Source: Vicinamibacteria bacterium (GTDB lineage Bacteria; Acidobacteriota; Vicinamibacteria; Marinacidobacterales; Marinacidobacteraceae). From it: a DNA stretch of 64,000 nt. A program made the position numbers and the translations under genes. Shown here in pieces: positions 1 to 64,000 of this stretch; positions within the stretch are counted from its first letter, which is position 1, and each line of letters opens with the position of its first letter. Below the pieces are notes generated by a model, which was given only the letters and a program-made list of their open reading frames with translations, ran no database searches and had not been told where the DNA came from. The stretch lies in the NCBI GenBank assembly GCA_963668695.2, contig CAXXLQ010000004.1, positions 1,824,001 to 1,888,000 of the forward strand, written 5' to 3'.

Positions 1-672
1 GTGGCGTGGAGCGCGGATTTCGGCGGTGTCCCCTTCGACCCGCGCGTCCCGGCGGCGCTCGCCCCGGCGCGCAGCGCCCTCGAAGCGATTGGCTGCGCGG
101 TGGAGGATGCCGACCCGGACCTGAGCGGCGCCGCCGAGGCGTTCGACCGCTGGCGGGCGTGGTACTTCGAACTGAACTGGGGTCCGCTACTCGACCGCCA
201 CCGGGACGAAATGAAGGACACGGTGATCTGGAACATCGAGCAGGGCAGGGGGCTCAGCGCCTCGGCGCTGGCCGAGGCCTCCCGCCGCTGGACGGCGCTG
301 CTCCGGCGGGTGCGCGCTTTCTTCGAGCGCTACGAGTTCTTCGTGCTGCCGGTGTCGCAGGTCCCGCCGTTCGACGTCACGGTCCCGTATCCCACCGAAG
401 TCGCCGGGGTGCCGATGAAGACCTATACCGAGTGGATGGCGTCCTGCGCCTGGGTCTCACTTTTCGGCGCTCCCGCGGTCTCGGTTCCGGTCGGCGCCAC
501 CCCCGAAGGGCTCCCGGTCGGCCTCCAGGTCGTCGGCCGCCCCCGCGACGACTTCGGCGTCCTGCAGCTCGCGCACGCCCTGGAGCAGGAGCCTCGGGTC
601 GTCGCAGTGGCGGCCTCCGCGCGTCTCCGGCATCCTTCCGGCAGCAAATCCTCGGGGAGGACCGGCGCATGA
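1..672 (+). CDS. Amidase-signature family protein, C-terminal part (5' truncated by window edge)
   Basis: C-terminal amidase motifs 'PAVSVPVG..GLPVGLQVVGRP.DD..VLQLA'; stop overlaps next ATG (ATGA). Confidence 0.85.
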   Translation: MAWSADFGGVPFDPRVPAALAPARSALEAIGCAVEDADPDLSGAAEAFDRWRAWYFELNWGPLLDRHRDEMKDTVIWNIEQGRGLSASALAEASRRWTALLRRVRAFFERYEFFVLPVSQVPPFDVTVPYPTEVAGVPMKTYTEWMASCAWVSLFGAPAVSVPVGATPEGLPVGLQVVGRPRDDFGVLQLAHALEQEPRVVAVAASARLRHPSGSKSSGRTGA

Positions 673-1745
673 CGTATCGGAATTTCAATCGGCTGGCTCC
701 GGCCGCACTCTTTGCCTTCACTGCCTGCGGCGCCCCGCCGCCCGCGGAGGATCCGGCGCCGCCCGGCGCCATGGCCCACGAAGGCGCGGCCTTCGAGATC
801 ACCGAGGTGCGCCCCGGGATCTGGCACGCGGTCGGCACCGGAGCCATGAACGTGGGAGCGAACGCCGCGATCGTGGACCTCGGCGAATCGCTGTTGCTGG
901 TGGATTCCCACATCACTCCGGCGGCGGCGTGGGTGCTGCTCGAGGAGCTTTCGCCGCTGACCCCGAAGCCGGTGCGTTACGTGGTGAACACCCATTTCCA
1001 CTTCGACCACATCCACGGGAACCAGGTCTTCGGGGACGACGTGGAGATCCTCGGTCACGAGACCACCTACGACGTGGTCGCCAGCGGCGGTTCGGTATCC
1101 GGGACCGCCTGGAACGCATTCGTCGGCACCATTCCGGAGCAGATCGCGACGCTCGAGAGCCGGCTGGAGGCGGCGGCGGAGGCCGACCGCGTCGAGATCG
1201 CCGACGCCCTGGCGAGGACCCGGGCGTATCAGGAAGCTCTCGAAAGCATCACCCCGGTGGCGCCCACCATCACCCTCGACCGCCGGATGACTCTCCACCG
1301 GGGCGGCCAGGAGATCCAGCTCCTCTTCATGGGGTACGGGCACACCGCGGGGGACGTGGTGGTGTTCATGCCCGAGCAGAAGGTGCTGATGACCGGCGAT
1401 CTGATCCCCGCCGGGCTGCCCTTCATGGGGGATGGATATCCGGAGTGGGGCGAGACGATTCGGGCCTTCGCCGAACTGGACTTCGATCTGGTGCTCCCCG
1501 GCCATGGCCCGCCCTTCGAGGACAAGGCGAAGCTCGAGTACCTGGCCGCCTATCTGGATGACTTCTGGGCGCAGGCGGAAGCGGCCCACGGGGAAGGGGT
1601 CCCGGCCGCGGACGCCGCCGCCCGCATGGACCTCACCGCCCACGCGGAGCACTTCCCGTCCATGAGCGGACCGGGCGCACCCCAGATCGCCGTGGAACGC
1701 GCCTACCGCCTCTTCGACGCTCGCGCCCTCAACCCCGCTCCCTAG
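669..1745 (+). CDS. Metallo-beta-lactamase-fold hydrolase, probable lipoprotein
   Basis: HxHxDH motif (THFHFDHIHGN), GHT.GD, GDL and PGHG motifs; lipobox-like LFAFTAC; ATG at 669 coupled to upstream stop. Confidence 0.85.
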   Translation: MTYRNFNRLAPAALFAFTACGAPPPAEDPAPPGAMAHEGAAFEITEVRPGIWHAVGTGAMNVGANAAIVDLGESLLLVDSHITPAAAWVLLEELSPLTPKPVRYVVNTHFHFDHIHGNQVFGDDVEILGHETTYDVVASGGSVSGTAWNAFVGTIPEQIATLESRLEAAAEADRVEIADALARTRAYQEALESITPVAPTITLDRRMTLHRGGQEIQLLFMGYGHTAGDVVVFMPEQKVLMTGDLIPAGLPFMGDGYPEWGETIRAFAELDFDLVLPGHGPPFEDKAKLEYLAAYLDDFWAQAEAAHGEGVPAADAAARMDLTAHAEHFPSMSGPGAPQIAVERAYRLFDARALNPAP

Positions 1746-1749
1746 CTAG

Positions 1750-1868
1750 CCCGGCATCGCGGCCGCAGGCCGCGAAACTCTCATCGCCGAGCGCGCAGAA
1801 GCGCGGGGACGGCTTGGAACGCCGGTGTTCACACCGGCATCGCGGCCCGGAAGGCCGCGAAACTCCCA
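1750..1868 (+). repeat. REP-like palindrome cluster (GGAACGCCGGT..CA.ACCGGC plus GCGGCC..GGCCGCGAAACTC hairpins)
   Basis: Two TCGCGGCC-GGCCGCGAAACTC hairpins flank one GCCGGTGTTCACACCGGC hairpin (1816-1838); similar to 15662-15770. Confidence 0.75.
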
Positions 1869-1965
1869 GCGCCAATCTGCCTGGATCGCGCGCCAGCACG
1901 GGAACCCCCGCCGGAGAAACGCTCGAGATCCAGACCGCCTGCAGCCCGCGGTTGGCCCGAGCTAG

Positions 1966-3539
1966 GAGTCTGCGCCGCAGGAAGTTCTTGCGGCTGAGTG
2001 GTTGAGGGATTGTCAAGTTGTAGGAGGTCTGTTCTGGTACGGGTAGGAGGTTGAGGATGCCGACGAGATTTCGTGCGTATCAGCCGGATCAGATTCTGCT
2101 GATGCCGCCGAAGGTGAGGGACTGGGTTCCGGAGGGGCACTTGGCGCACCAAGTGAGCGATGTGGTGGATTCGCTGGATCTTTCGGCGTTTTACGCTCCC
2201 TATGAGGGGGACGGTCGTCGGAACGCGCCGTATTCGCCGACGATGATGGTGAAGGTGTTGATCTACGGGTATGCGACAGGGGTTTTCTCGTCGCGGGGGA
2301 TAGCGCGGAAGCTGGAAGAGGACGTGGCGTTTCGGATGCTGGCGGCGGGGAACTTTCCCAAGCACCGGACGATCTGCGAGTTCCGGCATCGTCATCTGTC
2401 GGACTTCCGGGCGATGTTTTTGGAGGTGGTTCGGGTGTCGCGGGAGATGGGGCTGGTTCGCTTCGGGACACTCTCGATCGACGGGACGAAGGTGCGTGCG
2501 AACGCGAGCAAGCGGAAGGCGATGAGCTACGACCGGATGTTGCAGGAGGAGGCGCGCTTGGAGGAGGAGATCGCGGGGTTGTTGTCGGCGGCGACGCAGA
2601 CGGATGAGGAGGAGGATCGACGCTTCGGGAAGGGGGATCGGGGGGACGAACTGCCGGAGGAGTTGCGGCGTCGGGAGCAGCGTCTGTTGGCGATACGGGA
2701 GGCGAAGGAGCGTCTGGAAGCGGCGCAGCGGCGGGCCGATGACGACCGGGGGCGGACGCCGGGCTCGGGTCGTTCTTCGGGGGGCAGGAAGCCTTACAAG
2801 CGGAGCTACGGCGAGCCGGACGCGAAGGCGCAGAGCAACTTCACGGATCCGGAGAGCCGGATCATGAAGACGAGCGCGGAGGGGTTCCAGCAGTGCTACA
2901 ACGCCCAGACGGTGGTGGACGACGCGAAGCAGATGGTGGTGGCGACGGCGGTCGGATCGGGAGCGAGCGACCAGGGGCAGATGCTTCCTTTGCTGGACGC
3001 GGTGGCGGCGGGCTTCGGCGCGACGCCGGAGGAGGTGCTGGCGGATGCGGGCTACTGCAGCGAGGGGGACCTCTTGGCACTTGAGGAGCGGGGCATTGCG
3101 GGGTATGTGGCGCTGGGGCGCGAGGGGAAGGAGCGGGCTGCGGTGGATCCGGCGAGACGGCCGGCGACGCATCGGATGGGGCAAAAACTGATGACGCCGG
3201 CGGGCCGGACTCGTTACGCGCGGCGCAAGTGGCTTTCGGAGGCGCCGAACGGCTGGATCAAGGAGGTGCTTGGTTTTCGTCGTTTCAGCTTCCGAGGTCT
3301 GGAGAAAGTGCAGGCGGAGTGGGACCTGGTCTGCCTGGCGCTAAACATCCGACGGATGGGCGCCTTGGCAGCCTGCTGATGGAAGCCCCGAAGACCCGTT
3401 GCGGAGGACGCCGCCGGGAGATGCACCTAGGTAGCGCGCGAAAGCGACCGCTTGAGCCGAAATCACCTCCCATTTCGGTCGGATGTCCGCCAACCAACGC
3501 CGCCCGTACTCCGCGCGAAAACTCCTGCGGCCCAGGCTG
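1966..3539 (+). mobile_element. IS1182-family insertion sequence with imperfect TIRs and CTAG target duplication
   Basis: CTAG at 1962-1965 and 3540-3543; left end GAGTCTGCGCCGCAGGA vs reverse complement of right end CAGCCTGGGCCGCAGGA (14/17). Confidence 0.85.
2057..3379 (+). CDS. IS1182-family DDE transposase
   Basis: N-terminal 'YGYATGVFSSRGIARKLEEDVAFRML..P.HRTI.EFR', 'IDGTKVRANAS', 'TDPESRIMK', 'LADAGY', 'R...E..GWIK..LGFRRF..RG' typical of IS1182. Confidence 0.93.
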   Translation: MPTRFRAYQPDQILLMPPKVRDWVPEGHLAHQVSDVVDSLDLSAFYAPYEGDGRRNAPYSPTMMVKVLIYGYATGVFSSRGIARKLEEDVAFRMLAAGNFPKHRTICEFRHRHLSDFRAMFLEVVRVSREMGLVRFGTLSIDGTKVRANASKRKAMSYDRMLQEEARLEEEIAGLLSAATQTDEEEDRRFGKGDRGDELPEELRRREQRLLAIREAKERLEAAQRRADDDRGRTPGSGRSSGGRKPYKRSYGEPDAKAQSNFTDPESRIMKTSAEGFQQCYNAQTVVDDAKQMVVATAVGSGASDQGQMLPLLDAVAAGFGATPEEVLADAGYCSEGDLLALEERGIAGYVALGREGKERAAVDPARRPATHRMGQKLMTPAGRTRYARRKWLSEAPNGWIKEVLGFRRFSFRGLEKVQAEWDLVCLALNIRRMGALAAC

Positions 3540-4232
3540 CTAGGGCGCAGCGAATCCCGCGTCGCGGTGCGAGCCGTCGCAGAAGGGCTTGTCCTTCGAA
3601 CATCCGCACCGGCAGAGTGCTCCCCGGTCGAGCGTGACCCTCGCGCCCCCGCGACCGGCGATGGTGAGGGGGCCGCGGAAGAGCAGCGGTCCGTTCGGCT
3701 GGGGGGTGAACCGCACCGGAGCCATCTCGTCGCTGACCGGCGGCGTCGCCCCGGCGCGGGGCGAGACCTCGGCCCCGCAGCGGAATCCGACGCGCGCGTG
3801 CGACTGGTCGCAGAGGGGCTTGTTCTCCGAAGCCCCGCACCGGCAGAAACCGACCCGCGTGTCCCGCAGGATCTCGGCGCCCGGCGTCTCTTCGATTTCG
3901 AGGTTGCCGCGCGCGTAGAGCGGCCCATCCGGCACGACGGAGAGCGAGTTCTTGTTTCGCGGCGTTTCGGGAAGGATGGTCGCGGCCGCTTCGGCGCCCG
4001 GCGCTACTCGTTCGTCCGTGGCCGCCGCCATGCGGAGCGCCCCGGTAGGACAGCCCAGCACGACTCTTTCGAGCCGTTTCGGATCGCCCTCGTCCGGCAG
4101 GATCCAGGGGCGGCGCGAGACATCGAATACCTGAGGCAGCCCCCGGACGCAAACCTCCGCGTGGATGCAGCGGTGCGTGTCGAAGGTGACCGAGGCCTCG
4201 TTGCCCCGGTAGTGGCGAACCCGACTCTTCAT
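3540..4232 (-). CDS. Fe-S protein: divergent 4Fe-4S mono-cluster domain plus two CDGSH domains
   Basis: 'RCIHAEVCVRGLPQVFD..RRPWI...CPTGAL' followed by 'CRCGASENKPLCDQSH' and 'CRCGCSKDKPFCDGSH'. Confidence 0.9.
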   Translation of the reverse strand: MKSRVRHYRGNEASVTFDTHRCIHAEVCVRGLPQVFDVSRRPWILPDEGDPKRLERVVLGCPTGALRMAAATDERVAPGAEAAATILPETPRNKNSLSVVPDGPLYARGNLEIEETPGAEILRDTRVGFCRCGASENKPLCDQSHARVGFRCGAEVSPRAGATPPVSDEMAPVRFTPQPNGPLLFRGPLTIAGRGGARVTLDRGALCRCGCSKDKPFCDGSHRDAGFAAP

Positions 4233-4247
4233 TTCTGGAACTCTAGG

Positions 4248-4916
4248 TCAGCCCTTCGCCCGCTCCGCCCTCAGCGCGTGGATGTGCTCGTACATGTACC
4301 AAACGCCGATGCTCCGGAACGGCCGCCAACCGTCGCTGATCCGCTCGTACTCCTCGGCCCCCGCGTCGTCCGCCAGCCCGTAGAGATCCCGCATCGCCGC
4401 GAGCACCGCGGCGTCCCCCGGCGCGAAGACGTCCGGCCGGTTCTGGGTGAAGATGAGGTGCATGTCGGCGGTCCAGTTGCCGATCCCCTTCACCGCGGTG
4501 AGCGCCGCGCGGACGCCGTCATCCTCCATGGACTCCAGGGCCGCGAGGTCCAGCTCCCCGCTCTCCACCCGCGACGCCAGATTGCGCAGGTAGGCAATCT
4601 TCTGCCGCGATAGCCCCACCCGTCGGAGCGTCGCCTCCCGCCGCCGGAGGATGTCCCGCGGCTCGGGAGCCTCGTCCCGGGTGAGCGCCCAGAGCCGTTT
4701 GTGGATCGTCCGGGCCGCCGCCGCCGAGATCTGCTGCGCCACGATCGCGCCCACCAGGGTCCCGAACGAGTTCGGGCGGGGGGCGAGCGTGCAGGGCCCG
4801 ATCCGGCGGATCAGCGCGCCGAGAACCGGGTCGCGCCGCGACAGTTGGCTGGTCGCCTCGGACCAGTCCGGCTGGCTGTCAGCCGAGGAGCTCCACGGTC
4901 CCTCATCCGGCGTCAT
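4248..4916 (-). CDS. alkA: DNA-3-methyladenine glycosylase II (AlkA, HhH-GPD family)
   Basis: 'AIVAQQIS..AA', 'GLSRQK..Y', HhH 'LTAVKGIGNWTA', 'PDVFAPGD', 'WRPFRS'. Confidence 0.88.
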   Translation of the reverse strand: MTPDEGPWSSSADSQPDWSEATSQLSRRDPVLGALIRRIGPCTLAPRPNSFGTLVGAIVAQQISAAAARTIHKRLWALTRDEAPEPRDILRRREATLRRVGLSRQKIAYLRNLASRVESGELDLAALESMEDDGVRAALTAVKGIGNWTADMHLIFTQNRPDVFAPGDAAVLAAMRDLYGLADDAGAEEYERISDGWRPFRSIGVWYMYEHIHALRAERAKG

Positions 4917-4960
4917 GGGCGGCGAAGTCTAAGGGTGGGGCAGTGCAATACTGCGGAACC

Positions 4961-6079
4961 ATGCGCCTCCGCTGGACCGAGATCCTCTGGAACGGGATCC
5001 TCCTGACCATCGTCGCGGCGGCACTACTGGCCACGCCGGCAGACGGCTACCGGTTCTTCGCGCGCCACGGCGGGCTCCACCGGATTGCGTCGGTGGCCGG
5101 CGCGATCCGCTGGGACGCCTCGGCGTTTCCGCTGCGGTTCCGGCTCCTCGAAAACGGCAACCTGCCGGACTTCGAGGGTCTCGACGCCGCGCTCTGGCGC
5201 GAGAGCGTGGAACGCGGCCTCCGCGCCTGGGCCGAAATCGGGACGGCCGACCTGGAACTGGTCCTGGATGAAGAAACGGTCGCCGACGACCAGGGCCGGG
5301 CGGGCGATGCGATCAACACCATCGGGTTTTCTTCGGCGGAGCGCGTCGCGGGCGGGCCCTTCGCCACCGCCGATGTGCAGTACACCGGAGGACGGGTGAC
5401 CGGCTGCGACGTTCACTTCAGTCCGGGATATCTCGATGGGTGGCCCGACGACGACGCGGCCGCGCGTGCGCAGGCGGCGGACCATCTGGCCCGGACCGTG
5501 ATGCACGAGGTGGGGCACTGCCTCGGGCTCGCCCACAGCGCGATGAATCCCACCTGGCTCGCCCGCCCCGAAACGATGGAACACCCCGAGGGGGATTTCC
5601 CGGAAGGCGTCACGAGCCTTCAGCCCCACCCGCGCATGTCCTACGGCACGATCCGCACGGTCACCCTGGAGCCCGATGACGCGGTCGGGGCGTCGCTCCT
5701 CTACCCGGCGCCGGGCTTTCTCGATTCCCGGGGGTCGCTCACCGGCCGGGTGGTGCTCGCGAGCGGCGAACCGGCTCCGTTCGTGTACGTGACGAGTGTC
5801 ATGTACACCGCCGACGGCGCGTTGTTCGGCCCGGGGGCGTTCACCGACTCCTGGGGGCAGTTCCTCCTCGAGGGTCTGGAGCCCGGCTTCCGCCACTTCT
5901 GGATCCGCCCGCTGCACCAACTGCTCGCCCACTCGTTCATCGGCGAGGCGGCGGGCGCCGGCACCCTCGAACTCCAGCACGAGCAGCGCTGGTTCGAGAT
6001 TCGTGCTGGAGAAACCACCCGGGCGCCGGACATCACGGTCCACCCCGCCCGCGACCGACGACGGGAGACGAGTCCGTGA
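4961..6079 (+). CDS. Secreted matrixin-like (metzincin) zinc metalloprotease with C-terminal beta-sandwich
   Basis: Signal peptide; HEVGHCLGLAH; Met-turn 'PRMSYG' and 'LEPDD.VG...LYP'. Confidence 0.8.
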   Translation: MRLRWTEILWNGILLTIVAAALLATPADGYRFFARHGGLHRIASVAGAIRWDASAFPLRFRLLENGNLPDFEGLDAALWRESVERGLRAWAEIGTADLELVLDEETVADDQGRAGDAINTIGFSSAERVAGGPFATADVQYTGGRVTGCDVHFSPGYLDGWPDDDAAARAQAADHLARTVMHEVGHCLGLAHSAMNPTWLARPETMEHPEGDFPEGVTSLQPHPRMSYGTIRTVTLEPDDAVGASLLYPAPGFLDSRGSLTGRVVLASGEPAPFVYVTSVMYTADGALFGPGAFTDSWGQFLLEGLEPGFRHFWIRPLHQLLAHSFIGEAAGAGTLELQHEQRWFEIRAGETTRAPDITVHPARDRRRETSP

Positions 6080-6989
6080 AGCGGCTCGTCGCGGGGCTCC
6101 TCCTCGCGTTCCTCGCCCTTGCCGGATGCGGTGACGATGCGGTGGTCACTCCTACCCCGCTCCCCCCGCCACCGCCTCCGCCCGGACCGTCGCCCCCGCC
6201 GCAGCCGGATCCCGACGCCATTCCGGTCGGTTTCGGCGGCGTGCTGCCCGCGCCGGGAACGGCGCTGACCCTCCACCCGGGGACCGAGTTCCTGATTCCG
6301 GTGATGGCGGACGCCGATCTGAGCGACTACGTGCGGCGTTCCGGCTGGACCGGCATTCCGGTACGGGTCGTGACCGACGCGCCGGCGGATGTCCTTTCCG
6401 TCTCCGGCGAGGTATCGGCCCAGGGCTGGGAGGACCCCGCGCTGCTGGCGATCCGGGCGCTGGAACCTGTGGAACCGGCCGGCTTCGACGAGACCTATGA
6501 GGTCCGCCTCGAACCTCCGCCGGAGGGCTTTCCCGAGCTGTTCGGGCTGTCCTTCCGGCTGGAAGCGGAACCCGTCCAGGTCCGGATCGCGGACCCGGGG
6601 CCGGACGGAGGTGGACTGCGACGGTCTTTCCCTCGCGGTTACGGGGGCCGTTCGCCGCGGCGATGGGGGTGCGGTCGGTGTCTCGTGGTTCGGGGACATC
6701 GGCAGCGACTACCGATCCGCCGACTTGACCCTGCGCTCTCCCATCGCAGGGGCCGAACTCCGCCTCGTGTCGGACTACCAGCCACTCCCGTACCGCGACT
6801 TCGGGGATGCCTACAACCTGTTCCCGGTCATGTTCGCCTTCGACCTCGATCTCGAGGAGACCCCGGCCGGTTTCGAGCAGACCCTCTCCGTCGCCTGGTT
6901 CGACGAGCTGCAAGCTGCGCGCCGCAGCTCCGGGCTGCGCCCCGATCGAGCTCCAATGCACCGCCCGCGGCCGCTGCCGAACGCGCTGA
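6076..6989 (+). pseudogene. Pro-linker lipoprotein, hypothetical; apparent frameshifts near 6600 and 6913
   Basis: Lipobox LAGC plus poly-Pro; protein-like sequence continues in the 6389-ORF frame (VDCDGLSL...WFDELQ), then in a third frame to the stop at 6989. Confidence 0.55.
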
Positions 6990-7002
6990 GGGGTGCCGTG
7001 CA

Positions 7003-7025
7003 GGGAACGCCGGTCTTCAGACCGG
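7003..7025 (+). repeat. REP-like palindrome
   Basis: GGGAACGCCGGTCTTCAGACCGG, same family as 1816 and 15662. Confidence 0.7.
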
Positions 7026-7270
7026 GATTTGTCGCCCGACAGGGCGACAAATCCCGCGCACTACGATTGCCGTCGGTAACGCCTTACGGCGGGTGGCGAC
7101 TGATTTCCGGCAATTGCGCAGCCGCGATAGCTGTCTCCTTGAAGTTGCGCTACAGGACCTAATAGACTGCTTTAAGTCTAGGTCTTCAACTCTAGTCTAA
7201 TCCTATGTTTTACACTTCATTACGGCTTGGATCGGCAGTCGCGTCCACTCGGTGCCTCCTCTCTTAGGTC

Positions 7271-7998
7271 ATGGCCACCACCACCGAAATCGAGTGGACC
7301 GACTCGACATGGAACCCGGTCACGGGTTGTACCCAGGTCGGCCCTGGATGCGACAACTGCTACGCGCTCAGGTTTGCGGAGCGGTGGCGCGGAATCGCCG
7401 ATCATCCCTACGAGCAGGGGTTCGACTTACGGCTCTGGCCATCACGACTGACCCACCCGCTGGGGTGGCGGCGGCCAAAGAGAATCTTCGTCAACTCGAT
7501 GAGCGATCTGTTTCACAAGAACGTGCCGGGAGAGTTCGTCGATGCCATCTTCGAAGTCATGGAAAAGGCCGACTGGCACACCTACCAGATTCTCACCAAG
7601 CGGAGCTCGCTCATGCGGAACTATGTTCGGCAGAGATATGCCTCGGACACTGTGCCTAGTCACATTTGGCCCGGTGTGTCGGTCGAGGATGCGGCGCACA
7701 AGGTCCGAATTGAGCACCTGCAGCAGATCAATTCGCCTGCGCGCTTTGTTTTTCCTTCGAACCACTGTTAGGCCCTATTGGTTCAGTGAATCTCTCTGGG
7801 ATTGCATGGGCTATCGTGGGCGGTGAGAGCGGGCCTGGTGCTCGGCGGATGGACGAGAACTGGGCTACCGAACTGCGGGACAGGTGTCAGGAGGAGAAGG
7901 TGGCCTTCTTCTTCAAGCAGTGGGGGGGCGTAAGGCCCAAATCAGGGGGCCGCCTCCTAGTTGGCGAAGAATGGAACGAATTCCCCGACATGTCATAG
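7271..7998 (+). pseudogene. DUF5131 (phage Gp37/Gp68-like, three-Cys motif) protein, frameshifted near 7750
   Basis: 'IEWTDSTWNPVTGCTQVGPGCDNCYA', 'FVNSMSDLFH', 'QILTKR'; 'FEPLLGPI...WAIVGGESGPGAR..FFFKQWGG' continues in another frame after the T-run at about 7749-7753. Confidence 0.85.
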
Positions 7999-8029
7999 AT
8001 CGTCGCAGCACCAAGTACAGCTCATCGCA

Positions 8030-9178
8030 ATGACGGCCGCCCCTGGACAGTACCTCGGCAAAGAACAGTCCTATATCAAACACTGTTTCTTGACTAGGTA
8101 CCTCAAGATCGCAGCCTACAAGATTCTCCAGGGCCGTTCTCGTATCTTCAATTATGTGGACGCTTTCGCGGGCCCTTGGCGGACCGCCGATAAAGATGAT
8201 TACTCTGATGCATCGTTTCATCAGGCGGTACAGACCCTCGAGTCCGTGAGGGCGGACTTAGGCATCAGAGGCTTGGAAGGTCTACGAGTCCGCTCCTTCT
8301 TCTGTGAGAAGCGTCCGGACGCGGCTCGCGTGCTTCAGGGGTACGCCAAGCGGCACAGGAGACTCAATATTCACGTCTTCCAAGGGTCCTATGAGGACCA
8401 CCTTCAACAGATTGAAGAGGCCTGTTCCGATGGATTCACGTTCACGTTTATTGATCCGACTGGCTGGAATATCGATTCAGGTGCCATTCTCAATCATTTG
8501 GCCCGACTGAAAGGTGAGTACTTGCTCAACTTCATGGCTGAGGACATCAACCGCTACGCAGAGTACTCTGCTGTCACCGCATCATTTGGACGGTTTCTAG
8601 CAGATCCAGACTGGCAGAGTGACTACGAACGACTCCCGTCAGACTGGACCAACGAGGCGAATAATGTTCCTGCTGCAGCGAAGGATGAAGGAGACGGAAG
8701 CCGCCACTTACCTTCCAGCAATCACCATCAAGAGACCAAGAATGAACCGCATCAAGATGCGCCTGATGCTTGGTACTCACTCAACGTTCGGTGTCGATGT
8801 GTTCCGCGATGTGCAATTTCGTTGAAAAGGAGGAAATGGCGATTCGAACATCGCTTGCGACAGGAGAGGGCCGAGCGGCCACGTCTCTTCCACGGATGTG
8901 TATCTGGCCGAAGTGCAGCAGGAGCTGCGGGGTGTAGGGTGTCCGCCTCAGACGACTGCCAGTAGGGTGATGACATGGCGGCTTGGTGAGTGCAAAGACA
9001 TGTCCTTTCGTGATTAGCCGTGCGTACACTCGAGGCTGTTCCTATTCGAAAAACGCAGATCAAGACCGCTATTGCTCGCGAGCTGAAAGTGCAGCGGGTA
9101 GTAGATTTCGATCTACCCGAGAGGAAGAGAGTTCCGCAGGAGGATACGCGCATTAGATTGAGTGATCGCGACACGTAG
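8030..9178 (+). pseudogene. tcmP: Three-Cys-motif partner protein TcmP-like (methyltransferase-like fold), several frameshifts
   Basis: 'KH..L..YL', 'YVDAFAGP', 'FIDPTGW', 'EYLLNFM'; frames switch near 8660 and 8820; adjacent to DUF5131 as expected for this family. Confidence 0.75.
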
Positions 9179-9335
9179 GCCCTATCAGTTTCCTCACCGG
9201 AGACGGCGGTCGTCGGGCCGCAGCCTGGTTGTGGGGACGAAATGAAGGTCGTGGCGCTGCAGTACACCGGCGAGAACTGGAAAAATTGGCGTCTCACTCC
9301 GTCGTAGACTCGGCGGCCCGACCCGGAGATGGTGC

Positions 9336-9386
9336 GAGTTTCGCGGCCCTCCGGGCCGCGATGCCGGTCTGAAGACCGGCGGTCCC
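9336..9386 (-). repeat. REP-like palindrome pair (inverted relative to the 7003 copy)
   Basis: GAGTTTCGCGGCC..GGCCGCGATGCCGGTCTGAAGACCGGCGGTCCC is the reverse complement of the 1816/15662 unit. Confidence 0.75.
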
Positions 9387-9458
9387 TAGCCAACCCGCCG
9401 CCCGGCCCGGTCGGAGTTCCGGCCCCACTTTCCCCCCTTCTCGGATCGCCCACCTCCG

Positions 9459-9490
9459 TGCTAGAATATGCGACCTAATTAGTCGGATTT
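9459..9490 (+). promoter_or_regulatory. Extended -10 promoter overlapping an Rrf2/IscR-type operator
   Basis: TGcTAGAAT at 9459-9467; ATATGCGACCTAATTAGTCGGATTT resembles the IscR type-1 GACT-N5-AGTC box, upstream of the rrf2 gene. Confidence 0.6.
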
Positions 9491-9581
9491 AGGCTGCCTG
9501 TTTGACCTCACGGTCTGATCCTTCCGGGCGTCAGCCCGTGGCGGAGCGAGCCCGCCGGCGCCGATCCGACCCCCCAACACC

Positions 9582-10037
9582 ATGATCCGACTCTCCAAGA
9601 GCACCGACTACGCCCTGATGGCGTTGGCCGATCTCGCCCTTTTGCCTGGGCGAGAGACCCTGAGCGCCCGGCGCGTCGCCGAAAGCCACAACCTGCCGCC
9701 GGAACTCGCCGCCAAGGTGCTCCAGGGGCTCAAGAAGAGCGGCATCGTGGAGACGCGGCAGGGAATCCACGGCGGCTACCGGCTCGCGCGTCCGCCTGAA
9801 CAGATTCGGATCACCGAGGTGATCGAGTCCATCGAGGGGCCGCTGGCGCTCGTCGAGTGCATCCTTGATGACAACACCTGCATCCTCACCCCCACCTGCT
9901 CGGTGCGCACCCCGCTGACCCGGGTTCACGAGCGGGTGCTCGCCACCCTCGCCGAACTGACCCTCGTGCAAATCCTTGCCGACTCCGACCTTTCCGGCCC
10001 GCGCGCCAGCGGGCCGGAACTCTCCGTCCTCCAGTAG
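9582..10037 (+). CDS. Rrf2-family SUF system transcriptional regulator
   Basis: '[10 protein letters not shown]', '[11 protein letters not shown]...VIESIEGP', three C-terminal Cys. Confidence 0.92.
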
Positions 10038-10048
10038 GAAACCAATCC

Positions 10049-12270
<2,222 letters not shown>

Positions 12271-12274
12271 GGTC

Positions 12275-13618
12275 ATGTTGGAAACGGCTGTCGCGACCGC
12301 CGAGACGCACTATCGCGACGAGATTCCGGTCTGGATCGGCGACCGGTACTCCCTTCGGCGAAGGGAAGCGGTCGAGGAGTTCTTCAAGGCCGGTGGGTTC
12401 CCCACGGCGCGGCTTGAGGACTGGCGGTTTTCGGATCTGGACGCACTCGGGCGCATCGCCTACCGGCGCTATCCCGGGGCCCCGATCCTGATGACTCCCG
12501 AGCCCCACGAGCTGCCGAAGTGGACCGCGGAATTCGAGCACCGGGTTCTGCTCGCCGACGGAATATCGCTGAACCCTGAGGATGCCCGCTCCGGGGCCGC
12601 ATTGACCTTCGGGCGCCTCCCCACCGTCCCGCCCGACGACGAGGACGACGACTGGGGGTTTGTCGTGCCTCGGGCCGAGACGAACGGCGCCGGGGTGGAC
12701 CTCGACGCCGCTCTCCGTCATCCCCTCGAACTGCTGAACGCCGGGCTCTTCGACTGCGGGTTCCGGGTCCGGGTCGGGCGCGACGAGGACGCCGGTCCGA
12801 TCCTTCTCTATTCGCTGCGGCGCGACACCGGCCACCCGACCATGCTCCATCCACGCTCGGTCATCGATGTCGGTTCCGGTAGCCGGCTGACGGTCATCGA
12901 AGCCCACGACGGTGCGTCCTCCACTCCTGGCTGGACGAACCCGACCACCCTCTGCCGGCTCGGCGAGAACGCCCAACTGCGCTACGTCCGCGTCGAACTG
13001 GAGACCGGGAGCATCGCCCACACCGGCCGCGTGACGTTCCAGCTCGAGCGGAACGCCCGGGTCCACTCGACGGTGCTCTCCCTCACCGGCGGGAAGTCCC
13101 GGACCGATTCGACCGCCATCCTCAGCGCCGAAGGCACCGAGGTGGAACTCGACGGCCTCTTTCTGGGCGTGGAGCAGGCGAAGGCCGACCAGCACGCCCT
13201 CGTCATCCACGCCGCCCGGCACACCACGAGCCGCCAGCTTTTCAAGAACGTGCTCTCCGACGAGTCGAGCGCCGTGTTCGACGGCAAGGTGGTGGTGGCG
13301 CCGGGCGCGAACGGGACCGACGCGACCCAGGCGAACCGCAACCTGCTCCTTTCGAGGAAGGCCGTGGTCCACACCCGCCCCCGGCTCGAGATCAACGCCG
13401 ACGACGTGAAGTGCGCCCACGGGGTGGCCATCGGCAAGCTGGACGAGGACGCACTCTTCTACCTCCGCTCCCGGGGACTCGGCCGCATGGATTCCCGGGA
13501 GATGCTGGTCCGGGGCTTCGCCGGCGAAGTCGTCGAGAAGATTCCGGTAGAGGCGGTCCGCCGCCTCGCCGCCGCGGGGCTCCAGCGCCTCCGCGAATGC
13601 GCGAGTTTCGGCAGATGA
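12275..13618 (+). CDS. sufD: Fe-S cluster assembly protein SufD
   Basis: 'FPT..EDWRF', 'Q.NRNLLLS', 'PRLEINADDVKCAHG..IG.LDEDALFYLRSRG'. Confidence 0.95.
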   Translation: MLETAVATAETHYRDEIPVWIGDRYSLRRREAVEEFFKAGGFPTARLEDWRFSDLDALGRIAYRRYPGAPILMTPEPHELPKWTAEFEHRVLLADGISLNPEDARSGAALTFGRLPTVPPDDEDDDWGFVVPRAETNGAGVDLDAALRHPLELLNAGLFDCGFRVRVGRDEDAGPILLYSLRRDTGHPTMLHPRSVIDVGSGSRLTVIEAHDGASSTPGWTNPTTLCRLGENAQLRYVRVELETGSIAHTGRVTFQLERNARVHSTVLSLTGGKSRTDSTAILSAEGTEVELDGLFLGVEQAKADQHALVIHAARHTTSRQLFKNVLSDESSAVFDGKVVVAPGANGTDATQANRNLLLSRKAVVHTRPRLEINADDVKCAHGVAIGKLDEDALFYLRSRGLGRMDSREMLVRGFAGEVVEKIPVEAVRRLAAAGLQRLRECASFGR

Positions 13619-14850
13619 CCACTACCACCACCTACGACCTCGACAAGGTCCGCGCCGACTTCCCGATCCTCCGGGAGGAGGTCCGGGGCCAGCCGATCGC
13701 CTACCTCGACAACGCCGCGAGCTCCCAGAAGCCGCGGGCGGTGCTTGACGCGGTGAATCACGTCTACGAGACCGGCTACGCGAACATCCACCGGGGCGTC
13801 CACGTCCTCTCGGAGCGGGCTACCGAGCACTACGAGCGCTCCCGCCGGCGGATGGCGAGGTTCATCGGCGCGGGGTCCGCGGACGAGGTGGTCTTCGTCC
13901 GCGGCACCACCGAGGGTCTGAACCTGGTGGCTTCCTCGCTCGGCCGCTACGCGCTCCGCGAAGGGGACGAAGTGCTCCTGACGGAGATGGAGCACCATTC
14001 GAACATCGTGCCCTGGCAGATGGTCGCCGAGCTGACCGGCGCCCGCGTGGTCGCCGCGCCCGTCACCGATTCCGGCGAACTGGACATGGACGCTTTCGCC
14101 GCGCTCCTGAACGACCGCACCCGGATCGTCTCGGTGGTCCACATCTCGAACGCGCTCGGCACCGTGAACCCCGTGGAGGAGATCGCCCGGCTCGCCAAGG
14201 AACGCGGCGCCTACCTGGTGCTCGACGGCGCCCAGGCCGCTCCGCACCTGAAGATCGACGTGCGCAGCCTCGGGTGCGACTTCTATGCCCTCTCCGGCCA
14301 CAAGATGTACGGGCCCTCGGGGATCGGGCTGCTCTGGGGCAAGAAGCGCCTGCTGGAAGCCATCCCTCCCTATCAGGGCGGCGGCGAGATGATCCGGACG
14401 GTGAGCTTCGAGCGGACCACCTACGCGGAACCGCCGGCGAAGTTCGAGGCCGGAACCCCCAACATCGCGGGTCCGGTGGGGCTCGCCGCGGCGGCGGACT
14501 ACCTCGAGAACCTCGGGATCGCCGAGGTGGCGAGCCACGAGGGCAGGGTCCGGGAGTACGCCGAAGCGCGGCTTTCGGAGATCCCCGGCCTGCGGGTCAT
14601 CGGGACCGCGCGGGAGAAGGCGGCGGTGGTCTCCTTCGTGGTGGACGGCGTCCATCCGCACGATCTCGGCACCGTGCTTGACCAGGAAGGGGTCGCGGTG
14701 CGCACCGGACACCACTGCACCCAGCCGCTGATGGCGCGATTCGGGGTGCCCGCGACCGCGCGCGCCTCCTTCGGGCTCTACAACACCGAAGCGGAAGTGG
14801 ACCGGCTGGCCGCCGGGCTCCATACGGCGCTGGAGGTCTTCCGGCCGTGA
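13615..14850 (+). CDS. sufS: Cysteine desulfurase SufS
   Basis: 'YLDNAASSQKP', 'MEHHSNIVPWQ', 'SGHKMYGP', 'RTGHHC.QP'. Confidence 0.97.
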   Translation: MTTTTTYDLDKVRADFPILREEVRGQPIAYLDNAASSQKPRAVLDAVNHVYETGYANIHRGVHVLSERATEHYERSRRRMARFIGAGSADEVVFVRGTTEGLNLVASSLGRYALREGDEVLLTEMEHHSNIVPWQMVAELTGARVVAAPVTDSGELDMDAFAALLNDRTRIVSVVHISNALGTVNPVEEIARLAKERGAYLVLDGAQAAPHLKIDVRSLGCDFYALSGHKMYGPSGIGLLWGKKRLLEAIPPYQGGGEMIRTVSFERTTYAEPPAKFEAGTPNIAGPVGLAAAADYLENLGIAEVASHEGRVREYAEARLSEIPGLRVIGTAREKAAVVSFVVDGVHPHDLGTVLDQEGVAVRTGHHCTQPLMARFGVPATARASFGLYNTEAEVDRLAAGLHTALEVFRP

Positions 14851-15305
14851 GCGAGGCGGGCGATGCGCTGCGCGACCTCTACCGCGAGGTCATTCTCGAC
14901 CACAGCCGGCGGCCCCGGAATTACGGGGCGATGGACGCCGCCAACCGGCAGTCCGACGGCTTCAACCCCCTCTGCGGGGATCGTCTGCGGCTGTTCCTCA
15001 GGGTCGAGGACGGCGCGGTGAAGCAGGCGTCTTTCATCGGCGACGGCTGCGCGATCTCCACCGCCTCGGCGTCCCTCCTGACGGAGGCCCTTCGGGATCT
15101 TCCCGAAGAGGAAGCCCTGCAGCTCATGGAGAAGTTCCGGAGCATGGTCTCCGGGGAGTCCGAGCCCGACGACGAGTACCTCGGCAAGCTCACGGTGTTC
15201 GCCGGGGTGCGCGACTACCCGACGCGGATCAAGTGCGCGACGCTCGCCTGGCACACCCTGCGGGCGGCCATCGAGCAGAGCCAGGACACCGTCCGGACCG
15301 AATAA
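14847..15305 (+). CDS. sufU: SUF sulfur-transfer protein SufU
   Basis: 'LYREVILDH..PRNYG', 'NPLCGD', 'GCAISTASAS', 'RIKCATLAWH'. Confidence 0.95.
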   Translation: MSEAGDALRDLYREVILDHSRRPRNYGAMDAANRQSDGFNPLCGDRLRLFLRVEDGAVKQASFIGDGCAISTASASLLTEALRDLPEEEALQLMEKFRSMVSGESEPDDEYLGKLTVFAGVRDYPTRIKCATLAWHTLRAAIEQSQDTVRTE

Positions 15306-15330
15306 CGCCGCCAGCGGCGAGGGAAGCACC

Positions 15331-15657
15331 ATGACCGAAGAAGCCACGAACGGAGCGACGCTCCACGATCAGGTCCTGGATGTACTGAAGACCTGCTACG
15401 ACCCCGAGATCCCGGTGGACATCTACGAGCTCGGCCTCGTCTACAAGGTGGACGTGGACGACGCCGGCAAGGTCTGTGTGGACATGACGCTGACCTCGCC
15501 GGCTTGTCCGGTCGCCGGCAGCCTCCCTCCCGAGGTGGAGCAGAAGATCAGCCGCGTCGAAGGCGTCTCGAACGTCCGGGTGGACCTGGTCTGGGATCCC
15601 CCCTGGAACCCCGACCGCATGTCCGAAGCCGCCAAACTCAAACTCGGATTCCTCTAG
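15331..15657 (+). CDS. sufT: DUF59 / SufT Fe-S assembly protein
   Basis: 'YDPEIPVDIYELGLVY', 'MTLTSPACP', 'WDPPW..DRMSEAAKL.LG'. Confidence 0.9.
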   Translation: MTEEATNGATLHDQVLDVLKTCYDPEIPVDIYELGLVYKVDVDDAGKVCVDMTLTSPACPVAGSLPPEVEQKISRVEGVSNVRVDLVWDPPWNPDRMSEAAKLKLGFL

Positions 15658-15661
15658 GGTA

Positions 15662-16010
15662 GGGAACGCCGGTCTCCAGACCGGCATCGCGGCCGAAGGC
15701 CGCGAAACTCCCATCGCTAACCGCGAAGAAGCGCGCGGACGGCTTGGAGCGCCGACCTCCGGTCGGCACAGCGGCCCGTAGGGCTGCGGCGGTGAAGAAG
15801 CCCAACTCCCGGAACGGTTCCCATCTCGGCCCGTACCCCACTTGGCGCGATGGCCCGGCAGGCCAGGGAACGCCGGTGTTCAGACCGGCACGGCGGCCCG
15901 CAGGGCCGCGGCGGTGAAGAAGCCCAACTCCTGGAACGGTTCTCATCTCGGCGCCTACCCCAACGGACAGGTGGCGCCGCGCCCGGGAACGCCGGTGTTC
16001 ACACCGGCAC
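15662..16010 (+). repeat. Tandem cluster of four REP-like palindromes with partly repeated linkers (BIME-like)
   Basis: Hairpin units at about 15662, 15746, 15866 and 15985; linker 'GCGGCGGTGAAGAAGCCCAACTCC.GGAACGGTTC' occurs twice. Confidence 0.8.
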
Positions 16011-16154
16011 CGCCCCGCGCAGCGGGGCGAGACGGCGTACCTCCCCGTTCCGTGATGGGGCACGTCTCGGTCCGGACCCCGACCCATCCCTCGGCCCGGC
16101 AAACTGGGAACTTCAGGCAGTTTTTCCCATCGAACCCTTCAGACCCCCATCGCG

Positions 16155-16770
16155 TCAGTCCTCCTCGCCGCGGAGCCGCCGGATGTGCGCCCAGCGTTCT
16201 CTCAACCACTTCGATTGTCCCGGCAGCAGCTCGCACCGCCCCATGTCGTCCTCCTGCGCTTGGCTCCAGATCATCGAGTTGCCCATCCACCGCCAGCCGC
16301 CGCAGCGTTCGCACGTACGGCTGACACAGTTGTAGGGAAGGCTCATTGCCGTTCCGTGGCACCGGGGGCAATCCGGGCACACGGGTTCCGCGTCTTTAAC
16401 AGCCTGTGGTGAAACCCACGTGAGCGCCGAGACCGGCCAGTTCTCCCGGTGGGGGCGAGGCGCCCGGCTGACAAGGCGCGTGAGGGAGGAATACCGCGTG
16501 TATTTCGACCGAAACGCAACGATGAGCGGCGCGAAGCGGCGCGGTTCAGCCGGGATGGATCGCCGGTCGAACGCCGTGTGGGTTTTGCCACAGGCTGTTA
16601 AGGTCAACCCTTGGCAGGTCCACGGGGTCATGGGTGCCGCTCGGAAGGAGTGCGTACCAGCTTCGGCCCGGTCCCTCCGCGTCGAGCTTGACGAGCAACC
16701 CGGCCCCGGCGGCGCCAAGATCGGCGATCCCGGCCACCTTATCGAATCTGATGGGACGGATCCTGGTCAC
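16155..16770 (-). pseudogene. Cys-rich (putative Zn-binding) hypothetical protein, 137 aa when reconstructed, interrupted by a MITE
   Basis: RBS GAGGAG plus GTG at 16770; removing 16400-16597 and one TTAA gives 414 nt in frame: ...PVDLPRVDLKDAEPVCPDCPRCHG...CERCGGW... Confidence 0.7.
16400..16597 (+). mobile_element. MITE copy 1 (198 bp), TTAA target duplication
   Basis: TIR CAGCCTGTGG...CCACAGGCTG; TTAA at 16396-16399 and 16598-16601; homologous to the copies at 40157, 50852 and 63786. Confidence 0.9.
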
Positions 16771-16784
16771 TTCAAACTCCTCCG

Positions 16785-17132
16785 TCAGCAAGACCGACCG
16801 CTCCGCGGCGCGGCGCCGGCCGGAGCGCAGTCGGCCAGCAGCCCGTCGACGGCGGTAGTCGCCCTGTCGAGCGCCCAGCGGACGGCTTCCAGCCGCGCCG
16901 CCAGCAGCGCTGCTGCCCTCTGCCGCTCCGGAGTGGCGGTTCGTCGCTCGGCGACCTGAAGCGCCAGCCGGCGATCCCGGAGCAACTCTCCGAGATCGGC
17001 GAAGGCGGCGCCGCAGGCGACGAAGCTCACCGAGGTAGCGGAGACCGACTCGGCGAGCACGTCGTCCGGCGACTCGTGCGGCGGGCGGGGGAGGCCGGCG
17101 GCCGCGGCAGGAAGGGTGTGGTGTTGGGGCAT
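16785..17132 (-). CDS. Hypothetical helical protein (115 aa), first gene downstream of the SAM-I/IV riboswitch
   Basis: Strong RBS AAGGAGA before ATG; stop abuts the RBS of the next gene; no recognisable motif. Confidence 0.6.
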   Translation of the reverse strand: MPQHHTLPAAAAGLPRPPHESPDDVLAESVSATSVSFVACGAAFADLGELLRDRRLALQVAERRTATPERQRAAALLAARLEAVRWALDRATTAVDGLLADCAPAGAAPRSGRSC

Positions 17133-17177
17133 GGCGTTTCTCCTTGGATTGCATCCGAGGAGGGCGGAAGCCCCGTA

Positions 17178-17283
17178 GGTCCGCTTGGTTGCCTTGCGGC
17201 CACATCTCCGGTTTCGGACGCCACCTTGCCCGGACCGGGCAGGTTGGCGGGGTACGCGATTGCGTAGCCCCCTCTGGATGCTG
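17178..17283 (-). ncRNA. SAM-I/IV-class riboswitch aptamer
   Basis: Minus strand: P1 GCAUC/GAUGU, J1/2 CAGAG, P2 GGGG..CCCC with no kink-turn, P3 GCCAACC-UGCCC-GGUCC-GGGCA-AGGUGGC, P4 UCCG/CGGA, P5 GCC-GCAA-GGC, linker AACCAA, 3' tail GGACC pairing with the P3 loop (PK2). Confidence 0.85.
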
Positions 17284-17353
17284 ACCCGCAGCCTAGCCGG
17301 GATCGCGCTTCGACGCTACTGGTGGCTCGCTGTACGTGATGAACGAAAGTGGC

Positions 17354-17381
17354 GCTTTACATCATCATGATGAGGTAAAGC
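17354..17381. promoter_or_regulatory. 28-bp near-perfect palindrome (operator or terminator-like)
   Basis: GCTTTACATCATCA|TGATGAGGTAAAGC, 13/14 symmetric, between the vapC stop and the riboswitch. Confidence 0.45.
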
Positions 17382-17424
17382 GGCGGTTTCACTGATCAGT
17401 GAATGCCGTGTCCCACCGCAATCG

Positions 17425-17811
17425 CTACCAGAGCCGCCGGACGCCGTATCGGTCGAACACCGACTCGTTCGAGACGAGAACGAGATCGTGGATGAGCGCC
17501 TGGGCGATCAGCATTCTGTCGAACGGATCACGGAGCGGCCCCGATAGACCGCCCGCCCGACTCGCATCGCGAACCGTGATGCCTAGTTCGGCGAAGCCCT
17601 GTCCCGCAATCCCGGACCGAACATCCTGCGCGATCAGTTCGCCCCCCGACAGTTTGCCGAGGCGGTGTTTCGTCGTGATCTCCCAAGCCGAAGCGGCGCT
17701 AACAAGAATCTCGTTCGTTTCATTGGCTATGGCGCGGCGGGCTGGCGTGGACAGCCGTTCGCTGCCGCTCAACCACCACAGGAAAGTGTGCGTATCGAGG
17801 AGCAGCCGCAC
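17425..17811 (-). CDS. vapC: VapC-family PIN-domain toxin
   Basis: 'LLLDTHTFLWW', 'VSAASAWEI..K...GKL', 'RDPFDRMLIAQA'. Confidence 0.93.
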   Translation of the reverse strand: MRLLLDTHTFLWWLSGSERLSTPARRAIANETNEILVSAASAWEITTKHRLGKLSGGELIAQDVRSGIAGQGFAELGITVRDASRAGGLSGPLRDPFDRMLIAQALIHDLVLVSNESVFDRYGVRRLW

Positions 17812-17814
17812 CGG

Positions 17815-18045
17815 CTACCTCTCCCAGGCTTCCAGCTCGGTTTCCGGGAGCGGTTCGAAGAAGCTGTCGGGCACGACGAGCCGTCCCTCCATCGCACCGA
17901 ACTGCCGCTTTCCGCGCTCTTTGCACGGAACGAGCCGAGCCACGGGAGTGCCGTTGCGGGCGATGACCACCTCTTCTCCCGCTTCAACCTGAGCCAGCAG
18001 GCGGGAGAGATGCGTCTTGGCCTGATGGACATTCACCGTAGCCAT
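17815..18045 (-). CDS. Phd/YefM-family antitoxin
   Basis: 'VNVHQAKTHLSRLL..VEAGEEVVIARNGTPVARLVP'. Confidence 0.93.
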   Translation of the reverse strand: MATVNVHQAKTHLSRLLAQVEAGEEVVIARNGTPVARLVPCKERGKRQFGAMEGRLVVPDSFFEPLPETELEAWER

Positions 18046-18066
18046 AGGGAGCCTCCGTTCACGACT

Positions 18067-18104
18067 TTAGTCAATAGTATGACTAAGCATCACTTCCGTG
18101 TCAA
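18067..18104 (-). promoter_or_regulatory. Sigma70-type promoter with palindromic operator of the TA operon
   Basis: TTGACA(18104-18099)-N17-CATACT; TTAGTCA-N6-TGACTAA at 18067-18086 overlaps the -10. Confidence 0.7.
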
Positions 18105-18185
18105 ACCAGCTTCCTGTTCAACGCCGCAGGCGCCCCGCGCTGCCCTCCGGAGCCCTTTTCCGGGTGGCGCCAGCCTCTGGCTGGC

Positions 18186-18230
18186 GATGCCGGCCTGAAG
18201 GCCGGCGCCAGTTCTCCCGGTGGGGGCCCC
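18186..18230 (-). repeat. REP-like palindrome carrying a 19-bp micro-insertion
   Basis: GATGCCGGCCTGAAGGCCGGC-G[CCAGTTCTCCCGGTGGGGG]C-CCCTAG versus the uninterrupted copy GATGCCGGTCTGAAGACCGGC-GGT-CCCTAG at 9360-9389. Confidence 0.7.
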
Positions 18231-18997
18231 TAGTCCCCGTTCTCGCCGCGCTCGGCGGCCGTCCGGACCAACTCGTCGAAGATGCGTTGGTCCAGGCCGT
18301 TCCCCATTCGCTCCGGGTGCCACTGCACCGCCAGGCAGGGCCACCCGCCGCCGGCTGACGCCCCGTTGTATTCGACGCCCTCGATGATGCCGTCCGGGGC
18401 GTGCGCGACGGGCACGAGCCCCTCTCCCAACCGGTCCACCGCTTGGTGGTGGATGCTGTTCACGCCGCGCTCGGTGACCCCGAGGATCCGGCCGAGCCGG
18501 CTCTCCGCCTGAATCGTCACCGGATGACGGAACGCCACCGCCTCCGCCGGCACTCCCGGGACGGGCGGGTGGTTCGCACGGTCGCTGATGTCCTGATAGA
18601 GCGTCCCGCCGAGCGCGATGTTGAGCGCCTGCATGCCCCGGCAGATGCCGAAGAACGGCAGCCGCGCCTCCTTGGCCGCGAGCGTCAGCGCGACGTCCCA
18701 GGCATCCTCCTGCAGGTCGATCTCGCTGCTGACTCCCTCATCGCGGCCGCTGTAGGTGGAAGGCGAAAAGTCGCCGCCGCCGGTGAGCACCAGCGCGTCC
18801 ACCGAGGCGACCGCGTCGGCCGCGGCGTTCAGCGGCGCCGGGGGCAGGATGATCGGGATGCCGCCCGACTTGCGGACGCTCTCCACGTATTCCTCGGCAA
18901 GCGTGAAGAGCTGTTCCGGGTCCCCGACGATGGTGTGAACGCCGCGTTTCCAGGCGGTGAGCCCGATCCGGGGACGGCGGCGTTTGGGGCCGCTCAT
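18230..18997 (-). CDS. Gamma-glutamyl-gamma-aminobutyrate hydrolase family (PuuD-like, peptidase C26)
   Basis: 'LVLTGGGD', 'GICRGMQALN.ALGGTL.QD', 'VNSIHHQAV', 'AVQWHPE'. Confidence 0.9.
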   Translation of the reverse strand: MSGPKRRRPRIGLTAWKRGVHTIVGDPEQLFTLAEEYVESVRKSGGIPIILPPAPLNAAADAVASVDALVLTGGGDFSPSTYSGRDEGVSSEIDLQEDAWDVALTLAAKEARLPFFGICRGMQALNIALGGTLYQDISDRANHPPVPGVPAEAVAFRHPVTIQAESRLGRILGVTERGVNSIHHQAVDRLGEGLVPVAHAPDGIIEGVEYNGASAGGGWPCLAVQWHPERMGNGLDQRIFDELVRTAAERGENGD

Positions 18998-19725
18998 CGC
19001 GCCGCCGCCCGCGGGGCGCGAATCCCCCGGAACTCCCAGTCGCCGCCGAGCGCGGTCGAACGAACCTCTTCGGACTCGGTCGGCTGCGCGCCGTAGCCGG
19101 CGGGGATCGACATCTCGCCCGCGACCACCGGGTTCACCAGTCGCCCGAGCCCGTCCACCTCCACCGCCACCTCGTCGCCCGGCTCCACGGGCCGCGAACC
19201 CGCGGGGGTGCCGGTGAAGACCAAGTCGCCTGGGAGCAGGGTGTGGGTCCGGGACAGATCGGCCACGAGGTAGTGCGGGTCCCACGCCATCTCGTCGGTG
19301 TTGCCGGACTGGCGCACCTCGCCGTTCACCAGCGTGCGGATGTTCCGTCCCCGGAAGTCCCACCCGGAAACCACCTCGTCCACCACCGGACACATTGTGT
19401 CCGCCCCTTTCACGCGCAGCATGGAGCCGGCGTCGGTGTCCCGGAAGTCGTGAAGCCCGAAGTCGTTCCCGATCGTGTACCCGGCCACGAACCGTCCGGC
19501 ATCTTCCGGCTCGATTCCCCGGCACCGGGCTCCAATCACCGCCACGATTTCCCCCTCGAAGTTCAGGTAACGGCAGCCCTGCGGGCGGACCACCGGTTCA
19601 CCGCTCCGGATGAGGGCGGAGGGAGGCTTCAGGAAGTAGGTGGGCGCCTTCGGAAGCCGCGCCCCGAACTCCTCAACCCGGCTGCGGTAGTTGAGATGAA
19701 CACAAACGATCTTGCTCGGATCCAT
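18994..19725 (-). CDS. Fumarylacetoacetate hydrolase family protein (HpaG-like)
   Basis: 'KIVCVHLNY', 'FLKPPSAL', 'FEGEI', 'GNDFG', 'TLLPGDLVFTGTP'. Confidence 0.9.
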   Translation of the reverse strand: MDPSKIVCVHLNYRSRVEEFGARLPKAPTYFLKPPSALIRSGEPVVRPQGCRYLNFEGEIVAVIGARCRGIEPEDAGRFVAGYTIGNDFGLHDFRDTDAGSMLRVKGADTMCPVVDEVVSGWDFRGRNIRTLVNGEVRQSGNTDEMAWDPHYLVADLSRTHTLLPGDLVFTGTPAGSRPVEPGDEVAVEVDGLGRLVNPVVAGEMSIPAGYGAQPTESEEVRSTALGGDWEFRGIRAPRAAAR

Positions 19726-19753
19726 CGGAACGGGAGAGGTTACAGCAGGTGGT

Positions 19754-19825
19754 GAAAGCGCCCCGCACCGTTTCCGCGATGGTAAGTGCGCCACTCTTGG
19801 CGGTCTGTAGGTGCGGGGCGCTTTC
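19754..19825. repeat. 16-bp perfect inverted repeat in a divergent intergenic region (REP/REPIN-like)
   Basis: GAAAGCGCCCCGCACC (19754-19769) and GGTGCGGGGCGCTTTC (19810-19825); the second arm overlaps a GTAG. Confidence 0.55.
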
Positions 19826-19998
19826 CCCACATGAGATGGCGCGAATCGCTGCGCGACCCGCGCCATCGTTCTTCGTGGGGAGGGAAACCCCTCCCCACAC
19901 CCCTCCCCAGCGGCGCTCCGCGCCGCGCACGAACGGCTCCGGTGTCCTCCACGGTCTTCCTCGGATACCGGTCCGCTTCCCGGCATACCATCCGGGCA

Positions 19999-21267
19999 GT
20001 GACGACGAACGGACGGACGAAAGCCGCAACCGGCTTCGAGGCGATCGTTTCCCACGACACCTACACGTTGGGGGTGCCCTGGGACCTCTTCAAGCGGATG
20101 CGGGAGCGGGGAGCCCCCTGCTGGGTCGAGGAGGAAGACGGGGCCGGCTTCTGGGCGCTCACCCGGCACGCGCATGTTTTCCAGGCCAGTTCGACGCCGC
20201 GCGACTTCTCCTGCGCCCGCGGCATCCGCCTCGAGGAACTCGACGACGACGAACTGGCCGCCCGCCGCACGATGATGGAGTACGACGGCGCCGAGCACGC
20301 CCGGCTTCGCCGGCTGGTTGGGCCCGGCTTTTCCCGAAAATCCATCGCCGCCTGCGAAGAATCGGTGCGTGAACTCGCCGCCAGCGTGCTCGACCGGGCC
20401 CTCGAGCTGGGCGAGCTGGACTTCGTCGAGGAGGTCTCCCGCGAGCTGCCCATCCGGATGCTCTGCCGCATCCTGGGCGTTCCCGAGGAGGACGCCGGCG
20501 AACTCGTGGAGTGGGGGGACGCGTTGATCTCGAACGCCGACCCCGAGTTCTCGATGGCGGTCATCGATCAGGAGGACACCGAAGCCTTCCGCCTGCTGCC
20601 GTTCCGGAGCCCGGCGGCGCGCTCCGTCTTCGAATACGCGAGCCGGATCCGCGAGGAGCGGCTCCGCCGTCCGACCGAAGACATCATCTCCGCGATGCTC
20701 GCCGAGGATGCCGCCGGCCGGCCGCTCACCGAGCTGGAGTTCCAGAACTTCTTCCTGCTGCTCATCGTGGCGGGGAACGAAACCACCCGCCACACCATTT
20801 CCCACGGCCTCCTGGCGCTGCTCGATCACCCGCAGGCCTGCGAGGCCCTGGGCGGAGCGATCGGCGACCGGGCGCTCTTCGAGTCGGCGACCGAGGAGAT
20901 CCTCCGCTGGACCTCGGTGACCATGCACTTCCGGCGCACCCTCACCCGGGATCTCGACCTTGACGGCGCTCCGATGCGCCGGGGCGACAAGACCGCCCTT
21001 TGGTACATCGCGGCGAACCGCGACCCGGACGCCTTCCCGGAGCCCGACCGATTCGACATCCGCCGGGACCCGAACCCCCACCTGGCCTTCGGCGCCGGCC
21101 GGCACGTCTGCCTCGGCGCCTGGCTCGCGCGCCTGGAAGTCCGGGTCACTTTTGAGGAGTTCTTCCGCCGGATCCGTGCGGTGGAGCTCACCGGTCCGCC
21201 CGACCGGCTCCGCTCCAACTTCATTCACGGGGTGAAGCACCTGCCGGTGCGCCTCGTCCCCCGCTGA
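19999..21267 (+). CDS. Cytochrome P450 (CYP124/125/142-like appearance)
   Basis: I-helix AGNETT, EILR, heme ligand 'HLAFGAGRHVCLG', 'RLRSNFIHGVKHLPV'. Confidence 0.92.
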   Translation: MTTNGRTKAATGFEAIVSHDTYTLGVPWDLFKRMRERGAPCWVEEEDGAGFWALTRHAHVFQASSTPRDFSCARGIRLEELDDDELAARRTMMEYDGAEHARLRRLVGPGFSRKSIAACEESVRELAASVLDRALELGELDFVEEVSRELPIRMLCRILGVPEEDAGELVEWGDALISNADPEFSMAVIDQEDTEAFRLLPFRSPAARSVFEYASRIREERLRRPTEDIISAMLAEDAAGRPLTELEFQNFFLLLIVAGNETTRHTISHGLLALLDHPQACEALGGAIGDRALFESATEEILRWTSVTMHFRRTLTRDLDLDGAPMRRGDKTALWYIAANRDPDAFPEPDRFDIRRDPNPHLAFGAGRHVCLGAWLARLEVRVTFEEFFRRIRAVELTGPPDRLRSNFIHGVKHLPVRLVPR

Positions 21268-21281
21268 TTCCGGAGGCTCCC

Positions 21282-23402
21282 ATGCTCCACCGCCCGCCGT
21301 CCCCGCTCGCGCCGCTCGCCGTCCCGCTGGCGCTTGCCGCCCTCCTGCTCGCTCCGGCTCCCGCTCCGGCCCAGGGCCCGTTCACCCTCGAACAGGTGAT
21401 GTCCGCGCCGTTCCCGACCGCGCTCACCGCGGCTCCCGACGGGTCCCGGGTCGCCTGGGTGTTTGACGAGCAGGGCGCCCGGAACGTCTGGGCGGCTGCC
21501 GCTCCGGATTTCGGGGGACTCCGCTTCACCTCCTTCGAGGGCGACGACGGGACCACCATCCACAGCCTCGCGTTCAGCCGCGACGGACTTCACATCGCCT
21601 TCATCCGCGGCGACGGCCCCAACCGGGCGGGCGAACTCCCGAACCCGACGAGCGATCCGGCGGGAGTGGAGCAGGCGCTCTGGGTCATCGAGGGGGGTGG
21701 GGAACCCCGCCGCATCACCGATCCGGCAGCCTCCCCCCTATTCACTGCGGACGGGCACTCGATTCTGTTCCTCCGACAGGGCCGGGTCTGGAAAGTCGGG
21801 CTCGAAGCGGACGCGGAGCCCGAACAGCTCGTCCACGGGCGGGGCTCCTTCGGAAATCTGCGCCTCTCCCCGGACGGCGGCCGCCTCGCTTTCGCGTCCT
21901 CCCGCGGGGCGCACTCCTTCGTTGGGGTCTACGACTTCGGCGCGAAAACCGTCCGCTACCTCGATCCGGCGGTGGACCGCGACCACTCGCCGGCCTTCTC
22001 GCCCGACGGGAGTTCGCTCGCGTTCGTCCGCGAGCCGCCGGTGCTGGCGCCCTATCTCTTCATCCCCCAGCGCGAGGGCCCGTCCTGGAGCATCCAGGTG
22101 GTGGACTTCGACGGTGACGGAATGCCGGGCCACGTCCGCGAGGTGTTCCGGGCGTCCGAGGGCAAGGGCAGCGTCTTTTCCGGCACCGCCTCCGCAAACC
22201 AGCTCCACTGGACCGGCGACGGCCGCATCCTCTTTCCCTGGGAGCGCGAGGGCTACCGGCACTTCTACGCCGTCTCCGCAGCCGGAGGCGACCCGGAAGC
22301 GCTGACCTCCGGCGTCTTCGAGATCGAGTACGCGGTCGCTGACGGGGAAGGGGGCCTCATCGCCGCCACCAACCAGGACGACATCGACCGCCGTCACCTC
22401 TGGCGCCTCACCGCGGGCTCATCCGCCGAGGCCCTGACCTCGGGCGGCGGTGTCGAAACCCTGCCGGTGGCCGTGCAGGGCGGCGTCGCCTACCTCGGCG
22501 GCGACGGGAAGCGTCCGCTGCAGCCGATGATCCAGCTCAACGGTCGGGACGCGCGGCAGGACGCGCGGGCGCTCGCCCCGGACGCCTTCCCGGCGGACTT
22601 CCCGCTGGAGCACCTGGTGGATCCGGAACCGGTGGTCTTCGCGGCCGCCGACGGCATGAAGATCCACGGCCAAATCTTCCGTCCGGCGGCCGGCTCCGGC
22701 TCACCCGGTCCCGGCGTGCTCTTCCTGCACGGCGGCTCCCGCCGGCAGATGCTGCTCGGCTGGCACTACATGGGCTACTACTCGAACTGCTACGCCTTCC
22801 ACCAGTACCTCGCGAGCCGCGGCTTCACCGTGATCGCGGTGAACTACCGGAGCGGCACCGGCTACGGCATGGAGTTCCGGGAGGCGCTCAACTACGGCGC
22901 GAGCGGCGGGGCCGAGCACCAGGACGTGCTCGGGGCGGGCCGCCACCTCGCCGACATGTCCGGCGTGGACGGCGACCGCATCGGGCTCTGGGGCGGCTCT
23001 TACGGCGGCTACCTCACCGCGATGGGCCTTTCGCGGGCGTCAGACCTCTTCGCCGCGGGGGTGGACATCCACGGGGTCCACGACTGGAACCGCACCATCC
23101 AGGGGTTCATCCCGAGCTACGAGCCGGACCACTACGAGGAGCAGCAGCGGCTCGCCTTCGAGTCCTCACCCCTCTCGACGGTGGACGGCTGGCGCTCTCC
23201 GGTGCTGCTCGTCCACGGGGACGACGACCGGAACGTCCCCTTCAACGAGACCATCGAACTCGTGGAGAAGCTGCGGGAACTCGGCGTCGAGCACGAACTC
23301 CTCATCTTCCCGGACGAGATCCACGGATTCCTCCGTCACGAGAACTGGCTCGAGGTGTTCCGCCGCAGCGCCGACTTCTTCATGCGGCACCTCGGGAAGT
23401 GA
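21282..23402 (+). CDS. S9 family (prolyl oligopeptidase/acylaminoacyl) peptidase, secreted
   Basis: Signal peptide, propeller repeats, GGSYGG, 'HGDDDRNV', 'PDEIHGF'. Confidence 0.92.
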   Translation: MLHRPPSPLAPLAVPLALAALLLAPAPAPAQGPFTLEQVMSAPFPTALTAAPDGSRVAWVFDEQGARNVWAAAAPDFGGLRFTSFEGDDGTTIHSLAFSRDGLHIAFIRGDGPNRAGELPNPTSDPAGVEQALWVIEGGGEPRRITDPAASPLFTADGHSILFLRQGRVWKVGLEADAEPEQLVHGRGSFGNLRLSPDGGRLAFASSRGAHSFVGVYDFGAKTVRYLDPAVDRDHSPAFSPDGSSLAFVREPPVLAPYLFIPQREGPSWSIQVVDFDGDGMPGHVREVFRASEGKGSVFSGTASANQLHWTGDGRILFPWEREGYRHFYAVSAAGGDPEALTSGVFEIEYAVADGEGGLIAATNQDDIDRRHLWRLTAGSSAEALTSGGGVETLPVAVQGGVAYLGGDGKRPLQPMIQLNGRDARQDARALAPDAFPADFPLEHLVDPEPVVFAAADGMKIHGQIFRPAAGSGSPGPGVLFLHGGSRRQMLLGWHYMGYYSNCYAFHQYLASRGFTVIAVNYRSGTGYGMEFREALNYGASGGAEHQDVLGAGRHLADMSGVDGDRIGLWGGSYGGYLTAMGLSRASDLFAAGVDIHGVHDWNRTIQGFIPSYEPDHYEEQQRLAFESSPLSTVDGWRSPVLLVHGDDDRNVPFNETIELVEKLRELGVEHELLIFPDEIHGFLRHENWLEVFRRSADFFMRHLGK

Positions 23403-23550
23403 GGTTCAACGTCCGGAAGCAAGGAGTACGCCGCACCTCAAGAGCCGTGTCCGCAGGGCGGAGGACCCGTCGCCTTGGGGCCCCGTCACGGAGGGGAGCC
23501 TGACACCGCACCCACCGCGAGATGGGCGGCCCAGGCCGGCGCTCTGCCCG

Positions 23551-24624
23551 TTATCTGACGGGCGATACATCGAAGTTCTGCTTGTCCAGGTATTCGAGAC
23601 GATGGGGAATTCTGGATCGGATGGTGGTCGCCAGCCGGTCGGAAATCCGATGCTCTCGGTACCGGAGGGCTATCCAGACAGGGAACGTTTCAGCCATGTC
23701 CTCCCTGGTGGGGTGGTCGCGGGCATACTCGGAAATGAAGTCCATGTCGTTTCGTTGTGCATCGAGCCAACCGGGAGAGGCGCTGTGGGTGGAATCGAGG
23801 CTCGTGTGCCCAGCTTCGTGAATTAAGGCCTCCTCCAGGATGCCATCGGACTCATATTCCCCCTCCGCCATGCCCGTGTGAATGAGGACGTTGTTGTTGC
23901 CTCCACCAAAGAGTTCGACTCCCCTGTGGATCCAGACCGTCTGGAACTCCGGTCCCCTAAGGGCTTTGGGAAGCTGGCCGATCAGATGGCCGTACTTGTC
24001 GGCTTCCCGTTGCGCCTGACTGGACGTCTCGAACTCCGGGTTTACCTGAATCTCTATCCTGAATCCGTCCGAGTACGTCGCCTCGAAAAGGAAGGCGTTG
24101 CGGGTCACCCAGTCTGCCGGCCTCCTGTCGTACATGGTGCGCTCTCCGCGTCCCGTGTAGGTCGCTTTGAGGAAAGTACTCGGGTCCTCGGGCGTGAGGA
24201 TGTCGGGGTCCACGAACAGGGTGCCGCCGATATCGAGGATGGGCAGGATGGTGACCCGCAGCGTCGCCCGTTGCCCGTCAGACGTAAACGTGATCGCAAC
24301 GGACCCCGCGCGGACCGCCTTGAGGAGGACTGCCCCCTCCGGCGTTGTTTCGATAAGGCCTATCTCCGGGTCGCTGGATTGCCAAACGCCTTCGATTTTC
24401 TGTTCCCGGCCATCCGACAATGTTGCCGTTAACGCAGCGGTCTGTCCCACCGTGAATTGCTCGGTGTCGATCCGGATGACGATCGCCGGGGTCGGGGGTG
24501 GCGGGGGCGCCGGGGCGGGGGCAGTAGACGGGGACGACGCTGTTCCGGAGTCGTTGCACCCGACGGTTCCGACGAGCGCGGGCAGCCCCGCCAACAACGC
24601 AATGAGGATTCGTCTCTGGATCAT
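23551..24624 (-). CDS. Lipoprotein with Ig-like domain and zincin-like HExxH domain
   Basis: Lipobox TVGC, Pro linker, 'WQSSDP.I' Ig-like segment, 'LIHEAGH', 'FISEYA....EDMAETF'; locally lower GC. Confidence 0.7.
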   Translation of the reverse strand: MIQRRILIALLAGLPALVGTVGCNDSGTASSPSTAPAPAPPPPPTPAIVIRIDTEQFTVGQTAALTATLSDGREQKIEGVWQSSDPEIGLIETTPEGAVLLKAVRAGSVAITFTSDGQRATLRVTILPILDIGGTLFVDPDILTPEDPSTFLKATYTGRGERTMYDRRPADWVTRNAFLFEATYSDGFRIEIQVNPEFETSSQAQREADKYGHLIGQLPKALRGPEFQTVWIHRGVELFGGGNNNVLIHTGMAEGEYESDGILEEALIHEAGHTSLDSTHSASPGWLDAQRNDMDFISEYARDHPTREDMAETFPVWIALRYREHRISDRLATTIRSRIPHRLEYLDKQNFDVSPVR

Positions 24625-24978
24625 TCGCTTTCTTCCCTTCGTTGGTTGGGAGCGCATACCCGACCCGCTGCCGAACGCAGTGTCATTCGGCGTTACAGGT
24701 GACCATCATACGGACATCGCCCCCCAATTCACGGACGGCGCCACGCGGCCCGGGCACCGGACCTCTGCGCTACGCCTAACCGCGCGATGGTTCACGTCTC
24801 GCCACTGTCCCAACGAGATGGCCCGTCCCGGTGTCAATGGGCTTCGAAAAATGAGCTGCCCGTTCTTCCAACGGCGGGTAAGACATTTTGGCCGCCTAGA
24901 AGTGCGACTTTTTCAAAGCTCGCCAACACTCGCGCGCGATGCCGGCCGGCGCTCCGCTGTCGCGCGACACCCGGGTGG

Positions 24979-25875
24979 TCAGCCGATCGGCTCTCCGTTC
25001 TCGAACGCGCGCTCGAGGTGCAGTTGCTGAAGCCGGAGGGTGAGCGGGCCGCGTGACCCGCTGCCGATCCGCCGCCCGTCCACCTCGAGCACCGGCGCCA
25101 GTCCTCCCATGGTGCCGGTCGTGAACATCTCGTCGGCGGTGTAGACGTCCGTCAGCGAGAGGTTCTTCTCCACCACCCGAAGGCCGTCCTCCCGGGCTGC
25201 CTCCATCACCGTCTCCCTGGTGACTCCGGGCAGGCAGTTGTCGGTGTGCGGCGTAAGCAGCGCCCCGTTTCGAATCACGAAGACATTCGTGGCGTTCGTT
25301 TCGGAGACGAAGCCGCCGAGGTCCAGCATGAGAGCGTCGTCCACGCCGGCGAGATTGGCCTGGATCTTGGCAAGGATGTTGTTGATCAGGTTGGCGTGGT
25401 GGATCTTCGAGTCGAGGGACTGCGGGCTGTTCCGACGAATCGAGGATGTGATCAGGCGGATGCCTTCGGGGTCGTAGACCAGCGGCTTCCACTCGGCCAA
25501 GACGATGAGCGTGCAGCCGGACCGGTTCCATTCGGGGCTCATTCCCGAGGTCACCTTCTCCCCGCGCGAAAGGGTGAGACGCACGTGAACGCTGTCCGTC
25601 ATGCGGTTGGCTCGAAGGGTCTCGAAAAGGGCGGCCCTCACCGTTTCCCGGGCCGGCACACCCGAAAAAGCCATCGCGTGCGCAGACCCGAACAGCCGGT
25701 CCAGGTGCCGGTCGAGGTCTGCGATTCGCCCTCGATAGACGCGCAAGCCCTCCCAGACCGCGTCGCCGCCCTGTACCGAACTGTCGAATACGGACACCTT
25801 CGCCTCCGACCGGGGTTTCAACTCGCCGTTGATCGAGATCAGGATGCCGGCATTTCGCGGATCGGGGAGTTCCAT
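24979..25875 (-). CDS. Class IV PLP aminotransferase (IlvE/PabC-like)
   Basis: 'VSVFD....GDAVWEGLRVY', 'HLDRL', 'KIHHANLIN', 'LPGVTR', 'ADEMFTTGT'. Confidence 0.92.
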   Translation of the reverse strand: MELPDPRNAGILISINGELKPRSEAKVSVFDSSVQGGDAVWEGLRVYRGRIADLDRHLDRLFGSAHAMAFSGVPARETVRAALFETLRANRMTDSVHVRLTLSRGEKVTSGMSPEWNRSGCTLIVLAEWKPLVYDPEGIRLITSSIRRNSPQSLDSKIHHANLINNILAKIQANLAGVDDALMLDLGGFVSETNATNVFVIRNGALLTPHTDNCLPGVTRETVMEAAREDGLRVVEKNLSLTDVYTADEMFTTGTMGGLAPVLEVDGRRIGSGSRGPLTLRLQQLHLERAFENGEPIG

Positions 25876-25950
25876 GTTCGTCTCCAACAGGAAAAGGGGC
25901 GCGCTGCCCGGAAGACTGAAGGCAGGGCCGGACCGGATCAGCGCGCGGCG

Positions 25951-26018
25951 CCGATCAGCAGCAATTCCGTCTGCCGCGGCACGAAGTACTCCGCGCCGCT
26001 GTCCGTGAGCCGCGCGTT
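25951..26018 (-). repeat. 68-bp duplicate of the 3' end of the M24 peptidase gene (other copy 26738-26805)
   Basis: 63/68 identical by eye; the two copies bracket higBA. Confidence 0.85.
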
Positions 26019-26035
26019 GACCACCCCGCGGAGCC

Positions 26036-26326
26036 TCACGCGGCCTCCAGCGGCGTGATGTCTGAGAGGTCGGCGGTCTTGCGGGCGCGTGCGAGGTCAT
26101 ATGCCCGCTGCAGATTCATCCAGAACTCCGCGGTGTTGCCGAAGAACTTCGAGAGCCTCATCGCGGTATCAACCGTCAACGCCGTTTCCCCCTTCACGAG
26201 TCGCTCGATCCGTGTCCTGGGCACTTTCAGCCGTCGCGCGAGTGCGATCGCACTCATGCCGAGCGGCTCGAGGTACAGCTCCACGAGCACTTCGCCCGGG
26301 TGACAGGGGTTCTCGATCAGCGTCAT
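26036..26326 (-). CDS. higA: HigA-family antitoxin
   Basis: 'HPGEVL...YLEPLGMS...LA..L.VPRTRI', 'TAMRLSKFFGNTAEFWMNLQ..YDL'. Confidence 0.93.
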   Translation of the reverse strand: MTLIENPCHPGEVLVELYLEPLGMSAIALARRLKVPRTRIERLVKGETALTVDTAMRLSKFFGNTAEFWMNLQRAYDLARARKTADLSDITPLEAA

Positions 26327-26339
26327 CTTCCGACTCCTC

Positions 26340-26621
26340 TTAGTGGTAGTCCACGGTTTCGACATCTGCCGGTCCCCGATCGGTCCACACAAAGCAGATG
26401 CGGCATTGGTCATGGACGCGGATCGAATACTGGCCGACTCGACCGCCTCCAAGTGCTTCCAGTCGGTTGCCCGGCGGAAACCTGAGATCGTCAAGGACCG
26501 TGGCGGCGTCCATCGCCGTGAGGAGGGCGCGTGTCCGTCGGACCAGGTCGCTTGGGAACCCTTTGCCATAGTGATCCCGAACCGCACCTGCCGCAAACCG
26601 GCCCCTCGTACTCACGACCAT
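26340..26621 (-). CDS. higB: HigB (RelE-superfamily) toxin
   Basis: 'LDDLRFPPGNRLEAL.G.R.GQYSIRV.DQ.RICF.W...VE.VDYH'. Confidence 0.92.
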   Translation of the reverse strand: MVVSTRGRFAAGAVRDHYGKGFPSDLVRRTRALLTAMDAATVLDDLRFPPGNRLEALGGGRVGQYSIRVHDQCRICFVWTDRGPADVETVDYH

Positions 26622-26630
26622 GACCAATAT

Positions 26631-26647
26631 GTATCATAACGTGATAC
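26631..26647. promoter_or_regulatory. Palindromic operator of higBA
   Basis: GTATCA-N5-TGATAC directly upstream of higB. Confidence 0.6.
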
Positions 26648-26724
26648 GCACGCCGGAGAAGCTGTCCGGAGAAGCTGCCCCGCGGTGCGAAACCGCGAGT
26701 CGCTCCCAGGGCAGATGGCGTTCC

Positions 26725-28149
26725 CTACTGCGCCCCCCCGATCAGCAGCAATTCCGTCTGCCGCGGGACGAAGTACTCCACCCCGCGGTCCGTGAGCCGG
26801 GCGTTCTCTTCGATCCGTACCGGCAGCACCAGGCCGTCCCACTCGGGGACCTTCGTGCTGACATGCAGCTCCACCGAGTACCAAGCCTCCGCGGCGAGCG
26901 GATACCGCACCCGGTCCCCGTACGCGAAGGGCCAGTCGACCGCGACCCGGGCCCCGATGTCGTGGGTGGAGTTCCCGACGGAATGCGAGTAGACGCCCAC
27001 TTCGGGCTGGGTGGGGTCGGTTTCGACCACCCCGCCGGTCTTCGGCTGGCCGGCGTGGTAGCCGAGCGACCCGACGTCCTCCATGGTGGTGTCCCACACC
27101 TCGTGAGCGATCGCTCCCGGCTTCATGTTGTCCGTCAGGATGTCCGTCACCTCCATGGCCTTGGCGAAGGCGTTCCGGATGCTCTCGGGGGGCTCGGTCT
27201 CTCCGGGCCTGAGCACGTAGGCGGTGCGCTTGATGTCGGTCCGGTAGTCGAGATAGCCGAGACCCGCGTCCACCGACAGGACGTCACCCGGCTGCACCGG
27301 ATGGTCCGGGCTGTTCGTCGGCAGGTTCTCTCCGTTCCGGCTGATCCGGACTCCCGGCAGGAACTCGACGAAGAGGCCCAGTTCCATCGCCCGCTGCCGC
27401 ATCCACCAGTGGATGTCGTCCGCCGTGGTCTCGCCCACCTTCACCACCGCGTCGGAAAAAGCCTCTTCCTCCCAGGCGACCGTCCAGGCGGCGAGGCCGC
27501 GAAAGACCTCGAGCTCGTCGGCGATGTGGATCTGCCGGAAGTCGCGGACCAGGAGTTCCGCCGAAACCATCCGCGACGTGTATTCGGGCCCCAGGTTCTC
27601 CTCGAGAAACGTCCTGAGGGTCCACGTCAGCCCGTCCGCCATCGGTAGCGTCGGCGAGACATTGATTCCGATCCGCTTCGGGTCCCGTTCCTCGATGACC
27701 TGCCTCAAGTGCGGGATGACGCCTTCTTCGGTGTAGCCGTAGTAGATGAGTTCATCGTAGGCATCCCGGATGGTGGTGTCGCGCAGCTCGTGCGACCCGA
27801 TGAAGATCTTCTCGGGTGTATCTCCGCCGCGGTCGAAGAAGAGATAGGCGTTTCGGACACCGCCCCAGCCCCCTCCGATCTCCGAGAGGATCGGATCGAC
27901 GTGGTGTTCGCGGCTGAACACGAGCCAGAGATCGATGTCGTGCGCCCGCATCGCCGGGAGCAGGACGCTGTCGAGACGCTTCGCGACCAGATCCTTCCGG
28001 ATCTCGAAGCGCGCCTGGGCGCCCGGGATCCGGAGCGACTCGGTGGGACGAGCAGCGTCGCTGGCCGCGCCGCCGTCCCCGGAGCCGCCGCAGGCGCCGG
28101 CGGCCAGCACCGCCAGCACCGTCGAGAAAAGCAGTGCGTTTTGGATCAT
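26725..28149 (-). CDS. M24 family metallopeptidase lipoprotein
   Basis: Lipobox AGAC; 'GDVLSVDAG..Y.TDIKR.AYV', 'HSVGN..HDIG', 'SVEL', 'IEEN'. Confidence 0.85.
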   Translation of the reverse strand: MIQNALLFSTVLAVLAAGACGGSGDGGAASDAARPTESLRIPGAQARFEIRKDLVAKRLDSVLLPAMRAHDIDLWLVFSREHHVDPILSEIGGGWGGVRNAYLFFDRGGDTPEKIFIGSHELRDTTIRDAYDELIYYGYTEEGVIPHLRQVIEERDPKRIGINVSPTLPMADGLTWTLRTFLEENLGPEYTSRMVSAELLVRDFRQIHIADELEVFRGLAAWTVAWEEEAFSDAVVKVGETTADDIHWWMRQRAMELGLFVEFLPGVRISRNGENLPTNSPDHPVQPGDVLSVDAGLGYLDYRTDIKRTAYVLRPGETEPPESIRNAFAKAMEVTDILTDNMKPGAIAHEVWDTTMEDVGSLGYHAGQPKTGGVVETDPTQPEVGVYSHSVGNSTHDIGARVAVDWPFAYGDRVRYPLAAEAWYSVELHVSTKVPEWDGLVLPVRIEENARLTDRGVEYFVPRQTELLLIGGAQ

Positions 28150-28581
28150 CGCGTCACCTCACGATTCGGTTCGTGCGCCGTCCCGCGATCCGGTCGACAG
28201 CGGCACCGGACCCGCCCTCGCCGGCAAGCGGTGCGAGAGTGTCTCTCTGGGCTCCCACGATCGAAAAACGAACCTCCAAGCATCAGGAAGAACATATGAC
28301 TCTTGATGTCATCATGACACCACGGTCGAATCGTCCTGTCCTCAACGACTTGACTTCCAGATTGACTCTTGCTAAGCCGCGTGCGAAGCTGTTTAATAGC
28401 GGGTCCGCGTCTGGGGTTGGTTTTGCACCCTGCAAATCCAGTCGCTGCGCTGGCCGTCTCACTTCAATTGGATTCTCCCTCGCAACCGTCCGTTGGCCGC
28501 TCAGCCAACGGCCGGCGAGTCTCCGGCCGCGCGAATTCCAATCCAATCAGTCTTTTTTCCCGGGAGGGGGTAGTTCCTGCC

Positions 28582-31437
28582 ATGCGTTCAAGTCGACCAC
28601 GACTTCGTACTCCGGCACTCGTCACACTTCTGTGTGCGGGAGCCATCGTTTTGGTCTCCGGTCCCGTCGCGGCTCAGGTCGTGGGCGGGAACATCTCCGG
28701 CACCGTCATGGATGGCTCGGGCGGCACCCTGCCCGGCGTGACTGTGACGGTCCTGAACACCGGGACCGGTTTCGCGCAGGTGCTCACCACCGGAACCGCA
28801 GGCGGTTTCCGGGCGGTCGCTCTCCAGCCGGGGGTCTACGTGGTCACGGTGGAACTCTCCGGCTTCGCGACCCAGCGGCGTGAGATCGAACTTCTCATCG
28901 GCTATGAACTCCAGGCGGATTTCACGCTTGATCTAGCCGGAGTCGAAGAAGTTGTCACCATTACGGCCGAAGCTCCGCTGGTGGAACTGACCAAGGCGCA
29001 GCCGTCTTCGGTAGTGACCAACGAGCAGGTGGAGAATCTTCCGGTGCTGAACCGGAACTTCCTCGCTCTCGCGACCATCATGCCGGGCGCCACGCCGCAC
29101 TACCAGAAGTTTGCGGCGGTGAAGTTCGGCGGGGCGGCCGATCAGAGAAACGCCTACACGACGCTGATTGACGGCGGCGACATTGACGACGCCATCTGGG
29201 GAAATCCATCCATCAACATCGCCCAGGACGCGGTGCAGGAGTTCAAGGTCTATCGGAACCAGTTCGACGCGCAGTACGGCGCGGCGCTTACCGCGGTCGT
29301 GACCACGGCGACGAAGTCGGGGACCAACGATCTCAGTGGCACCGGCTATGTCTTCGCCCGCGACGAACGCTTTAGTTCCAAGAATGAGTTCGCCAACGAG
29401 AAGCCGCCCTTCGACGAGCAACGGATCGGCGCGACCGTGGGTGGCCCGCTGGTGCGCGACCGGACGCACTTCTTCGGCAGCGTCGAATACCACACTGTGG
29501 GCAACAGCCGGATCATTTCCCTCGCGCCCAGCAATCCCTTCGCGGCGCGCGAGAACGGAGTGTTCTCCGCCGGCACGACGAAACAGCTGGCTCTCGCGAA
29601 GCTGGATCACCGCTTCAATCAGGACAACGCGCTCTTCGTTCGATACGCCCTCGACAACTACAACGGCGAGCGGACGAACACCCCCAGTTCGGCTACGCAG
29701 TTCGTGGACGATCACACCAGAGCGCACAGCCTGGTCGTGGAAGACAACTGGATTCTCTCTCCCGACACCGTCAACACACTGCGGTTTCACTACCTGAACC
29801 ACAATGTCGAGACCACGCCGCACAGCTTCGATCCGGGCATCAATCGTCCGTCGGTCACGACGGGACAGAACTTCACCCTGCCGCAGTTCTTCCCGCGCGA
29901 GCGGTTCTCGGTGTATCAAACGCTGTACGTGAACAAGGAGAACCACAACCTCAAGGTCGGCGGCGACTTTACGGTCGCGACGCACGAGTTCGAGGCCCAC
30001 TTCAACGAGAGCGGGCAATGGCACTTCGATACCGACGACCCGTTCAACGCGGCCGATCCGGCCACGCACCCCTTCGCTTTCGTCAAGCAGACGCCCGGCT
30101 TCTACGACTACAAGTCGAACCAGATTGGGCTCTACCTGCAAGACGACTGGCAGGCGGCCGACAACATACAGATGAACCTCGGCGTTCGCTACGACATCGA
30201 CACGAACATCCGCCTCAACGACGTGTACGCCGACATCAGCGCCAATCCGGCCTACGCCGGCATTGACAACTTCGTCCGTTCCGACCGCGGCACCGACATG
30301 AACAACCTGCAGCCGCGGATAGGGCTGACGTGGGACGTGGGCGGCCGCGGAAACCTGGTCGTGCGCGGTGGCGTCGGGTTCTACGTGACTCGCAACCGCC
30401 CCTGGTTCCAGCTCACCACCCAGGACCGGTTGGTCGGGACCGCCGTCCGGATCGGCGATCCGGCGCTGCTCGCGAACTATCCCGACCAAAACGGCGCACT
30501 CGGCGGGAAGAGTCTGGAGGAGTTCGTGTTGGGCGGCGCGCGGTCCGTGTTCCTCATCGAGGACGACTACCAGCTTCCCCAGTCGGTGACGGGGACGATT
30601 GGGTTCGGCTGGCAGATCAACCCGCAGACCTCTCTGGATGTCGATCTGGTTCACAGCTACGCCGACCAGCAACTCGGCGCGCTCGACTACAACCTGCCTG
30701 CTACCGGGCGCATCGGCGCCGACAACCCGAGGCCGGTCAGCGGGTTCAGTGAGGTCAAGGTCATGACCAACTTCACGGAGACCTGGTACGACGCGTTGGA
30801 GGTCCAGCTCCGCCGCAGAGTCCGCGGCGGCGACAGTCTGCAGGCGTCCTACACCCTGTCACGGAGCTACCGGAACGGGGTGGGCCACTACCAGTGGTAT
30901 CCGGGGACGATGCGGGACTTCGTGAGCGGAGCGCGCGAGGAAGAGGGGTACAGCGACCTCGACAACCGTCACAACTTCACCGTCGCCGGTTCGACAGTCC
31001 TTCCCTGGGACATCCAATTGAGCGGCATCTTCCGGGTGTTGAGCGGCAACCCGGTGCGCGCCGAAGCGGGCTTCGACATCGACGGCGACAACCAACGCCA
31101 GCACGACAAACCGCCCGGCCTCGCGCATACGGTGGGGCGCACGGATGTCGACCAGGCCCTGGGGATCATCAACGACCTCCGGGCCAGCATCGGTCGGGAT
31201 CCCATTGATCGTTCGCTGCTCGATCTCGACACCTTCTTCAACGTGGACCTGCGGGTAACGAAGATCATCCCGTTCGGCGCGGCCCAGCAGTTGGAACTCT
31301 TCCTCGAGGGTTACAACCTGACGAACCATGTGAACTACTACGGGTCGAATCGCAACATCAACTCGGCATCGTTCCTGGTCCGGAGGCGCGCCCGCGACGC
31401 CCGGCAGTTCCAGGGCGGAATCCGCTACCGGTTCTGA
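28582..31437 (+). CDS. TonB-dependent receptor (Oar-like, carboxypeptidase-regulatory N-domain)
   Basis: 'ISGTV.D.SG..LPGVTVT..N..TG', 'DAVQEFKV', 'TKSGTN', 'N.QPRIG..WD', C-terminal 'RQFQGGIRYRF'. Confidence 0.92.
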   Translation: MRSSRPRLRTPALVTLLCAGAIVLVSGPVAAQVVGGNISGTVMDGSGGTLPGVTVTVLNTGTGFAQVLTTGTAGGFRAVALQPGVYVVTVELSGFATQRREIELLIGYELQADFTLDLAGVEEVVTITAEAPLVELTKAQPSSVVTNEQVENLPVLNRNFLALATIMPGATPHYQKFAAVKFGGAADQRNAYTTLIDGGDIDDAIWGNPSINIAQDAVQEFKVYRNQFDAQYGAALTAVVTTATKSGTNDLSGTGYVFARDERFSSKNEFANEKPPFDEQRIGATVGGPLVRDRTHFFGSVEYHTVGNSRIISLAPSNPFAARENGVFSAGTTKQLALAKLDHRFNQDNALFVRYALDNYNGERTNTPSSATQFVDDHTRAHSLVVEDNWILSPDTVNTLRFHYLNHNVETTPHSFDPGINRPSVTTGQNFTLPQFFPRERFSVYQTLYVNKENHNLKVGGDFTVATHEFEAHFNESGQWHFDTDDPFNAADPATHPFAFVKQTPGFYDYKSNQIGLYLQDDWQAADNIQMNLGVRYDIDTNIRLNDVYADISANPAYAGIDNFVRSDRGTDMNNLQPRIGLTWDVGGRGNLVVRGGVGFYVTRNRPWFQLTTQDRLVGTAVRIGDPALLANYPDQNGALGGKSLEEFVLGGARSVFLIEDDYQLPQSVTGTIGFGWQINPQTSLDVDLVHSYADQQLGALDYNLPATGRIGADNPRPVSGFSEVKVMTNFTETWYDALEVQLRRRVRGGDSLQASYTLSRSYRNGVGHYQWYPGTMRDFVSGAREEEGYSDLDNRHNFTVAGSTVLPWDIQLSGIFRVLSGNPVRAEAGFDIDGDNQRQHDKPPGLAHTVGRTDVDQALGIINDLRASIGRDPIDRSLLDLDTFFNVDLRVTKIIPFGAAQQLELFLEGYNLTNHVNYYGSNRNINSASFLVRRRARDARQFQGGIRYRF

Positions 31438-31462
31438 CGCGCGACCCGATCGGCGACATCGT

Positions 31463-31490
31463 GGCCGCCGCCGCAGCGTTGGCGGCGGCC
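31463..31490 (+). other. GC hairpin after the TonB receptor gene, no U-tract
   Basis: GGCCGCCGCC-N8-GGCGGCGGCC. Confidence 0.4.
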
Positions 31491-31545
31491 GCCGGTGATC
31501 CGGCTTCGGTCGCGCTCTGACCTACGGCGCCAATGGAGACATGAA

Positions 31546-32937
31546 ATGAGTCAAATCGTCAGAGATTCCTGGCCCCGAAGGGCCGGCGTTCTCCGAAGGG
31601 TCGGCGTGCTGCTTGCCGCCGCCGTTTCTCTTGCCGCGCTGGCGGTCGGGGCGTCGGCGCAGCCCAACAAACTCGCCCTCGTGGGCGGGATGCTTCTGGA
31701 TGGCTATGAAGTCCCGCCCCTCCATCACGCGGCCGTGCTCATCGAGGGGGAGCGCATCGTCCGGGTGGGGCCGGCGGCGGAGATCGAGATCCCGGCCGAC
31801 TACCAGGTTGTCGACACCAGCGGCAGGACAATGTTGCCCGGGCTCATCGACCTTCACGCTCATCTGGTCATCCTGGGCCACGGTGACTACGGTGAGTGGT
31901 TCCCGTGGGTGGAGGAGCGCGGCCGGGAAGAGACGATTGACGAGGTCATGGCCATCTCGGCCAGACAGTTGCTCATGGCCGGCGTCACGTCGGCGATGGA
32001 TCTCGGCGGGCCGCTCCGCGGCAGCCTGAACGTTCGTGACCGCGTGAACGCGGGCGAGATCCCCGGACCGCGACTCTGGATGAGCGGGCCGTGGCTCGCG
32101 CGCCGGGTGGGCGTCTTCCCGCCGGACTACCAGATCGAGGTCACGAGCTCCGAAGGAGCGGCGCGGTCGGCGGAAGAACTCGCCGACGCCGGGGTGGATG
32201 TGATCAAGGCCCACTCGGGCCTCACCCTCGAGGACTACCGGGCCATCGTCGAGGCCGCGCACCGGCGTGACCTCCGGGTCCACGCCCACGTCTACGCCCC
32301 GGAGGACGTGCGGAACGCCTTGGAGGGCGGGGTAGATGTGCTGACCCACGCCGGCTCGGCAGGAACTCCGCCGTACCCTCCGGAGCTGTTGCGGGACATC
32401 GTGGTGCGCGGAACCCCGGTGGTGATCACCGGAGCGCACCGGGTGTGGGTCTTCCCGGCCACGGTGGCCTTTCCCGAAAGGCTCCAGGACTCCCGCCTGA
32501 CGGCCGATTTCCCCGCGGACATGTACGCCGAGGTCCAACGCTCGTTCGAGAACTTCCACACCCTGCGCTACTTCCGGACCACTCCCCGCCAGATGTTCTT
32601 CGGCGACGCTTCGCTCGGACAGTTCATCGAGGCCGGTGCGGTCATGGGTATGGGTACCGACTCGGGGACGCCGATGAACTTCCACACCGAGGCGCTGTGG
32701 AGGGAGATCAAGTCGCACGTGGATCTCGGGATGTCGCCCCAGCGGGCGATTTCCGCGAGCACCCGCGTCAACGCGGGGATCCTGGGGCGGGGCGCTGACC
32801 TCGGTACGATTGAAGCCGGCAAGCTGGCCGACATCATCGTCGTCAAGGGAGATCCGCTCTTCAACATCACGGCCCTCGCCGATGTCGAAACCGTGGTCAA
32901 GGGCGGACGAATCTTCAAGGGCGGCCCGGCTCGCTGA
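31546..32937 (+). CDS. Secreted amidohydrolase-superfamily enzyme (paralog 1)
   Basis: 'PGLIDLHAH', 'DVIK', 'HAH', 'GTDSG', 'GTIEAGKLADII'. Confidence 0.88.
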   Translation: MSQIVRDSWPRRAGVLRRVGVLLAAAVSLAALAVGASAQPNKLALVGGMLLDGYEVPPLHHAAVLIEGERIVRVGPAAEIEIPADYQVVDTSGRTMLPGLIDLHAHLVILGHGDYGEWFPWVEERGREETIDEVMAISARQLLMAGVTSAMDLGGPLRGSLNVRDRVNAGEIPGPRLWMSGPWLARRVGVFPPDYQIEVTSSEGAARSAEELADAGVDVIKAHSGLTLEDYRAIVEAAHRRDLRVHAHVYAPEDVRNALEGGVDVLTHAGSAGTPPYPPELLRDIVVRGTPVVITGAHRVWVFPATVAFPERLQDSRLTADFPADMYAEVQRSFENFHTLRYFRTTPRQMFFGDASLGQFIEAGAVMGMGTDSGTPMNFHTEALWREIKSHVDLGMSPQRAISASTRVNAGILGRGADLGTIEAGKLADIIVVKGDPLFNITALADVETVVKGGRIFKGGPAR

Positions 32938-32991
32938 TGCGCCGCGAACGGAACTGGGGAGCACACATCGGTCCATGACTCGACGATTGCC

Positions 32992-33549
32992 ATGACTCGA
33001 CGATTACTGGTCCGCTGGGCCCTTTCCCTCCTCGCGGTCGCGCCGCTTGCGCGGGTCCGTCTCTTCGCCCAGGTGAGGAGCCTCGACGAGTCGGATGCGG
33101 AGACGCTCGGGGCGCTCGCGAAGGTGGCGCTCCCGAGTTCGCTCGGAGCCGAGGGGGCGGAGGGAGTGGCCCAGGACTTTCTCCGCTGGATCGGAGGCTA
33201 CCGCGCGGGAGCCGAGATGAGTCCCGGCTACGGGATCCCCCGCGTCCGCAGGACTCCGGACCTGGACATCTCAAGCTACCGGCCCCAGCTTCAGGCTCTC
33301 CGGGACGGCATGGATGCCCGCGGTTCCGACGCCGCCGTGAAGCAGCGGATCCGCGCATCTCTCGAGGAAGCCGGTATCGAGTCGCTTCCCTCCCGACCCG
33401 ACGGACGGCACGTGGTGGCCGATTTGCTCAGCTACTACCTGGGCAGCAGCGAGGCGCGCGACCTCTGCTACCAGGCCGAGATACGCCGCTACACCTGTCC
33501 CGGACTCTCCGGATTGGACGAGAAACCGGCGCCGCTGCGGCGGGCGTAG
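32992..33549 (+). CDS. Small partner subunit of a GMC dehydrogenase (gluconate 2-dehydrogenase subunit 3-like), possible Tat signal
   Basis: TRR N-terminus; helical 'ETL.ALA...LP' segment; directly precedes the GMC gene. Confidence 0.55.
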   Translation: MTRRLLVRWALSLLAVAPLARVRLFAQVRSLDESDAETLGALAKVALPSSLGAEGAEGVAQDFLRWIGGYRAGAEMSPGYGIPRVRRTPDLDISSYRPQLQALRDGMDARGSDAAVKQRIRASLEEAGIESLPSRPDGRHVVADLLSYYLGSSEARDLCYQAEIRRYTCPGLSGLDEKPAPLRRA

Positions 33550-33553
33550 GAGA

Positions 33554-35173
33554 GTGGCGATGCAGACCTACGAGAGCGACGTTTGCGTCGTGGGCGGCGG
33601 CATCTCCGCGGCCCTGATCTCCCAGAAACTCTCCGAACTGGCGCCGGACGCCACGGTCACCGTTGTGGAAGCAGGGGACCGCTTCTTCGACCTCCGGGCC
33701 CGTAGCCGGAACCGGCGGCGCTGGCTCGACTATCGCGAGAACGCCTGGCCGGGAGACTTCATCGAAGACCAGGAGGCCGAGGGCATGATTTCCCGCACCA
33801 TGGCGGTGGGCGGGTCGGCCCTTCATTGGGGAGCGGTGTGCAACCGTTTCTCGCGGGAAGACCTGGAGTTGCGCTCCCGTTACGGGCTGGCGGTGGACTG
33901 GCCCATCGAATGGGCGGAGTTCGAGCGGTTCACCTGCGAGGCGGAGCGGCGCCTGGGAGTGCAGGGCGAAGAGGCGCCGTATCCCGAAGATCGGCCTTCG
34001 GCGCCCTACCCGATGCCGCCGATGCCGCTCTCCTACAACCTGCAGCAACTGAAAGGCTGGGCGCAAAAGAGCGGCATCCGGTTCCAGGGCACGCCGGAGG
34101 CCAAGAACACGGTTCCCTATGACGGCCGGAGCGTGTGCATGCGCTGCAACACCTGCTCGGTGTGCCCCACCGGCGCGCGCTACTCGCCCGACTTCACCTT
34201 CAAGAGGCTGCTGGACGAGAACCGGCTCACCCTGCACGACCGCACGCTCATCCGGAAGCTGATCCCGGACGAATCCGGTTCCCGGATCGTTGCTGCCCGG
34301 GGGCTCCACCGCGACCGGCCCGACGAGGAGGTGGAGTACCGGGCGCCGCTCTTCGTGATTGCCTCGGGCTACGTCTGGAGTTCCCACCTCCTGCTGCTGT
34401 CGGCGAATTCCCGTTTCCCGGACGGTCTGGCGAATCGTTCCGGTCTCGTGGGCCGGTACATGACCGGCCACGCGTTCATCAGCGCCTTCATGGAAACCGA
34501 CACCGAGCTCTATCCGGGCATGATGTCCCACAGCCTGGTCTCGCGCGAGTTCTTTCGCTGCCCGTCGGACAACCCGTTCGTGCGGCACGACCTGCGGGTA
34601 TGGGAGAACGAGCACGGGCAGGGACCGCGACTCCGCGACGACGCGGGATCGGTCTTGCTGGGGGATGAACTGCTGGACGACTGGAGATCCAGAACGGGGC
34701 GCGGGATGGCGCGCGTTCGCGCCTACTACGACGTGCATCCCGACCGGGACAGCGCGCTCACTCTCGACCCGGCCCGGCAAAACCGCTACGGGGATCCGCT
34801 GCCCCGCGTCGAGCATCGGCTCGACGAGCCCACCCAGGCCCGTGAGGCCGCCACCAAGGAACAGATTCTGGGTATCTTCGGCCGGCTCGCTGGCGGCGGC
34901 AAACTCCTCGACACGCAGTACAGCACCTACCTCGATCATCCCTGCGGCGGCTGCCGGATGGGAACGGACCCCTCCGACAGCGTCTGCGACAGCTTCGGAA
35001 GGACTCACGACCACGAGAACCTGTTCGTGGTGGGAGCCCCGACGCTGCCGACCGGCGGCTGCACGAACGGCACATTGACGTTCTCCGCGCTCACCCTCCG
35101 CTCCGCGGAGGAGATCGGGCGCGACCTTGGCTGGACACCGGTGGAGACGGAGCCGCTTTCGGGGGCGCCGTGA
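33554..35173 (+). CDS. GMC-family FAD oxidoreductase
   Basis: 'DVCVVGGG', 'VGGSALHW', 'C.RC..C..CP.GARY', 'GLANRSGLVGRY', 'HPCGGCRMG', 'NGTLT..AL.LR'. Confidence 0.92.
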   Translation: MAMQTYESDVCVVGGGISAALISQKLSELAPDATVTVVEAGDRFFDLRARSRNRRRWLDYRENAWPGDFIEDQEAEGMISRTMAVGGSALHWGAVCNRFSREDLELRSRYGLAVDWPIEWAEFERFTCEAERRLGVQGEEAPYPEDRPSAPYPMPPMPLSYNLQQLKGWAQKSGIRFQGTPEAKNTVPYDGRSVCMRCNTCSVCPTGARYSPDFTFKRLLDENRLTLHDRTLIRKLIPDESGSRIVAARGLHRDRPDEEVEYRAPLFVIASGYVWSSHLLLLSANSRFPDGLANRSGLVGRYMTGHAFISAFMETDTELYPGMMSHSLVSREFFRCPSDNPFVRHDLRVWENEHGQGPRLRDDAGSVLLGDELLDDWRSRTGRGMARVRAYYDVHPDRDSALTLDPARQNRYGDPLPRVEHRLDEPTQAREAATKEQILGIFGRLAGGGKLLDTQYSTYLDHPCGGCRMGTDPSDSVCDSFGRTHDHENLFVVGAPTLPTGGCTNGTLTFSALTLRSAEEIGRDLGWTPVETEPLSGAP

Positions 35174-35280
35174 ACGCGGCGGGCGGGTCGCGGAGTCGGG
35201 ACCGCCCCCCCTGGCAACATGTTTCTTGGCTGCCGGCGTCGACAGATCGCCGGGAGCCCCCAAATTGGAGGGTAGGCGTC

Positions 35281-36630
35281 ATGGCGTTGCTTCGAACGAG
35301 GGCTGGCCGCCGTATCGGCCGGTTCGGTCTGATCGCGTTTCTCGCGCTCGCGGCGCCGGCGGCGGCGCAGAACAAACTCGCGCTGGTGGGGGGGATGCTC
35401 CTCGACGGCTACGAGGTGCCGCCGGTGCATCACGCCGCGGTGGTGATCGAGGGCAACCGGATCGTCGCGGTAGGCCCCGCCGCCCAGATCCAGATTCCGC
35501 CGGACGCCGAGGTCATCGACACCAGCGGGCGGGTGATGATGCCGGGGATGATCGACCTGCACGCCCATCTGGCGGTCCTTGGACACGGCTCCTACGGCCG
35601 CTGGTTTTCCTGGCTCGAGGAGGAGGGAATTTCCATTCAACAAGTAATGGAAATCTCGGCGAAGCAGCTCCTGCTCGCCGGAGTCACCACCGCCGTGGAT
35701 CTTGCGGCGCCGCTCGAAGCCAGTATCTCCGTGCGGGACCGGATCGCCCGCGGGGAGATCCCCGGCGCCCGGATGCTGATGAGCGGCCCCTGGATCACCA
35801 GCTCTGTCAGGTTCTGGCCGGAGGAGTTCCAGATCGGCGTCTCGTCCCCCGAGGAGGCGTCGGCGGCAGTGGAGCGGCTCGCTGAGGCGGGGGTGGATGT
35901 GATCAAGGCGTGGGCCGGGCTCACCCGGGACGACTACCAGGCGATCGCGGACACCGCGCACGAACACGGCTTGCGGGTTCACGCTCATGTCTATGGGCCC
36001 GAAGAGGTCAGAAACGCCCTCGAGACCGGCATTGATGTGCTCACCCACGCCGGCTCGGCGGGGACCCCGCCGTACGAGCCGGAGCTGATCCGGGACATCG
36101 TGGTCGCCGGCCGCCCGGTGGTCATCACCGGCGCCCACCGGGTGTGGGTCTTCCCGGCCACTGTGCAGTTCCCCGAACGGCTCCAGGACCCGCGGCTCCG
36201 TCAGGACCTGCCCCCGGCCATGTACGACGAGTTCCAGCGGAGCTTCGAGAACTTTCACACGCTCGGCTATTTCCAGACGACCCCTCGGCAGATGTTCTTC
36301 GGCGACGCGTCGCTCGGACAGTGGATCGAGGCCGGCGCCGTGATGGGGATGGGCACCGACTCGGGGACGCCGATGAACTTTCACACCGAGGCGCTCTGGC
36401 GCGAGATCAAGGCCCACGTGGACCTCGGGATGGCGCCTCTCGACGCCATCGCCGCCGCGACCCGGATCAATGCGCGGATTCTCGGGATGGGTGACGACCT
36501 CGGAACCATCGAGGAAGGCAAGCTCGCGGACATAATCGTGCTCGATGGAGATCCGCGGTTCGACATCACGGCTCTCGATGACCCCGTACTCGTGGTCAAG
36601 GACGGCCGGCCGTACCGCCGCGGCGAGTGA
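35281..36630 (+). CDS. Secreted amidohydrolase-superfamily enzyme (paralog 2)
   Basis: Same motifs as 31546-32937 with long identical peptide blocks. Confidence 0.88.
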   Translation: MALLRTRAGRRIGRFGLIAFLALAAPAAAQNKLALVGGMLLDGYEVPPVHHAAVVIEGNRIVAVGPAAQIQIPPDAEVIDTSGRVMMPGMIDLHAHLAVLGHGSYGRWFSWLEEEGISIQQVMEISAKQLLLAGVTTAVDLAAPLEASISVRDRIARGEIPGARMLMSGPWITSSVRFWPEEFQIGVSSPEEASAAVERLAEAGVDVIKAWAGLTRDDYQAIADTAHEHGLRVHAHVYGPEEVRNALETGIDVLTHAGSAGTPPYEPELIRDIVVAGRPVVITGAHRVWVFPATVQFPERLQDPRLRQDLPPAMYDEFQRSFENFHTLGYFQTTPRQMFFGDASLGQWIEAGAVMGMGTDSGTPMNFHTEALWREIKAHVDLGMAPLDAIAAATRINARILGMGDDLGTIEEGKLADIIVLDGDPRFDITALDDPVLVVKDGRPYRRGE

Positions 36631-36643
36631 GGGAGTGAGGACG

Positions 36644-38566
36644 ATGAGGGGTGGAACGAAACGGCTGCGCATTGCGCTGGCGATGCTGTTGCTGCCGCTT
36701 CCCGGCGCCTATGGCCAGCAGGCGGACTGGGAGACCCACGGCGGAGATCCCGGAGGGATGAAGTACTCGTGGCTCGACGAGATCAACCGCGACAACGTCG
36801 GCCAGCTCGAGGCGGTCTGGACCTGGGAGACCGGGGAGCAACCGCTGCCGGCGGCGAGCACTCCCATTCGGGGCCAGCCGGTGGCGCCCGGCAAGTTCCA
36901 GGGGACTCCGGTCGTCCTGGACGGAGTCATGTACCTCAGCACCTCTTACAGCCGGGTGGTTGCGCTTGACGCGGTCACCGGGGAGGAGCTCTGGGCCTAC
37001 GATCCCCGCGCTTACGAGTGGGGAAATCTCCCGCGGGGTTGCCGCTTCTGCCACCGCGGCGTCGCTGTCTGGACCGACGGTGAGGAGCGGCGCATCTTCA
37101 TCAACAGCCGCTGGATGCTGGTCGCGCTCGATGCCGTGACCGGAGAGCCGATCGCGTCGTTCGGGAAGGGCGGGGTCGCGGATCTCACCGAGAACCTGGT
37201 GTGGGAGACGAACCGGCTCATGTACACGAACACCTCACCGCCGGTGATCTACCAGGACCTGGTCATCGTCGGCAGCGGCGTTCCCGACAACCGGATCTAC
37301 CGAAAGAACCCTCCCGGCGACGTGCAGGCGTTCAACGTGCGCACCGGGGAGTTCGTGTGGAGCTTCCACACGATCCCGCAGAAGGGTGAGTACGGCAACG
37401 ACACCTGGGAGGACGACTCCTGGTCCTACACCGGATCGGCCAATGTCTGGGCGCCGTTCACCGTGGACGCCGAGCGGGGGCTGGTGTATCTGCCCGTCAG
37501 CACCCCGAACAACGACTTCTACGGTGGCCATCGCAAGGGCGACAACCTCTTCGCCGAGTCCATCGTCTGTCTCGACGCCAATACCGGCAGGCGGGTCTGG
37601 CACTTCCAGACGGTGCGTCACGGAATCTGGGACTACGACCTCCCCGCGCCTCCGAACCTGATCACCATTCAGGTGGACGGCGAGACCATCGACGCGGTGG
37701 CGGTGGTGGGAAAGACCGGATTCGTCTACGTCTTCGATCGGGTCACCGGCGAACCGGTTTGGCCGATCGAAGACCGTCCGGTGCCGGGAAGCGACGTGCC
37801 CGGCGAGAGGGCCGCCCTGACCCAGCCCTACCCCACGAAGCCTCCGCCGTTCGGCCGTCAGGGGTTCAGCGAAGACGATCTGATGGACTTCACTCCCGAG
37901 CTGAAGGCGATGGCGCTCGAGGTCGTCAAGGAGTATCGGCTGGGCGCGCTGTTCACCCCGCCGTCCCTGGAGGGGACGCTCATGATGCCGGGGATCTGGG
38001 GCGCCGGGAACTGGGGAGGCGCGGCCTTCGATCCCGGCACCGGGACGCTGTACGTCAAGGCAACCAACTGGCCCTCGCTCTTCCGGGTGGGCAAGCCCGA
38101 CCGGAACCTGGTGGATGCCGACTACAGCGGCTCGGGCTTCGGGGCCCGGCTGGAGATCGCAGAAGGCGTGCCCGTGCACAAGCCTCCCTACGCCACCCTC
38201 ACCGCCATCGATCTGAACGCCGGCGAGCTGCTCTGGCAGATTCCCCTCGGCGATTCACCGGCCATCCGCAACCATCCGTTGCTGCAGGATCTGGATCTCC
38301 CCCAGCTCGGGGTGGGCCCGCCGCAGCACGGGCAATCCGCAGCGCTCGTCACCGAAGGAGGGCTGCTCCTCATCAGCGCGGCGAGCGATCATCTCTACAT
38401 CTTCAACAAGGCGGACGGCACGCTGCTCCACGAGATCGCGCTGGGCGGCGGCGGTTTCGGCAATCCCGTCACCTATCTCGCGGGCGGACGCCAGCAGGTG
38501 TCCATCGCCACCTCGCAGTCGGACGGATCGGGCGCGAAGATCCTCACGTTCAGCCTGCCTCGATAG
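36644..38566 (+). CDS. PQQ-dependent dehydrogenase (quinoprotein glucose dehydrogenase-like)
   Basis: 'W..HGGD.GG.KYS.L..IN..NV..L', 'GDNLFAES', 'WHFQ.V.H.IWDYD', 'KPPYATL.AIDL'. Confidence 0.9.
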   Translation: MRGGTKRLRIALAMLLLPLPGAYGQQADWETHGGDPGGMKYSWLDEINRDNVGQLEAVWTWETGEQPLPAASTPIRGQPVAPGKFQGTPVVLDGVMYLSTSYSRVVALDAVTGEELWAYDPRAYEWGNLPRGCRFCHRGVAVWTDGEERRIFINSRWMLVALDAVTGEPIASFGKGGVADLTENLVWETNRLMYTNTSPPVIYQDLVIVGSGVPDNRIYRKNPPGDVQAFNVRTGEFVWSFHTIPQKGEYGNDTWEDDSWSYTGSANVWAPFTVDAERGLVYLPVSTPNNDFYGGHRKGDNLFAESIVCLDANTGRRVWHFQTVRHGIWDYDLPAPPNLITIQVDGETIDAVAVVGKTGFVYVFDRVTGEPVWPIEDRPVPGSDVPGERAALTQPYPTKPPPFGRQGFSEDDLMDFTPELKAMALEVVKEYRLGALFTPPSLEGTLMMPGIWGAGNWGGAAFDPGTGTLYVKATNWPSLFRVGKPDRNLVDADYSGSGFGARLEIAEGVPVHKPPYATLTAIDLNAGELLWQIPLGDSPAIRNHPLLQDLDLPQLGVGPPQHGQSAALVTEGGLLLISAASDHLYIFNKADGTLLHEIALGGGGFGNPVTYLAGGRQQVSIATSQSDGSGAKILTFSLPR

Positions 38567-38572
38567 GACGCA

Positions 38573-40156
38573 GTGGTGGGCGCTTCGAGCCTCGCGCTCC
38601 TCGCGCTGGTTCTCGGGCCGGCCGCTTCGCAGGGCCCATCGTTCGAACTCCTGATCCGGGGCGGGACCGTCGTCGACGGTTCGGGATCGCCTCGGTTTCG
38701 GGCTGATGTCGGCATCCGCGACGGACGTGTCGCGCGAATCGCTCGGGATGGCATCAACGCCGACGAAGCGCGTGAAGTGCTCGACGCCGAGGGCCTCATC
38801 GTCACCCCGGGATTCATCGATAACCACGCCCATATTCAGTCCAGCATTCGCGAGCGTCCCCTCGCGGAGAATTTCCTGCGCCAGGGCATCACGACGATTC
38901 TGGCGAGCCTTCATAGCGGCGACCAGCCGTGGCCGCTCGATCAGTTCATGGCCAGTCTGGAGGTGGCCCCCAATGTGGGGTTCTTCGCCGGCCACACCTG
39001 GGTGCGGAAACAGGTTCTCGGACTTGAAGATCGGGAGCCGACCGCCGACGAACTCGAGGAGATGAAACGCCTCGTCGAGGAGACGATGCGGCAGGGCGCG
39101 CTCGGTCTCTCGACCGGGCTCCTGTATGTGCCGGCCAACTATGCGAGGACGGAAGAGGTTGTGGAACTCGCGAAGATCGCGGCGCGCTACGGCGGCATCT
39201 ACGTGTCCCACATGAGAGACGAGGGGCGAGGGCTCGTCGAGTCGGCCGACGAACTCATCCGGGTCGCGCGCGAAGCAGGAATCCCCGCGCAGATCCAGCA
39301 CCATAAGGCCATGGGCGTTGCCCAGTGGGGGCAGAGCACTGAGACCCTCCGCATGATCGACGAAGCGCGGGCGGCGGGGCTCGACATCAAACACGACCTA
39401 TACCCGTACGCGGCGGCGAGCACGGGCTCGAGCGTTCTGTTCCCCCCGTGGGCGCTCGCGGGTGGCAGCGACGAACTCGCAGCGCGGCTGGAGGATCCCG
39501 GCACGCGGAGACGGATCGAGATTGGCATCGCGGATCGGATGGAGCAGGAGTGGACCGGAGACGATCTGTCGAGAATCCAGTTTCGGGTCATTCGGTCGAT
39601 CCCGGACTACAACGGCAAGACGCTCGCCGATTTGGCGGCGGACCGCGGACTCCCGAACACGGTCGAAGCCGGGGTGCAGCTCGTCATCGAACTCCAGCTC
39701 GCCGGAGGGTTCAACGCCATCTACCATGTGATGTCGGAAGACGACCTCGAACGCATCATGCGGCATCCTCAAGCGATGTTCGAGACCGACGGCGATTCGG
39801 TCGGCCTCGGCCGTGGCTATCCGCATCCCAGAAGCTACGGAACATTTCCCCGCATCCTGTCTCGTTACGTACGCGAAAAGGGCGTGCTCACCTTGGAGGA
39901 GGCCGTTCACAAGATGACGTCCATGCCGGCGATGCAGTTCGGCCAGGACGATCGAGGTCTGGTTCAGGTCGGGAAGTTCGCCGACATCACGGTCTTCGAC
40001 GCGGACACGGTGCAGGATCGCGCGACGTACACCGATCCTCATCACTACCCGGTGGGGATCGTTCATGTGTTGGTGAACGGGATTCCCGTCATCAAAGACG
40101 GCTCCCTGACCGGCGCGAAGCCAGGGACCGTCTTGCGGGGACCGGCGCGGCGGTAG
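38573..40156 (+). CDS. N-acyl-D-amino-acid deacylase (D-aminoacylase family)
   Basis: 'RGGTVVDGSG....ADV', 'PGFID.H.H', 'GLSTGL.Y.P', 'SHMRDE', 'HPRSYGTFPRIL'. Confidence 0.92.
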   Translation: MVGASSLALLALVLGPAASQGPSFELLIRGGTVVDGSGSPRFRADVGIRDGRVARIARDGINADEAREVLDAEGLIVTPGFIDNHAHIQSSIRERPLAENFLRQGITTILASLHSGDQPWPLDQFMASLEVAPNVGFFAGHTWVRKQVLGLEDREPTADELEEMKRLVEETMRQGALGLSTGLLYVPANYARTEEVVELAKIAARYGGIYVSHMRDEGRGLVESADELIRVAREAGIPAQIQHHKAMGVAQWGQSTETLRMIDEARAAGLDIKHDLYPYAAASTGSSVLFPPWALAGGSDELAARLEDPGTRRRIEIGIADRMEQEWTGDDLSRIQFRVIRSIPDYNGKTLADLAADRGLPNTVEAGVQLVIELQLAGGFNAIYHVMSEDDLERIMRHPQAMFETDGDSVGLGRGYPHPRSYGTFPRILSRYVREKGVLTLEEAVHKMTSMPAMQFGQDDRGLVQVGKFADITVFDADTVQDRATYTDPHHYPVGIVHVLVNGIPVIKDGSLTGAKPGTVLRGPARR

Positions 40157-40371
40157 CAGCCGGTGGTGGAACCCGCGTGAGCGCCGAGGCCGGCGAGGCG
40201 CCCGGCTGACAAGGCGCGTGAGGGAGGAGCCCCCACCGGGAGAACTGGCCCGAGTGTCTTTCGACCGAAACGCAACGATGAGCGGCGCGAAGCGACGCGG
40301 TTCAGCCGGGATGGATCGCCGGCCGAGCCCCCACCGGGAGAACTGGGCCGCGCGGGTCCCACCACCGGCTG
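40157..40371 (+). mobile_element. MITE copy 2 (215 bp), inserted at the TAG stop of the D-aminoacylase gene
   Basis: TIR CAGCCGGTGGTGG...CCACCACCGGCTG; flanks GTAG and CTAG. Confidence 0.88.
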
Positions 40372-40388
40372 CTAGCAGGCGGGTCACC

Positions 40389-42521
40389 ATGAGCCAGCGA
40401 GCCGTCCTGTCCTGGGACCGGTTCAAAGAGGTCGCCCGCGTACAACGCTTTCGCTTTCTGGCCGGTTGCGCACTGGCAGGGGGTCTCGCCGGACCCGTCG
40501 CGGCGAGCGCGCAGGATGAACGGCTCGAGCGGCTCACGCCCGAGCACCGCACCTGGATCGAAGAAGAGGTCGTTTACATCAACACCGACGCGGAGAGGGA
40601 CTTTTTTCTCGCGCTGGAGACGCTTGAGGAGCGCCGGCACTTCATCGAAGCGTTCTGGCGGAAGCGCGATCCGAACCCGGCGACGCTGGTGAACGAGGGC
40701 AGGGAAGAGCACTACCGGCGTCTCGGTTTCGCGACTGGCTCACTGGCCGACGACACCACCCGACCCGGCTGGAGGACCGACCGCGGCAGGATGTTCATCC
40801 TGCTCGGAGAGCCCCGGGAGCGCCAGCGCTTTGACGGCCTGAACGAGATCGTCTCGACCGAACTGTGGTTCTACCAGGGTGAGTCCGGGGTGGGGCTGCC
40901 GTCCTTCTTCTATCTCGTGTTCTTCAAGCCGCGCGACATCGGCGAATACCGGCTCTACCACCCGGCGCTCGACGGTCCGAGAAGCCTGCTGCGGGGCCGC
41001 TACGCCTCGCTGGAAACAAACGACCCGAGAGAGATCCTCCAGACTCTCAATGACGTCTCTCCCGAGCTCGGCCGGGCATCGCTTTCCTTCGACCCCAGCG
41101 ACCCCGGAGACCTCCTCAACGGCCGGGCATCCCTGGGGACCGACATTCTGCTGGACCGCATTCTGGACGCTCCGGGCCGCCGCATCCGCACGGACTATCT
41201 CGATGCGGCCCGCCGCTACGGCGACCTGGTCACTGCCGACTATTCGTTCAACTTCGTCCCGAACCGCAGCGTTTTCCGGGTGCTGCTGGCACCCGATGCG
41301 AGTTCGCTCGTGCACTACTCGATCGAGCTCGATCCCCAGGACATGGCGCTCGAAAGCGATGAAGCGAGGTCGCGTTTCTACACCGTCGTGGACCTGACGC
41401 TCGATGTGCGGGACCGGGAGGGCAATCTCGTGTACACCGAGGACCGCGAACTCATCGTGGACCTGTCGGCGGCCCAGATGGAAGCGGTCCAGGCGTCGCC
41501 CTTTGCCTTCCAGGGCGCCTTTCCCCTCGTACCGGGCGACTTCGATGCCAGCGTCGTGCTCAGGAACCGCGTCATGAAGCGGTTCACGGTGGCCGAGGCG
41601 GCCATCACCGCTCCGGGATCAGGCCCGGGCGCTCCCATTGTGGGCGATCCCATCGTCGCCTTCGAAGTGGAAGCGCATCAAGAGGTGCAGACGGGGGCGT
41701 TCGCTGACGGGCGCCGTCGCTTCCGGCCGGCGGCGGACGATCTCTTCTCTTTGGGGGAGACGCTGCTGGTGGGCGTGCAGGTCGCGAGGGCCGAGCCCGG
41801 ATCGACGCTGCGAATGACGCTCGGCAGCGGCGACGCGGCCCTGCGGGAAGTGGTGCTTGCGACCGACGACTTCCAGGACGGATCGGACTATGCGGAGATC
41901 GAGTTGGGGGACCTGGAGGCGGGCGCCTACCTTCTCGACCTCGAACTCCGGGATCCGGGCGGGACGGTGACGGCGCGCCGAACTGCCCCGGTTCAGATCA
42001 TCCCCCGCCTGGTGGCGCGTGCGAGCTACGTCCACCGCGGTGGAGCGGAGGCGGCGACTCCGGGTCTGCTGGCCTTGACGCGCGGGAATCAATACCTGGC
42101 GCTGGGGCGGTTCGAGGAGGCGCGCGTGGAACTCGAGCGGGCGGTCGGCGCGGGGGGTCCCGATCTCCCCATGGCTCGCTGGAAGCTCGCCAACGTCTAT
42201 CTGCGAAGCGAGGATGCCGATCGGGCGTTGGAACTACTGAAGCCGCTCGAGGCGGAGCACGACAGTCAGTACGAAGTGGTCGCCGGGTTGGGGTTCGCCC
42301 ACTACTTCAAGCAGGAGTTTGCTGAAGCCGCGCGCCATCTGGGGCGGGCAGCCTCGCTCCGCCCGGCGGGCACGGCGTTGCTTAACGCCCTCGGCGAGGC
42401 CCGCGAACAGTCGGGCGACCTCGAAGCGGCCCGCGCTGCGTTCGAGCGCTCGCTCGCGCTGGAGCCGGATCAGAAGGTCATCGAAGAGCGGCTGGCGCTC
42501 ATCCGGGCCAGACTGCCCTAA
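40389..42521 (+). CDS. GWxTD domain protein with C-terminal TPRs
   Basis: 'W..EEV.YI', 'FW..RDPNP.T..NE..EH.RR', GWRTDRGR; TPR-like tail. Confidence 0.9.
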   Translation: MSQRAVLSWDRFKEVARVQRFRFLAGCALAGGLAGPVAASAQDERLERLTPEHRTWIEEEVVYINTDAERDFFLALETLEERRHFIEAFWRKRDPNPATLVNEGREEHYRRLGFATGSLADDTTRPGWRTDRGRMFILLGEPRERQRFDGLNEIVSTELWFYQGESGVGLPSFFYLVFFKPRDIGEYRLYHPALDGPRSLLRGRYASLETNDPREILQTLNDVSPELGRASLSFDPSDPGDLLNGRASLGTDILLDRILDAPGRRIRTDYLDAARRYGDLVTADYSFNFVPNRSVFRVLLAPDASSLVHYSIELDPQDMALESDEARSRFYTVVDLTLDVRDREGNLVYTEDRELIVDLSAAQMEAVQASPFAFQGAFPLVPGDFDASVVLRNRVMKRFTVAEAAITAPGSGPGAPIVGDPIVAFEVEAHQEVQTGAFADGRRRFRPAADDLFSLGETLLVGVQVARAEPGSTLRMTLGSGDAALREVVLATDDFQDGSDYAEIELGDLEAGAYLLDLELRDPGGTVTARRTAPVQIIPRLVARASYVHRGGAEAATPGLLALTRGNQYLALGRFEEARVELERAVGAGGPDLPMARWKLANVYLRSEDADRALELLKPLEAEHDSQYEVVAGLGFAHYFKQEFAEAARHLGRAASLRPAGTALLNALGEAREQSGDLEAARAAFERSLALEPDQKVIEERLALIRARLP

Positions 42522-42526
42522 CTTCC

Positions 42527-42540
42527 TTCACCACAGGCTG
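42527..42540 (-). repeat. Solo MITE terminal repeat at a TAA stop between convergent genes
   Basis: Minus strand CTAA-CAGCCTGTGGTGAA, identical to the first 14 bp of MITE copy 1. Confidence 0.65.
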
Positions 42541-44274
42541 TTAGCGCCGGCGGTTGAGCCGCTCGATCGCCTCTGCTGCAGGAGCGAATCCGGGCAGCAC
42601 CCGGAGGCTGTCCTCGAAGGCCCTTCGCGCCGCGGCCGGATCGCCGCTGGCTGCCAGGAAAACGCCCAGCCGGTAGTGGGCGTCCGCATCCGCTGGCCGT
42701 GCGCCAATGACTTGCCGCTGGTGCTCGATGGCGGCGCCGTGGTTCCCCGCAAGGTGATGAGTGCGGGCAACCTCGGAGAGGATTTCGATGTTTTCGGGAT
42801 ATTGGGCGAGCGCCCTTTCCAGGGTGGACAGTGCCTCGGCGAGTTCTCCGGTCTCCTGAAGAAGGAGCGCGAGGGTGTAGTGCGCCGTGCCGAGCAAATC
42901 GGCGTCGCCTGCCGCTTCGGCGAGGGCGATGGCTCGGCGTTCGTGGCCGATCGCCTCCGGGGTATCGCCGAGCCGGTGCAAAGCGACCGACAGGTAGTGA
43001 TGCGCCTCCCCCGACTCGGGCTCCAGTTCGACGGCCGTCGAGAGATGGCCAAGCGCTTCCTCAAGCCTCGCGTCGCCGCCGAGCAGCGTTCCGAGCCGAA
43101 CGTGCGCCCTCGCCATTCCGGGGTCGCGGGCCAGGGCGCCCTGGAACGCTGCGACCGCGTCCCGGCTACGGCCCTGTGCTTCGAACGCGACGCCCAGGGT
43201 GAAATGCGGTTCCGCCTGCCCCGGGTCGAGCCGAACCGCCGCTTCGAGGTGTTCGGTTGCCGCGTCGATCTCTCCGAGTCGGCCCAGGAGGGCGCCCAGG
43301 TTCCCTCGCGCCACCGCGAGGTCCGGCTCCAGCGCCACCGCCCGCTCGTAGTGAGCTCGCGCCTGCTCGAGATCCCGGGTTTGCTCGAACGCCGCCCCGA
43401 GGGCGTTGTGCGCATCGGCCGATCCGGGCTCCGCGGCCGCCGCCTCCCTCAAGGCAAGGAGGGCCTCGTCGTACTGGCCCCGCTCGAGCAGTTCCGTCCC
43501 CGTCGCCAGTGCGGCGCGCGCCCCCCGGCCGCGCAGGGCGAGGATCTCCGGCGGCGGTTCGATCGCGGGACGCCGGGCCGGGCCGCGCCGGGAAGCGGCC
43601 AGGTGCTCTTCGGCGCGTCCGGTCTCTCCCAGGCGCTCGAACGCGAGCGCCGCCGTGTAGTGCACGGTTGGATCGCCCGGGTCCACTGCGAGGGCCCGCT
43701 CCAGGAAACTCACGGCCTCGGCGAGATTCCCGCTACGCAACTCGAGCGTCGCCATTCCACGAAGGGCCGTGAAGTTGCCGGGTTCCCCTTCGAGCGCCGC
43801 CCGGAAGTGGGCGCGCGCTTCCTCCAAACGGGCGCGACGGAACTCGAGTTGCGCGAGCGTGGTGCGCGCCGGGACCGAGCCGGGATCGAGTTCGAGCGCC
43901 TGGAGCGCGTGTTCGAGCGCCTCGCCCTCTTCTCCGGCCTCGGCAGCCCGGTGTGCGTCCAGCCGGTGCCAGCGAGCTTCGAGGGGAGCAAGATCCTGGG
44001 CGCGCCCGTAGGAGGAAGAGGCCGCCTCCAGGAAACCCTGCGCGTGAAGCAGCAGCGCGAGCCGACCGTGGACTTCGGGATCGTGGGTGCCGCTACGGGC
44101 CGCCTGCTGGGCGGCTTCGAGATCGGTGCGGGCGGAAGGTTCGAGCGATTCGAGCTGCGCCGCCGTCAGGACCGGGACGCGGATTTCGTCCGGCTGGGCA
44201 CGACAGGCCTGCCCAACGAGACAGGCCTGTCCGGCGAGACAACCCGTCAACGCGAGGAGAAGGCGCGTCGTCAT
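42541..44274 (-). CDS. Tetratricopeptide repeat protein, secreted
   Basis: Many 'A...LG......G..EA...F..AL...P' repeats; signal peptide. Confidence 0.9.
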   Translation of the reverse strand: MTTRLLLALTGCLAGQACLVGQACRAQPDEIRVPVLTAAQLESLEPSARTDLEAAQQAARSGTHDPEVHGRLALLLHAQGFLEAASSSYGRAQDLAPLEARWHRLDAHRAAEAGEEGEALEHALQALELDPGSVPARTTLAQLEFRRARLEEARAHFRAALEGEPGNFTALRGMATLELRSGNLAEAVSFLERALAVDPGDPTVHYTAALAFERLGETGRAEEHLAASRRGPARRPAIEPPPEILALRGRGARAALATGTELLERGQYDEALLALREAAAAEPGSADAHNALGAAFEQTRDLEQARAHYERAVALEPDLAVARGNLGALLGRLGEIDAATEHLEAAVRLDPGQAEPHFTLGVAFEAQGRSRDAVAAFQGALARDPGMARAHVRLGTLLGGDARLEEALGHLSTAVELEPESGEAHHYLSVALHRLGDTPEAIGHERRAIALAEAAGDADLLGTAHYTLALLLQETGELAEALSTLERALAQYPENIEILSEVARTHHLAGNHGAAIEHQRQVIGARPADADAHYRLGVFLAASGDPAAARRAFEDSLRVLPGFAPAAEAIERLNRRR

Positions 44275-44280
44275 CGCACC

Positions 44281-46029
44281 TCAGCCGGGGGAGCCGGCGC
44301 CCTCGACGAGCTCGTTCTCGCGGTCGACCAGGACATCGGAGAAGAATTCCGTTTCGCCGCCTGGCCACACAACCTCCACCCCGGAGACCTCCGTGTCGGC
44401 GTCGAGTCCGAAATGAACGCGGGGATCGCTCGCGCTTCCATAGCTTCCGTCGGTGCCCACCAGCTTCGCCAGCCGGTCTCCGCTGGTTCGGACGAGCGTG
44501 ACCCGGGCGCCGAGCGCGGCCGATCCACCCCGCGATCCACCCCGCGATCCACTTTGGTCCGGTTTCAGCCTCAGCGAGATCCAGTGACGGCGTGCTCCCA
44601 CCTGGTTGAGCAGGAGCCTCGCTGGCCCCTGGTTGTTGGAGACCAGGACATCCACGTCGCCATCGTTGTCCACGTCGCCGAACGCCGCCCCCCGGCTCAC
44701 CTCGACGAGATCCTCCTCCGGGTTGGAACCGATGGGAACCAGTTCGAACCGGGCGCCGTCGCTGCGGAAGAGTTGGTTTGACTCGGCGTAAGGAGATCCC
44801 TTCCTCAGTTCCGGCCGGCCAAGCGCCACGGCCCCGTTCGCGACGAACAGGTCCGAGAGTCCGTCGTTGTCGAAGTCGAGCCACTGGACCCCGAACGCGG
44901 TCGCAGAGAGACTCGGATATCCGAGGCCGCGGGGAAAGGTCGTGTCCTCGAAGAGGCCTTCACCCTGGTTCTCGTACAGGGTGTTCGTCTCGTCGCGGAG
45001 GTGCGTGACGAAGATGTCGGAGTCGCCGTCACGGTCGAAGTCGTCCACGGCGATACCCATGCCGGCTTCGGCCGCCCCGTCGCCGTTGAGCGCGACGCCG
45101 CCGAAGAGCGCGACATCCTCGAACGTGCCGTTCCCGCGGTTCCACCAGAGCTGGTTCTCGTTCCCGTCGTTCGCGACGTACACATCGAGCCAGCCATCCT
45201 CGTCGAAGTCCAGGACCGCGACCCCGAGCCCGCTTCCGTAGGCCCGGTCAATGCCCGCCGCCCTGGTGACGTCGGCGAATGTCCCGTTGCCGCGATTGCG
45301 GTAGAGAACGTCCACCTGCGGCTCGAAGTTGCTGGGATGGCAGTAGTCCCGCACCCCCGTGGGACGGCAGATCGTGTTCTCACTGACTCGAAAGTCCACG
45401 TAGTTGACGACGAACAGGTCGAGATGACCATCGCGGTCGAAGTCGAAGAAAGCCGCGCTCGTTCCCCAACGGGCATCGTCCACGCCCGCCGCGCGACCAA
45501 CCTCGGCAAAGGTGCCGTCGCCCTCGTTCCGGTAGAGAGCATTGCCGCCGAAGTTCGTCACGAACAGGTCAGAGAAGCCGTCGTTGTTGTAGTCGCCCGT
45601 GGCGACCCCCATCCCGTAGCCGCGGTCACCGACGCCGGCCTGATCGGTGACATCTTCGAATCTCGGCGCATTTCCCGCCCCGGCCGCGGAGAGAACATTC
45701 CGGTAGAGGCGGTTTTCCGTTGCCTCGCCTGACCCGAGCGAACCGCTCTGCACGAGATAGGCGTCGAGGTCACCGTCGTTGTCGTAGTCGAACAGGGCGC
45801 CGCCGCTTCCCATGATCTCGGGCAGGTAGAACTCGCCGGCGGCGCCGCTCCGGTGCACGAAGTCAAGCCCGGCCTCGGCCGAGACCTCACGAAAGATGGA
45901 CGCGCTGTCGCGGTCGGACGGCTCGCCCTTGGGCGACGATGGCGGGCCGCAGCGCCAAACGGCGAGGGCCAGGCACCAGACGGCGACGGCGCGACCCAAC
46001 CCGGCCCGTCTGCAACCCGCCCGGATCAT
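44281..46029 (-). CDS. CRTAC1-family FG-GAP repeat / ASPIC-UnbV protein
   Basis: 'E.MGSG..LFDYDNDGDLD', repeated D.D.DG..D, 'SRGAAFGDVDNDGD.D', 'HFGL', 'V.WPGG'. Confidence 0.9.
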   Translation of the reverse strand: MIRAGCRRAGLGRAVAVWCLALAVWRCGPPSSPKGEPSDRDSASIFREVSAEAGLDFVHRSGAAGEFYLPEIMGSGGALFDYDNDGDLDAYLVQSGSLGSGEATENRLYRNVLSAAGAGNAPRFEDVTDQAGVGDRGYGMGVATGDYNNDGFSDLFVTNFGGNALYRNEGDGTFAEVGRAAGVDDARWGTSAAFFDFDRDGHLDLFVVNYVDFRVSENTICRPTGVRDYCHPSNFEPQVDVLYRNRGNGTFADVTRAAGIDRAYGSGLGVAVLDFDEDGWLDVYVANDGNENQLWWNRGNGTFEDVALFGGVALNGDGAAEAGMGIAVDDFDRDGDSDIFVTHLRDETNTLYENQGEGLFEDTTFPRGLGYPSLSATAFGVQWLDFDNDGLSDLFVANGAVALGRPELRKGSPYAESNQLFRSDGARFELVPIGSNPEEDLVEVSRGAAFGDVDNDGDVDVLVSNNQGPARLLLNQVGARRHWISLRLKPDQSGSRGGSRGGSAALGARVTLVRTSGDRLAKLVGTDGSYGSASDPRVHFGLDADTEVSGVEVVWPGGETEFFSDVLVDRENELVEGAGSPG

Positions 46030-46400
46030 TCCGCATATCGTAGTGATGGCGGAGTTCGTGCTGGTCCCGCTTGGCCTTTCCGGTGCGGAAGCGGGCGGAT
46101 CGCCGAGGTGAGAGTCCCGAAACGGCGTTGTGGGCGCTCGTCTCCTCAGAGCTGGCCAGCAAATCCTTGCTGACCGAGCTGTCCAGTTTCGACGCCCACA
46201 TATGTCCATTGTCCGAAGTCCATCAACACCGCGAAAACCAACGAGCGGGCGCCGGCAACGCTCGGCGTCCTCTCCGAGTGTGCGCGGTCTTTGGCTGCTG
46301 GCAGTGACCAGTTTTCGGTGGTCATTGGACAGGGCCACGTACACAGACTCACACTCGCCGCACTGAGGGGCAATCCCACGAGATGACGTGCGAAGGGAGT

Positions 46401-49400
46401 ATGTGTTGGCAGCGCTACAGCCGTCATTGCTTCTCCGGCGGGCTCCTTTTGCTTGGCCTATGCCAGGCCTCAGGTTGTGGAGGCGGCGCATCGTCGGCGG
46501 GCCCGACTCCCCCGACTCCACCCGGGGTCGTCGCCAACCGCGCCCCTTCAGCCTCCGGAGCGATTCCCGAGCAGATACTGACCGTAGGAGGAAGCGTGGC
46601 GAGGGTGGGCGTGACGCCGTACTTTTCCGACCCGGATGGCGACACGCTTGCGTACGCAGTCGTCTCCAGCAATGTCGGGATCGTGGACGCCAGCGTTTCG
46701 GGCAGCACCCTGGTGCTCAGCCCCGTGAGTGCTGGGGCCGCGGTCGCCACGGTTACGGCCACGGACTCCGGCGGGCTATCCGCCACCCAACCGATCGCCG
46801 TCACGGTCCGCCAGGGCGACACCCCTGGCAGCCTCCCGGCCTGCAGGGTGGGCCTGGTGTTGCATATCGGCGAGTCGTGCACGGTTGACATTCCCAACAT
46901 CAGCGGTGGAGACAATCGGTTTCACGTCACATCGGATGGCCGCGGCTGCTACGGAATCATCTGTGCCGGTGACGCCATGAACCTGAGCGGGTTCAGGGCC
47001 AGCAGACAGAATGACGGCACGTGGCGGATTGACGCACTTCCCGATGGCGGCGGAGCGGCGCCGGATCTGGTCGTTGAATCACCCGAGGTCAGCAGCAGTA
47101 CGGTGGTTCCGGAGGGGTCCTTCACGCTGTCGGCCACCGTTCGGAACCAGGGCGCCGAACGGTCCGCGTTGACGACGTTGCGCTACTACCGTTCGTTGGA
47201 CTCGGCGATTTCGACGGGCGATACGGAGATGGGCACGGACTCCGTTTTCGGGCTGTCCGGCGGCGCGAGCGGGTTGGAGTCGATTCGCCTGACGGCACCG
47301 GTTTCGCCCGGGACGTACTACTACGGCGCGTGCGTGGAGCCGGTGAGCGGGGAGAGCGACACCGGCAACAACTGTTCGGCCGGCGTGCCGCTCAGGGTGG
47401 AGTCGGGCGGCGGGGCGGCGCCGGACCTGGTCGTCGAGTCTCCCGAGGTCAGTAGCAGTACGGTGGTTCCGGAGGGGTCCTTCACGCTGTCGGCCACCGT
47501 CCGGAACCAGGGCGCTGGTCGGTCCGCGTTGACGACGTTGCGCTACTACCGTTCGTCGGACTCCACGATCTCGACGGGCGATACGGAGATGGGCACGGAC
47601 TTCGTTTTCGGGCTGTCCGGCGGCGCGAGCGGGTTGGAGTCGATTCGCCTGACGGCGCCGGTTTCGCCCGGGACGTATTACTACGGCGCGTGCGTCGAGC
47701 CGGTGAGCGGGGAGAGCGACACCGGCAACAACTGTTCGGCCGGCGTGCCGCTCAGGGTGGAGTCGGGCGGCGGGGCGGCGCCGGATCTGGTCGTTGAGTC
47801 TCCCGAGGTGAGTAGCAGTACGGTGGTTCCGGAGGGGTCCTTCACGCTGTCGGCCACCGTCCGGAACCAGGGCGCTGGTCGGTCCGCGTCGACGACGTTG
47901 CGCTACTACCGTTCGTTGGACTCGGCGATTTCGACGGGCGATACGGAGATGGGCACGGACTCCGTTTTCGGGCTGTCCGGCGGCGCGAGCGGGTTGGAGT
48001 CGATTCGCCTGACGGCGCCGGTTTCGCCCGGGACGTATTACTACGGCGCGTGCGTCGAGCCGGTGAGCGGGGAGAGCGACACCGGCAACAACTGTTCGGC
48101 CGGCGTGCCGCTCAGGGTGGAGTCGGGCGGCGGGGCGGCGGCGGATCTGGTCGTTGAGTCTCCCGAGGTGAGCAGCAATACGGTGGTTCCGGAGGCGTCC
48201 TTCACGCTGTCGGCAACCGTCCGGAACCAGGGCGCCGAACGGTCCGCGTCGACGACGTTGCGCTACTACCGTTCGTCGGACTCCACGATCTCGACGAGCG
48301 ACACGGAGGTCGGCACGGATTTCGTTTCGGGCTGGCAGGCGGCGCGAGCGGGTTGGAGTCGATTCGCCTGACGGCGCCGGTTTCGCCCGGGACGTACTAC
48401 TACGGCGCGTGCGTGGAGTCGGTGAGCGGGGAGAGCGACACCGGGAACAACTGCTCGGTCGGCGTGCCGCTTGGGTGGAGTCGGGCGGCGGGGCGGCGTC
48501 GGATCTGGTCGTCGAATCTCCCGGGGTCAGCAGCAGCACGGTGGTTCCGGAGGCGTCCTTCACGCTGTCGGCCACCGTCCGGAACCAGGGCGCCGAACGG
48601 TCCGCGTCGACGACGTTGCGCTACTACCGTTCGTCGGACTCCACGATCTCGACGAGCGATACGGAGGTCGGTACGGATTTCGTTTCGCGGCTGTCAGGCT
48701 GGCGCGAGCGGGATGGAGTCGATTCGCCTGACGGCGCCGACCCTGGACGGGACGTACTACTACGGTGCGTGCGTGGAGTCGGTGAGCGGGGAGAGCGACA
48801 CCGGGAACAACTGCTCGGGCGGCGTGCCGCTTGTCGTGCAGTCGGGCGGCGGGGCGGCGCCGGATCTGGTTGTCGAGTCTCCCGAGGTCAGCAGCAGTAC
48901 GGTGGTTCCGGAGGCGTCCTTCACGCTGTCGGCTACCGTTCGGAACCAGGGCGGCGATCGGTCTGCGTCGACGACGTTGCGCTACTACCGTTCGGCGGAC
49001 TCCACGATCTCGACGAGCGATACGGAGGTCGGCACGGATTTCGTTTCGCGGTTGTCAGCTGGCGAGAGCGGGATGGAGTCGATTCGCCTGACGGCCCCGA
49101 CCCTGGACGGGACGTTCTACTACGGTGCATGCGTCGAGTCGGTGAGCCAGGAGAGCGACACCGGCAACAACTGCTCGGCGGGTGTACCGCTGGTCGTGGA
49201 GTCGGGCGGCGGGACAGCCCCGGATCTGGTCGTTGAGTCTCCCGCGATGAGCAGCAATACGGTGGTTCCGGAGGGGTCCTTCACGCTGTCGGCCACCGTT
49301 CGGAACCAGGGCGCTGGTCGGTCCGCGTCGACGACGTTGCGTTACTACCGTTCGTCGGACGCGACGATTTCGACGGGCGATACGGAGATGGGCACGGATT

Positions 49401-50851
49401 TCGTTTCCCGGCTGGTGGGCGGCGCGAGCGGGTTGGAGTCGATTCGCCTGACGGCGCCGAACTCGCCCGGGACCTACTACTACGGCGCGTGCGTGGAGCC
49501 GGTGAGCGAGGAGAGCGACACTGCCAACAACTGCTCAGCCGGCTTGCCGCTTACGGTGGAGTCGGGCGGCGGGGCGGCGGCGGATCTGGTCGTTGAGTCT
49601 CCCGAGGTGAGCAGCAATACGGTGGTTCCGGAGGCGTCCTTCACGCTGTCGGCAACCGTCCGGAACCAGGGCGCCGGTCGGTCCGACTCAACGACGTTGC
49701 GTTACTACCGTTCGTCGGACGCGACGATCTCGACGAGCGATCTGGAGGTGGGCACGGATTCCGTTTTCGGGCTGTCTGGCGGCGCGAGCGGGTTGGAGTC
49801 GATTCGCCTGACGGCGCCGGTTTCGCCCGGGACGCACTACTACGGTGCATGCGTGGAGCCGGTGAGCGGGGAGAGCGACCCCGGCAACAACTGCTCGGCC
49901 GCTGTGCCACTTACTGTGGAGGCGGTCGCCGGACCGGATCTCGTCGTTGAATCTCCCGAAGTGAGCACCAGTTCGGTGATTCCGGGGAAGGGCTTCACGC
50001 TGTCGGCCACCGTCCGGAACCAGGGCGGCAGTCGGTCGGCGTCGACGACGCTGCACTACTACCGTTCGTTGGACTCCACAATTTCGACGGGCGACATGGA
50101 GGAGGGCACGGATTCCGTTTTCGGGCTGTCAGCGGGCAGGAGCGGGTTGGAGTCGATTCGATTGACGGCGCCGAACTCGCCCGGGACGTACTACTACGGC
50201 GCGTGCGTGGAGCCGGTGAGCGAGGAGAGCGACACCGGCAACAACTGTTCGGCCGGCGTCTCGCTTACGGTGGAGTCGGGCGGCGGAGCGCCGGACCTCG
50301 TTGCTGAATCTCCCGAGGTCAGCCGGACGATGGTGGTTCCGGATGGTTTCTTCACGCTGTCGGCTACCGTCCGGAACCAGGGCATTGGTCCGTCCGGCTC
50401 GACGACGCTGCGCTACTACCGCTCGTCGGACTCGACGATCTCGACGAACGATACGGAGGTCAAGACGATTTCCCTCGAGGCGCTGACAGCCGGCGGCAGA
50501 GTGACGGCGTCAGTTCTCCTGAGGGCGCCGAGTTCGCGTGGAACGTATTACTACGGCGCTTGCGTCGATGCGGTCAGTGGGGAGAGCGACACCGGCAACA
50601 ACTGCTCGGCCGGGGTGCGGGTCGAAGTCGGATCCACGGGACCCGCCTGCACGGTCGGCCAGTTGTTGAGTCCCGGTGAGTTCTGCACGGTCGTCATTCC
50701 CGGTTTCAGCCTCACTGACAATCGGTTTCGGGTTACCTCAGACGGGCGAGGCTGTTACGAAGTCTTGTGTGTCGATGGCAGCCTGAGCCTGAACGGGTTC
50801 GTGGCCACCAAACAGAGTGACGGCAGGTGGCGGATCGACGCACTGCCCTAA
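46401..50851 (+). pseudogene. Large secreted/lipoprotein with ten 120-aa CARDB-like repeats; apparent frameshifts near 48330, 48472 and 48698
   Basis: Repeat 'PDLVVESP.VSS.TV.P..SFTLSATVRNQG...TTLRYYRS.D..IST...GTYYYGACVE.VSGESDTGNNCS'; the frame changes within repeats 4-5. Confidence 0.8.
47057..50630 (+). repeat. Ten tandem intragenic repeats of about 360 bp
   Basis: Unit starts near 47057, 47417, 47777, 48137, 48495, 48857, 49217, 49577, 49931 and 50288. Confidence 0.92.
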
Positions 50852-51067
50852 CAGCCTGTGGATAAAGTGGTGTGAGCGCCGAGAGCGGCCAGTTCTCCCG
50901 GTGGGGGCGAGGCGCCCGGCTGACAAGGCGCGCGAGGGAGGAGCCCCCACCGGGAGAACTGGCCCGAGTGTATTTCGACCGAAGCGCAACGATGAGCGAC
51001 GCGAAGCGGAGTGTTTCAGCCGGGATGCATCGCCGGTCGAACGCCGCATGACTTTGTCCACAGGCTG
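50852..51067 (+). mobile_element. MITE copy 3 (216 bp), CTAA target duplication at a TAA stop
   Basis: TIR CAGCCTGTGGATAAAGT / ACTTTGTCCACAGGCTG (16/17); CTAA at 50848-50851 and 51068-51071. Confidence 0.92.
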
Positions 51068-51132
51068 CTAAGGCGAGTAACCGGCTTCGGCGCCGAATCC
51101 GCCGCACCGGGGGCCGGCCGACAAGGCGCAGA

Positions 51133-52290
51133 TCAGGATCCCGGAGTCAGGTCGAGCGCCTCGACCACGTCCTGCCAGGACACGAACTTGAAGTTCTGGT
51201 TGGCCTCGGAGCCGTCCGCGGCTACGTTGACGCCGTCCTGCACCACGAGCAGGCCCATTGGATAGCTCGGCCCGAGCGGCGCGGACACGACATCCAGCCC
51301 GTCCGTGTCCTCAGTCCCGTCGACCGTTCCGCTGCCGTCACCCACGCGGAATGTCCCGCGGTAGGCGTGCGGCGGCGCACGGTCGTAGACGACGTAGGTG
51401 TTGTTCCCCTGACTGGACGCCACCAGAAAACCATCGAGCGGGCCGCCGTCCGGCGAAGCGTGGAGGGTCAGGCCTTCGACCGAGGCCGCCAGGCGTGCCC
51501 CCGGGACCTCACCGACCCCGGTGCGGTCAACCAAGAAGCGCTCGGTTGCCGCGGCGTCGGGCTCGGCGCCATAGCGCCAGATGCCCACCTCTTCCTCGCC
51601 AACGAACAGCCAGCCGTTCGCGTCGTCGGCAACGCACCCCTCCGTCTTGCTGCCGATCGCCCAGGAGCGCACCCGCGTGCCGGTCAATCCGCGCCCCCCG
51701 TCGCGATCCAGCCGCCACTGTTCTACCGCGCCTCCGAAATCGATGGCGAAGACGTACAGGTCACCGCTCGCCGCGCTGCGGTACATGCACAGACCGTAGG
51801 GCTCTTCCCGGAAGCCCGGCGTGATCGGAGCACTCAGCAGCGGCGACAGGCTGCCCGTCGCGGGATCAAGCGCGAAGACGTTGACCGTCCGGGCGGTGCG
51901 GTTCGTAGCCGCGACGACAATTGCCTCCTCCGGGCCGGCACCGCCAACCGCAGCGCGTAGATCGACGTTGTTGACCGGACCGACGTCGTTCGTCGAGACG
52001 ACTTCGCCGTCAAGCCCGTAGACGACCAACCCGCGTCGCTTGTTGGTCGCCACGATGAGACTCGCCTGCGGGTCCGCCGTGTTGACCCAGATCGCCGGGT
52101 CGTCCGCGGCGTCGCCGCCGTCCGCGACCGGTGGGGTTTCCGTGACCGCCACCACCGTCTGGGTATCAGCGGGTTGCGGAGGGGGTCCGGCGCGCAGGAA
52201 TTCCCTCACCCGACGGCCCGCCGTCCCACCGCACCCGGCGAACGCGAGCGTAAACGTTGTGACCGCGGTCAGAAAAACCCGGATCTTCAT
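51133..52290 (-). CDS. Beta-propeller phytase (3-phytase), lipoprotein
   Basis: 'DAADDPAIWV', 'NNVDLR', 'EPYGLC.Y', 'TEGCVADD', 'GEEEVGIWRY', 'SSQGNN', 'VVQDG', 'NQNFK'. Confidence 0.92.
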   Translation of the reverse strand: MKIRVFLTAVTTFTLAFAGCGGTAGRRVREFLRAGPPPQPADTQTVVAVTETPPVADGGDAADDPAIWVNTADPQASLIVATNKRRGLVVYGLDGEVVSTNDVGPVNNVDLRAAVGGAGPEEAIVVAATNRTARTVNVFALDPATGSLSPLLSAPITPGFREEPYGLCMYRSAASGDLYVFAIDFGGAVEQWRLDRDGGRGLTGTRVRSWAIGSKTEGCVADDANGWLFVGEEEVGIWRYGAEPDAAATERFLVDRTGVGEVPGARLAASVEGLTLHASPDGGPLDGFLVASSQGNNTYVVYDRAPPHAYRGTFRVGDGSGTVDGTEDTDGLDVVSAPLGPSYPMGLLVVQDGVNVAADGSEANQNFKFVSWQDVVEALDLTPGS

Positions 52291-52303
52291 GCCGCCTTCT
52301 CCT

Positions 52304-53395
52304 TCACACTTTCAGGTAGATCCGCCGCCGGTCCAGAACCACCGCGATCGCCGTCCACACCGCCACGTTCGCGAGGGCGAACCCGAGGGATCCGTTCAGC
52401 GGGCCGAGCCAAGACGCGAAGAGCGTATCGTAGGTCCAGGTGTAGGCCGAGCCGTCGCCCCGCTCGGGAAAGAGCAGCATGGTCTTGATGACCAGCCCGG
52501 AGCCCACGAAGGCCAGGATGGAGTTCTTCCCGAGCGCCTCCAGGGGAGCGGTCCAGCGCGGCGGCTTCCGGAGGTCCATGATCAGGAAGAAGCGAGGCAG
52601 CAGGCAAAGCGCGATGCCCGCGGTGAACAGCACGTAGGAACTCGTCCAGAGGTTCTTGTTGATCGGCAGCCAGAAGCTCCAGATCCAGCCCGCGGTCAGC
52701 AGCGTGAATCCGGCGGTCAGCATGCCGGTCGTCTTCTGGAAGGGGGGGCTGGCCGACCGGAGCCACTGTCCACAGAAAATCCCGAGCAGCGCGCTTGCGA
52801 TCGCCGGGACCGTGGAGAGGACCCCCTCGGGGTCCCAGGTCCCCTGGTAGAGGGTCCCGGGCAGGAGGACGCGGTCCAGGAAGGCGGCGATGTTCGTTCC
52901 GGGGTCGAGGTCGCCCGCGACGCCGCCCGAAGCGGGGACGAACCGCATGACGGCGGCGAAGCCGATCAGGCAGGCGGCGGTGAACGCGGTGAGGCCCCGG
53001 CGGCCCAGCCACAGGAACGCCGCACCGACCACCAGATAGACCACCCCGATCCGCTGCAGCACGCCCGGCAGCCGGAGGCTCCCAAGGTCGACGAACGGCC
53101 AGGCCGCGAGCAGCAGGCCGAGCAGGATGAGGATCGAGCTGCGGCGCAGAACCCGGAGGAAGAGCGTCCCGCGCGGGTCTCCCGTTTCCATCCGCCGCCC
53201 CAGCGAGAACGGAATGGCCACGCCCACGATGAACAGGAAGAAGGGGAAGATCAGGTCCGTCGGCGTCCAGCCATGCCACGGCGCATGGAGCAGCGCCGGA
53301 TACACGTGGTCCCAGCTCCCCGGGTTGTTCACCAGGATCATCCCGGCGATCGTTGCCCCGCGGAAGGCGTCCAGGGAACGGAGACGTTTCGGCAC
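52304..53395 (-). CDS. Heparan-alpha-glucosaminide N-acetyltransferase-like (NagX/DUF5009) membrane protein
   Basis: 'RL.SLDAFRG.TIA.MILVNNPG', 'HA.WHG.TPTDLIFPFFLFIVG', 'GVLQRI', 'DPEG', 'PINKNLWTSSY'. Confidence 0.9.
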   Translation of the reverse strand: MPKRLRSLDAFRGATIAGMILVNNPGSWDHVYPALLHAPWHGWTPTDLIFPFFLFIVGVAIPFSLGRRMETGDPRGTLFLRVLRRSSILILLGLLLAAWPFVDLGSLRLPGVLQRIGVVYLVVGAAFLWLGRRGLTAFTAACLIGFAAVMRFVPASGGVAGDLDPGTNIAAFLDRVLLPGTLYQGTWDPEGVLSTVPAIASALLGIFCGQWLRSASPPFQKTTGMLTAGFTLLTAGWIWSFWLPINKNLWTSSYVLFTAGIALCLLPRFFLIMDLRKPPRWTAPLEALGKNSILAFVGSGLVIKTMLLFPERGDGSAYTWTYDTLFASWLGPLNGSLGFALANVAVWTAIAVVLDRRRIYLKV

Positions 53396-53400
53396 GAGTG

Positions 53401-54975
53401 CTATGGATCCCGGATCGCGCCGATCGCCAGTTCGAGCAGTTCCTGATCGTAGGTCTCGAAGTTGGCGCGCGTCAGGGGCACGTAGATATCGGGCACCACC
53501 GGATTGCCCTCCAGGATCTCCGTATTGGGCCGGAGCGTGTGCCCGATGTTCCACATGAACTCGGCCACCGGCCGATCGGTACCGGGGAACGTGAGAACCT
53601 CTTCGTGTTCCCAGGTGTTGCTGTAACCGCCTGCCGGCATCCCCACGACCGGCGCGAGATCGTTGTCGGCGAACATGGACACGAACTGGTCCAGATGCGA
53701 ACCGCCGTGGGGTCCGGCGATGATCGCCACCCGCCCCCGGAAGTGCACCGGCGCCGGTTGCAGGATGCCGCCCGAGTCTCTCGGCAGGTGCGCGAGCTTG
53801 AAGGGCGTGGGCGGCGTGTAGTCGTCCCCCCGCAGGATCGCTTCCGCCGCATCGGTTCGCGCCCAGTCGCGGAGCCAACTGCGGCTGAGGTTCAGCCCGA
53901 AGATGTCCGGGGCGCTCTCGTCGATCTCCATGTTCTGGAACCGCTCGATCAACGCCTCTCCGGCGTCGCTCAGCCGGACATTCCCGTAGGTCGTGCGAAA
54001 CGCCCGATCCACCAGGCGCTGGATCGCGTAGGCCCCGTGCGAGCCTCCACTGCTCCCCCTGACGTCGATGACCACGTCGAAGTCCAGCACTTCGTCCCGC
54101 TCCGCCAGTTCCATGAGATCCATGACGTCCTGGATGAGTGAGAATTCGAAATCAAACCACTGCAGGAGGACGATCCGCTCGTCTTCGTTCACGTGGACTC
54201 GGAAGTTCTCCCGTTCCAGGACCATCTCGAGGTCCGGGTATTCCGGCTCGGGTCCCACGGTGTGCGTGTCCGGGTCCCCGTAGGGGAGGGACACCTCGTA
54301 ACGGTCGCCCGGAGTGCGCTCCAGCGTGAGGTTCAGGGTTTCCGAGTACAGGTCGAGCGGGACGCCCGGCACCAGCATGGGCAGCTCACGAGCCATGTGC
54401 CAGTAGAGCCCGGGCAACGAGGAGTGACGTATCCACGAGGTGAACTCCTCGACGTACTCCGCGATGCTCCGGCCGTTAACGGCGACGATGAGGTCCCCCG
54501 GTTCGGGGGAGGACAGGCCCATCCCCACCCTGGCGACAAAGAACGACGGGTTGTCGAGGTCGGAGTAGTCCGGCAGGACGTGGATCGGCGCGACGAGTTC
54601 CGGGGCGATGGGAACGTGCAGGCCGCCGTCCACCGGGTTTACCGACAGATGGCGGTCCCGCCGCGCGTTGCTGAGCTTGACCAGCGCGTAGTAGAGGTCC
54701 GCCTCGCTCTCCGCCGCGACGAACTCCGAGCGGAGAGCCTTCATGTCGGCCAGCGGGGAATAGGACAGGGCCTCCTCCTTGACTTCCGAAAAGGCCTCCC
54801 GCCGTTCGGTCTTTTCGATGATCTCGTCGAAGAGTTCCCCCAACTGGCCGGTGGACACCTCCAGCGGGATCTGGGGCACCTCCCGCATTGGAAGGCTCGT
54901 CTCGGGCATCCCGCAGCCTGCCGCCAATAACAGCCCGAGGAACAGACTGGGACAGACGGAACGCGGTCGGATCAT
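53401..54975 (-). CDS. Lipoprotein, probable S41-family peptidase with PDZ-like segment
   Basis: Lipobox AAGC; 'PGDLIVAVNG', 'VIDVRGSSGG', 'VVGMP.GG', 'EGNPVVPD'. Confidence 0.6.
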   Translation of the reverse strand: MIRPRSVCPSLFLGLLLAAGCGMPETSLPMREVPQIPLEVSTGQLGELFDEIIEKTERREAFSEVKEEALSYSPLADMKALRSEFVAAESEADLYYALVKLSNARRDRHLSVNPVDGGLHVPIAPELVAPIHVLPDYSDLDNPSFFVARVGMGLSSPEPGDLIVAVNGRSIAEYVEEFTSWIRHSSLPGLYWHMARELPMLVPGVPLDLYSETLNLTLERTPGDRYEVSLPYGDPDTHTVGPEPEYPDLEMVLERENFRVHVNEDERIVLLQWFDFEFSLIQDVMDLMELAERDEVLDFDVVIDVRGSSGGSHGAYAIQRLVDRAFRTTYGNVRLSDAGEALIERFQNMEIDESAPDIFGLNLSRSWLRDWARTDAAEAILRGDDYTPPTPFKLAHLPRDSGGILQPAPVHFRGRVAIIAGPHGGSHLDQFVSMFADNDLAPVVGMPAGGYSNTWEHEEVLTFPGTDRPVAEFMWNIGHTLRPNTEILEGNPVVPDIYVPLTRANFETYDQELLELAIGAIRDP

Positions 54976-55183
54976 GGCCGCTCCTAGCGTACCGGGTTGA
55001 AGGAGCGCCGGGCTGCGCGCGTTCCGGATCCTGTTCCGGAACCCGCGCCGCCGACAGATCCCGTCCCAGCTACCGCATCAACTGCGTAACCCGCCTCCGG
55101 CTCACGCGCTGTACGCTCGCCGGCGCACCGGCACCTGTGATGGATACGACTCCGCCCTTCCGCACGCTCCGCAGGACCGATTG

Positions 55184-55768
55184 ATGCCGGCGTTTCCCGT
55201 TCTGGCCGGGTGGGTGGCTGGCGTGCTATCGCTGGCCGCGTTCGTCCCTTACATCGTGGCCATTCTGCGCGGCCAGACCCGTCCGAACCGGGCCACCTGG
55301 TGGATCTGGACGACCACCGGGCTGATCTTGGGCGCCAGTTACTACTTCTCCGGCGCCGAGACCACCATCTGGGTACCGGTGAGCTACATCGTCGGCCCCC
55401 TGGTGACCGCGGTACTCAGCATCCGCTACGGAGAGGGCGGATCGACTCCCCTGGACCGCGGCTGCCTCATGGGCGCCGGCAGCGGCCTCCTGCTCTGGTG
55501 GTGGTTCAACTCCCCGGTCGTCGCCCTGGTCATGACGCTCGGCGTTGATTTCCTGGGCGCGGTGCCGACCATCCGGAAGGCGTACCGCGCGCCGCACACC
55601 GAAGACCGCCTCGCCTGGGCACTCTTCATCGCCGGGAACACCTTCAATCTGCTCGCGGTGGAACGCTGGGATTTCGCCATCGCGGTCTACCCGGTGTACA
55701 TGTTCCTGGCGAGCGGAACGATCACGGCGCTCGTGCTGCGGCCGAGATCTAGGAGCCTGTCCCGGTAA
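55184..55768 (+). CDS. Multi-pass membrane protein with duplicated PQ-loop/SWEET-like halves
   Basis: 'FVPYI..ILRGQTRPN..TW.IW' and 'AVPTIRKAY..P..E...AW'. Confidence 0.6.
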   Translation: MPAFPVLAGWVAGVLSLAAFVPYIVAILRGQTRPNRATWWIWTTTGLILGASYYFSGAETTIWVPVSYIVGPLVTAVLSIRYGEGGSTPLDRGCLMGAGSGLLLWWWFNSPVVALVMTLGVDFLGAVPTIRKAYRAPHTEDRLAWALFIAGNTFNLLAVERWDFAIAVYPVYMFLASGTITALVLRPRSRSLSR

Positions 55769-55771
55769 TCG

Positions 55772-55905
55772 CACGGCATTTGACGGGCGATGCATCCCGG
55801 CTGAACCGCTTCGCTCTGCGTTGCAAATCGGTCGAAATACACCCGGTATTCCTCCCGATTCGCGCCTTGTCAGCCGGGCGCCTCGCCCGTCTCGGTGCTC
55901 GCACC
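55772..55905 (-). mobile_element. Degenerate MITE copy lacking TIRs and lacking all micro-insertions
   Basis: Reverse complement of the MITE core (GGCGAGGCGCCCGGCTGACAAGGCGCG..GGGAGGAATACCGGGTGTATTTCGACCG..TTCAGCCGGGATGCATCGCC). Confidence 0.8.
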
Positions 55906-55942
55906 ATTACCGGGAAAGACTCCGAGTGATACAACCCCAGCC

Positions 55943-57223
55943 GTGACCCACCCCACCTTCCGTCGCATCCGCCCGCTCTGGCCCGACCACCTCGGCCTCG
56001 CCCGCGGCAAGGTCCTTCTTCCCAGCGCTGTCGCCACCGGGCACTGCCTCGCCACCTTCGCTCTCGGCTTCGACCGGGAGATGGACGCCTACCCGGGGTC
56101 CGGCCTCCTCGAGGGCCTCCCCGACATGCGCGCCGTCTTCGATCCGGCCGCGGTGCGGGAAGGCTGGACCGACGGCATCGGCGTGGTGGTTGCCGATCTG
56201 GAAGCGCACGGCAAGCCGCTCGAGCGTTCGCCCCGCCGCATCCTGAAGCGCGCGATCGCCGCGTACGAGGCCGACGGACGAGGCCCGGTGGTGGGCATCG
56301 AGCTGGAGGCGTTCCTGCTGCAACCTGACGGAGAGGGCGGCTTCAACCCGATCCACACTCCCGGCTCCCATGTCTACGGCTCGGGGCCGCTGATGGATCC
56401 CGACGGGATTCTGGAGGACGTGCTCGACGCCGCCGAGCGCGCCGGGATCGTGCTCGAGTCCTTCCACAGCGAGTACGAGGACGGGCAGTTCGAGCTGACC
56501 CTCGGCAAGAACGACGCCCTCACCGCCGCCGACGAGGCGTTCCTGTTCAAACTGCTGGCCCGCGAAGTAGCGGCGGAACGCGGCTACCACCTCACCTTCA
56601 TCGGGAAGCCGTTCACCGACCGCGGCGGGTCGGGGCTTCACGTCAACCTGAGTCTGGAGACGAAAGGAAAGAACCTCTTCGACGACCCGAAGGGCGATGC
56701 CGGCCTTTCGAAGCTGGCCTGGTCGGCGGTCGCCGGTCTTCTCCGTCACCACCGGGGGCTCGCCGGGGCGGTCGCCCCCACCGTGAACTCCTACCGCCGG
56801 CTGCGCCCGGGGCAGATGAGCGGCTACTGGGCCAACTGGGGCCACGACCACCGCGGCTGCACCGTGCGGATCCCCCGTGAGCGGGGCGAAGGGGCGCGAG
56901 TCGAGCACCGCCTCGCCGACGGCGCCTGCGGCCCCCACCTCGCGGTGGCGGCCACCCTGCTGGCTGCCCAGCTGGGGATCCGGCAGGAACTCACCCCTCC
57001 TCCCGAAGAGACCAGCGACTGTCTGGAAGGCGCTTCCACGGACGTCGCCGTGGCCGACGACCTCGCCCGCGCGCTGGATGATCTCGAGGCCGACGAGGAC
57101 CTCGTGGCTGCCTTCGGGGAGGAATTCGTGCGGATGCACGTCACGGTCAAGCGCCGCGAATGGGAGCGCTACCGCGCCCACACGAGTGACTGGGAGAAGC
57201 GCGAGTACCTTCCCTATCTCTGA
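55943..57223 (+). CDS. Glutamine synthetase-like gamma-glutamyl amine ligase
   Basis: 'D..GLARGK', 'GIELEAFL', 'HSEY..GQFEL', 'GKPF....GSGLHVNLS', 'PTVNSYRRL', 'RVEHR'. Confidence 0.9.
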   Translation: MTHPTFRRIRPLWPDHLGLARGKVLLPSAVATGHCLATFALGFDREMDAYPGSGLLEGLPDMRAVFDPAAVREGWTDGIGVVVADLEAHGKPLERSPRRILKRAIAAYEADGRGPVVGIELEAFLLQPDGEGGFNPIHTPGSHVYGSGPLMDPDGILEDVLDAAERAGIVLESFHSEYEDGQFELTLGKNDALTAADEAFLFKLLAREVAAERGYHLTFIGKPFTDRGGSGLHVNLSLETKGKNLFDDPKGDAGLSKLAWSAVAGLLRHHRGLAGAVAPTVNSYRRLRPGQMSGYWANWGHDHRGCTVRIPRERGEGARVEHRLADGACGPHLAVAATLLAAQLGIRQELTPPPEETSDCLEGASTDVAVADDLARALDDLEADEDLVAAFGEEFVRMHVTVKRREWERYRAHTSDWEKREYLPYL

Positions 57224-57235
57224 GGACGCAGCCTA

Positions 57236-58465
57236 ATGAGCATGATTGCCCCTCCTCGAATCACGTCACTGAAAGTGCAGAACTACCGTGCCTTGCGCAA
57301 AGTTGTGCTACCCGACTTGACGCCGCTTACGGTGCTACTTGGCCCGAACGGTAGCGGGAAGTCGACCGTCTTCGATGTGTTCGCTTTTCTCTCGGAGTGC
57401 TTTACGGACGGAATTCGAAGGGCTTGGGATCGGCGTGGGCGCTTTCGTGAGTTACGCAGCCGGGCGAGCGACGGCCCGTTGGTGTTTGAACTCAAATACC
57501 GCGAGCGACACCGGACGCCCCTCATCACGTATCACTTGGAAATCGATGAGGAAAAGGGCCGGCCCGTAGTTACCCACGAGTTTCTGCGCTGGAAGAGGGG
57601 ACAGTGGGGCCAGCCGTTCAGATTCATGGAATACCGACGCGGTGAGGGAGAAGTGATTACGGGCGAGAGCCCGCAGCGCGACGACGTCCGAAGGCCACGC
57701 AGGTTGTCCGGCCCCGATGTTCTGGCCGTCAGCACGCTCGGAATGTTGGCGGAAAACCCTCGCGTGATCGCGTTCCGGGAATTCGTCACGAATTGGCATC
57801 TCTCCTATCTTTCCGCGGCCGCAGTGCGCGGAAACCCCGAGGCCGGGGGGCAGGAGCGGCTGTCGCCGACGGGCGACAATCTGGCCAATGTAATCCAGCA
57901 CCTGCGCGAACAACATTCCGACCGACTTGACGAGATCTTTCGGATCCTCCGCCGACGGGTGCCTCGAATCGAGAGGGTCCAAGCGGAGGCCCTGGCGGAC
58001 GGTCGCCTGCTTCTTCGGATCAAGGACGCCCCGTTTTCGACACCCGTGCTTTCGCGGTTCGCGTCGGATGGGACGTTGAAGATGTTGGCTTATCTAACGT
58101 TGCTGCACGATCCGGTCCCGCCGAAGCTGATCGGCATCGAGGAACCGGAGAACTTCTTGCACCCCAGGCTTCTGCCGGAACTGGCAGAAGAGTGTCGGGT
58201 CGCCTCGGAGAGCACCCAGTTGCTCATCACAAGCCATTCACCATTCTTCGTGGACGAACTACGGCCCACCGAAGTGCGTGTGCTTTGGCGCGACGAAGCG
58301 GGGTACACGCAAGTCCAGCGTGTCTCCGACAGCCGGGGTGTCAATGAATTCGTGGAAGAGGGCGCGCGTCTCGGCGACCTTTGGATGGAAGGCCATTTCG
58401 GCGCTGGCGATCCTCTCGTCAATCAAGGTGCACCGGCCAGAAGGCTGAGCGGTGGCGGTGAATGA
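57236..58465 (+). CDS. AAA_21-type ABC ATPase
   Basis: 'V.NYRAL', Walker A GPNGSGKS, 'SDGT', Walker B 'IEEPEN.LHP', 'TSHSP'; lower GC than flanks. Confidence 0.9.
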
Positions 58466-59079
58466 CCCCGCGCCACCTGGAATTCCTCGTGGAGGAGCCG
58501 TCCGTGGAGGAATTCCTGCGAGTGTTTCTTCCCCGTGCACTGCCCGAACAGGGTACGTTTGATGTCCACTCCTTCGGAAGCAAGAACGTCTTGCAGCGGG
58601 AACTCAAGAATCGTCTCCGCGGCTATGCGCGGTGGCTACCCGAGGACTGGCGCATCATCGTTGTGATGGACCGGGACAGCGACGATTGCCACGCGCTCAA
58701 GAAAGAACTGGAGATGGCGGCGTCGGCTGCGGGGCTGCGTACACGGTCTCAAGGTGGCAAGAGCCCCTGGCAGGTGGTCAACCGTATCGCCATTGAAGAG
58801 CTCGAGGCGTGGTATTTCGGCGATTGGGAGGCCGTGCGCGAGGCCTACCCTCGCGTTCCCGCTACCGTTCCTCAACGGGCGCCATTCCGCGACCCCGATG
58901 CGATTCTCGGAGGAACTTGGGAAGCGTTCGAGAGGATACTGAGGCGGCACGGGTACTTCAGGACCGGGTTACGGAAGAGGGAGGCAGCCCGGACAATCGC
59001 GGCTCAGATACGTCACGATAAAAGCCGCTCGCGAAGTTTCGAGGTGTTTGTTGAGGCCATTCTTGAAGCAGCAGCGTGA
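58462..59079 (+). CDS. DUF4276-family protein (TOPRIM-like motifs)
   Basis: 'FLVEEPS.E', '[12 protein letters not shown]', '[11 protein letters not shown]', 'SRSF'; ATGA-coupled to the ATPase. Confidence 0.8.
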
Positions 59080-59203
59080 TACTCCTGGTAGCTAGGGAAC
59101 CGAACCGTTTCGGCGCTCACACCGGTGACCGGGACGAGCGACGATTCCCTTCCCTATGTGTCACGGCCTTTCCGTCGGATCCCGGTGTGCCGACTACCTT
59201 GCC

Positions 59204-60373
59204 ATGAGCTTCGCCGCGACGGTCACCGCCGAAGAACTCGACCGGGACCCGGATCCCATCCTGGCCCGCCTGCGCGAGGAGGAGCCGGTCGCCTGGATTC
59301 CCGCGCTCCAGATGTGGTTCGTGACCCGTTGGGACGACGTCCGGACGATGGAGGCTCAGCCGGAGATCTTCAGCGCCGCCACCGAGCCGAGCTTCCTGGC
59401 CCGGACCCTCGGCGAGAACATGCTCACCCTGGATCCGCCGGCCTGCACCCGGCTCCAGAAGGCCTGCAAGCCGCCCTTCCTGCGGGCCGGACGGAGCGGC
59501 TCCTTCGCGGAGAGTGAGCTCCCCGCGCTTTGCGACCGTCTCATCGCCTCCATGCGGGACGACGGCGAGGCGGACATCATCGCCGGCTATGCGGCTCTCG
59601 TCAGCGCCGGGTCGCTCGCCACCGTCCTGGGCCTCGACGCCTACGACTTCCGCGAGGTCTGGGACTGGTGCGAGGGCCTTTGCGTCGGGGTTGCGAATTT
59701 CGAACTGGAACCCGAGGCCTTCGCGGTCGGCCAGCGCGCCGCCGAGTCCGTCGAGGAGGCGGTGCTGGCCAGGCTCGGGGAGCTCCGCGAGCGTCCCGAG
59801 GCGTGCGGCCTCCTCCACCTCCTGCGGGCCGACCAGGACCTCTCCGCCGCCGAAATCGTGAACAACGTGCGGCTGATGATCTCCGGGGGAATCAACGAAC
59901 CCCGGGACGGAATCGGCCTCGTGGTCTGGACCATGCTCGCCGACGACGGACTCCGCGAGCAGGCGCTCGGCAGCCCGGCGGCGATGCGGCGCCTCGTGGA
60001 CGAGGTGCTCCGCCGCTACACGCCGGTGGGCACGATCACCCGCACCACCACCCGCGAAACCGAACTCGCCGGGGTCCGGCTCCCCGAGGGCGTCCTCGTC
60101 TCCGGCATCCTCCGCGCTGCGAACCTCGACCCCGCCCGCTTCCGGGACCCGGAACGTCTCGACCCCACCCGCATTGAGGGCGGGAACGCGGCCTTCGCCC
60201 TCGGCGTTCACCGCTGCCTCGGGGAATGGCTCGGACGGCAGGAGATCCGGGTCGGGGCCGAGCGCCTGTTCCGGAACCTCCCCGGGTTGCGCCTCCATCC
60301 CGACGAGCAGGTCACGCTGCGTGGTTTCGAATTCCGGGGTCCGAAGAGCGTTAGGGTGGTCTGGGACGCCTGA
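59204..60373 (+). CDS. Cytochrome P450 with atypical I-helix (GGINEPRD)
   Basis: EVLR, 'AFALGVHRCLG', 'GFEFRGP'; lacks the canonical (E/D)T pair. Confidence 0.9.
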   Translation: MSFAATVTAEELDRDPDPILARLREEEPVAWIPALQMWFVTRWDDVRTMEAQPEIFSAATEPSFLARTLGENMLTLDPPACTRLQKACKPPFLRAGRSGSFAESELPALCDRLIASMRDDGEADIIAGYAALVSAGSLATVLGLDAYDFREVWDWCEGLCVGVANFELEPEAFAVGQRAAESVEEAVLARLGELRERPEACGLLHLLRADQDLSAAEIVNNVRLMISGGINEPRDGIGLVVWTMLADDGLREQALGSPAAMRRLVDEVLRRYTPVGTITRTTTRETELAGVRLPEGVLVSGILRAANLDPARFRDPERLDPTRIEGGNAAFALGVHRCLGEWLGRQEIRVGAERLFRNLPGLRLHPDEQVTLRGFEFRGPKSVRVVWDA

Positions 60374-60381
60374 GAACAAAG

Positions 60382-61176
60382 ATGACGACCGGTTTCCTCT
60401 TCCCCCGCACGCCCGCCGGCGACGCCTCCCTGCTCCGCTCGCCGCCGTGGTTCTACTCGGGCGAGATGCTGACCATCGAGTACCTCGCGGAACCCGGTGC
60501 GGTGGCGGCGCTGCTACCGGCCCCGCTCGAACCCGTCGCTGATCGCCCCGATGCGGTGGCCGCCATCTGGGCCGAATGGCAGTGTTGCAGTAGCTCGGGC
60601 GACGAGCTGCTCGACCCCGTGCGCGCCCAGTACAAGGAATGCCTGTTGGTGGTTCGCTGCCGCTACCGGGGCCGGGACTGGTCGCGCTGCGTCTTCATCT
60701 GGGTGGACAGCGACAGTTCGCTGGTGCGCGGCCATTTCCAGGGCTACCCCAAGAAGCTGGGCGAGATCTGGATGACCCGGCCGGCGCTCATCGGCCGGGC
60801 GGGACCGCGGCTCGCTGCGGGTGGGCGCTTCGGCGCGACCGTTGCCGCCGGCTCCCGCCGCCTCATGGAGACGGAGTTCACGATCACCGGGGAGGCCGAG
60901 TCAGCGGGCTTCGTGAATGCCCACCCCATGCTGCACCATCGCCTCATGCCAGGTGTCGAGGCTGACGGCTCGGACGCCCTTCACCAGATCGTCAAGGTAG
61001 CCTCGTCGGACGTGGAACTCGGGACCACCTACACCGGAAGCGCCACCTTGCGGGTGTTTCCTTCGCCCACCGAGGAACTCCTGACGTTGGCCCCCAGGGA
61101 GATTCTGGGCGGTTTCTGGCGGCGGGTCGGATTCACCTTCCGCGGGGGAGAGACCCTCGCGGGTACCGGGAAATAA
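60382..61176 (+). CDS. Acetoacetate decarboxylase-like family protein
   Basis: 'PPW.Y', 'LLPAPLE', 'YKE', 'RG..QGYPKKLG' (Schiff-base Lys motif). Confidence 0.88.
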   Translation: MTTGFLFPRTPAGDASLLRSPPWFYSGEMLTIEYLAEPGAVAALLPAPLEPVADRPDAVAAIWAEWQCCSSSGDELLDPVRAQYKECLLVVRCRYRGRDWSRCVFIWVDSDSSLVRGHFQGYPKKLGEIWMTRPALIGRAGPRLAAGGRFGATVAAGSRRLMETEFTITGEAESAGFVNAHPMLHHRLMPGVEADGSDALHQIVKVASSDVELGTTYTGSATLRVFPSPTEELLTLAPREILGGFWRRVGFTFRGGETLAGTGK

Positions 61177-61180
61177 CGAA

Positions 61181-62053
61181 GTGGCGGTCGTCGGCTTCGG
61201 CCTCCTCTCGCACGTTCCGACGATCATGCTGCCCGAGGAGGTTCGGCGGGAGCTGAACGAGGGCAAGGAGATCAGCCTGGTTCCCGGACTCCGCCGGCTC
61301 CGGGGCGAGGTGCTCGACGAGCTCGAGCCCGAGACGTTCGTCATCTTCGACACCCACTGGTTCAGCACCGTCGAACACCTGCTCACCGCGCAGGACCGCC
61401 GCCAGGGCCGTTACACCTCGGACGAACTGCCCCGGGGGATGCACGGCGTTCCCTACGACTATCCCGGCGATCCCGAACTGGCCCGCGCCGCCGAGGCCGC
61501 TGCCAAGCGGGCCGGGCAGCCGGCGCACGCGTCGGCGGACCCCTACCTCCCCGTCCACTACCCGACGATCAACCTGCTCCACTACCTCTGGCGCGGCGAG
61601 CGGGTGGTCTCGGTGAGCTTCTGCCAGACCGGAACCACCCCGGACTTCCTGGCGATGGGCCGGGCGATCGGCGAGGCCGTCGAGGAGACGGGCCGGCGGA
61701 CGGTGCTGCTGGCTTCCGGAGGCATGAGCCACCGGTTCTGGCCGCTCCCGGTGATCGCGCAGCACGAGCCGTCCGACCCTGTGCACGTCCGCACGCCGGA
61801 GGCCCGCGCCGCCGACGAAGCGCGGATTGAATGGCTAGAGGCCGGCGACCACCGCCGGATCATCGAGGCGATGGACGACTACGCGCGCTTCGCTCCCGAG
61901 GGCCGCTTCGGCCACTACCTGATGGCGGTCGCGGCGGCCGGCGGCGCGGACTGCACCGCCCCGGGCCGGCTGTTCTCGGACTACGAGAACGCCGTCGGCA
62001 CCGGGCAGGTCCACGTCTGGTTCGACCGCCCGGCGGCTGGCTGGACGGGGTGA
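61181..62053 (+). CDS. Class III (LigB/HpaD-like) extradiol ring-cleavage dioxygenase
   Basis: 'SHVPTI', 'FDTHW', 'YPGDPELA', 'HYPT', 'LASGGMSHRFW', 'GTGQ'. Confidence 0.88.
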   Translation: MAVVGFGLLSHVPTIMLPEEVRRELNEGKEISLVPGLRRLRGEVLDELEPETFVIFDTHWFSTVEHLLTAQDRRQGRYTSDELPRGMHGVPYDYPGDPELARAAEAAAKRAGQPAHASADPYLPVHYPTINLLHYLWRGERVVSVSFCQTGTTPDFLAMGRAIGEAVEETGRRTVLLASGGMSHRFWPLPVIAQHEPSDPVHVRTPEARAADEARIEWLEAGDHRRIIEAMDDYARFAPEGRFGHYLMAVAAAGGADCTAPGRLFSDYENAVGTGQVHVWFDRPAAGWTG

Positions 62054-62159
62054 CCGGCGTACCGGAAGGGCCGACACACGGAGCCGTCGAACGCGCCGAA
62101 TACCGGAATCGGTGAACGGGTTGCACGATAGGTATGCTGCGCTGAACGGGAGAGCATCC

Positions 62160-63785
62160 ATGGACCGAAGAGCATTCCTACGCACAACCGCAGCCGGCGG
62201 CGCTGGCCTGACGGCGAACTTCGCGTGTTCCCCGTCCGCCTCCGAGTCGCCAGCGGCCGCAGGCGCGCAGGGCGAGATCCCGCCGTTCGAATTCGACGAG
62301 ATCACCGCCGACGACCTCCAGCGCATGATGGAGTCGGGCGAACACACTGCCCGCTCCATCACCGAGACATACATCGAGCGCATCGAAGCGATGGACCGGC
62401 AGGGCCCCGAACTTCGCTCGATGATCGAGATCAACCCGGACGCGCTCGAAATCGCCGATGAACTCGACGCGGAGCGCCGCGCTGGCGGACTCCGCGGACC
62501 GCTCCACGGCATCCCGGTCGCGCTCAAGGACAATCTCGACACCCACGACCGCATGACCACCACGGCGGGATCGCTCGCGCTCGAGGGCTCCATCCCGCCG
62601 CGCGATTCCTTCGTGGCCGAGCGCCTGCGCGCCGCCGGCGCCATCATCCTGGGCAAGGCCAACCTGAGCGAATGGGCCTACTTCCGCGGGGAGCGGGCGA
62701 CCAGCGGATGGAGCGCCCGGGGCGGCCAGTGCAAGAACCCCTACGCTCTCAACCGCAACCCGTGCGGGTCCAGTTCCGGCTCGGGAGTGGCGGCCTCCGC
62801 CAACCTGTGCGCGCTTACCGTGGGCACCGAAACGGGCGGCTCCATCATGTGCCCCTCATCCAGCAACGGCATCGTGGGCATCAAGCCCACGGTGGGGCTC
62901 TGGAGCCGCTCCGGCATTGTCCCCATCTCCCACTCCCAGGACACCGCCGGGCCCATGACCCGCACCGTGCGCGACGCGGCCATCCTGCTGGGTGGAGCCG
63001 TGGGCATCGACCCGCGCGACGAGGCCACGTCCTCGAGCGACGGTAACTTCCACGCCGACTACGCGCAGTTCCTCGATCCGGCAGGCCTCCAGGGAGCGCG
63101 CATCGGGGTGGCGCGCAGCTTCACCGGCTTCGATCCGCGGGTCATGGCGCTTTTCGAGGACGCGATCGCGGCGATGCGGGACGCGGGGGCCGTGATCGTG
63201 GATCCCGCGAACCTGCCTGAGTCAGCCTGGAACGACGAACTTCCCCTGCTCGTCCTCGAGTACGAGTTCAAGGCCGACCTGAATGCCTATCTGGCAACCC
63301 TGGGCCCCGACGCCCCCGTGCGCACGCTCGCGGAGATCATCGAGTTCAACGAGCAAAACGCCGAGTTGGAGATGCCCTACTTCGGCCAGGAGCGCATGAT
63401 CGCGTCTCAGGCCCACGGCCCCCTGACCGACGAGGTCTACCTGAACGCGGTGCGTACGATCCAGCGAGCCAACCGGGAGGACGGAATCGACGCCCTCGTG
63501 AACGAGCACCAGTTGGACGCCATCGTCGCACCCACCCGCGACCTGCCCTGGACCACCGACCACATCAAGGGCGACCGCCTGGACGGCGGCAGCAGCGCCG
63601 GACCGGCTGCCATCGCGGGTTACCCGGATATCAGCGTGCCCATGGGGTTCGTCTCAGGGCTGCCGGCGGGCATCTCATTTTTCGGGCGTGCGTGGAGCGA
63701 GCCCACACTGATTCGCATCGCCTACGCCTTTGAGCAGGCGACCCAGCACCGCAAGGCCCCGACCTTTGCGCGAACGCTGGGCTAG
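62160..63785 (+). CDS. Amidase-signature enzyme with Tat signal
   Basis: 'MDRRAFL', 'GPLHGIPVALKDN', 'GKANLSEW', 'GSSSGS', 'GTETGGSI'. Confidence 0.92.
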   Translation: MDRRAFLRTTAAGGAGLTANFACSPSASESPAAAGAQGEIPPFEFDEITADDLQRMMESGEHTARSITETYIERIEAMDRQGPELRSMIEINPDALEIADELDAERRAGGLRGPLHGIPVALKDNLDTHDRMTTTAGSLALEGSIPPRDSFVAERLRAAGAIILGKANLSEWAYFRGERATSGWSARGGQCKNPYALNRNPCGSSSGSGVAASANLCALTVGTETGGSIMCPSSSNGIVGIKPTVGLWSRSGIVPISHSQDTAGPMTRTVRDAAILLGGAVGIDPRDEATSSSDGNFHADYAQFLDPAGLQGARIGVARSFTGFDPRVMALFEDAIAAMRDAGAVIVDPANLPESAWNDELPLLVLEYEFKADLNAYLATLGPDAPVRTLAEIIEFNEQNAELEMPYFGQERMIASQAHGPLTDEVYLNAVRTIQRANREDGIDALVNEHQLDAIVAPTRDLPWTTDHIKGDRLDGGSSAGPAAIAGYPDISVPMGFVSGLPAGISFFGRAWSEPTLIRIAYAFEQATQHRKAPTFARTLG

Positions 63786-64000
63786 CAGCCGGTGGATAAA
63801 GTGGCGAGAGCGCCGAGAGCGGCCAGTTCTCCCGGTGGGGGCGAGGCCCAGTTCTCCCGGTGGGGGTCCGGCTGACAAGGCGCGCGAGGGAGGAGCCCCC
63901 ACCGGGAGAACTGGCCCGGGTGTATTTCGACCGAAGCGCAACGATGAACGACGCGAAGCGGAGTGTTTCAGCCGGGATGGATCGCCGCTCGAGCCCCCAC
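63786..64000 (+). mobile_element. MITE copy 4 at the TAG stop of the amidase gene (runs off the window)
   Basis: CTAG then CAGCCGGTGGATAAAGT; carries all four micro-insertions. Confidence 0.88.

Follow-up and report, generated by a model that had tools for sequence, protein, structure and literature searches.

The minus strand of the 64-kb window, the whole stretch of DNA analysed, carries a SAM-I/IV riboswitch followed by a small protein-coding gene (ORF1) and by a second gene (ORF2) that is interrupted by a MITE. The features, upstream to downstream with respect to the riboswitch, are:

17425-18045, minus strand: vapBC-type pair, with a PIN toxin (17425-17811) and a Phd/YefM antitoxin (17815-18045), recognized with Pfam
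17175-17286, minus strand: SAM-I/IV riboswitch aptamer, matched by cmscan to Rfam RF01725 over the full model (1-99)
17140-17174, minus strand: putative expression platform, with a small hairpin, a switching strand and an SD-sequestering hairpin
16785-17132, minus strand: ORF1, 115 aa, first cistron behind the riboswitch, from the ORF list, homologues, AlphaFold2 and dN/dS
16599-16783, minus strand: 5′ part of ORF2 up to the MITE site, with the SD GGAGGAG (16777-16783) and a GTG start (16768-16770)
16397-16600, unstranded: 200-nt MITE (16399-16598) plus flanking TA, from its inverted repeats, copies and empty site
16155-16398, minus strand: 3′ part of ORF2, with a CxxC...CxxC zinc-ribbon-like motif, C-terminal helices and the stop (16155-16157)

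The toxin and antitoxin genes share a strand, are separated by 3 nt and gave Pfam scores of 52.1 bits (PIN, PF01850) and 45.3 bits (PF02604). They are an upstream neighbour, outside the riboswitch unit. A first-pass annotation had placed the unit beside vapBC, which is correct for the window, but the adjacency is variable and was found in only 4 of the 17 riboswitch-ORF1 loci. The locus keeps a fixed position in all relatives, flanked by a peptidase C26 gene and the suf operon, and no phage genes were seen there.

The SAM-I/IV riboswitch and its expression platform

RF01725 was the sole Rfam match over threshold in the 64-kb window (cmscan, 52.6 bits, gathering cut-off 41.1, E 9.3e-6). The 4.1-Mb genome has a single copy (E 1.4e-7 genome-wide). 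Every element of the class listed in the first-pass annotation was present in the cmscan alignment: P1-P3, with P1 GCAUC/GAUGU, J1/2 CAGAG and the P3 pairing GCCAACCUGCC.../...GGCAAGGUGGC, a GCAA-capped hairpin, and a pseudoknot that joins the P3 loop to the 3′ tail. The aptamer also includes an inserted hairpin (UCCG/CGGA). P2 lacks the internal loop (k-turn) that SAM-I has; apart from one bulged base it is an uninterrupted stem, and it is cut to GGGGGG-CA-ACCCCC in two of the 15 relatives. A P2 without this loop is a trait of SAM-I/IV in the excerpted text of PMC2864571. With the covariance model scoring over its cut-off, as the annotation had proposed to check, the assignment to SAM-I/IV is confirmed.

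In an alignment of 15 related sequences, 100% of the cells were paired for P1, P3, the pseudoknot and P5. The pseudoknot, five pairs between GGUCC in the P3 loop and GGACC in the 3′ tail, was formed in 15/15 sequences; all five pairs are invariant, so that they attest to pairing potential only and covariation is absent. The aptamer showed a single compensatory change, at a base pair in the inserted hairpin that is C-G in seven sequences and U-A in six.

With the SAM-I/IV riboswitches (RF01725; “SAM-I-IV-variant”, Weinberg et al. 2010, PMC2864571, excerpted text) the window's riboswitch has in common the SAM-I-like core and the P3-loop/3′-tail pseudoknot. Its origin from a marine or metagenomic lineage also agrees with that text, which reports the class from “several phyla, marine”. 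Its J3/1 region, unlike that of the SAM-I/IV model, holds an additional small hairpin, and unlike the leaders of Met/SAM enzymes the riboswitch precedes an orphan protein. Its host belongs to a Vicinamibacteria family with one copy per genome.

Whether homologues of ORF1 keep the riboswitch had been put forward as a check, and they do: RF01725 was over threshold directly upstream of ORF1 in 14/14 congeneric loci (44.2-58.8 bits), and both also occurred together in an outgroup genome (G020) and on one metagenome contig. Within the family, 19 of the 28 genomes had an RF01725 match, 18 of them over the cut-off, with at most one per genome. Genome G001 had neither the riboswitch nor ORF1, and in the order's two other families RF01725 was absent from all 27 genomes. 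The host family consists of marine or sponge-associated Vicinamibacteria (Acidobacteriota). The RNA from P1 to the SD had a median pairwise identity of 0.90, and of 0.915 among genomes without the methionine-branch (met) genes described below; the synonymous sites of ORF1 diverged far more (pS 0.35-0.6 for most pairs). Literature searches gave no paper on the pairing of this riboswitch with ORF1.

Between the aptamer and ORF1 there are a small hairpin (17161-17174, minus strand) and a switching strand, CCCUCCUCGGAUGC (17151-17164, minus strand), which is invariant in 15/15 sequences. The hairpin CUCCU-C-GGAU-GCA-AUCC-A-AGGAG (17140-17162) covers the SD AAGGAG (17140-17145), as the annotation had described. 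Its second proposal, an alternative pairing with the aptamer 5′ end, was recovered in the MFE fold of 17120-17290, in which the aptamer 5′ strand is paired with CCUCGGAUGC and the SD is free (-77.8 kcal/mol, z = -3.2; 0/200 shuffles fold as well). In the 15 sequences, 99% of the cells were paired for the anti-P1 helix and 86% for the sequestor helix, against 38-57% for slid controls. Both helices can form in all 15 sequences with 0 compensatory pairs, the near absence of covariation being due to the sequences being nearly invariant. A consensus promoter and terminator scan of 15600-17500 gave 0 and 0 sites.

A translational OFF platform, as first annotated, is plausible, and a switch of this kind is compatible with the data. 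Judged from sequence and predicted folding, SAM binding would let P1 form and would free the invariant strand CCCUCCUCGGAUG to pair with the SD of ORF1. Without SAM, CCCUCCUCGGAUG would pair with the 5′ side of the aptamer and the SD would be open, and ORF1 would be made only at low SAM. Contigs from an RNA-library run covered 17093-17285 and 16568-16904, with DNA carry-over possible; the cover was taken from assembled contigs, and uncovered parts carry no meaning.

ORF1 and the methionine-branch genes of the relatives

ORF1 codes for 115 aa in the window and for 109-127 aa in the genus, where it is always preceded by the riboswitch. It had been annotated as helical, in agreement with its AlphaFold2 model of two long helices (residues 22-65 and 68-102). 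The frame was open in 15/15 homologues, and each of the other five frames was stopped in at least four of the 15 sequences. The core had a dN/dS of 0.35, and the other five frames gave 0.43-2.25. Among the 36 pairs in which both genomes lack the met genes it was 0.34, and four of those five frames gave 1.0-2.3. The termini looked neutral (dN/dS about 0.9). The protein evolves fast, with 47-70% amino acid identity within the genus against 92-96% for MetY, and has 27 invariant residues. ORF1 is a real, lineage-restricted helical-hairpin protein, and its core is under purifying selection, also in genomes without met genes.

Both proteins had been annotated as unrecognised, and they belong to no described family: neither ORF1 nor ORF2 matched a Pfam, NCBIfam, PHROGs or PADLOC family. 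At E ≤ 0.1, PHROGs gave no match for either protein and PADLOC-DB 2.0 gave 0 families for ORF1 and two ORF2 homologues. A Foldseek search of the ORF1 model against the PDB returned 0 matches at E ≤ 0.001 and generic helical hairpins only, the best E value in a PDB sequence-profile search was 0.36, and an ESM Atlas search gave no usable match. Longer or fused forms of ORF1 were not found at E ≤ 0.001, which is weak evidence. ORF1 matches outside the family (E 9e-4 to 9e-3, six genomes) were taken as chance.

In six of the 17 riboswitch-ORF1 loci (G010, G015, G014, G011, G007 and G020), ORF1 is followed by genes for an amino acid kinase (PF00696), ASD (PF01118/PF02774) and MetY (PF01053). The kinase start overlaps the ORF1 stop as ATGA or GTGA. 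The kinase has the catalytic domain PF00696 (103 bits); its best NCBIfam match was TIGR00656 (144 bits against a cut-off of 402, model positions 3-247 of 407), and all its best NCBIfam matches were aspartate kinases, over the catalytic part only. Because the ACT part was not found, we name it aspartate-kinase-like. In G016 the riboswitch lies directly 5′ of the kinase gene; the N-terminus of this kinase repeats that of ORF1, and the ORF1 core is missing.

Downstream of the riboswitch in the window there are ORF1 and a broken ORF2 and no Met/SAM/sulfur gene, such genes being present in the six relatives and in G016. In the window's genome the kinase had no match, the asd domain was not found, and the best match for metY was a 46%-identical paralogue elsewhere. 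Because this genome is a MAG (91.7% complete, 9.3% contaminated), the gene absences are provisional. An aspartate kinase over the cut-off was found in 0/16 genomes, with ~100-bit partial matches only in the five genomes that have the met genes; 11 of the 16 host-genus genomes had no recognisable aspartate kinase. The locus thereby flags a host genus seemingly without this enzyme. What remains intact here is the riboswitch with ORF1.

ORF2 and the inserted MITE

The second target of the riboswitch had been annotated as a 137-aa Cys-rich protein. As read, its frame is half transposon: the listed open frame 16155-16718 (187 aa from TTG) runs through the MITE, and counting 137 codons back from the stop at 16155 leads to no start codon. 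The length nevertheless stood once the MITE and one TA copy were removed, which leaves an open 137-codon frame from the GTG at 16770 with its own SD.

The MITE has terminal inverted repeats of 21-24 nt (the 24-nt form 92% complementary) and is flanked by a duplicated TA (16599-16600 and 16397-16398). It gave 88 matches in its own genome, with ~35 further near-full-length copies at 79-96% identity, and TA was found on both sides in 8/10 copies. The empty site is seen in G004 as the uninterrupted GACCTGAAAGAC. Contigs from two other studies cross a MITE/gene junction, and an empty-site allele (a contig joining across the MITE) was not seen in four sequencing runs. The inserted element thus has all the hallmarks of a non-autonomous, TA-duplicating MITE, and no ORF. 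Bacterial MITEs of the Tc1/IS630 type (Stowaway-like) are ~200 nt long and non-coding, have terminal inverted repeats, duplicate TA and occur in tens of copies. The window's MITE resembles them in size, inverted repeats, TA duplication and copy number; its family is, as far as checked, undescribed.

The ORF2 family is real but confined to the window's lineage. It comprises 24 clusters, 22 of them of 136-161 aa, and its 24-row alignment shows four nearly invariant Cys. The AlphaFold2 model (pLDDT 47.9) was too poor for a structure search. ORF2 and the kinase gene have their first ~12 codons in common. This is taken from the nucleotide level, where it is visible; in a comparison of the ORF2 family with the kinase, hhalign matched the first 13 residues only (probability 13%, E 0.0022).

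The order riboswitch-ORF1-ORF2 was found in four loci (G000, G004, G008 and the metagenome contig L077). ORF2 carries a frameshift in G008, and of the two copies in G004 one is fused with another ORF and the second is cut short by a stop; ORF2 is broken in all three species representatives that carry it. The independent contig L077 has the riboswitch, ORF1 and an uninterrupted ORF2. ORF2 is intact in many metagenome-derived proteins, so that “eroded operon” fits the window's genome and not the whole clade.

Origin of the locus and role of ORF1

The met genes behind ORF1 in six relatives indicate that the riboswitch was ancestrally the leader of a methionine-branch operon. This operon would have consisted of the riboswitch, ORF1, an ACT-less aspartate kinase, asd and metY, and the ATGA overlap between ORF1 stop and kinase start suggests that the translation control of ORF1 passes to the enzymes. 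The lineage of the window would have lost these three enzymes, and ORF2 would have become the second cistron, keeping the first ~12 codons of the kinase, to be split later by the TA-duplicating MITE in the window's genome. We infer this order of events, with the met genes lost rather than gained, from one outgroup genus with met genes (G020) and one fused form (G016), on which the direction rests. Taken as a whole, the riboswitch is probably a translational OFF switch that once led a met operon, of which the enzymes are gone and ORF2 is MITE-split here. Comparison with the relatives accounts for most of the oddity of the locus, that of an eroded aspartate-kinase/asd/metY operon: the riboswitch class is known, and what is unusual is its regulon, which has partly decayed. 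It illustrates the remodelling of operons by MITEs and gene replacement in sponge- or marine-associated Acidobacteriota.

Excerpts of two papers describe translationally acting riboswitches of this branch, the SAM-I riboswitch of a Xanthomonas met operon (PMC7270179) and the SAM-V riboswitch of metY (PMC6061858). Common to these and to the window's system are the SAM-dependent control of translation initiation, predicted here, and methionine-branch genes including metY; the aptamer class differs from both. Unlike in the excerpted systems, the first cistron is a non-enzymatic orphan that would relay control through the stop/start overlap in relatives, and in the window's genome the enzymes are gone.

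The first-pass annotation had read riboswitch, ORF1 and ORF2 as a dedicated, non-metabolic SAM-depletion module in an accessory patch beside vapBC, for example one that senses the loss of SAM to phage SAM lyases. In agreement with this, the riboswitch and ORF1 are under purifying selection in 10 genomes without met genes, the three-part order recurs in four loci, 22 full-length clusters attest to a conserved ORF2 family, and neither protein matches a metabolic family. However, in six loci the riboswitch and ORF1 lead aspartate kinase, asd and metY with translational coupling, which speaks against a dedicated module. So does the state of ORF2, its start being borrowed from the kinase gene and the gene being MITE-broken here and damaged in G008 and G004. 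With PADLOC and PHROGs blank, vapBC an inconstant neighbour and the locus fixed in place with no phage genes seen, nothing ties it to phage SAM lyases, and we consider the module very improbable. The opposite reading, that the riboswitch and ORF1 are a non-functional relic and that ORF1 was only ever a leader cistron (for coupling or Rho polarity), now drifting, would explain the overlap with the kinase start, the fast evolution and neutral-looking termini of ORF1, the loss of its core in G016 and of the whole unit in G001, and the fact that no family, fold or fusion indicates a function. It is nevertheless improbable in view of the low core dN/dS in the 36 met-less pairs, a frame open throughout, riboswitch scores all over threshold with high RNA identity where the met genes are missing, and the invariant residues, unexpected in a leader that serves coupling alone.

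A functional ORF1 could have served the ACT-less kinase as an accessory or regulatory subunit, standing in for the ACT domains. The kinase matches cover the catalytic part only, and the stop/start overlap favours equimolar synthesis, but ORF1 is selected in 10 genomes without a detected aspartate-kinase-like gene and the kinase of G016 occurs with no ORF1 core, so that such a subunit hardly seems probable at all. Our guess within the eroded-operon reading is that ORF1 may be a small regulator or adaptor connected with the aspartate-to-methionine branch. The question raised by the locus is why a SAM riboswitch and a 115-aa orphan stay selected after the loss of the enzymes. Their selection in genomes without met genes makes a role of ORF1 alone in SAM starvation possible. 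ORF1, together with ORF2 where intact, might then be a small-protein output that is induced by SAM starvation independently of biosynthesis and relays the methyl-donor status, an idea we put forward tentatively and with some doubt. If true, the only product of this riboswitch would be a signalling protein, acting for example on uptake, the control of methyltransferases or growth arrest. Following genes of unknown function that are linked to riboswitches is a classic way to find new biology of the metabolite sensed.

A SAM-I/IV riboswitch ahead of ORF1

The locus carried the following features, all on the minus strand or within minus-strand genes:
17175-17286 (-): SAM-I/IV riboswitch (Rfam RF01725)
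17140-17162 (-): hairpin CUCCU-C-GGAU-GCA-AUCC-A-AGGAG, with the Shine-Dalgarno (SD, 17140-17145) inside, 7 bases before the ORF1 ATG
16785-17132 (-): ORF1, 115 aa
16770 (-): GTG start of the second cistron (ORF2), with its own SD, 14 bases after ORF1
16399-16598: MITE of 200 nt, with 24-nt terminal inverted repeats

The comparison with the Rfam SAM-I/IV covariance model, proposed in the first-pass annotation, gave a score of 52.6 bits (cmscan, E 9.3e-6), above the gathering score of 41.1 bits and with the model matched end to end. This was the sole Rfam family above threshold within the 64-kb window, and the single SAM-I/IV match in the genome (4.1 Mb). Each aptamer element listed in that annotation was present in the cmscan alignment, and the hairpin it had placed over the SD was located and spans it; as far as the RNA goes, the observation holds. 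Folded alone, positions 17120-17290 took the alternative state, in which the aptamer 5' strand GCAUCC-A-GAGG was paired with CCUC-GGAUGC and the SD was free (-77.8 kcal/mol, z = -3.2; none of 200 shuffles equally stable). No terminator-like site was found at the locus. A 34-nt imperfect palindrome (17337-17398, 79% complementary) lay in the spacer that separates vapC from the riboswitch and has a relatively high A+T content; it may belong to a promoter or operator, or be a further small repeat.

ORF1 homologues were searched in 61 related genomes; by contig titles the group falls in the Acidobacteriota (class Vicinamibacteria), among marine and sponge-derived MAGs. Of the 15 other congeneric genomes, 14 had a clear homologue, as did one genome from a sister genus. 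They keep the riboswitch, a point the annotation had raised for checking: RF01725 was above threshold directly upstream of ORF1 in 14/14 fetched congeneric loci (44.2-58.8 bits), and likewise in the sister-genus locus (61 bits) and on a metagenome contig of 1 kb from an independent source (45.5 bits). Across the family, 19 of 28 genomes had a SAM-I/IV match, 18 of them above the cut-off and at most one per genome, and none was found in 27 genomes from the order's two remaining families.

Two further elements had other genes downstream. In another genus of the family (G023, locus L074, 547-2297) a riboswitch of 53.2 bits, in the SD/AUG context also seen at ORF1 loci, preceded a 530-aa protein without Pfam, NCBIfam or PADLOC match. 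In G018 (locus L076, 691-4024) an element resembling SAM-I/IV scored below threshold (35.9 bits) and had enlarged loops; it preceded a MoxR-like AAA_5 ATPase, and the long frame after that had DUF2201_N and S-AdoMet-synthetase-domain matches.

In a 15-sequence alignment from P1 to the start codon, mean column identity was 89% and the switching strand was invariant. The bound-state structure was pairable in 94.8% of cells and the anti-P1 state (aptamer 5' strand with switching strand) in 99%, against 38-57% when partners were slid as a control. Aptamer helices, pseudoknot and both alternative platform helices were formable in nearly all sequences. The switch model is compatible with these data, and unproven by covariation because the only compensatory change affected one pair, in the inserted hairpin. 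Within the SAM-I/IV class, reported from marine metagenomes by Weinberg et al. 2010 (PMC2864571), the RNA itself is unremarkable. SAM riboswitches that act on met genes at translation are likewise known (PMC7270179, PMC6061858).

Methionine-branch genes in related genomes

In all relatives the locus was flanked by a peptidase C26/GATase gene and a convergent suf operon. SAM riboswitches normally lead methionine-branch operons. The first-pass annotation had recognised no metabolic motif in the targets and inferred a SAM-depletion response module, a view that comparison with relatives did not support: at six of the 17 examined riboswitch-ORF1 loci (G010, G015, G014, G011, G007, and G020 from another genus), ORF1 was followed by a 286-aa amino-acid-kinase protein, an aspartate-semialdehyde dehydrogenase (asd) and a Cys/Met PLP enzyme of the O-acetylhomoserine sulfhydrylase type (metY). 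The kinase matched aspartate kinase models only, over their catalytic part, and had no ACT domains; its start codon overlapped the ORF1 stop (ATGA or GTGA). In a third genus (G016) the kinase lay directly behind the riboswitch, and its N-terminal extension began like the ORF1 protein, the arrangement expected if the ORF1 core had been deleted in frame. Together, these gene contexts indicate that the riboswitch is the leader of a methionine-branch operon.

None of the 16 genomes of the genus had an aspartate kinase above the TIGR00657 cut-off; partial matches of ~100 bits came solely from the riboswitch-linked genes of the five genomes with the enzymes behind ORF1 (met+). In G020 (locus L053, 6240-7370), the excised kinase stretch contained a stop, its frame relation with asd looked irregular, and the ORF1 homologue match had one TGA; this kinase gene may be frameshifted or a pseudogene.

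In the window's own genome we found neither a kinase match nor an asd domain, absences that are provisional because this MAG is 91.7% complete. Its best MetY match was a 46%-identical paralogue beside a metX-like gene elsewhere in the genome, and homoserine dehydrogenase and metK were both present. The genus may rely on its host or surrounding community to supply aspartate-family precursors; its MAGs are ~90% complete. The spacer from the ORF2 stop to the convergent sufT (15690-16150), where relatives hold kinase, asd and metY, was made of other short dispersed repeats, which recur at other places in the genome as 51 further matches (34-180 nt). Contigs C1 and C4 of this assembly gave identical-score matches (e.g., C1:122536-123159 and C4:325682-326305); C1 probably duplicates part of C4, in line with the 9.3% contamination/redundancy estimate.

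Selection on ORF1 and readings of the locus

ORF1 had no match in Pfam, NCBIfam, PHROGs or PADLOC. In a collection of 5.8 billion proteins it had 34 close clusters, all nameless, and only 12 proteins came up when its profile was run against 1.84 billion representatives; no longer fused form was found. The AlphaFold2 model from 15 sequences (mean pLDDT 70) was a hairpin of two helices, at residues 22-65 and 68-102. Neither by structure nor by sequence was a significant match found in the PDB. Its frame was the only one of six open throughout all 15 homologues. Median pairwise dN/dS was 0.35 in the core (residues 26-103) and 1.0-2.3 in four other frames; the mirror antisense frame had 0.43, yet stops in 5/15 sequences. 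Both termini looked neutral (about 0.9). By its open frame and substitution pattern, ORF1 is a real gene.

Between genomes that both lack the enzymes behind ORF1 (met-less, 36 pairs), core dN/dS was 0.34. Median pairwise identity of the RNA was 0.90, and 0.915 among met-less genomes, with ORF1 synonymous differences mostly at 0.35-0.6 per site; on this comparison the RNA is conserved far above neutral sites. That ORF1 and the RNA are under selection even in met-less genomes speaks for a role of ORF1 by itself.

In this genome the locus is probably an eroded methionine operon. At high SAM the aptamer would fold, the invariant strand would pair with the SD, and ORF1 would stay untranslated; at low SAM this strand would be held by the aptamer 5' side and ORF1 would be made. 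In relatives the overlapping start would couple the kinase to ORF1, with asd and metY probably coupled likewise, and in the window's genome ORF1 is the only intact product of the unit. Three further readings concern the role of ORF1 and are compatible with an eroded operon. That ORF1 is a drifting relic is unlikely, given the selection on it and on the RNA where the enzymes are missing. The dedicated SAM-depletion or defence module of the first-pass annotation is slightly more doubtful, as the riboswitch leads methionine-branch enzymes in relatives, and a role of ORF1 as a kinase subunit we regard as the least probable. We found no paper on the riboswitch-ORF1 association in the literature. 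New in the eroded operon are the lineage-restricted orphan first cistron outliving its enzymes, the second-cistron swap at a conserved coupling site, and the MITE hit in that cistron.

Interruption and probable exchange of the second cistron

The ORF2 family comprised 24 clusters, 22 of them of 136-161 aa. Their members have in common a conserved N-terminal region, a CxxC...CxxC arrangement of four almost invariant cysteines and a helical tail of basic character, features by which we take the family to be real. It matched no known family (PADLOC, PHROGs and NCBIfam among the databases searched), and its structure model was poor. ORF2 and the kinase gene were identical over their first ~35 nucleotides, and short remnants of this start lay behind ORF1 in G012, G005, G013, G006 and G003, with none in G009 and G002. 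The common 5' end and the remnants suggest that the second cistron was exchanged downstream of about codon 12; a source of ORF2 beyond the common start was not found in this analysis.

ORF2 was damaged in all three species representatives carrying it: by the MITE in the window's genome (G000), by a frameshift in G008, and in G004 (L013/L042, oriented 6001-7459), where ORF1 and ORF2 are duplicated in tandem. There, ORF2 copy 1 had lost its stop and read on in frame into ORF1 copy 2, joining it at about residue 16, and ORF2 copy 2 had an internal stop. The independent metagenome contig carried vapC, riboswitch, ORF1 and ORF2, with an ATGA overlap and the ORF2 frame open to the contig end.

In the window, the second-cistron frame ended at 16546 and a different frame ran on to 16155. 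The Cys-rich protein described from the sequence was thus half MITE, and the real gene, ORF2, is split. The uninterrupted target in G004 was GACCTGAAAGAC, where G000 had GACCT-TA-[element]-TA-AAGAC. Removing the element and one TA restored a 137-codon open frame, 77% identical to the G004 protein across 133 residues. The insertion is no assembly artefact of this MAG, since contigs of two other studies cross an element/gene junction. Genome-wide the MITE gave 88 matches, and some 35 of these, not counting the copy in ORF2, covered 195 or more of 206 nt (79-96% identity). TA flanked both sides in eight of ten copies inspected. Some copies formed head-to-tail or nested arrays of partial copies (e.g., C4:3215404-3215967 and C4:2574726-2575412).

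Follow-up and report, generated by a model that had tools for sequence, protein, structure and literature searches.

A 19-bp sequence recurs without change in several repeats of a 64,000-nt stretch of a Vicinamibacteria genome (the window), which raises the question of whether so short a segment can be an inserted unit and, if so, how it is gained, carried and lost. The source genome (G000) is a MAG of 91.7% completeness with duplicated strain contigs. We counted nine exact copies of the 19-mer in the window, where no further copies were found at up to two mismatches, and 1123 in the whole 4.1 Mb genome; its 17-nt core (CAGTYCTCCCGGTGGGG) occurs 1486 times. None of 100 shuffled sequences contained any match to the 19-mer. 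The sequence is referred to as E (consensus CCAGTYCTCCCGGTGGGG(G)), and the features of the window are as follows (G001, G004 and G008 are genomes used for comparison).

16396-16601, plus strand: host MITE copy 1, TA-flanked, with a covarying terminal stem and a conserved core
16437-16455, plus strand: E, site A of MITE copy 1
18208-18226, plus strand: E, just downstream of a hairpin at 18189-18206 (GCCGGCCTGAAGGCCGGC); two sister species are exactly 18 nt shorter at the orthologous site
40154-40374, plus strand: host MITE copy 2; no MITE there in G001 or G008, about 300 nt at this position in G004
40230-40248, minus strand: E, site C of MITE copy 2
40328-40346, minus strand: E, site D of MITE copy 2
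50849-51071, plus strand: host MITE copy 3
50889-50907, plus strand: E, site A of MITE copy 3; empty in the orthologous MITE of G001 (+19)
50944-50962, minus strand: E, site C of MITE copy 3; empty in the orthologous MITE of G001 (+18, ATA replaced)
55761-55914, minus strand: MITE copy with every E site empty
63783-64000, plus strand: host MITE copy 4, extending beyond the window end
63823-63841, plus strand: E, site A of MITE copy 4; T-to-C variant of E in the G001 ortholog
63848-63866, plus strand: E, site B of MITE copy 4; G001 ortholog empty, clean +18 at GAGGC^GTCCGG
63896-63914, minus strand: E, site C of MITE copy 4
63994-64000, minus strand: E, site D of MITE copy 4, truncated here where the window stops; the genome sequence has the whole copy

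The E unit and its host sequences

The initial annotation had reported the nine exact copies, a truncated tenth beginning at 63994, and a combinatorial occupancy of the MITE, from no filled site in the 55.8-kb copy through A alone (copy 1), A with C (copy 3) and C with D (copy 2) to all four sites A-D (copy 4). All of this was recovered, with the same positions and strands, and the sequence beyond the window completes the truncated copy. The filled and empty junctions described for sites A-D were also reproduced genome-wide: CCGG-N-GAGG becomes CCGG[E]GC GAGG at site A (+19), GAGGC-GC-CCGG acquires [E]GT or [E]n GC at site B (+18 per unit), GGA-ATA-CCG becomes GGA GC[e]C CCG at site C (+18), and CGA-AC-GCCG becomes CGA GC[e] GCCG at site D (+18).

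The host is a structured MITE, present in 654 copies, in which E lies at fixed junctions; 1267 of the 1486 core copies fall within MITE intervals and the other 219 outside them, in several REP families. Every filled copy of a site class has one and the same odd junction (e.g. ATA replaced by G..C at site C), and this holds for a copy whose ortholog in a sister species is empty. The 586 scored MITEs fall into 64 patterns of occupancy; pairwise odds ratios run from 0.9 to 3.8, and occupancy across the sites is close to linkage equilibrium. Arithmetic on the junction table gave an odds ratio of about 1.1 between E at site C and a SNP 4 nt away, which are thus unlinked, while the same SNP is linked to another 20 nt away (odds ratio about 4). 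The CCTGG haplotype of site C, empty in 38 cases and filled in 0 among the rows listed, could reflect a target rule of an enzyme. In the four E-richest genomes the E count tracks the MITE count (1.5-2.1 E per MITE).

Adjacent same-strand copies spaced 18 nt apart form 142 pairs, and tandem arrays have a period of 18 nt and a maximum of five units; all four arrays of at least three units lie at MITE site B. Since these arrays are accompanied by clean differences of +18 or +19 from empty orthologous and strain sites, the unit is 18 nt long, sometimes 19. The initial view that E is invariant while its hosts have diverged proved overstated, as the core is exact in 76% of the copies recovered at up to three mismatches, against 74% for the best-conserved 17-mer of the MITE (26-41% for its remaining segments). 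T-to-C and G..C sub-variants of E each occur in several host contexts. Although no fold was predicted, the bases on either side of the core change together, being C..G in most copies but G..C in 20+7, which lie in two REP contexts.

Copies of E are spread evenly (about one per 2.7 kb) and equally on both strands, and the sequence is non-palindromic. By inspection the 18-mer has no self-complementarity, and no fold was predicted for five copies folded as DNA with their flanks (z -0.93 to +1.42 versus shuffles). As first described, there are neither terminal inverted repeats (CCAG.. at one end and ..GGGG at the other do not form an inverted pair) nor a consistent target duplication; none was seen at 18207 or at site B, both clean +18. 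The tetranucleotides GTAG and CGTC occur neither in E nor in its reverse complement, and orientation relative to replichore revealed no replication-strand bias (62/63 versus 43/40, p = 0.78).

The 18208 site resembles a REP family, GGTCGGCGG[E]GCCCCT. An empty version of this site had been placed within the window; none was found there, but the orthologs in the two sister species are indeed empty and differ by a clean 18 nt. In general, E sits beside G/C-rich strings, often CCGG or GGC, at loops or junctions of hairpin-forming repeats. Its left flanks vary (CCGG, GGC, GCG, GCA) and a single target motif is absent; its ends are sharp and constant in more than 40 flank contexts (45 clusters, 25 of them singletons). 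The position CCGG^T/C has been hit repeatedly in three unrelated hosts, namely REP1, MITE site A and E itself. Nesting of E in E at CCCGG^T, CCAGTTCTCCCGG[CCAGTTCTCCCGGTGGGGGC]GGGGC, was found in another genus, at loci L013, L025 and L049 of one Vicinamibacteria record; L012 and L035 have the same arrangement, but their outer copies are variant.

E copies are rare in genes. Coding regions tolerate E because it is 18 nt long and contains no stop triplet on either strand, and the in-frame insertions raised by the initial annotation were found: an RND transporter gene is longer by 18 nt of E in two of the 16 genomes of the genus, and so is an Mfd-like gene in one of 16 aligned genomes of the family (15 from the genus, one from outside it), with one decayed remnant. 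The flanks of the Mfd insertion resemble those of GC-stem E copies common in the same genome. Mfd is a genome-maintenance gene.

Gain and loss of E among relatives

All 15 other genomes of the genus contain the 19-mer, as do MAG records belonging to several unrelated accession series. Together with a summed contig depth in repeat-bearing bins hundreds of times that of flanking bins (four runs from four studies), this rules out an adapter or assembly artefact, a caveat attached to the original observation. The count was extended to relatives: of 24 further genomes of the family, 20 contain the core, at 1 to 660 copies each, and none of 16 genomes from two sister families does. Within one genus the number of E copies ranges from 5 to 1317, a 200-fold spread between congeners. 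The same 17-mer is found exactly across genera, and another genus has a variant form, CCGGTTCTCCCGGTAGGGG.

The congener G010 has 93 MITE anchors and only 6 E. In 39 of its MITEs that were sampled, the scorable copies were filled in 0/38 cases at sites A/B, 0/37 at C and 0/38 at D, and the sites are uniformly ATA/AC/GC. Since G010 carries 93 MITEs whose scorable sampled sites are all empty, a history in which an ancestor with every site filled underwent only deletions is contradicted; judging from these sequences, the MITE predates E.

Between orthologous MITEs, site B differs by a clean +18 and site A by +19. Moreover, duplicated strain contigs (277 kb, 98-99.7% identical) contain 54 indels of at least 6 nt, five of which are precise 18/19-nt E indels. 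The strain alleles GAGGC-GT-CCGG and GAGGC-CC-CCGG correspond to two registers that loop removal from a filled/empty heteroduplex would leave. Some losses of E lack flanking microhomology and, if conversion is not their cause, they look enzymatic.

The clean differences from orthologous and strain-level empty sites bear out the proposal of a discrete inserted unit rather than simple descent. We have demonstrated that E is gained and lost as a precise block without target duplication, and it is best read as a real, very short, non-palindromic, non-coding, non-autonomous insertion module. This places E, from a sponge-associated acidobacterial genome, among the smallest mobile-looking DNA units seen in bacteria.

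How E may spread

The explanation that we prefer, with somewhat less than even confidence, is that E spreads mainly by riding repeats and by gene conversion between them, supplemented by rare primary insertions for which host replication or repair would be responsible. Secondary copies would make up most of the total of about 1,500, carried along by the MITE and REP families, and frequent conversion between paralogous repeats would shift E between filled and empty copies, the 18-nt heterology being copied in or looped out. The rare primary insertions at new sites would begin where a GC-rich hairpin is broken or has caused a stall: the 3' end there would prime on an existing E copy, with which it shares a few bases (..GG/GGC to the left, G(C) to the right), copy the E block and then return. 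The flanks of the Mfd insertion and the likeness of the 18208 site to a REP family speak for such short homology at new sites. The replacement of 0-4 target bases at the junctions would be a consequence of such homology-primed copying, and a dedicated reverse transcriptase or HUH transposase would be unnecessary. Among the three mechanisms initially proposed, it is spread by conversion that best accounts for the MITE sites, because each site class has one idiosyncratic junction, occupancy is near linkage equilibrium and the strain alleles are heteroduplex-like. What speaks against the priming step is that boundaries are sharp in very different contexts and that a clear donor flank of variable length, which should sometimes appear, was not seen. 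Furthermore, a copying accident does not explain why E, rather than some other sequence, became the abundant template, nor the exact 17-mer across genera.

It is possible, though on balance doubtful, that E is instead moved in trans by a dedicated, unrecognised enzyme system recognising its fixed sequence. Candidates are a site-specific nuclease or integrase, or release by a nuclease followed by Ku/LigD end-joining capture at breaks, with G/C-rich candidate targets such as CCGG^ or GGC^G. The constant ends in more than 40 contexts, gain and loss without microhomology, the recurrent use of CCGG^T/C and the CCTGG haplotype (unfilled among the rows listed) all favour such a system; an exact core across genera is expected of a protein or RNA recognition site, junction replacements of 0-4 nt are typical of end joining, Ku was present in 5/5 genomes tested, and the copy-number spread between congeners fits an activity that is present or absent. 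No candidate emerged, however, from searches of a handful of Pfam families. G000 yielded no candidates for RVT_1 (PF00078, a single reverse transcriptase family model), no matches to Y1_Tnp/RAYT (PF01797) and no TnpB match above the family cut-off. Y1_Tnp occurs in 15 of 28 family genomes, but in neither of the E-rich genomes G000 and G004; REP1 lies in the gene or its neighbourhood at three of four RAYT loci inspected, and an E copy is found some 100 nt from one of these. IS110 and Ku are found in E-rich and E-poor genomes alike, while DDE_3 is absent from four E-bearing genomes (G018, G009, G011, G014) and the ends of DDE_3 elements are unrelated to E. Moreover, E offers no structure to a hairpin-recognising enzyme, no single target motif and no strand bias. 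The absence of known enzymes is compatible with an unfamiliar family, which is possible, as is templated writing of E. More specifically, we regard it as rather unlikely that G/C-rich loop sites receive a fixed sequence of 18-19 nt from an undescribed activity, of DNA-writing or cut-and-paste type, that is on in some sponge-associated Vicinamibacteria lineages and off in close relatives; if true, no smaller autonomous-looking mobile unit than E would be known, and an enzyme or RNA-protein machine would await discovery. IS630-like elements find no support as the source of E (their ends are unrelated to it), and neither does the suggested excision footprint of a larger element: a two-ended footprint should be palindromic, which E is not, and among the 219 non-MITE copies none was found at the end of a larger element.

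The remaining explanations are less probable still. E might not itself be mobile, a few ancient accidental insertions having been amplified with their MITE and REP variants and retained by selection, perhaps as a putative protein or RNA binding site or an aid to spread of the carrier. This improbable reading accounts for the concentration of E in MITE intervals, its tracking of MITE counts, its conservation equal to that of the best MITE core and the identical junction of each site class, but the E state of orthologous MITE and REP copies varies from one sister species to another, as it does between strain copies that are 99% identical, unique sequences in genes and E itself have been entered, sub-variants are shared by several host contexts and SNPs 4 nt distant show no linkage to the presence of E. 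The even, strand-equal, non-palindromic distribution of E, its conservation in the family with a variant in another genus, and its presence in Mfd would suit a DNA-uptake-type self-marker, with alleles that have gained E, whatever the route, being driven through the population by a conserved uptake or recombination machinery favouring E-bearing DNA; this is very improbable, given that congeners span 5 to 1317 copies, that copies arise by insertion rather than point mutation and are rare in genes, and that in G010, a complete E-poor genome, REPs are the sole hyper-abundant short words that could take the place of E. By analogy with the small dispersed repeats discussed below, nested self-insertion, embedding in mini-transposons and a sub-family structure resembling that of retroposed elements might point to copying through RNA; G000 has 18/19-nt E differences between near-identical strain copies despite yielding no RVT_1 match, the locus was present in none of the RNA runs, and we find this route the hardest of all to credit.

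Comparison with known systems

REPs and REPINs are imperfect palindromes of 20-40 nt that fold into hairpins and are mobilised by RAYT (Y1 HUH) transposases. E lacks both the palindromic form and a GTAG or CGTC tag; two genomes without RAYT are rich in it, and in relatives the RAYT gene is flanked by REP1, not E. REPs, like E, have hundreds to thousands of short intergenic copies (PMC3733652; PMC3116915), and the first of these sources mentions a conserved GTAG or CGTC tag at one end, families with alternative long loops with GGC/GCC ends, and REPs inside other small palindromes or repair genes (PMC3733652). Likewise, E fills REP loops and occurs in the Mfd-like gene. The lack of terminal inverted repeats and target-site duplication separates E from DDE-dependent MITEs; with IS200/IS605-type elements (PATE) it shares precise excision and the absence of duplication, but not subterminal hairpins, a fixed target of 4-5 nt on the 5' side, a Y1 transposase or lagging-strand bias. 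A retro-copied element would differ from E in that no reverse transcriptase was found in G000 (PF00078 only).

In mosaic repeats (BIMEs of E. coli, BOX of pneumococcus, ERIC with internal inserts), modules vary in number and combination. E is likewise a short conserved module of larger intergenic repeats, but it occupies at least five sites of one MITE, unrelated REPs, itself and genes, and empty orthologs show recent gain. Rickettsia palindromic elements, mentioned in PMC3733652, survive in frame in protein-coding genes. Those elements are palindromes of 100-150 nt, whereas E is 18 nt long and unstructured. DNA uptake sequences (DUS/USS), which a competence machinery takes up preferentially, have many copies in genes; they and HIP1 mostly arise in place and are uniformly abundant in a lineage. 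They resemble E as hyper-abundant, strand-symmetric short words conserved at family level (PMC5861425). E, in contrast, arrives as an inserted block, with a density that is not alike across the lineage and with most copies inside MITE intervals.

The closest precedent for E is the group of small dispersed repeats SDR1-8 of Nostocaceae (21-27 nt), reportedly described in 2008 by Elhai and colleagues, whose paper is cited in PMC3116915 and PMC5861425. These are said to be far below MITE size, non-coding, limited to one coherent lineage and recently mobile, by a mechanism that was reportedly not established; an RNA route is said to have been proposed, and some reportedly share a fold supported by compensatory changes. 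E differs in its length of 18-19 nt, its host (Acidobacteriota, Vicinamibacteria, not cyanobacteria), its 18-nt tandem arrays and in-frame gene insertions, and the absence from G000 of an RVT_1 match for such an RNA route; no fold was predicted for it, although the bases beside its core covary. On the other hand, SDRs are reportedly embedded in mini-transposons and other repeats and sometimes inserted into themselves, and E, too, is shorter than 100 nt, dispersed, embedded in a MITE and other repeats, and inserted into copies of itself.

Abundance and form of the repeat unit

The repeat unit E (18 nt, sometimes 19) is genuine and abundant: an ultra-short insertion module that is dynamic at present. 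The 19-mer used as a search word for E, CCAGTTCTCCCGGTGGGGG, was found in nine exact copies in the window, in agreement with the initial annotation (plus strand: 16437, 18208, 50889, 63823 and 63848; minus strand: 40230, 40328, 50944 and 63896), and the tenth, truncated copy starting at 63994 is whole in the genome past the window end. The combinatorial occupancy described for the five MITE copies of the window, together with their junction sequences, was reproduced as well. No further copies appeared in the window with up to two mismatches, and 0 of 100 shuffles gave a match.

In the whole assembly (4.1 Mb, four contigs), the exact 19-mer occurs 1123 times (562 on the forward and 561 on the reverse strand) and the reversed control word is absent. 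Variants with exactly one, two or three substitutions number 403, 87 and 42, the two leading ones being ..GGGGC (161 copies) and the T-to-C form CCAGTCC.. (149 copies), and the 17-nt core CAGTYCTCCCGGTGGGG is present 1486 times. With about 1,500 copies, E makes up roughly 0.7% of the genome; both strands carry them at an even density throughout the chromosome, and no replication-strand bias was detected for copies outside MITEs (62/63 versus 43/40, p = 0.78; replichores defined by GC skew). An adapter or assembly artefact was rejected, since the 19-mer is found in public MAG records, in genomes of the genus and in contigs of sequencing runs. Those contigs of public runs which cover the window break at repeats; E and its carrier repeats disrupt short-read assemblies of these sponge symbionts.

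The most frequent distance between neighbouring copies of E on the same strand is exactly 18 nt (142 pairs). Of the runs, 1199 are single copies and 136 are doubles; the longer ones, comprising two triples, one quadruple and one quintuple, are all located at site B of the MITE. The 18-nt spacing and the tandem runs define the repeating unit as CCAGTYCTCCCGGTGGGG, usually followed at its 3' side by G and then C. The bases bordering the 17-nt core covary: they are mostly C..G, and G..C in 27 copies, in two REP families. The flanking contexts form 45 clusters, which is a rough lower bound because single-linkage clustering chains GC-rich flanks. No hairpin was predicted within E (z-scores of E plus flanks in five contexts ranged from -0.93 to +1.42 relative to shuffles), and inspection revealed no stop triplets on either strand.

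Several other features were recorded in the window:
17175-17286, minus strand: SAM-I/IV riboswitch aptamer (52.6 bits; gathering score 41.1), between MITE copy 1 and the hairpin bearing E at 18208
19743-19940: interspersed repeat of ~190 nt between two genes, with many copies in relatives (75-92% identity)
31.6-32.8 kb and 35.4-36.5 kb: second duplication, 3.7-kb
46900-50600: ten tandem 360-nt units (69-100% identity), apparently within one very large gene

Host repeats, genes and the gain of E

The core anchor of the host MITE is present in 654 copies in the genome. Alignment of 70 E-free copies revealed a long terminal stem, whose sequence varies while its complementarity is kept, two inner stems and a conserved core. 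An Rfam scan of the window at gathering thresholds matched only the SAM-I/IV riboswitch and neither the MITE nor E, and a scan of MITE copy 1 at permissive settings returned nothing below an E-value of 3. The insertion sites of E within the MITE are fixed and border the stems.

Sites of E in the MITE (empty form, then filled form)
Site A: CCGG-N-GAGG, then CCGG[E]GC GAGG
Site B: GAGGC-GC-CCGG, then [E]GT or [E]n GC
Site C: GGA-ATA-CCG, then GGA GC[e]C CCG
Site D: CGA-AC-GCCG, then CGA GC[e] GCCG
At least one further site: AAGCG-GC-GCGG

Among 586 scorable copies, occupancy was 0.30 at site A, 0.38 at B, 0.49 at C and 0.40 at D; 124 were empty at all sites, and 64 patterns were distinguished, with pairwise odds ratios of 0.9 to 3.8. 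The CCTGG haplotype of site C was empty in 38 cases and filled in none among the copies listed. The MITE's right end, together with its site-D E, also forms tandem arrays that repeat every 71 nt (contig C4:1953242-1953384, 1956363-1956576 and 3582878-3583091, and others) and whose length differs between strain copies. The MITEs at 40154-40374 and 55761-55914 of the window are missing at the syntenic positions of two sister species (G001 and G008), which indicates that this element itself has moved since these species diverged. One full, TA-flanked MITE is present or absent between strain copies.

Outside MITE intervals, 219 copies of E were identified, and almost every one belongs to a REP-type hairpin; several hairpin families are involved. 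In the most numerous of these, C-core-GCCTTC or G-core-CCCTTC takes the place of the loop TCTTC (48 copies), and six empty copies carry CCTTC, a form absent from 58 such hairpins sampled in an E-poor congener. No master copy marking the end of a larger element was found among the 219 copies, or among oppositely oriented pairs of E that flank 0.4-3.5 kb. In another genus, E is nested within E at CCCGG^T. Searches of plasmid, phage and IMG/VR collections yielded no match.

Copies of E in genes were judged by orthologue alignments, an ORF-span test being too noisy in this GC-rich genome. In-frame copies within CDSs, about which the initial annotation had asked, were found in conserved genes. A gene for an RND transporter carries 18 additional nucleotides, read as PHRENW, in the genome containing the window and its closest relative (14 of 16 genus genomes lack them). 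In an Mfd-like gene, a single genome out of 16 aligned from the family (15 from the genus and one other) has 18 nt read as PPPGEL, and a second genome retains a 12-nt remnant of E. The CoaBC gene of one congener has E in a variable linker. A T-to-C copy at C4:2611741 reads PVLPVG, residues 7-12 as counted from the predicted start of an ORF resembling a small membrane protein. It should be borne in mind that such six-residue inserts will not be flagged by annotation pipelines.

The assembly itself provided a natural polymorphism panel. It contains about 320 kb of near-identical duplicates (contigs C1, C2 and C3, and C4:9-148 kb versus C4:3775-3914 kb; 98-99.7% identity), which are likely to be co-assembled strain variants and the source of its 9.3% "contamination". 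Alignments of these duplicates (277 kb) revealed 54 indels of at least 6 nt, five of which are precise differences in E: four 18-nt differences at site B (two single versus empty, two double versus single) and, within a REP loop, one difference of 19 nt (GCCGG[CCAGTTCTCCCGGTGGGGG]CCTTCAG). Three more indels are partial deletions within E.

The window was also compared with three sister species over their syntenic regions, in which aligned blocks of at least 600 nt are 84-96% identical. The E at 18208 cleanly adds 18 nt to GGCG^GCCCC and is lacking in two species; at site B of MITE copy 4, E likewise adds a clean 18 nt to GAGGC^GTCCGG. In MITE copy 3, site A has gained 19 nt at CGG^CGAGG, and site C 18 nt with ATA replaced. 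Near position 15674, a REP contains E in a sister species only (+19 at CCGGT^CTTCAG), and site A of MITE copy 4 is occupied by the T and the C forms of E in the two species compared. The comparisons of strains, sister species and coding sequences together indicate that E is gained as a block.

Public records containing the 19-mer are titled as MAGs of Vicinamibacteria (Acidobacteriota), many of them Candidatus Marinacidobacterium, and the runs that contain the window are mostly labelled sponge metagenome. The 17-mer was detected in all 15 other genomes of the genus; at the level of the family the count is 20 of 24 other genomes, and for two sister families 0 of 16. Within the genus, copy numbers range from 5 to 660 elsewhere, versus 1317 here, and do not follow MITE anchors everywhere: the complete congener G010 has 93 anchors and 6 copies of E. 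In 39 MITEs sampled from G010, every scorable site was empty, with uniform ATA, AC/AT and GC, and no alternative "dialect" of E was found there (the top 14-mers of a 400-kb sample were REPs). The MITE and the REPs are thus older than E, and the empty state is ancestral. This contradicts the scenario, considered in the initial annotation, of an ancestor with all sites filled followed only by deletions. One exact 19-mer each was also found in a MAG labelled Gammaproteobacteria and in one labelled Acidimicrobiaceae. The former, in the context of the REP hairpin family REP1, is probably a mis-binned acidobacterial contig; the latter, inside an acyl-CoA dehydrogenase-like frame, probably matches by chance in a collection of 596 Gb.

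Spread within repeats and primary insertion

The multiplication of E within the MITE family fits gene conversion among paralogues, and on this point the data are reasonably clear. Each class of site has a single idiosyncratic junction, which is also seen in a copy that is empty in the sister species. At site C, the presence of E shows no linkage (odds ratio about 1.1) with a SNP at a distance of four bases, whereas the same SNP is linked to another one 20 nt away (odds ratio about 4). The empty site-B alleles GAGGC-GT-CCGG and GAGGC-CC-CCGG fit the two registers expected when an 18-nt loop is removed from a heteroduplex of filled and empty copies. Exact copies account for 76% of E, 74% of the best MITE segment and 26-41% of the other segments; the conservation of E is not above that of the best segment, and is above that of the others.

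The junctions of E have constant ends and no duplication, with 0-4 target bases replaced (T, GT, ATA or GTCT). Left flanks end in GG, GGC or GCG, right flanks start with G or C, and CCGG^T/C is frequent. Models involving target-site duplication (2-nt CC or 3-nt GGC) each suit one site and fail elsewhere. Profile searches of the genome containing the window yielded no RVT_1, no Y1_Tnp, and no TnpB match above its family cut-off. Based on these junction features and the absence of known machinery, we tentatively favour, at somewhat less than even confidence, a primary insertion by host repair or replication, which would copy E from one of its many existing copies, primed by a few bases of flanking homology. 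The flanks of the Mfd insertion resemble those of the GC-stem copies of E common in the same genome, which points to homology-guided copying. The main rival, a dedicated enzyme that moves E, would account for the sharp ends of the unit and for losses without microhomology; we consider it somewhat less likely than host copying. If host repair is responsible, E could serve as a model for templated patches turning selfish; if an enzyme is, it would represent a compact sequence-insertion activity.

Individual candidates were also evaluated. Y1/RAYT genes, flanked by REP1 as in a REPtron, are present in 15 of 28 family genomes and missing in two E-rich ones. A single-copy Y1/RAYT-like gene of this kind has a conserved neighbourhood in three genomes (loci L143-L145; G013, G014 and G001) and is missing from the genome containing the window and from the sister species G004, both full of REP1. 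IS110 loci show nothing specific, and these elements occur in E-rich and E-poor genomes alike; Ku is encoded in every genome tested, E-rich and E-poor. The ends of IS630-like elements (TACATAGCGCC.. and TGTGGTGTCCCGCAAATA..) are unrelated to E or the MITE. IS630-type transposases (DDE_3) are present in the four E-richest genomes, an association which is uninformative because these genomes form one clade and DDE_3 is missing from other E-bearing genomes. A TA-flanked IS630-family element with TGTGGTGTCCCGCAAATA.. ends (C4:667100-668190) was recurrently found at the CTAG of MITE termini (loci L241-L245), in at least 12 copies in G001 and one in the genome containing the window.

Relation to known systems

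Our literature searches for very short mobile repeats returned one earlier description, that of cyanobacterial small dispersed repeats. In the literature searched, the 17-mer or its parts matched unrelated primers only, and nothing similar was retrieved for Acidobacteria, for symbionts of sponges or by the name SDR. The nearest precedent of E is the small dispersed repeats of Nostocaceae. These were reportedly described by Elhai and colleagues in 2008 as 21-27 nt long, inserted in mini-transposons, self-nested and lineage-restricted, and the same authors are said to have suggested an RNA route; to our knowledge, their mechanism was never solved. E behaves alike in being embedded, nested and restricted to a lineage. 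In contrast to those repeats, it is shorter and unstructured, belongs to another phylum, forms tandem arrays, is inserted in frame into genes, and expands without a detectable reverse transcriptase.

A study on REPs (PMC3733652) describes families with alternative long loops that have GGC/GCC ends, as well as REPs located within other small palindromes and within repair genes. The parallels with E are partial. E lacks the features that define REPs, namely palindrome, tag and RAYT association. Compared with the cyanobacterial small dispersed repeats, the present case is cleaner: it comprises ~1,500 copies, precise empty and filled sites between species and between strains, in-frame inserts in conserved genes, and congeners that share the same host MITE and contain about 1,300 versus 6 copies of E. 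Because of this contrast between congeners, comparative genomics and long-read sequencing of populations can be used to test what copies a block of 18 nt.
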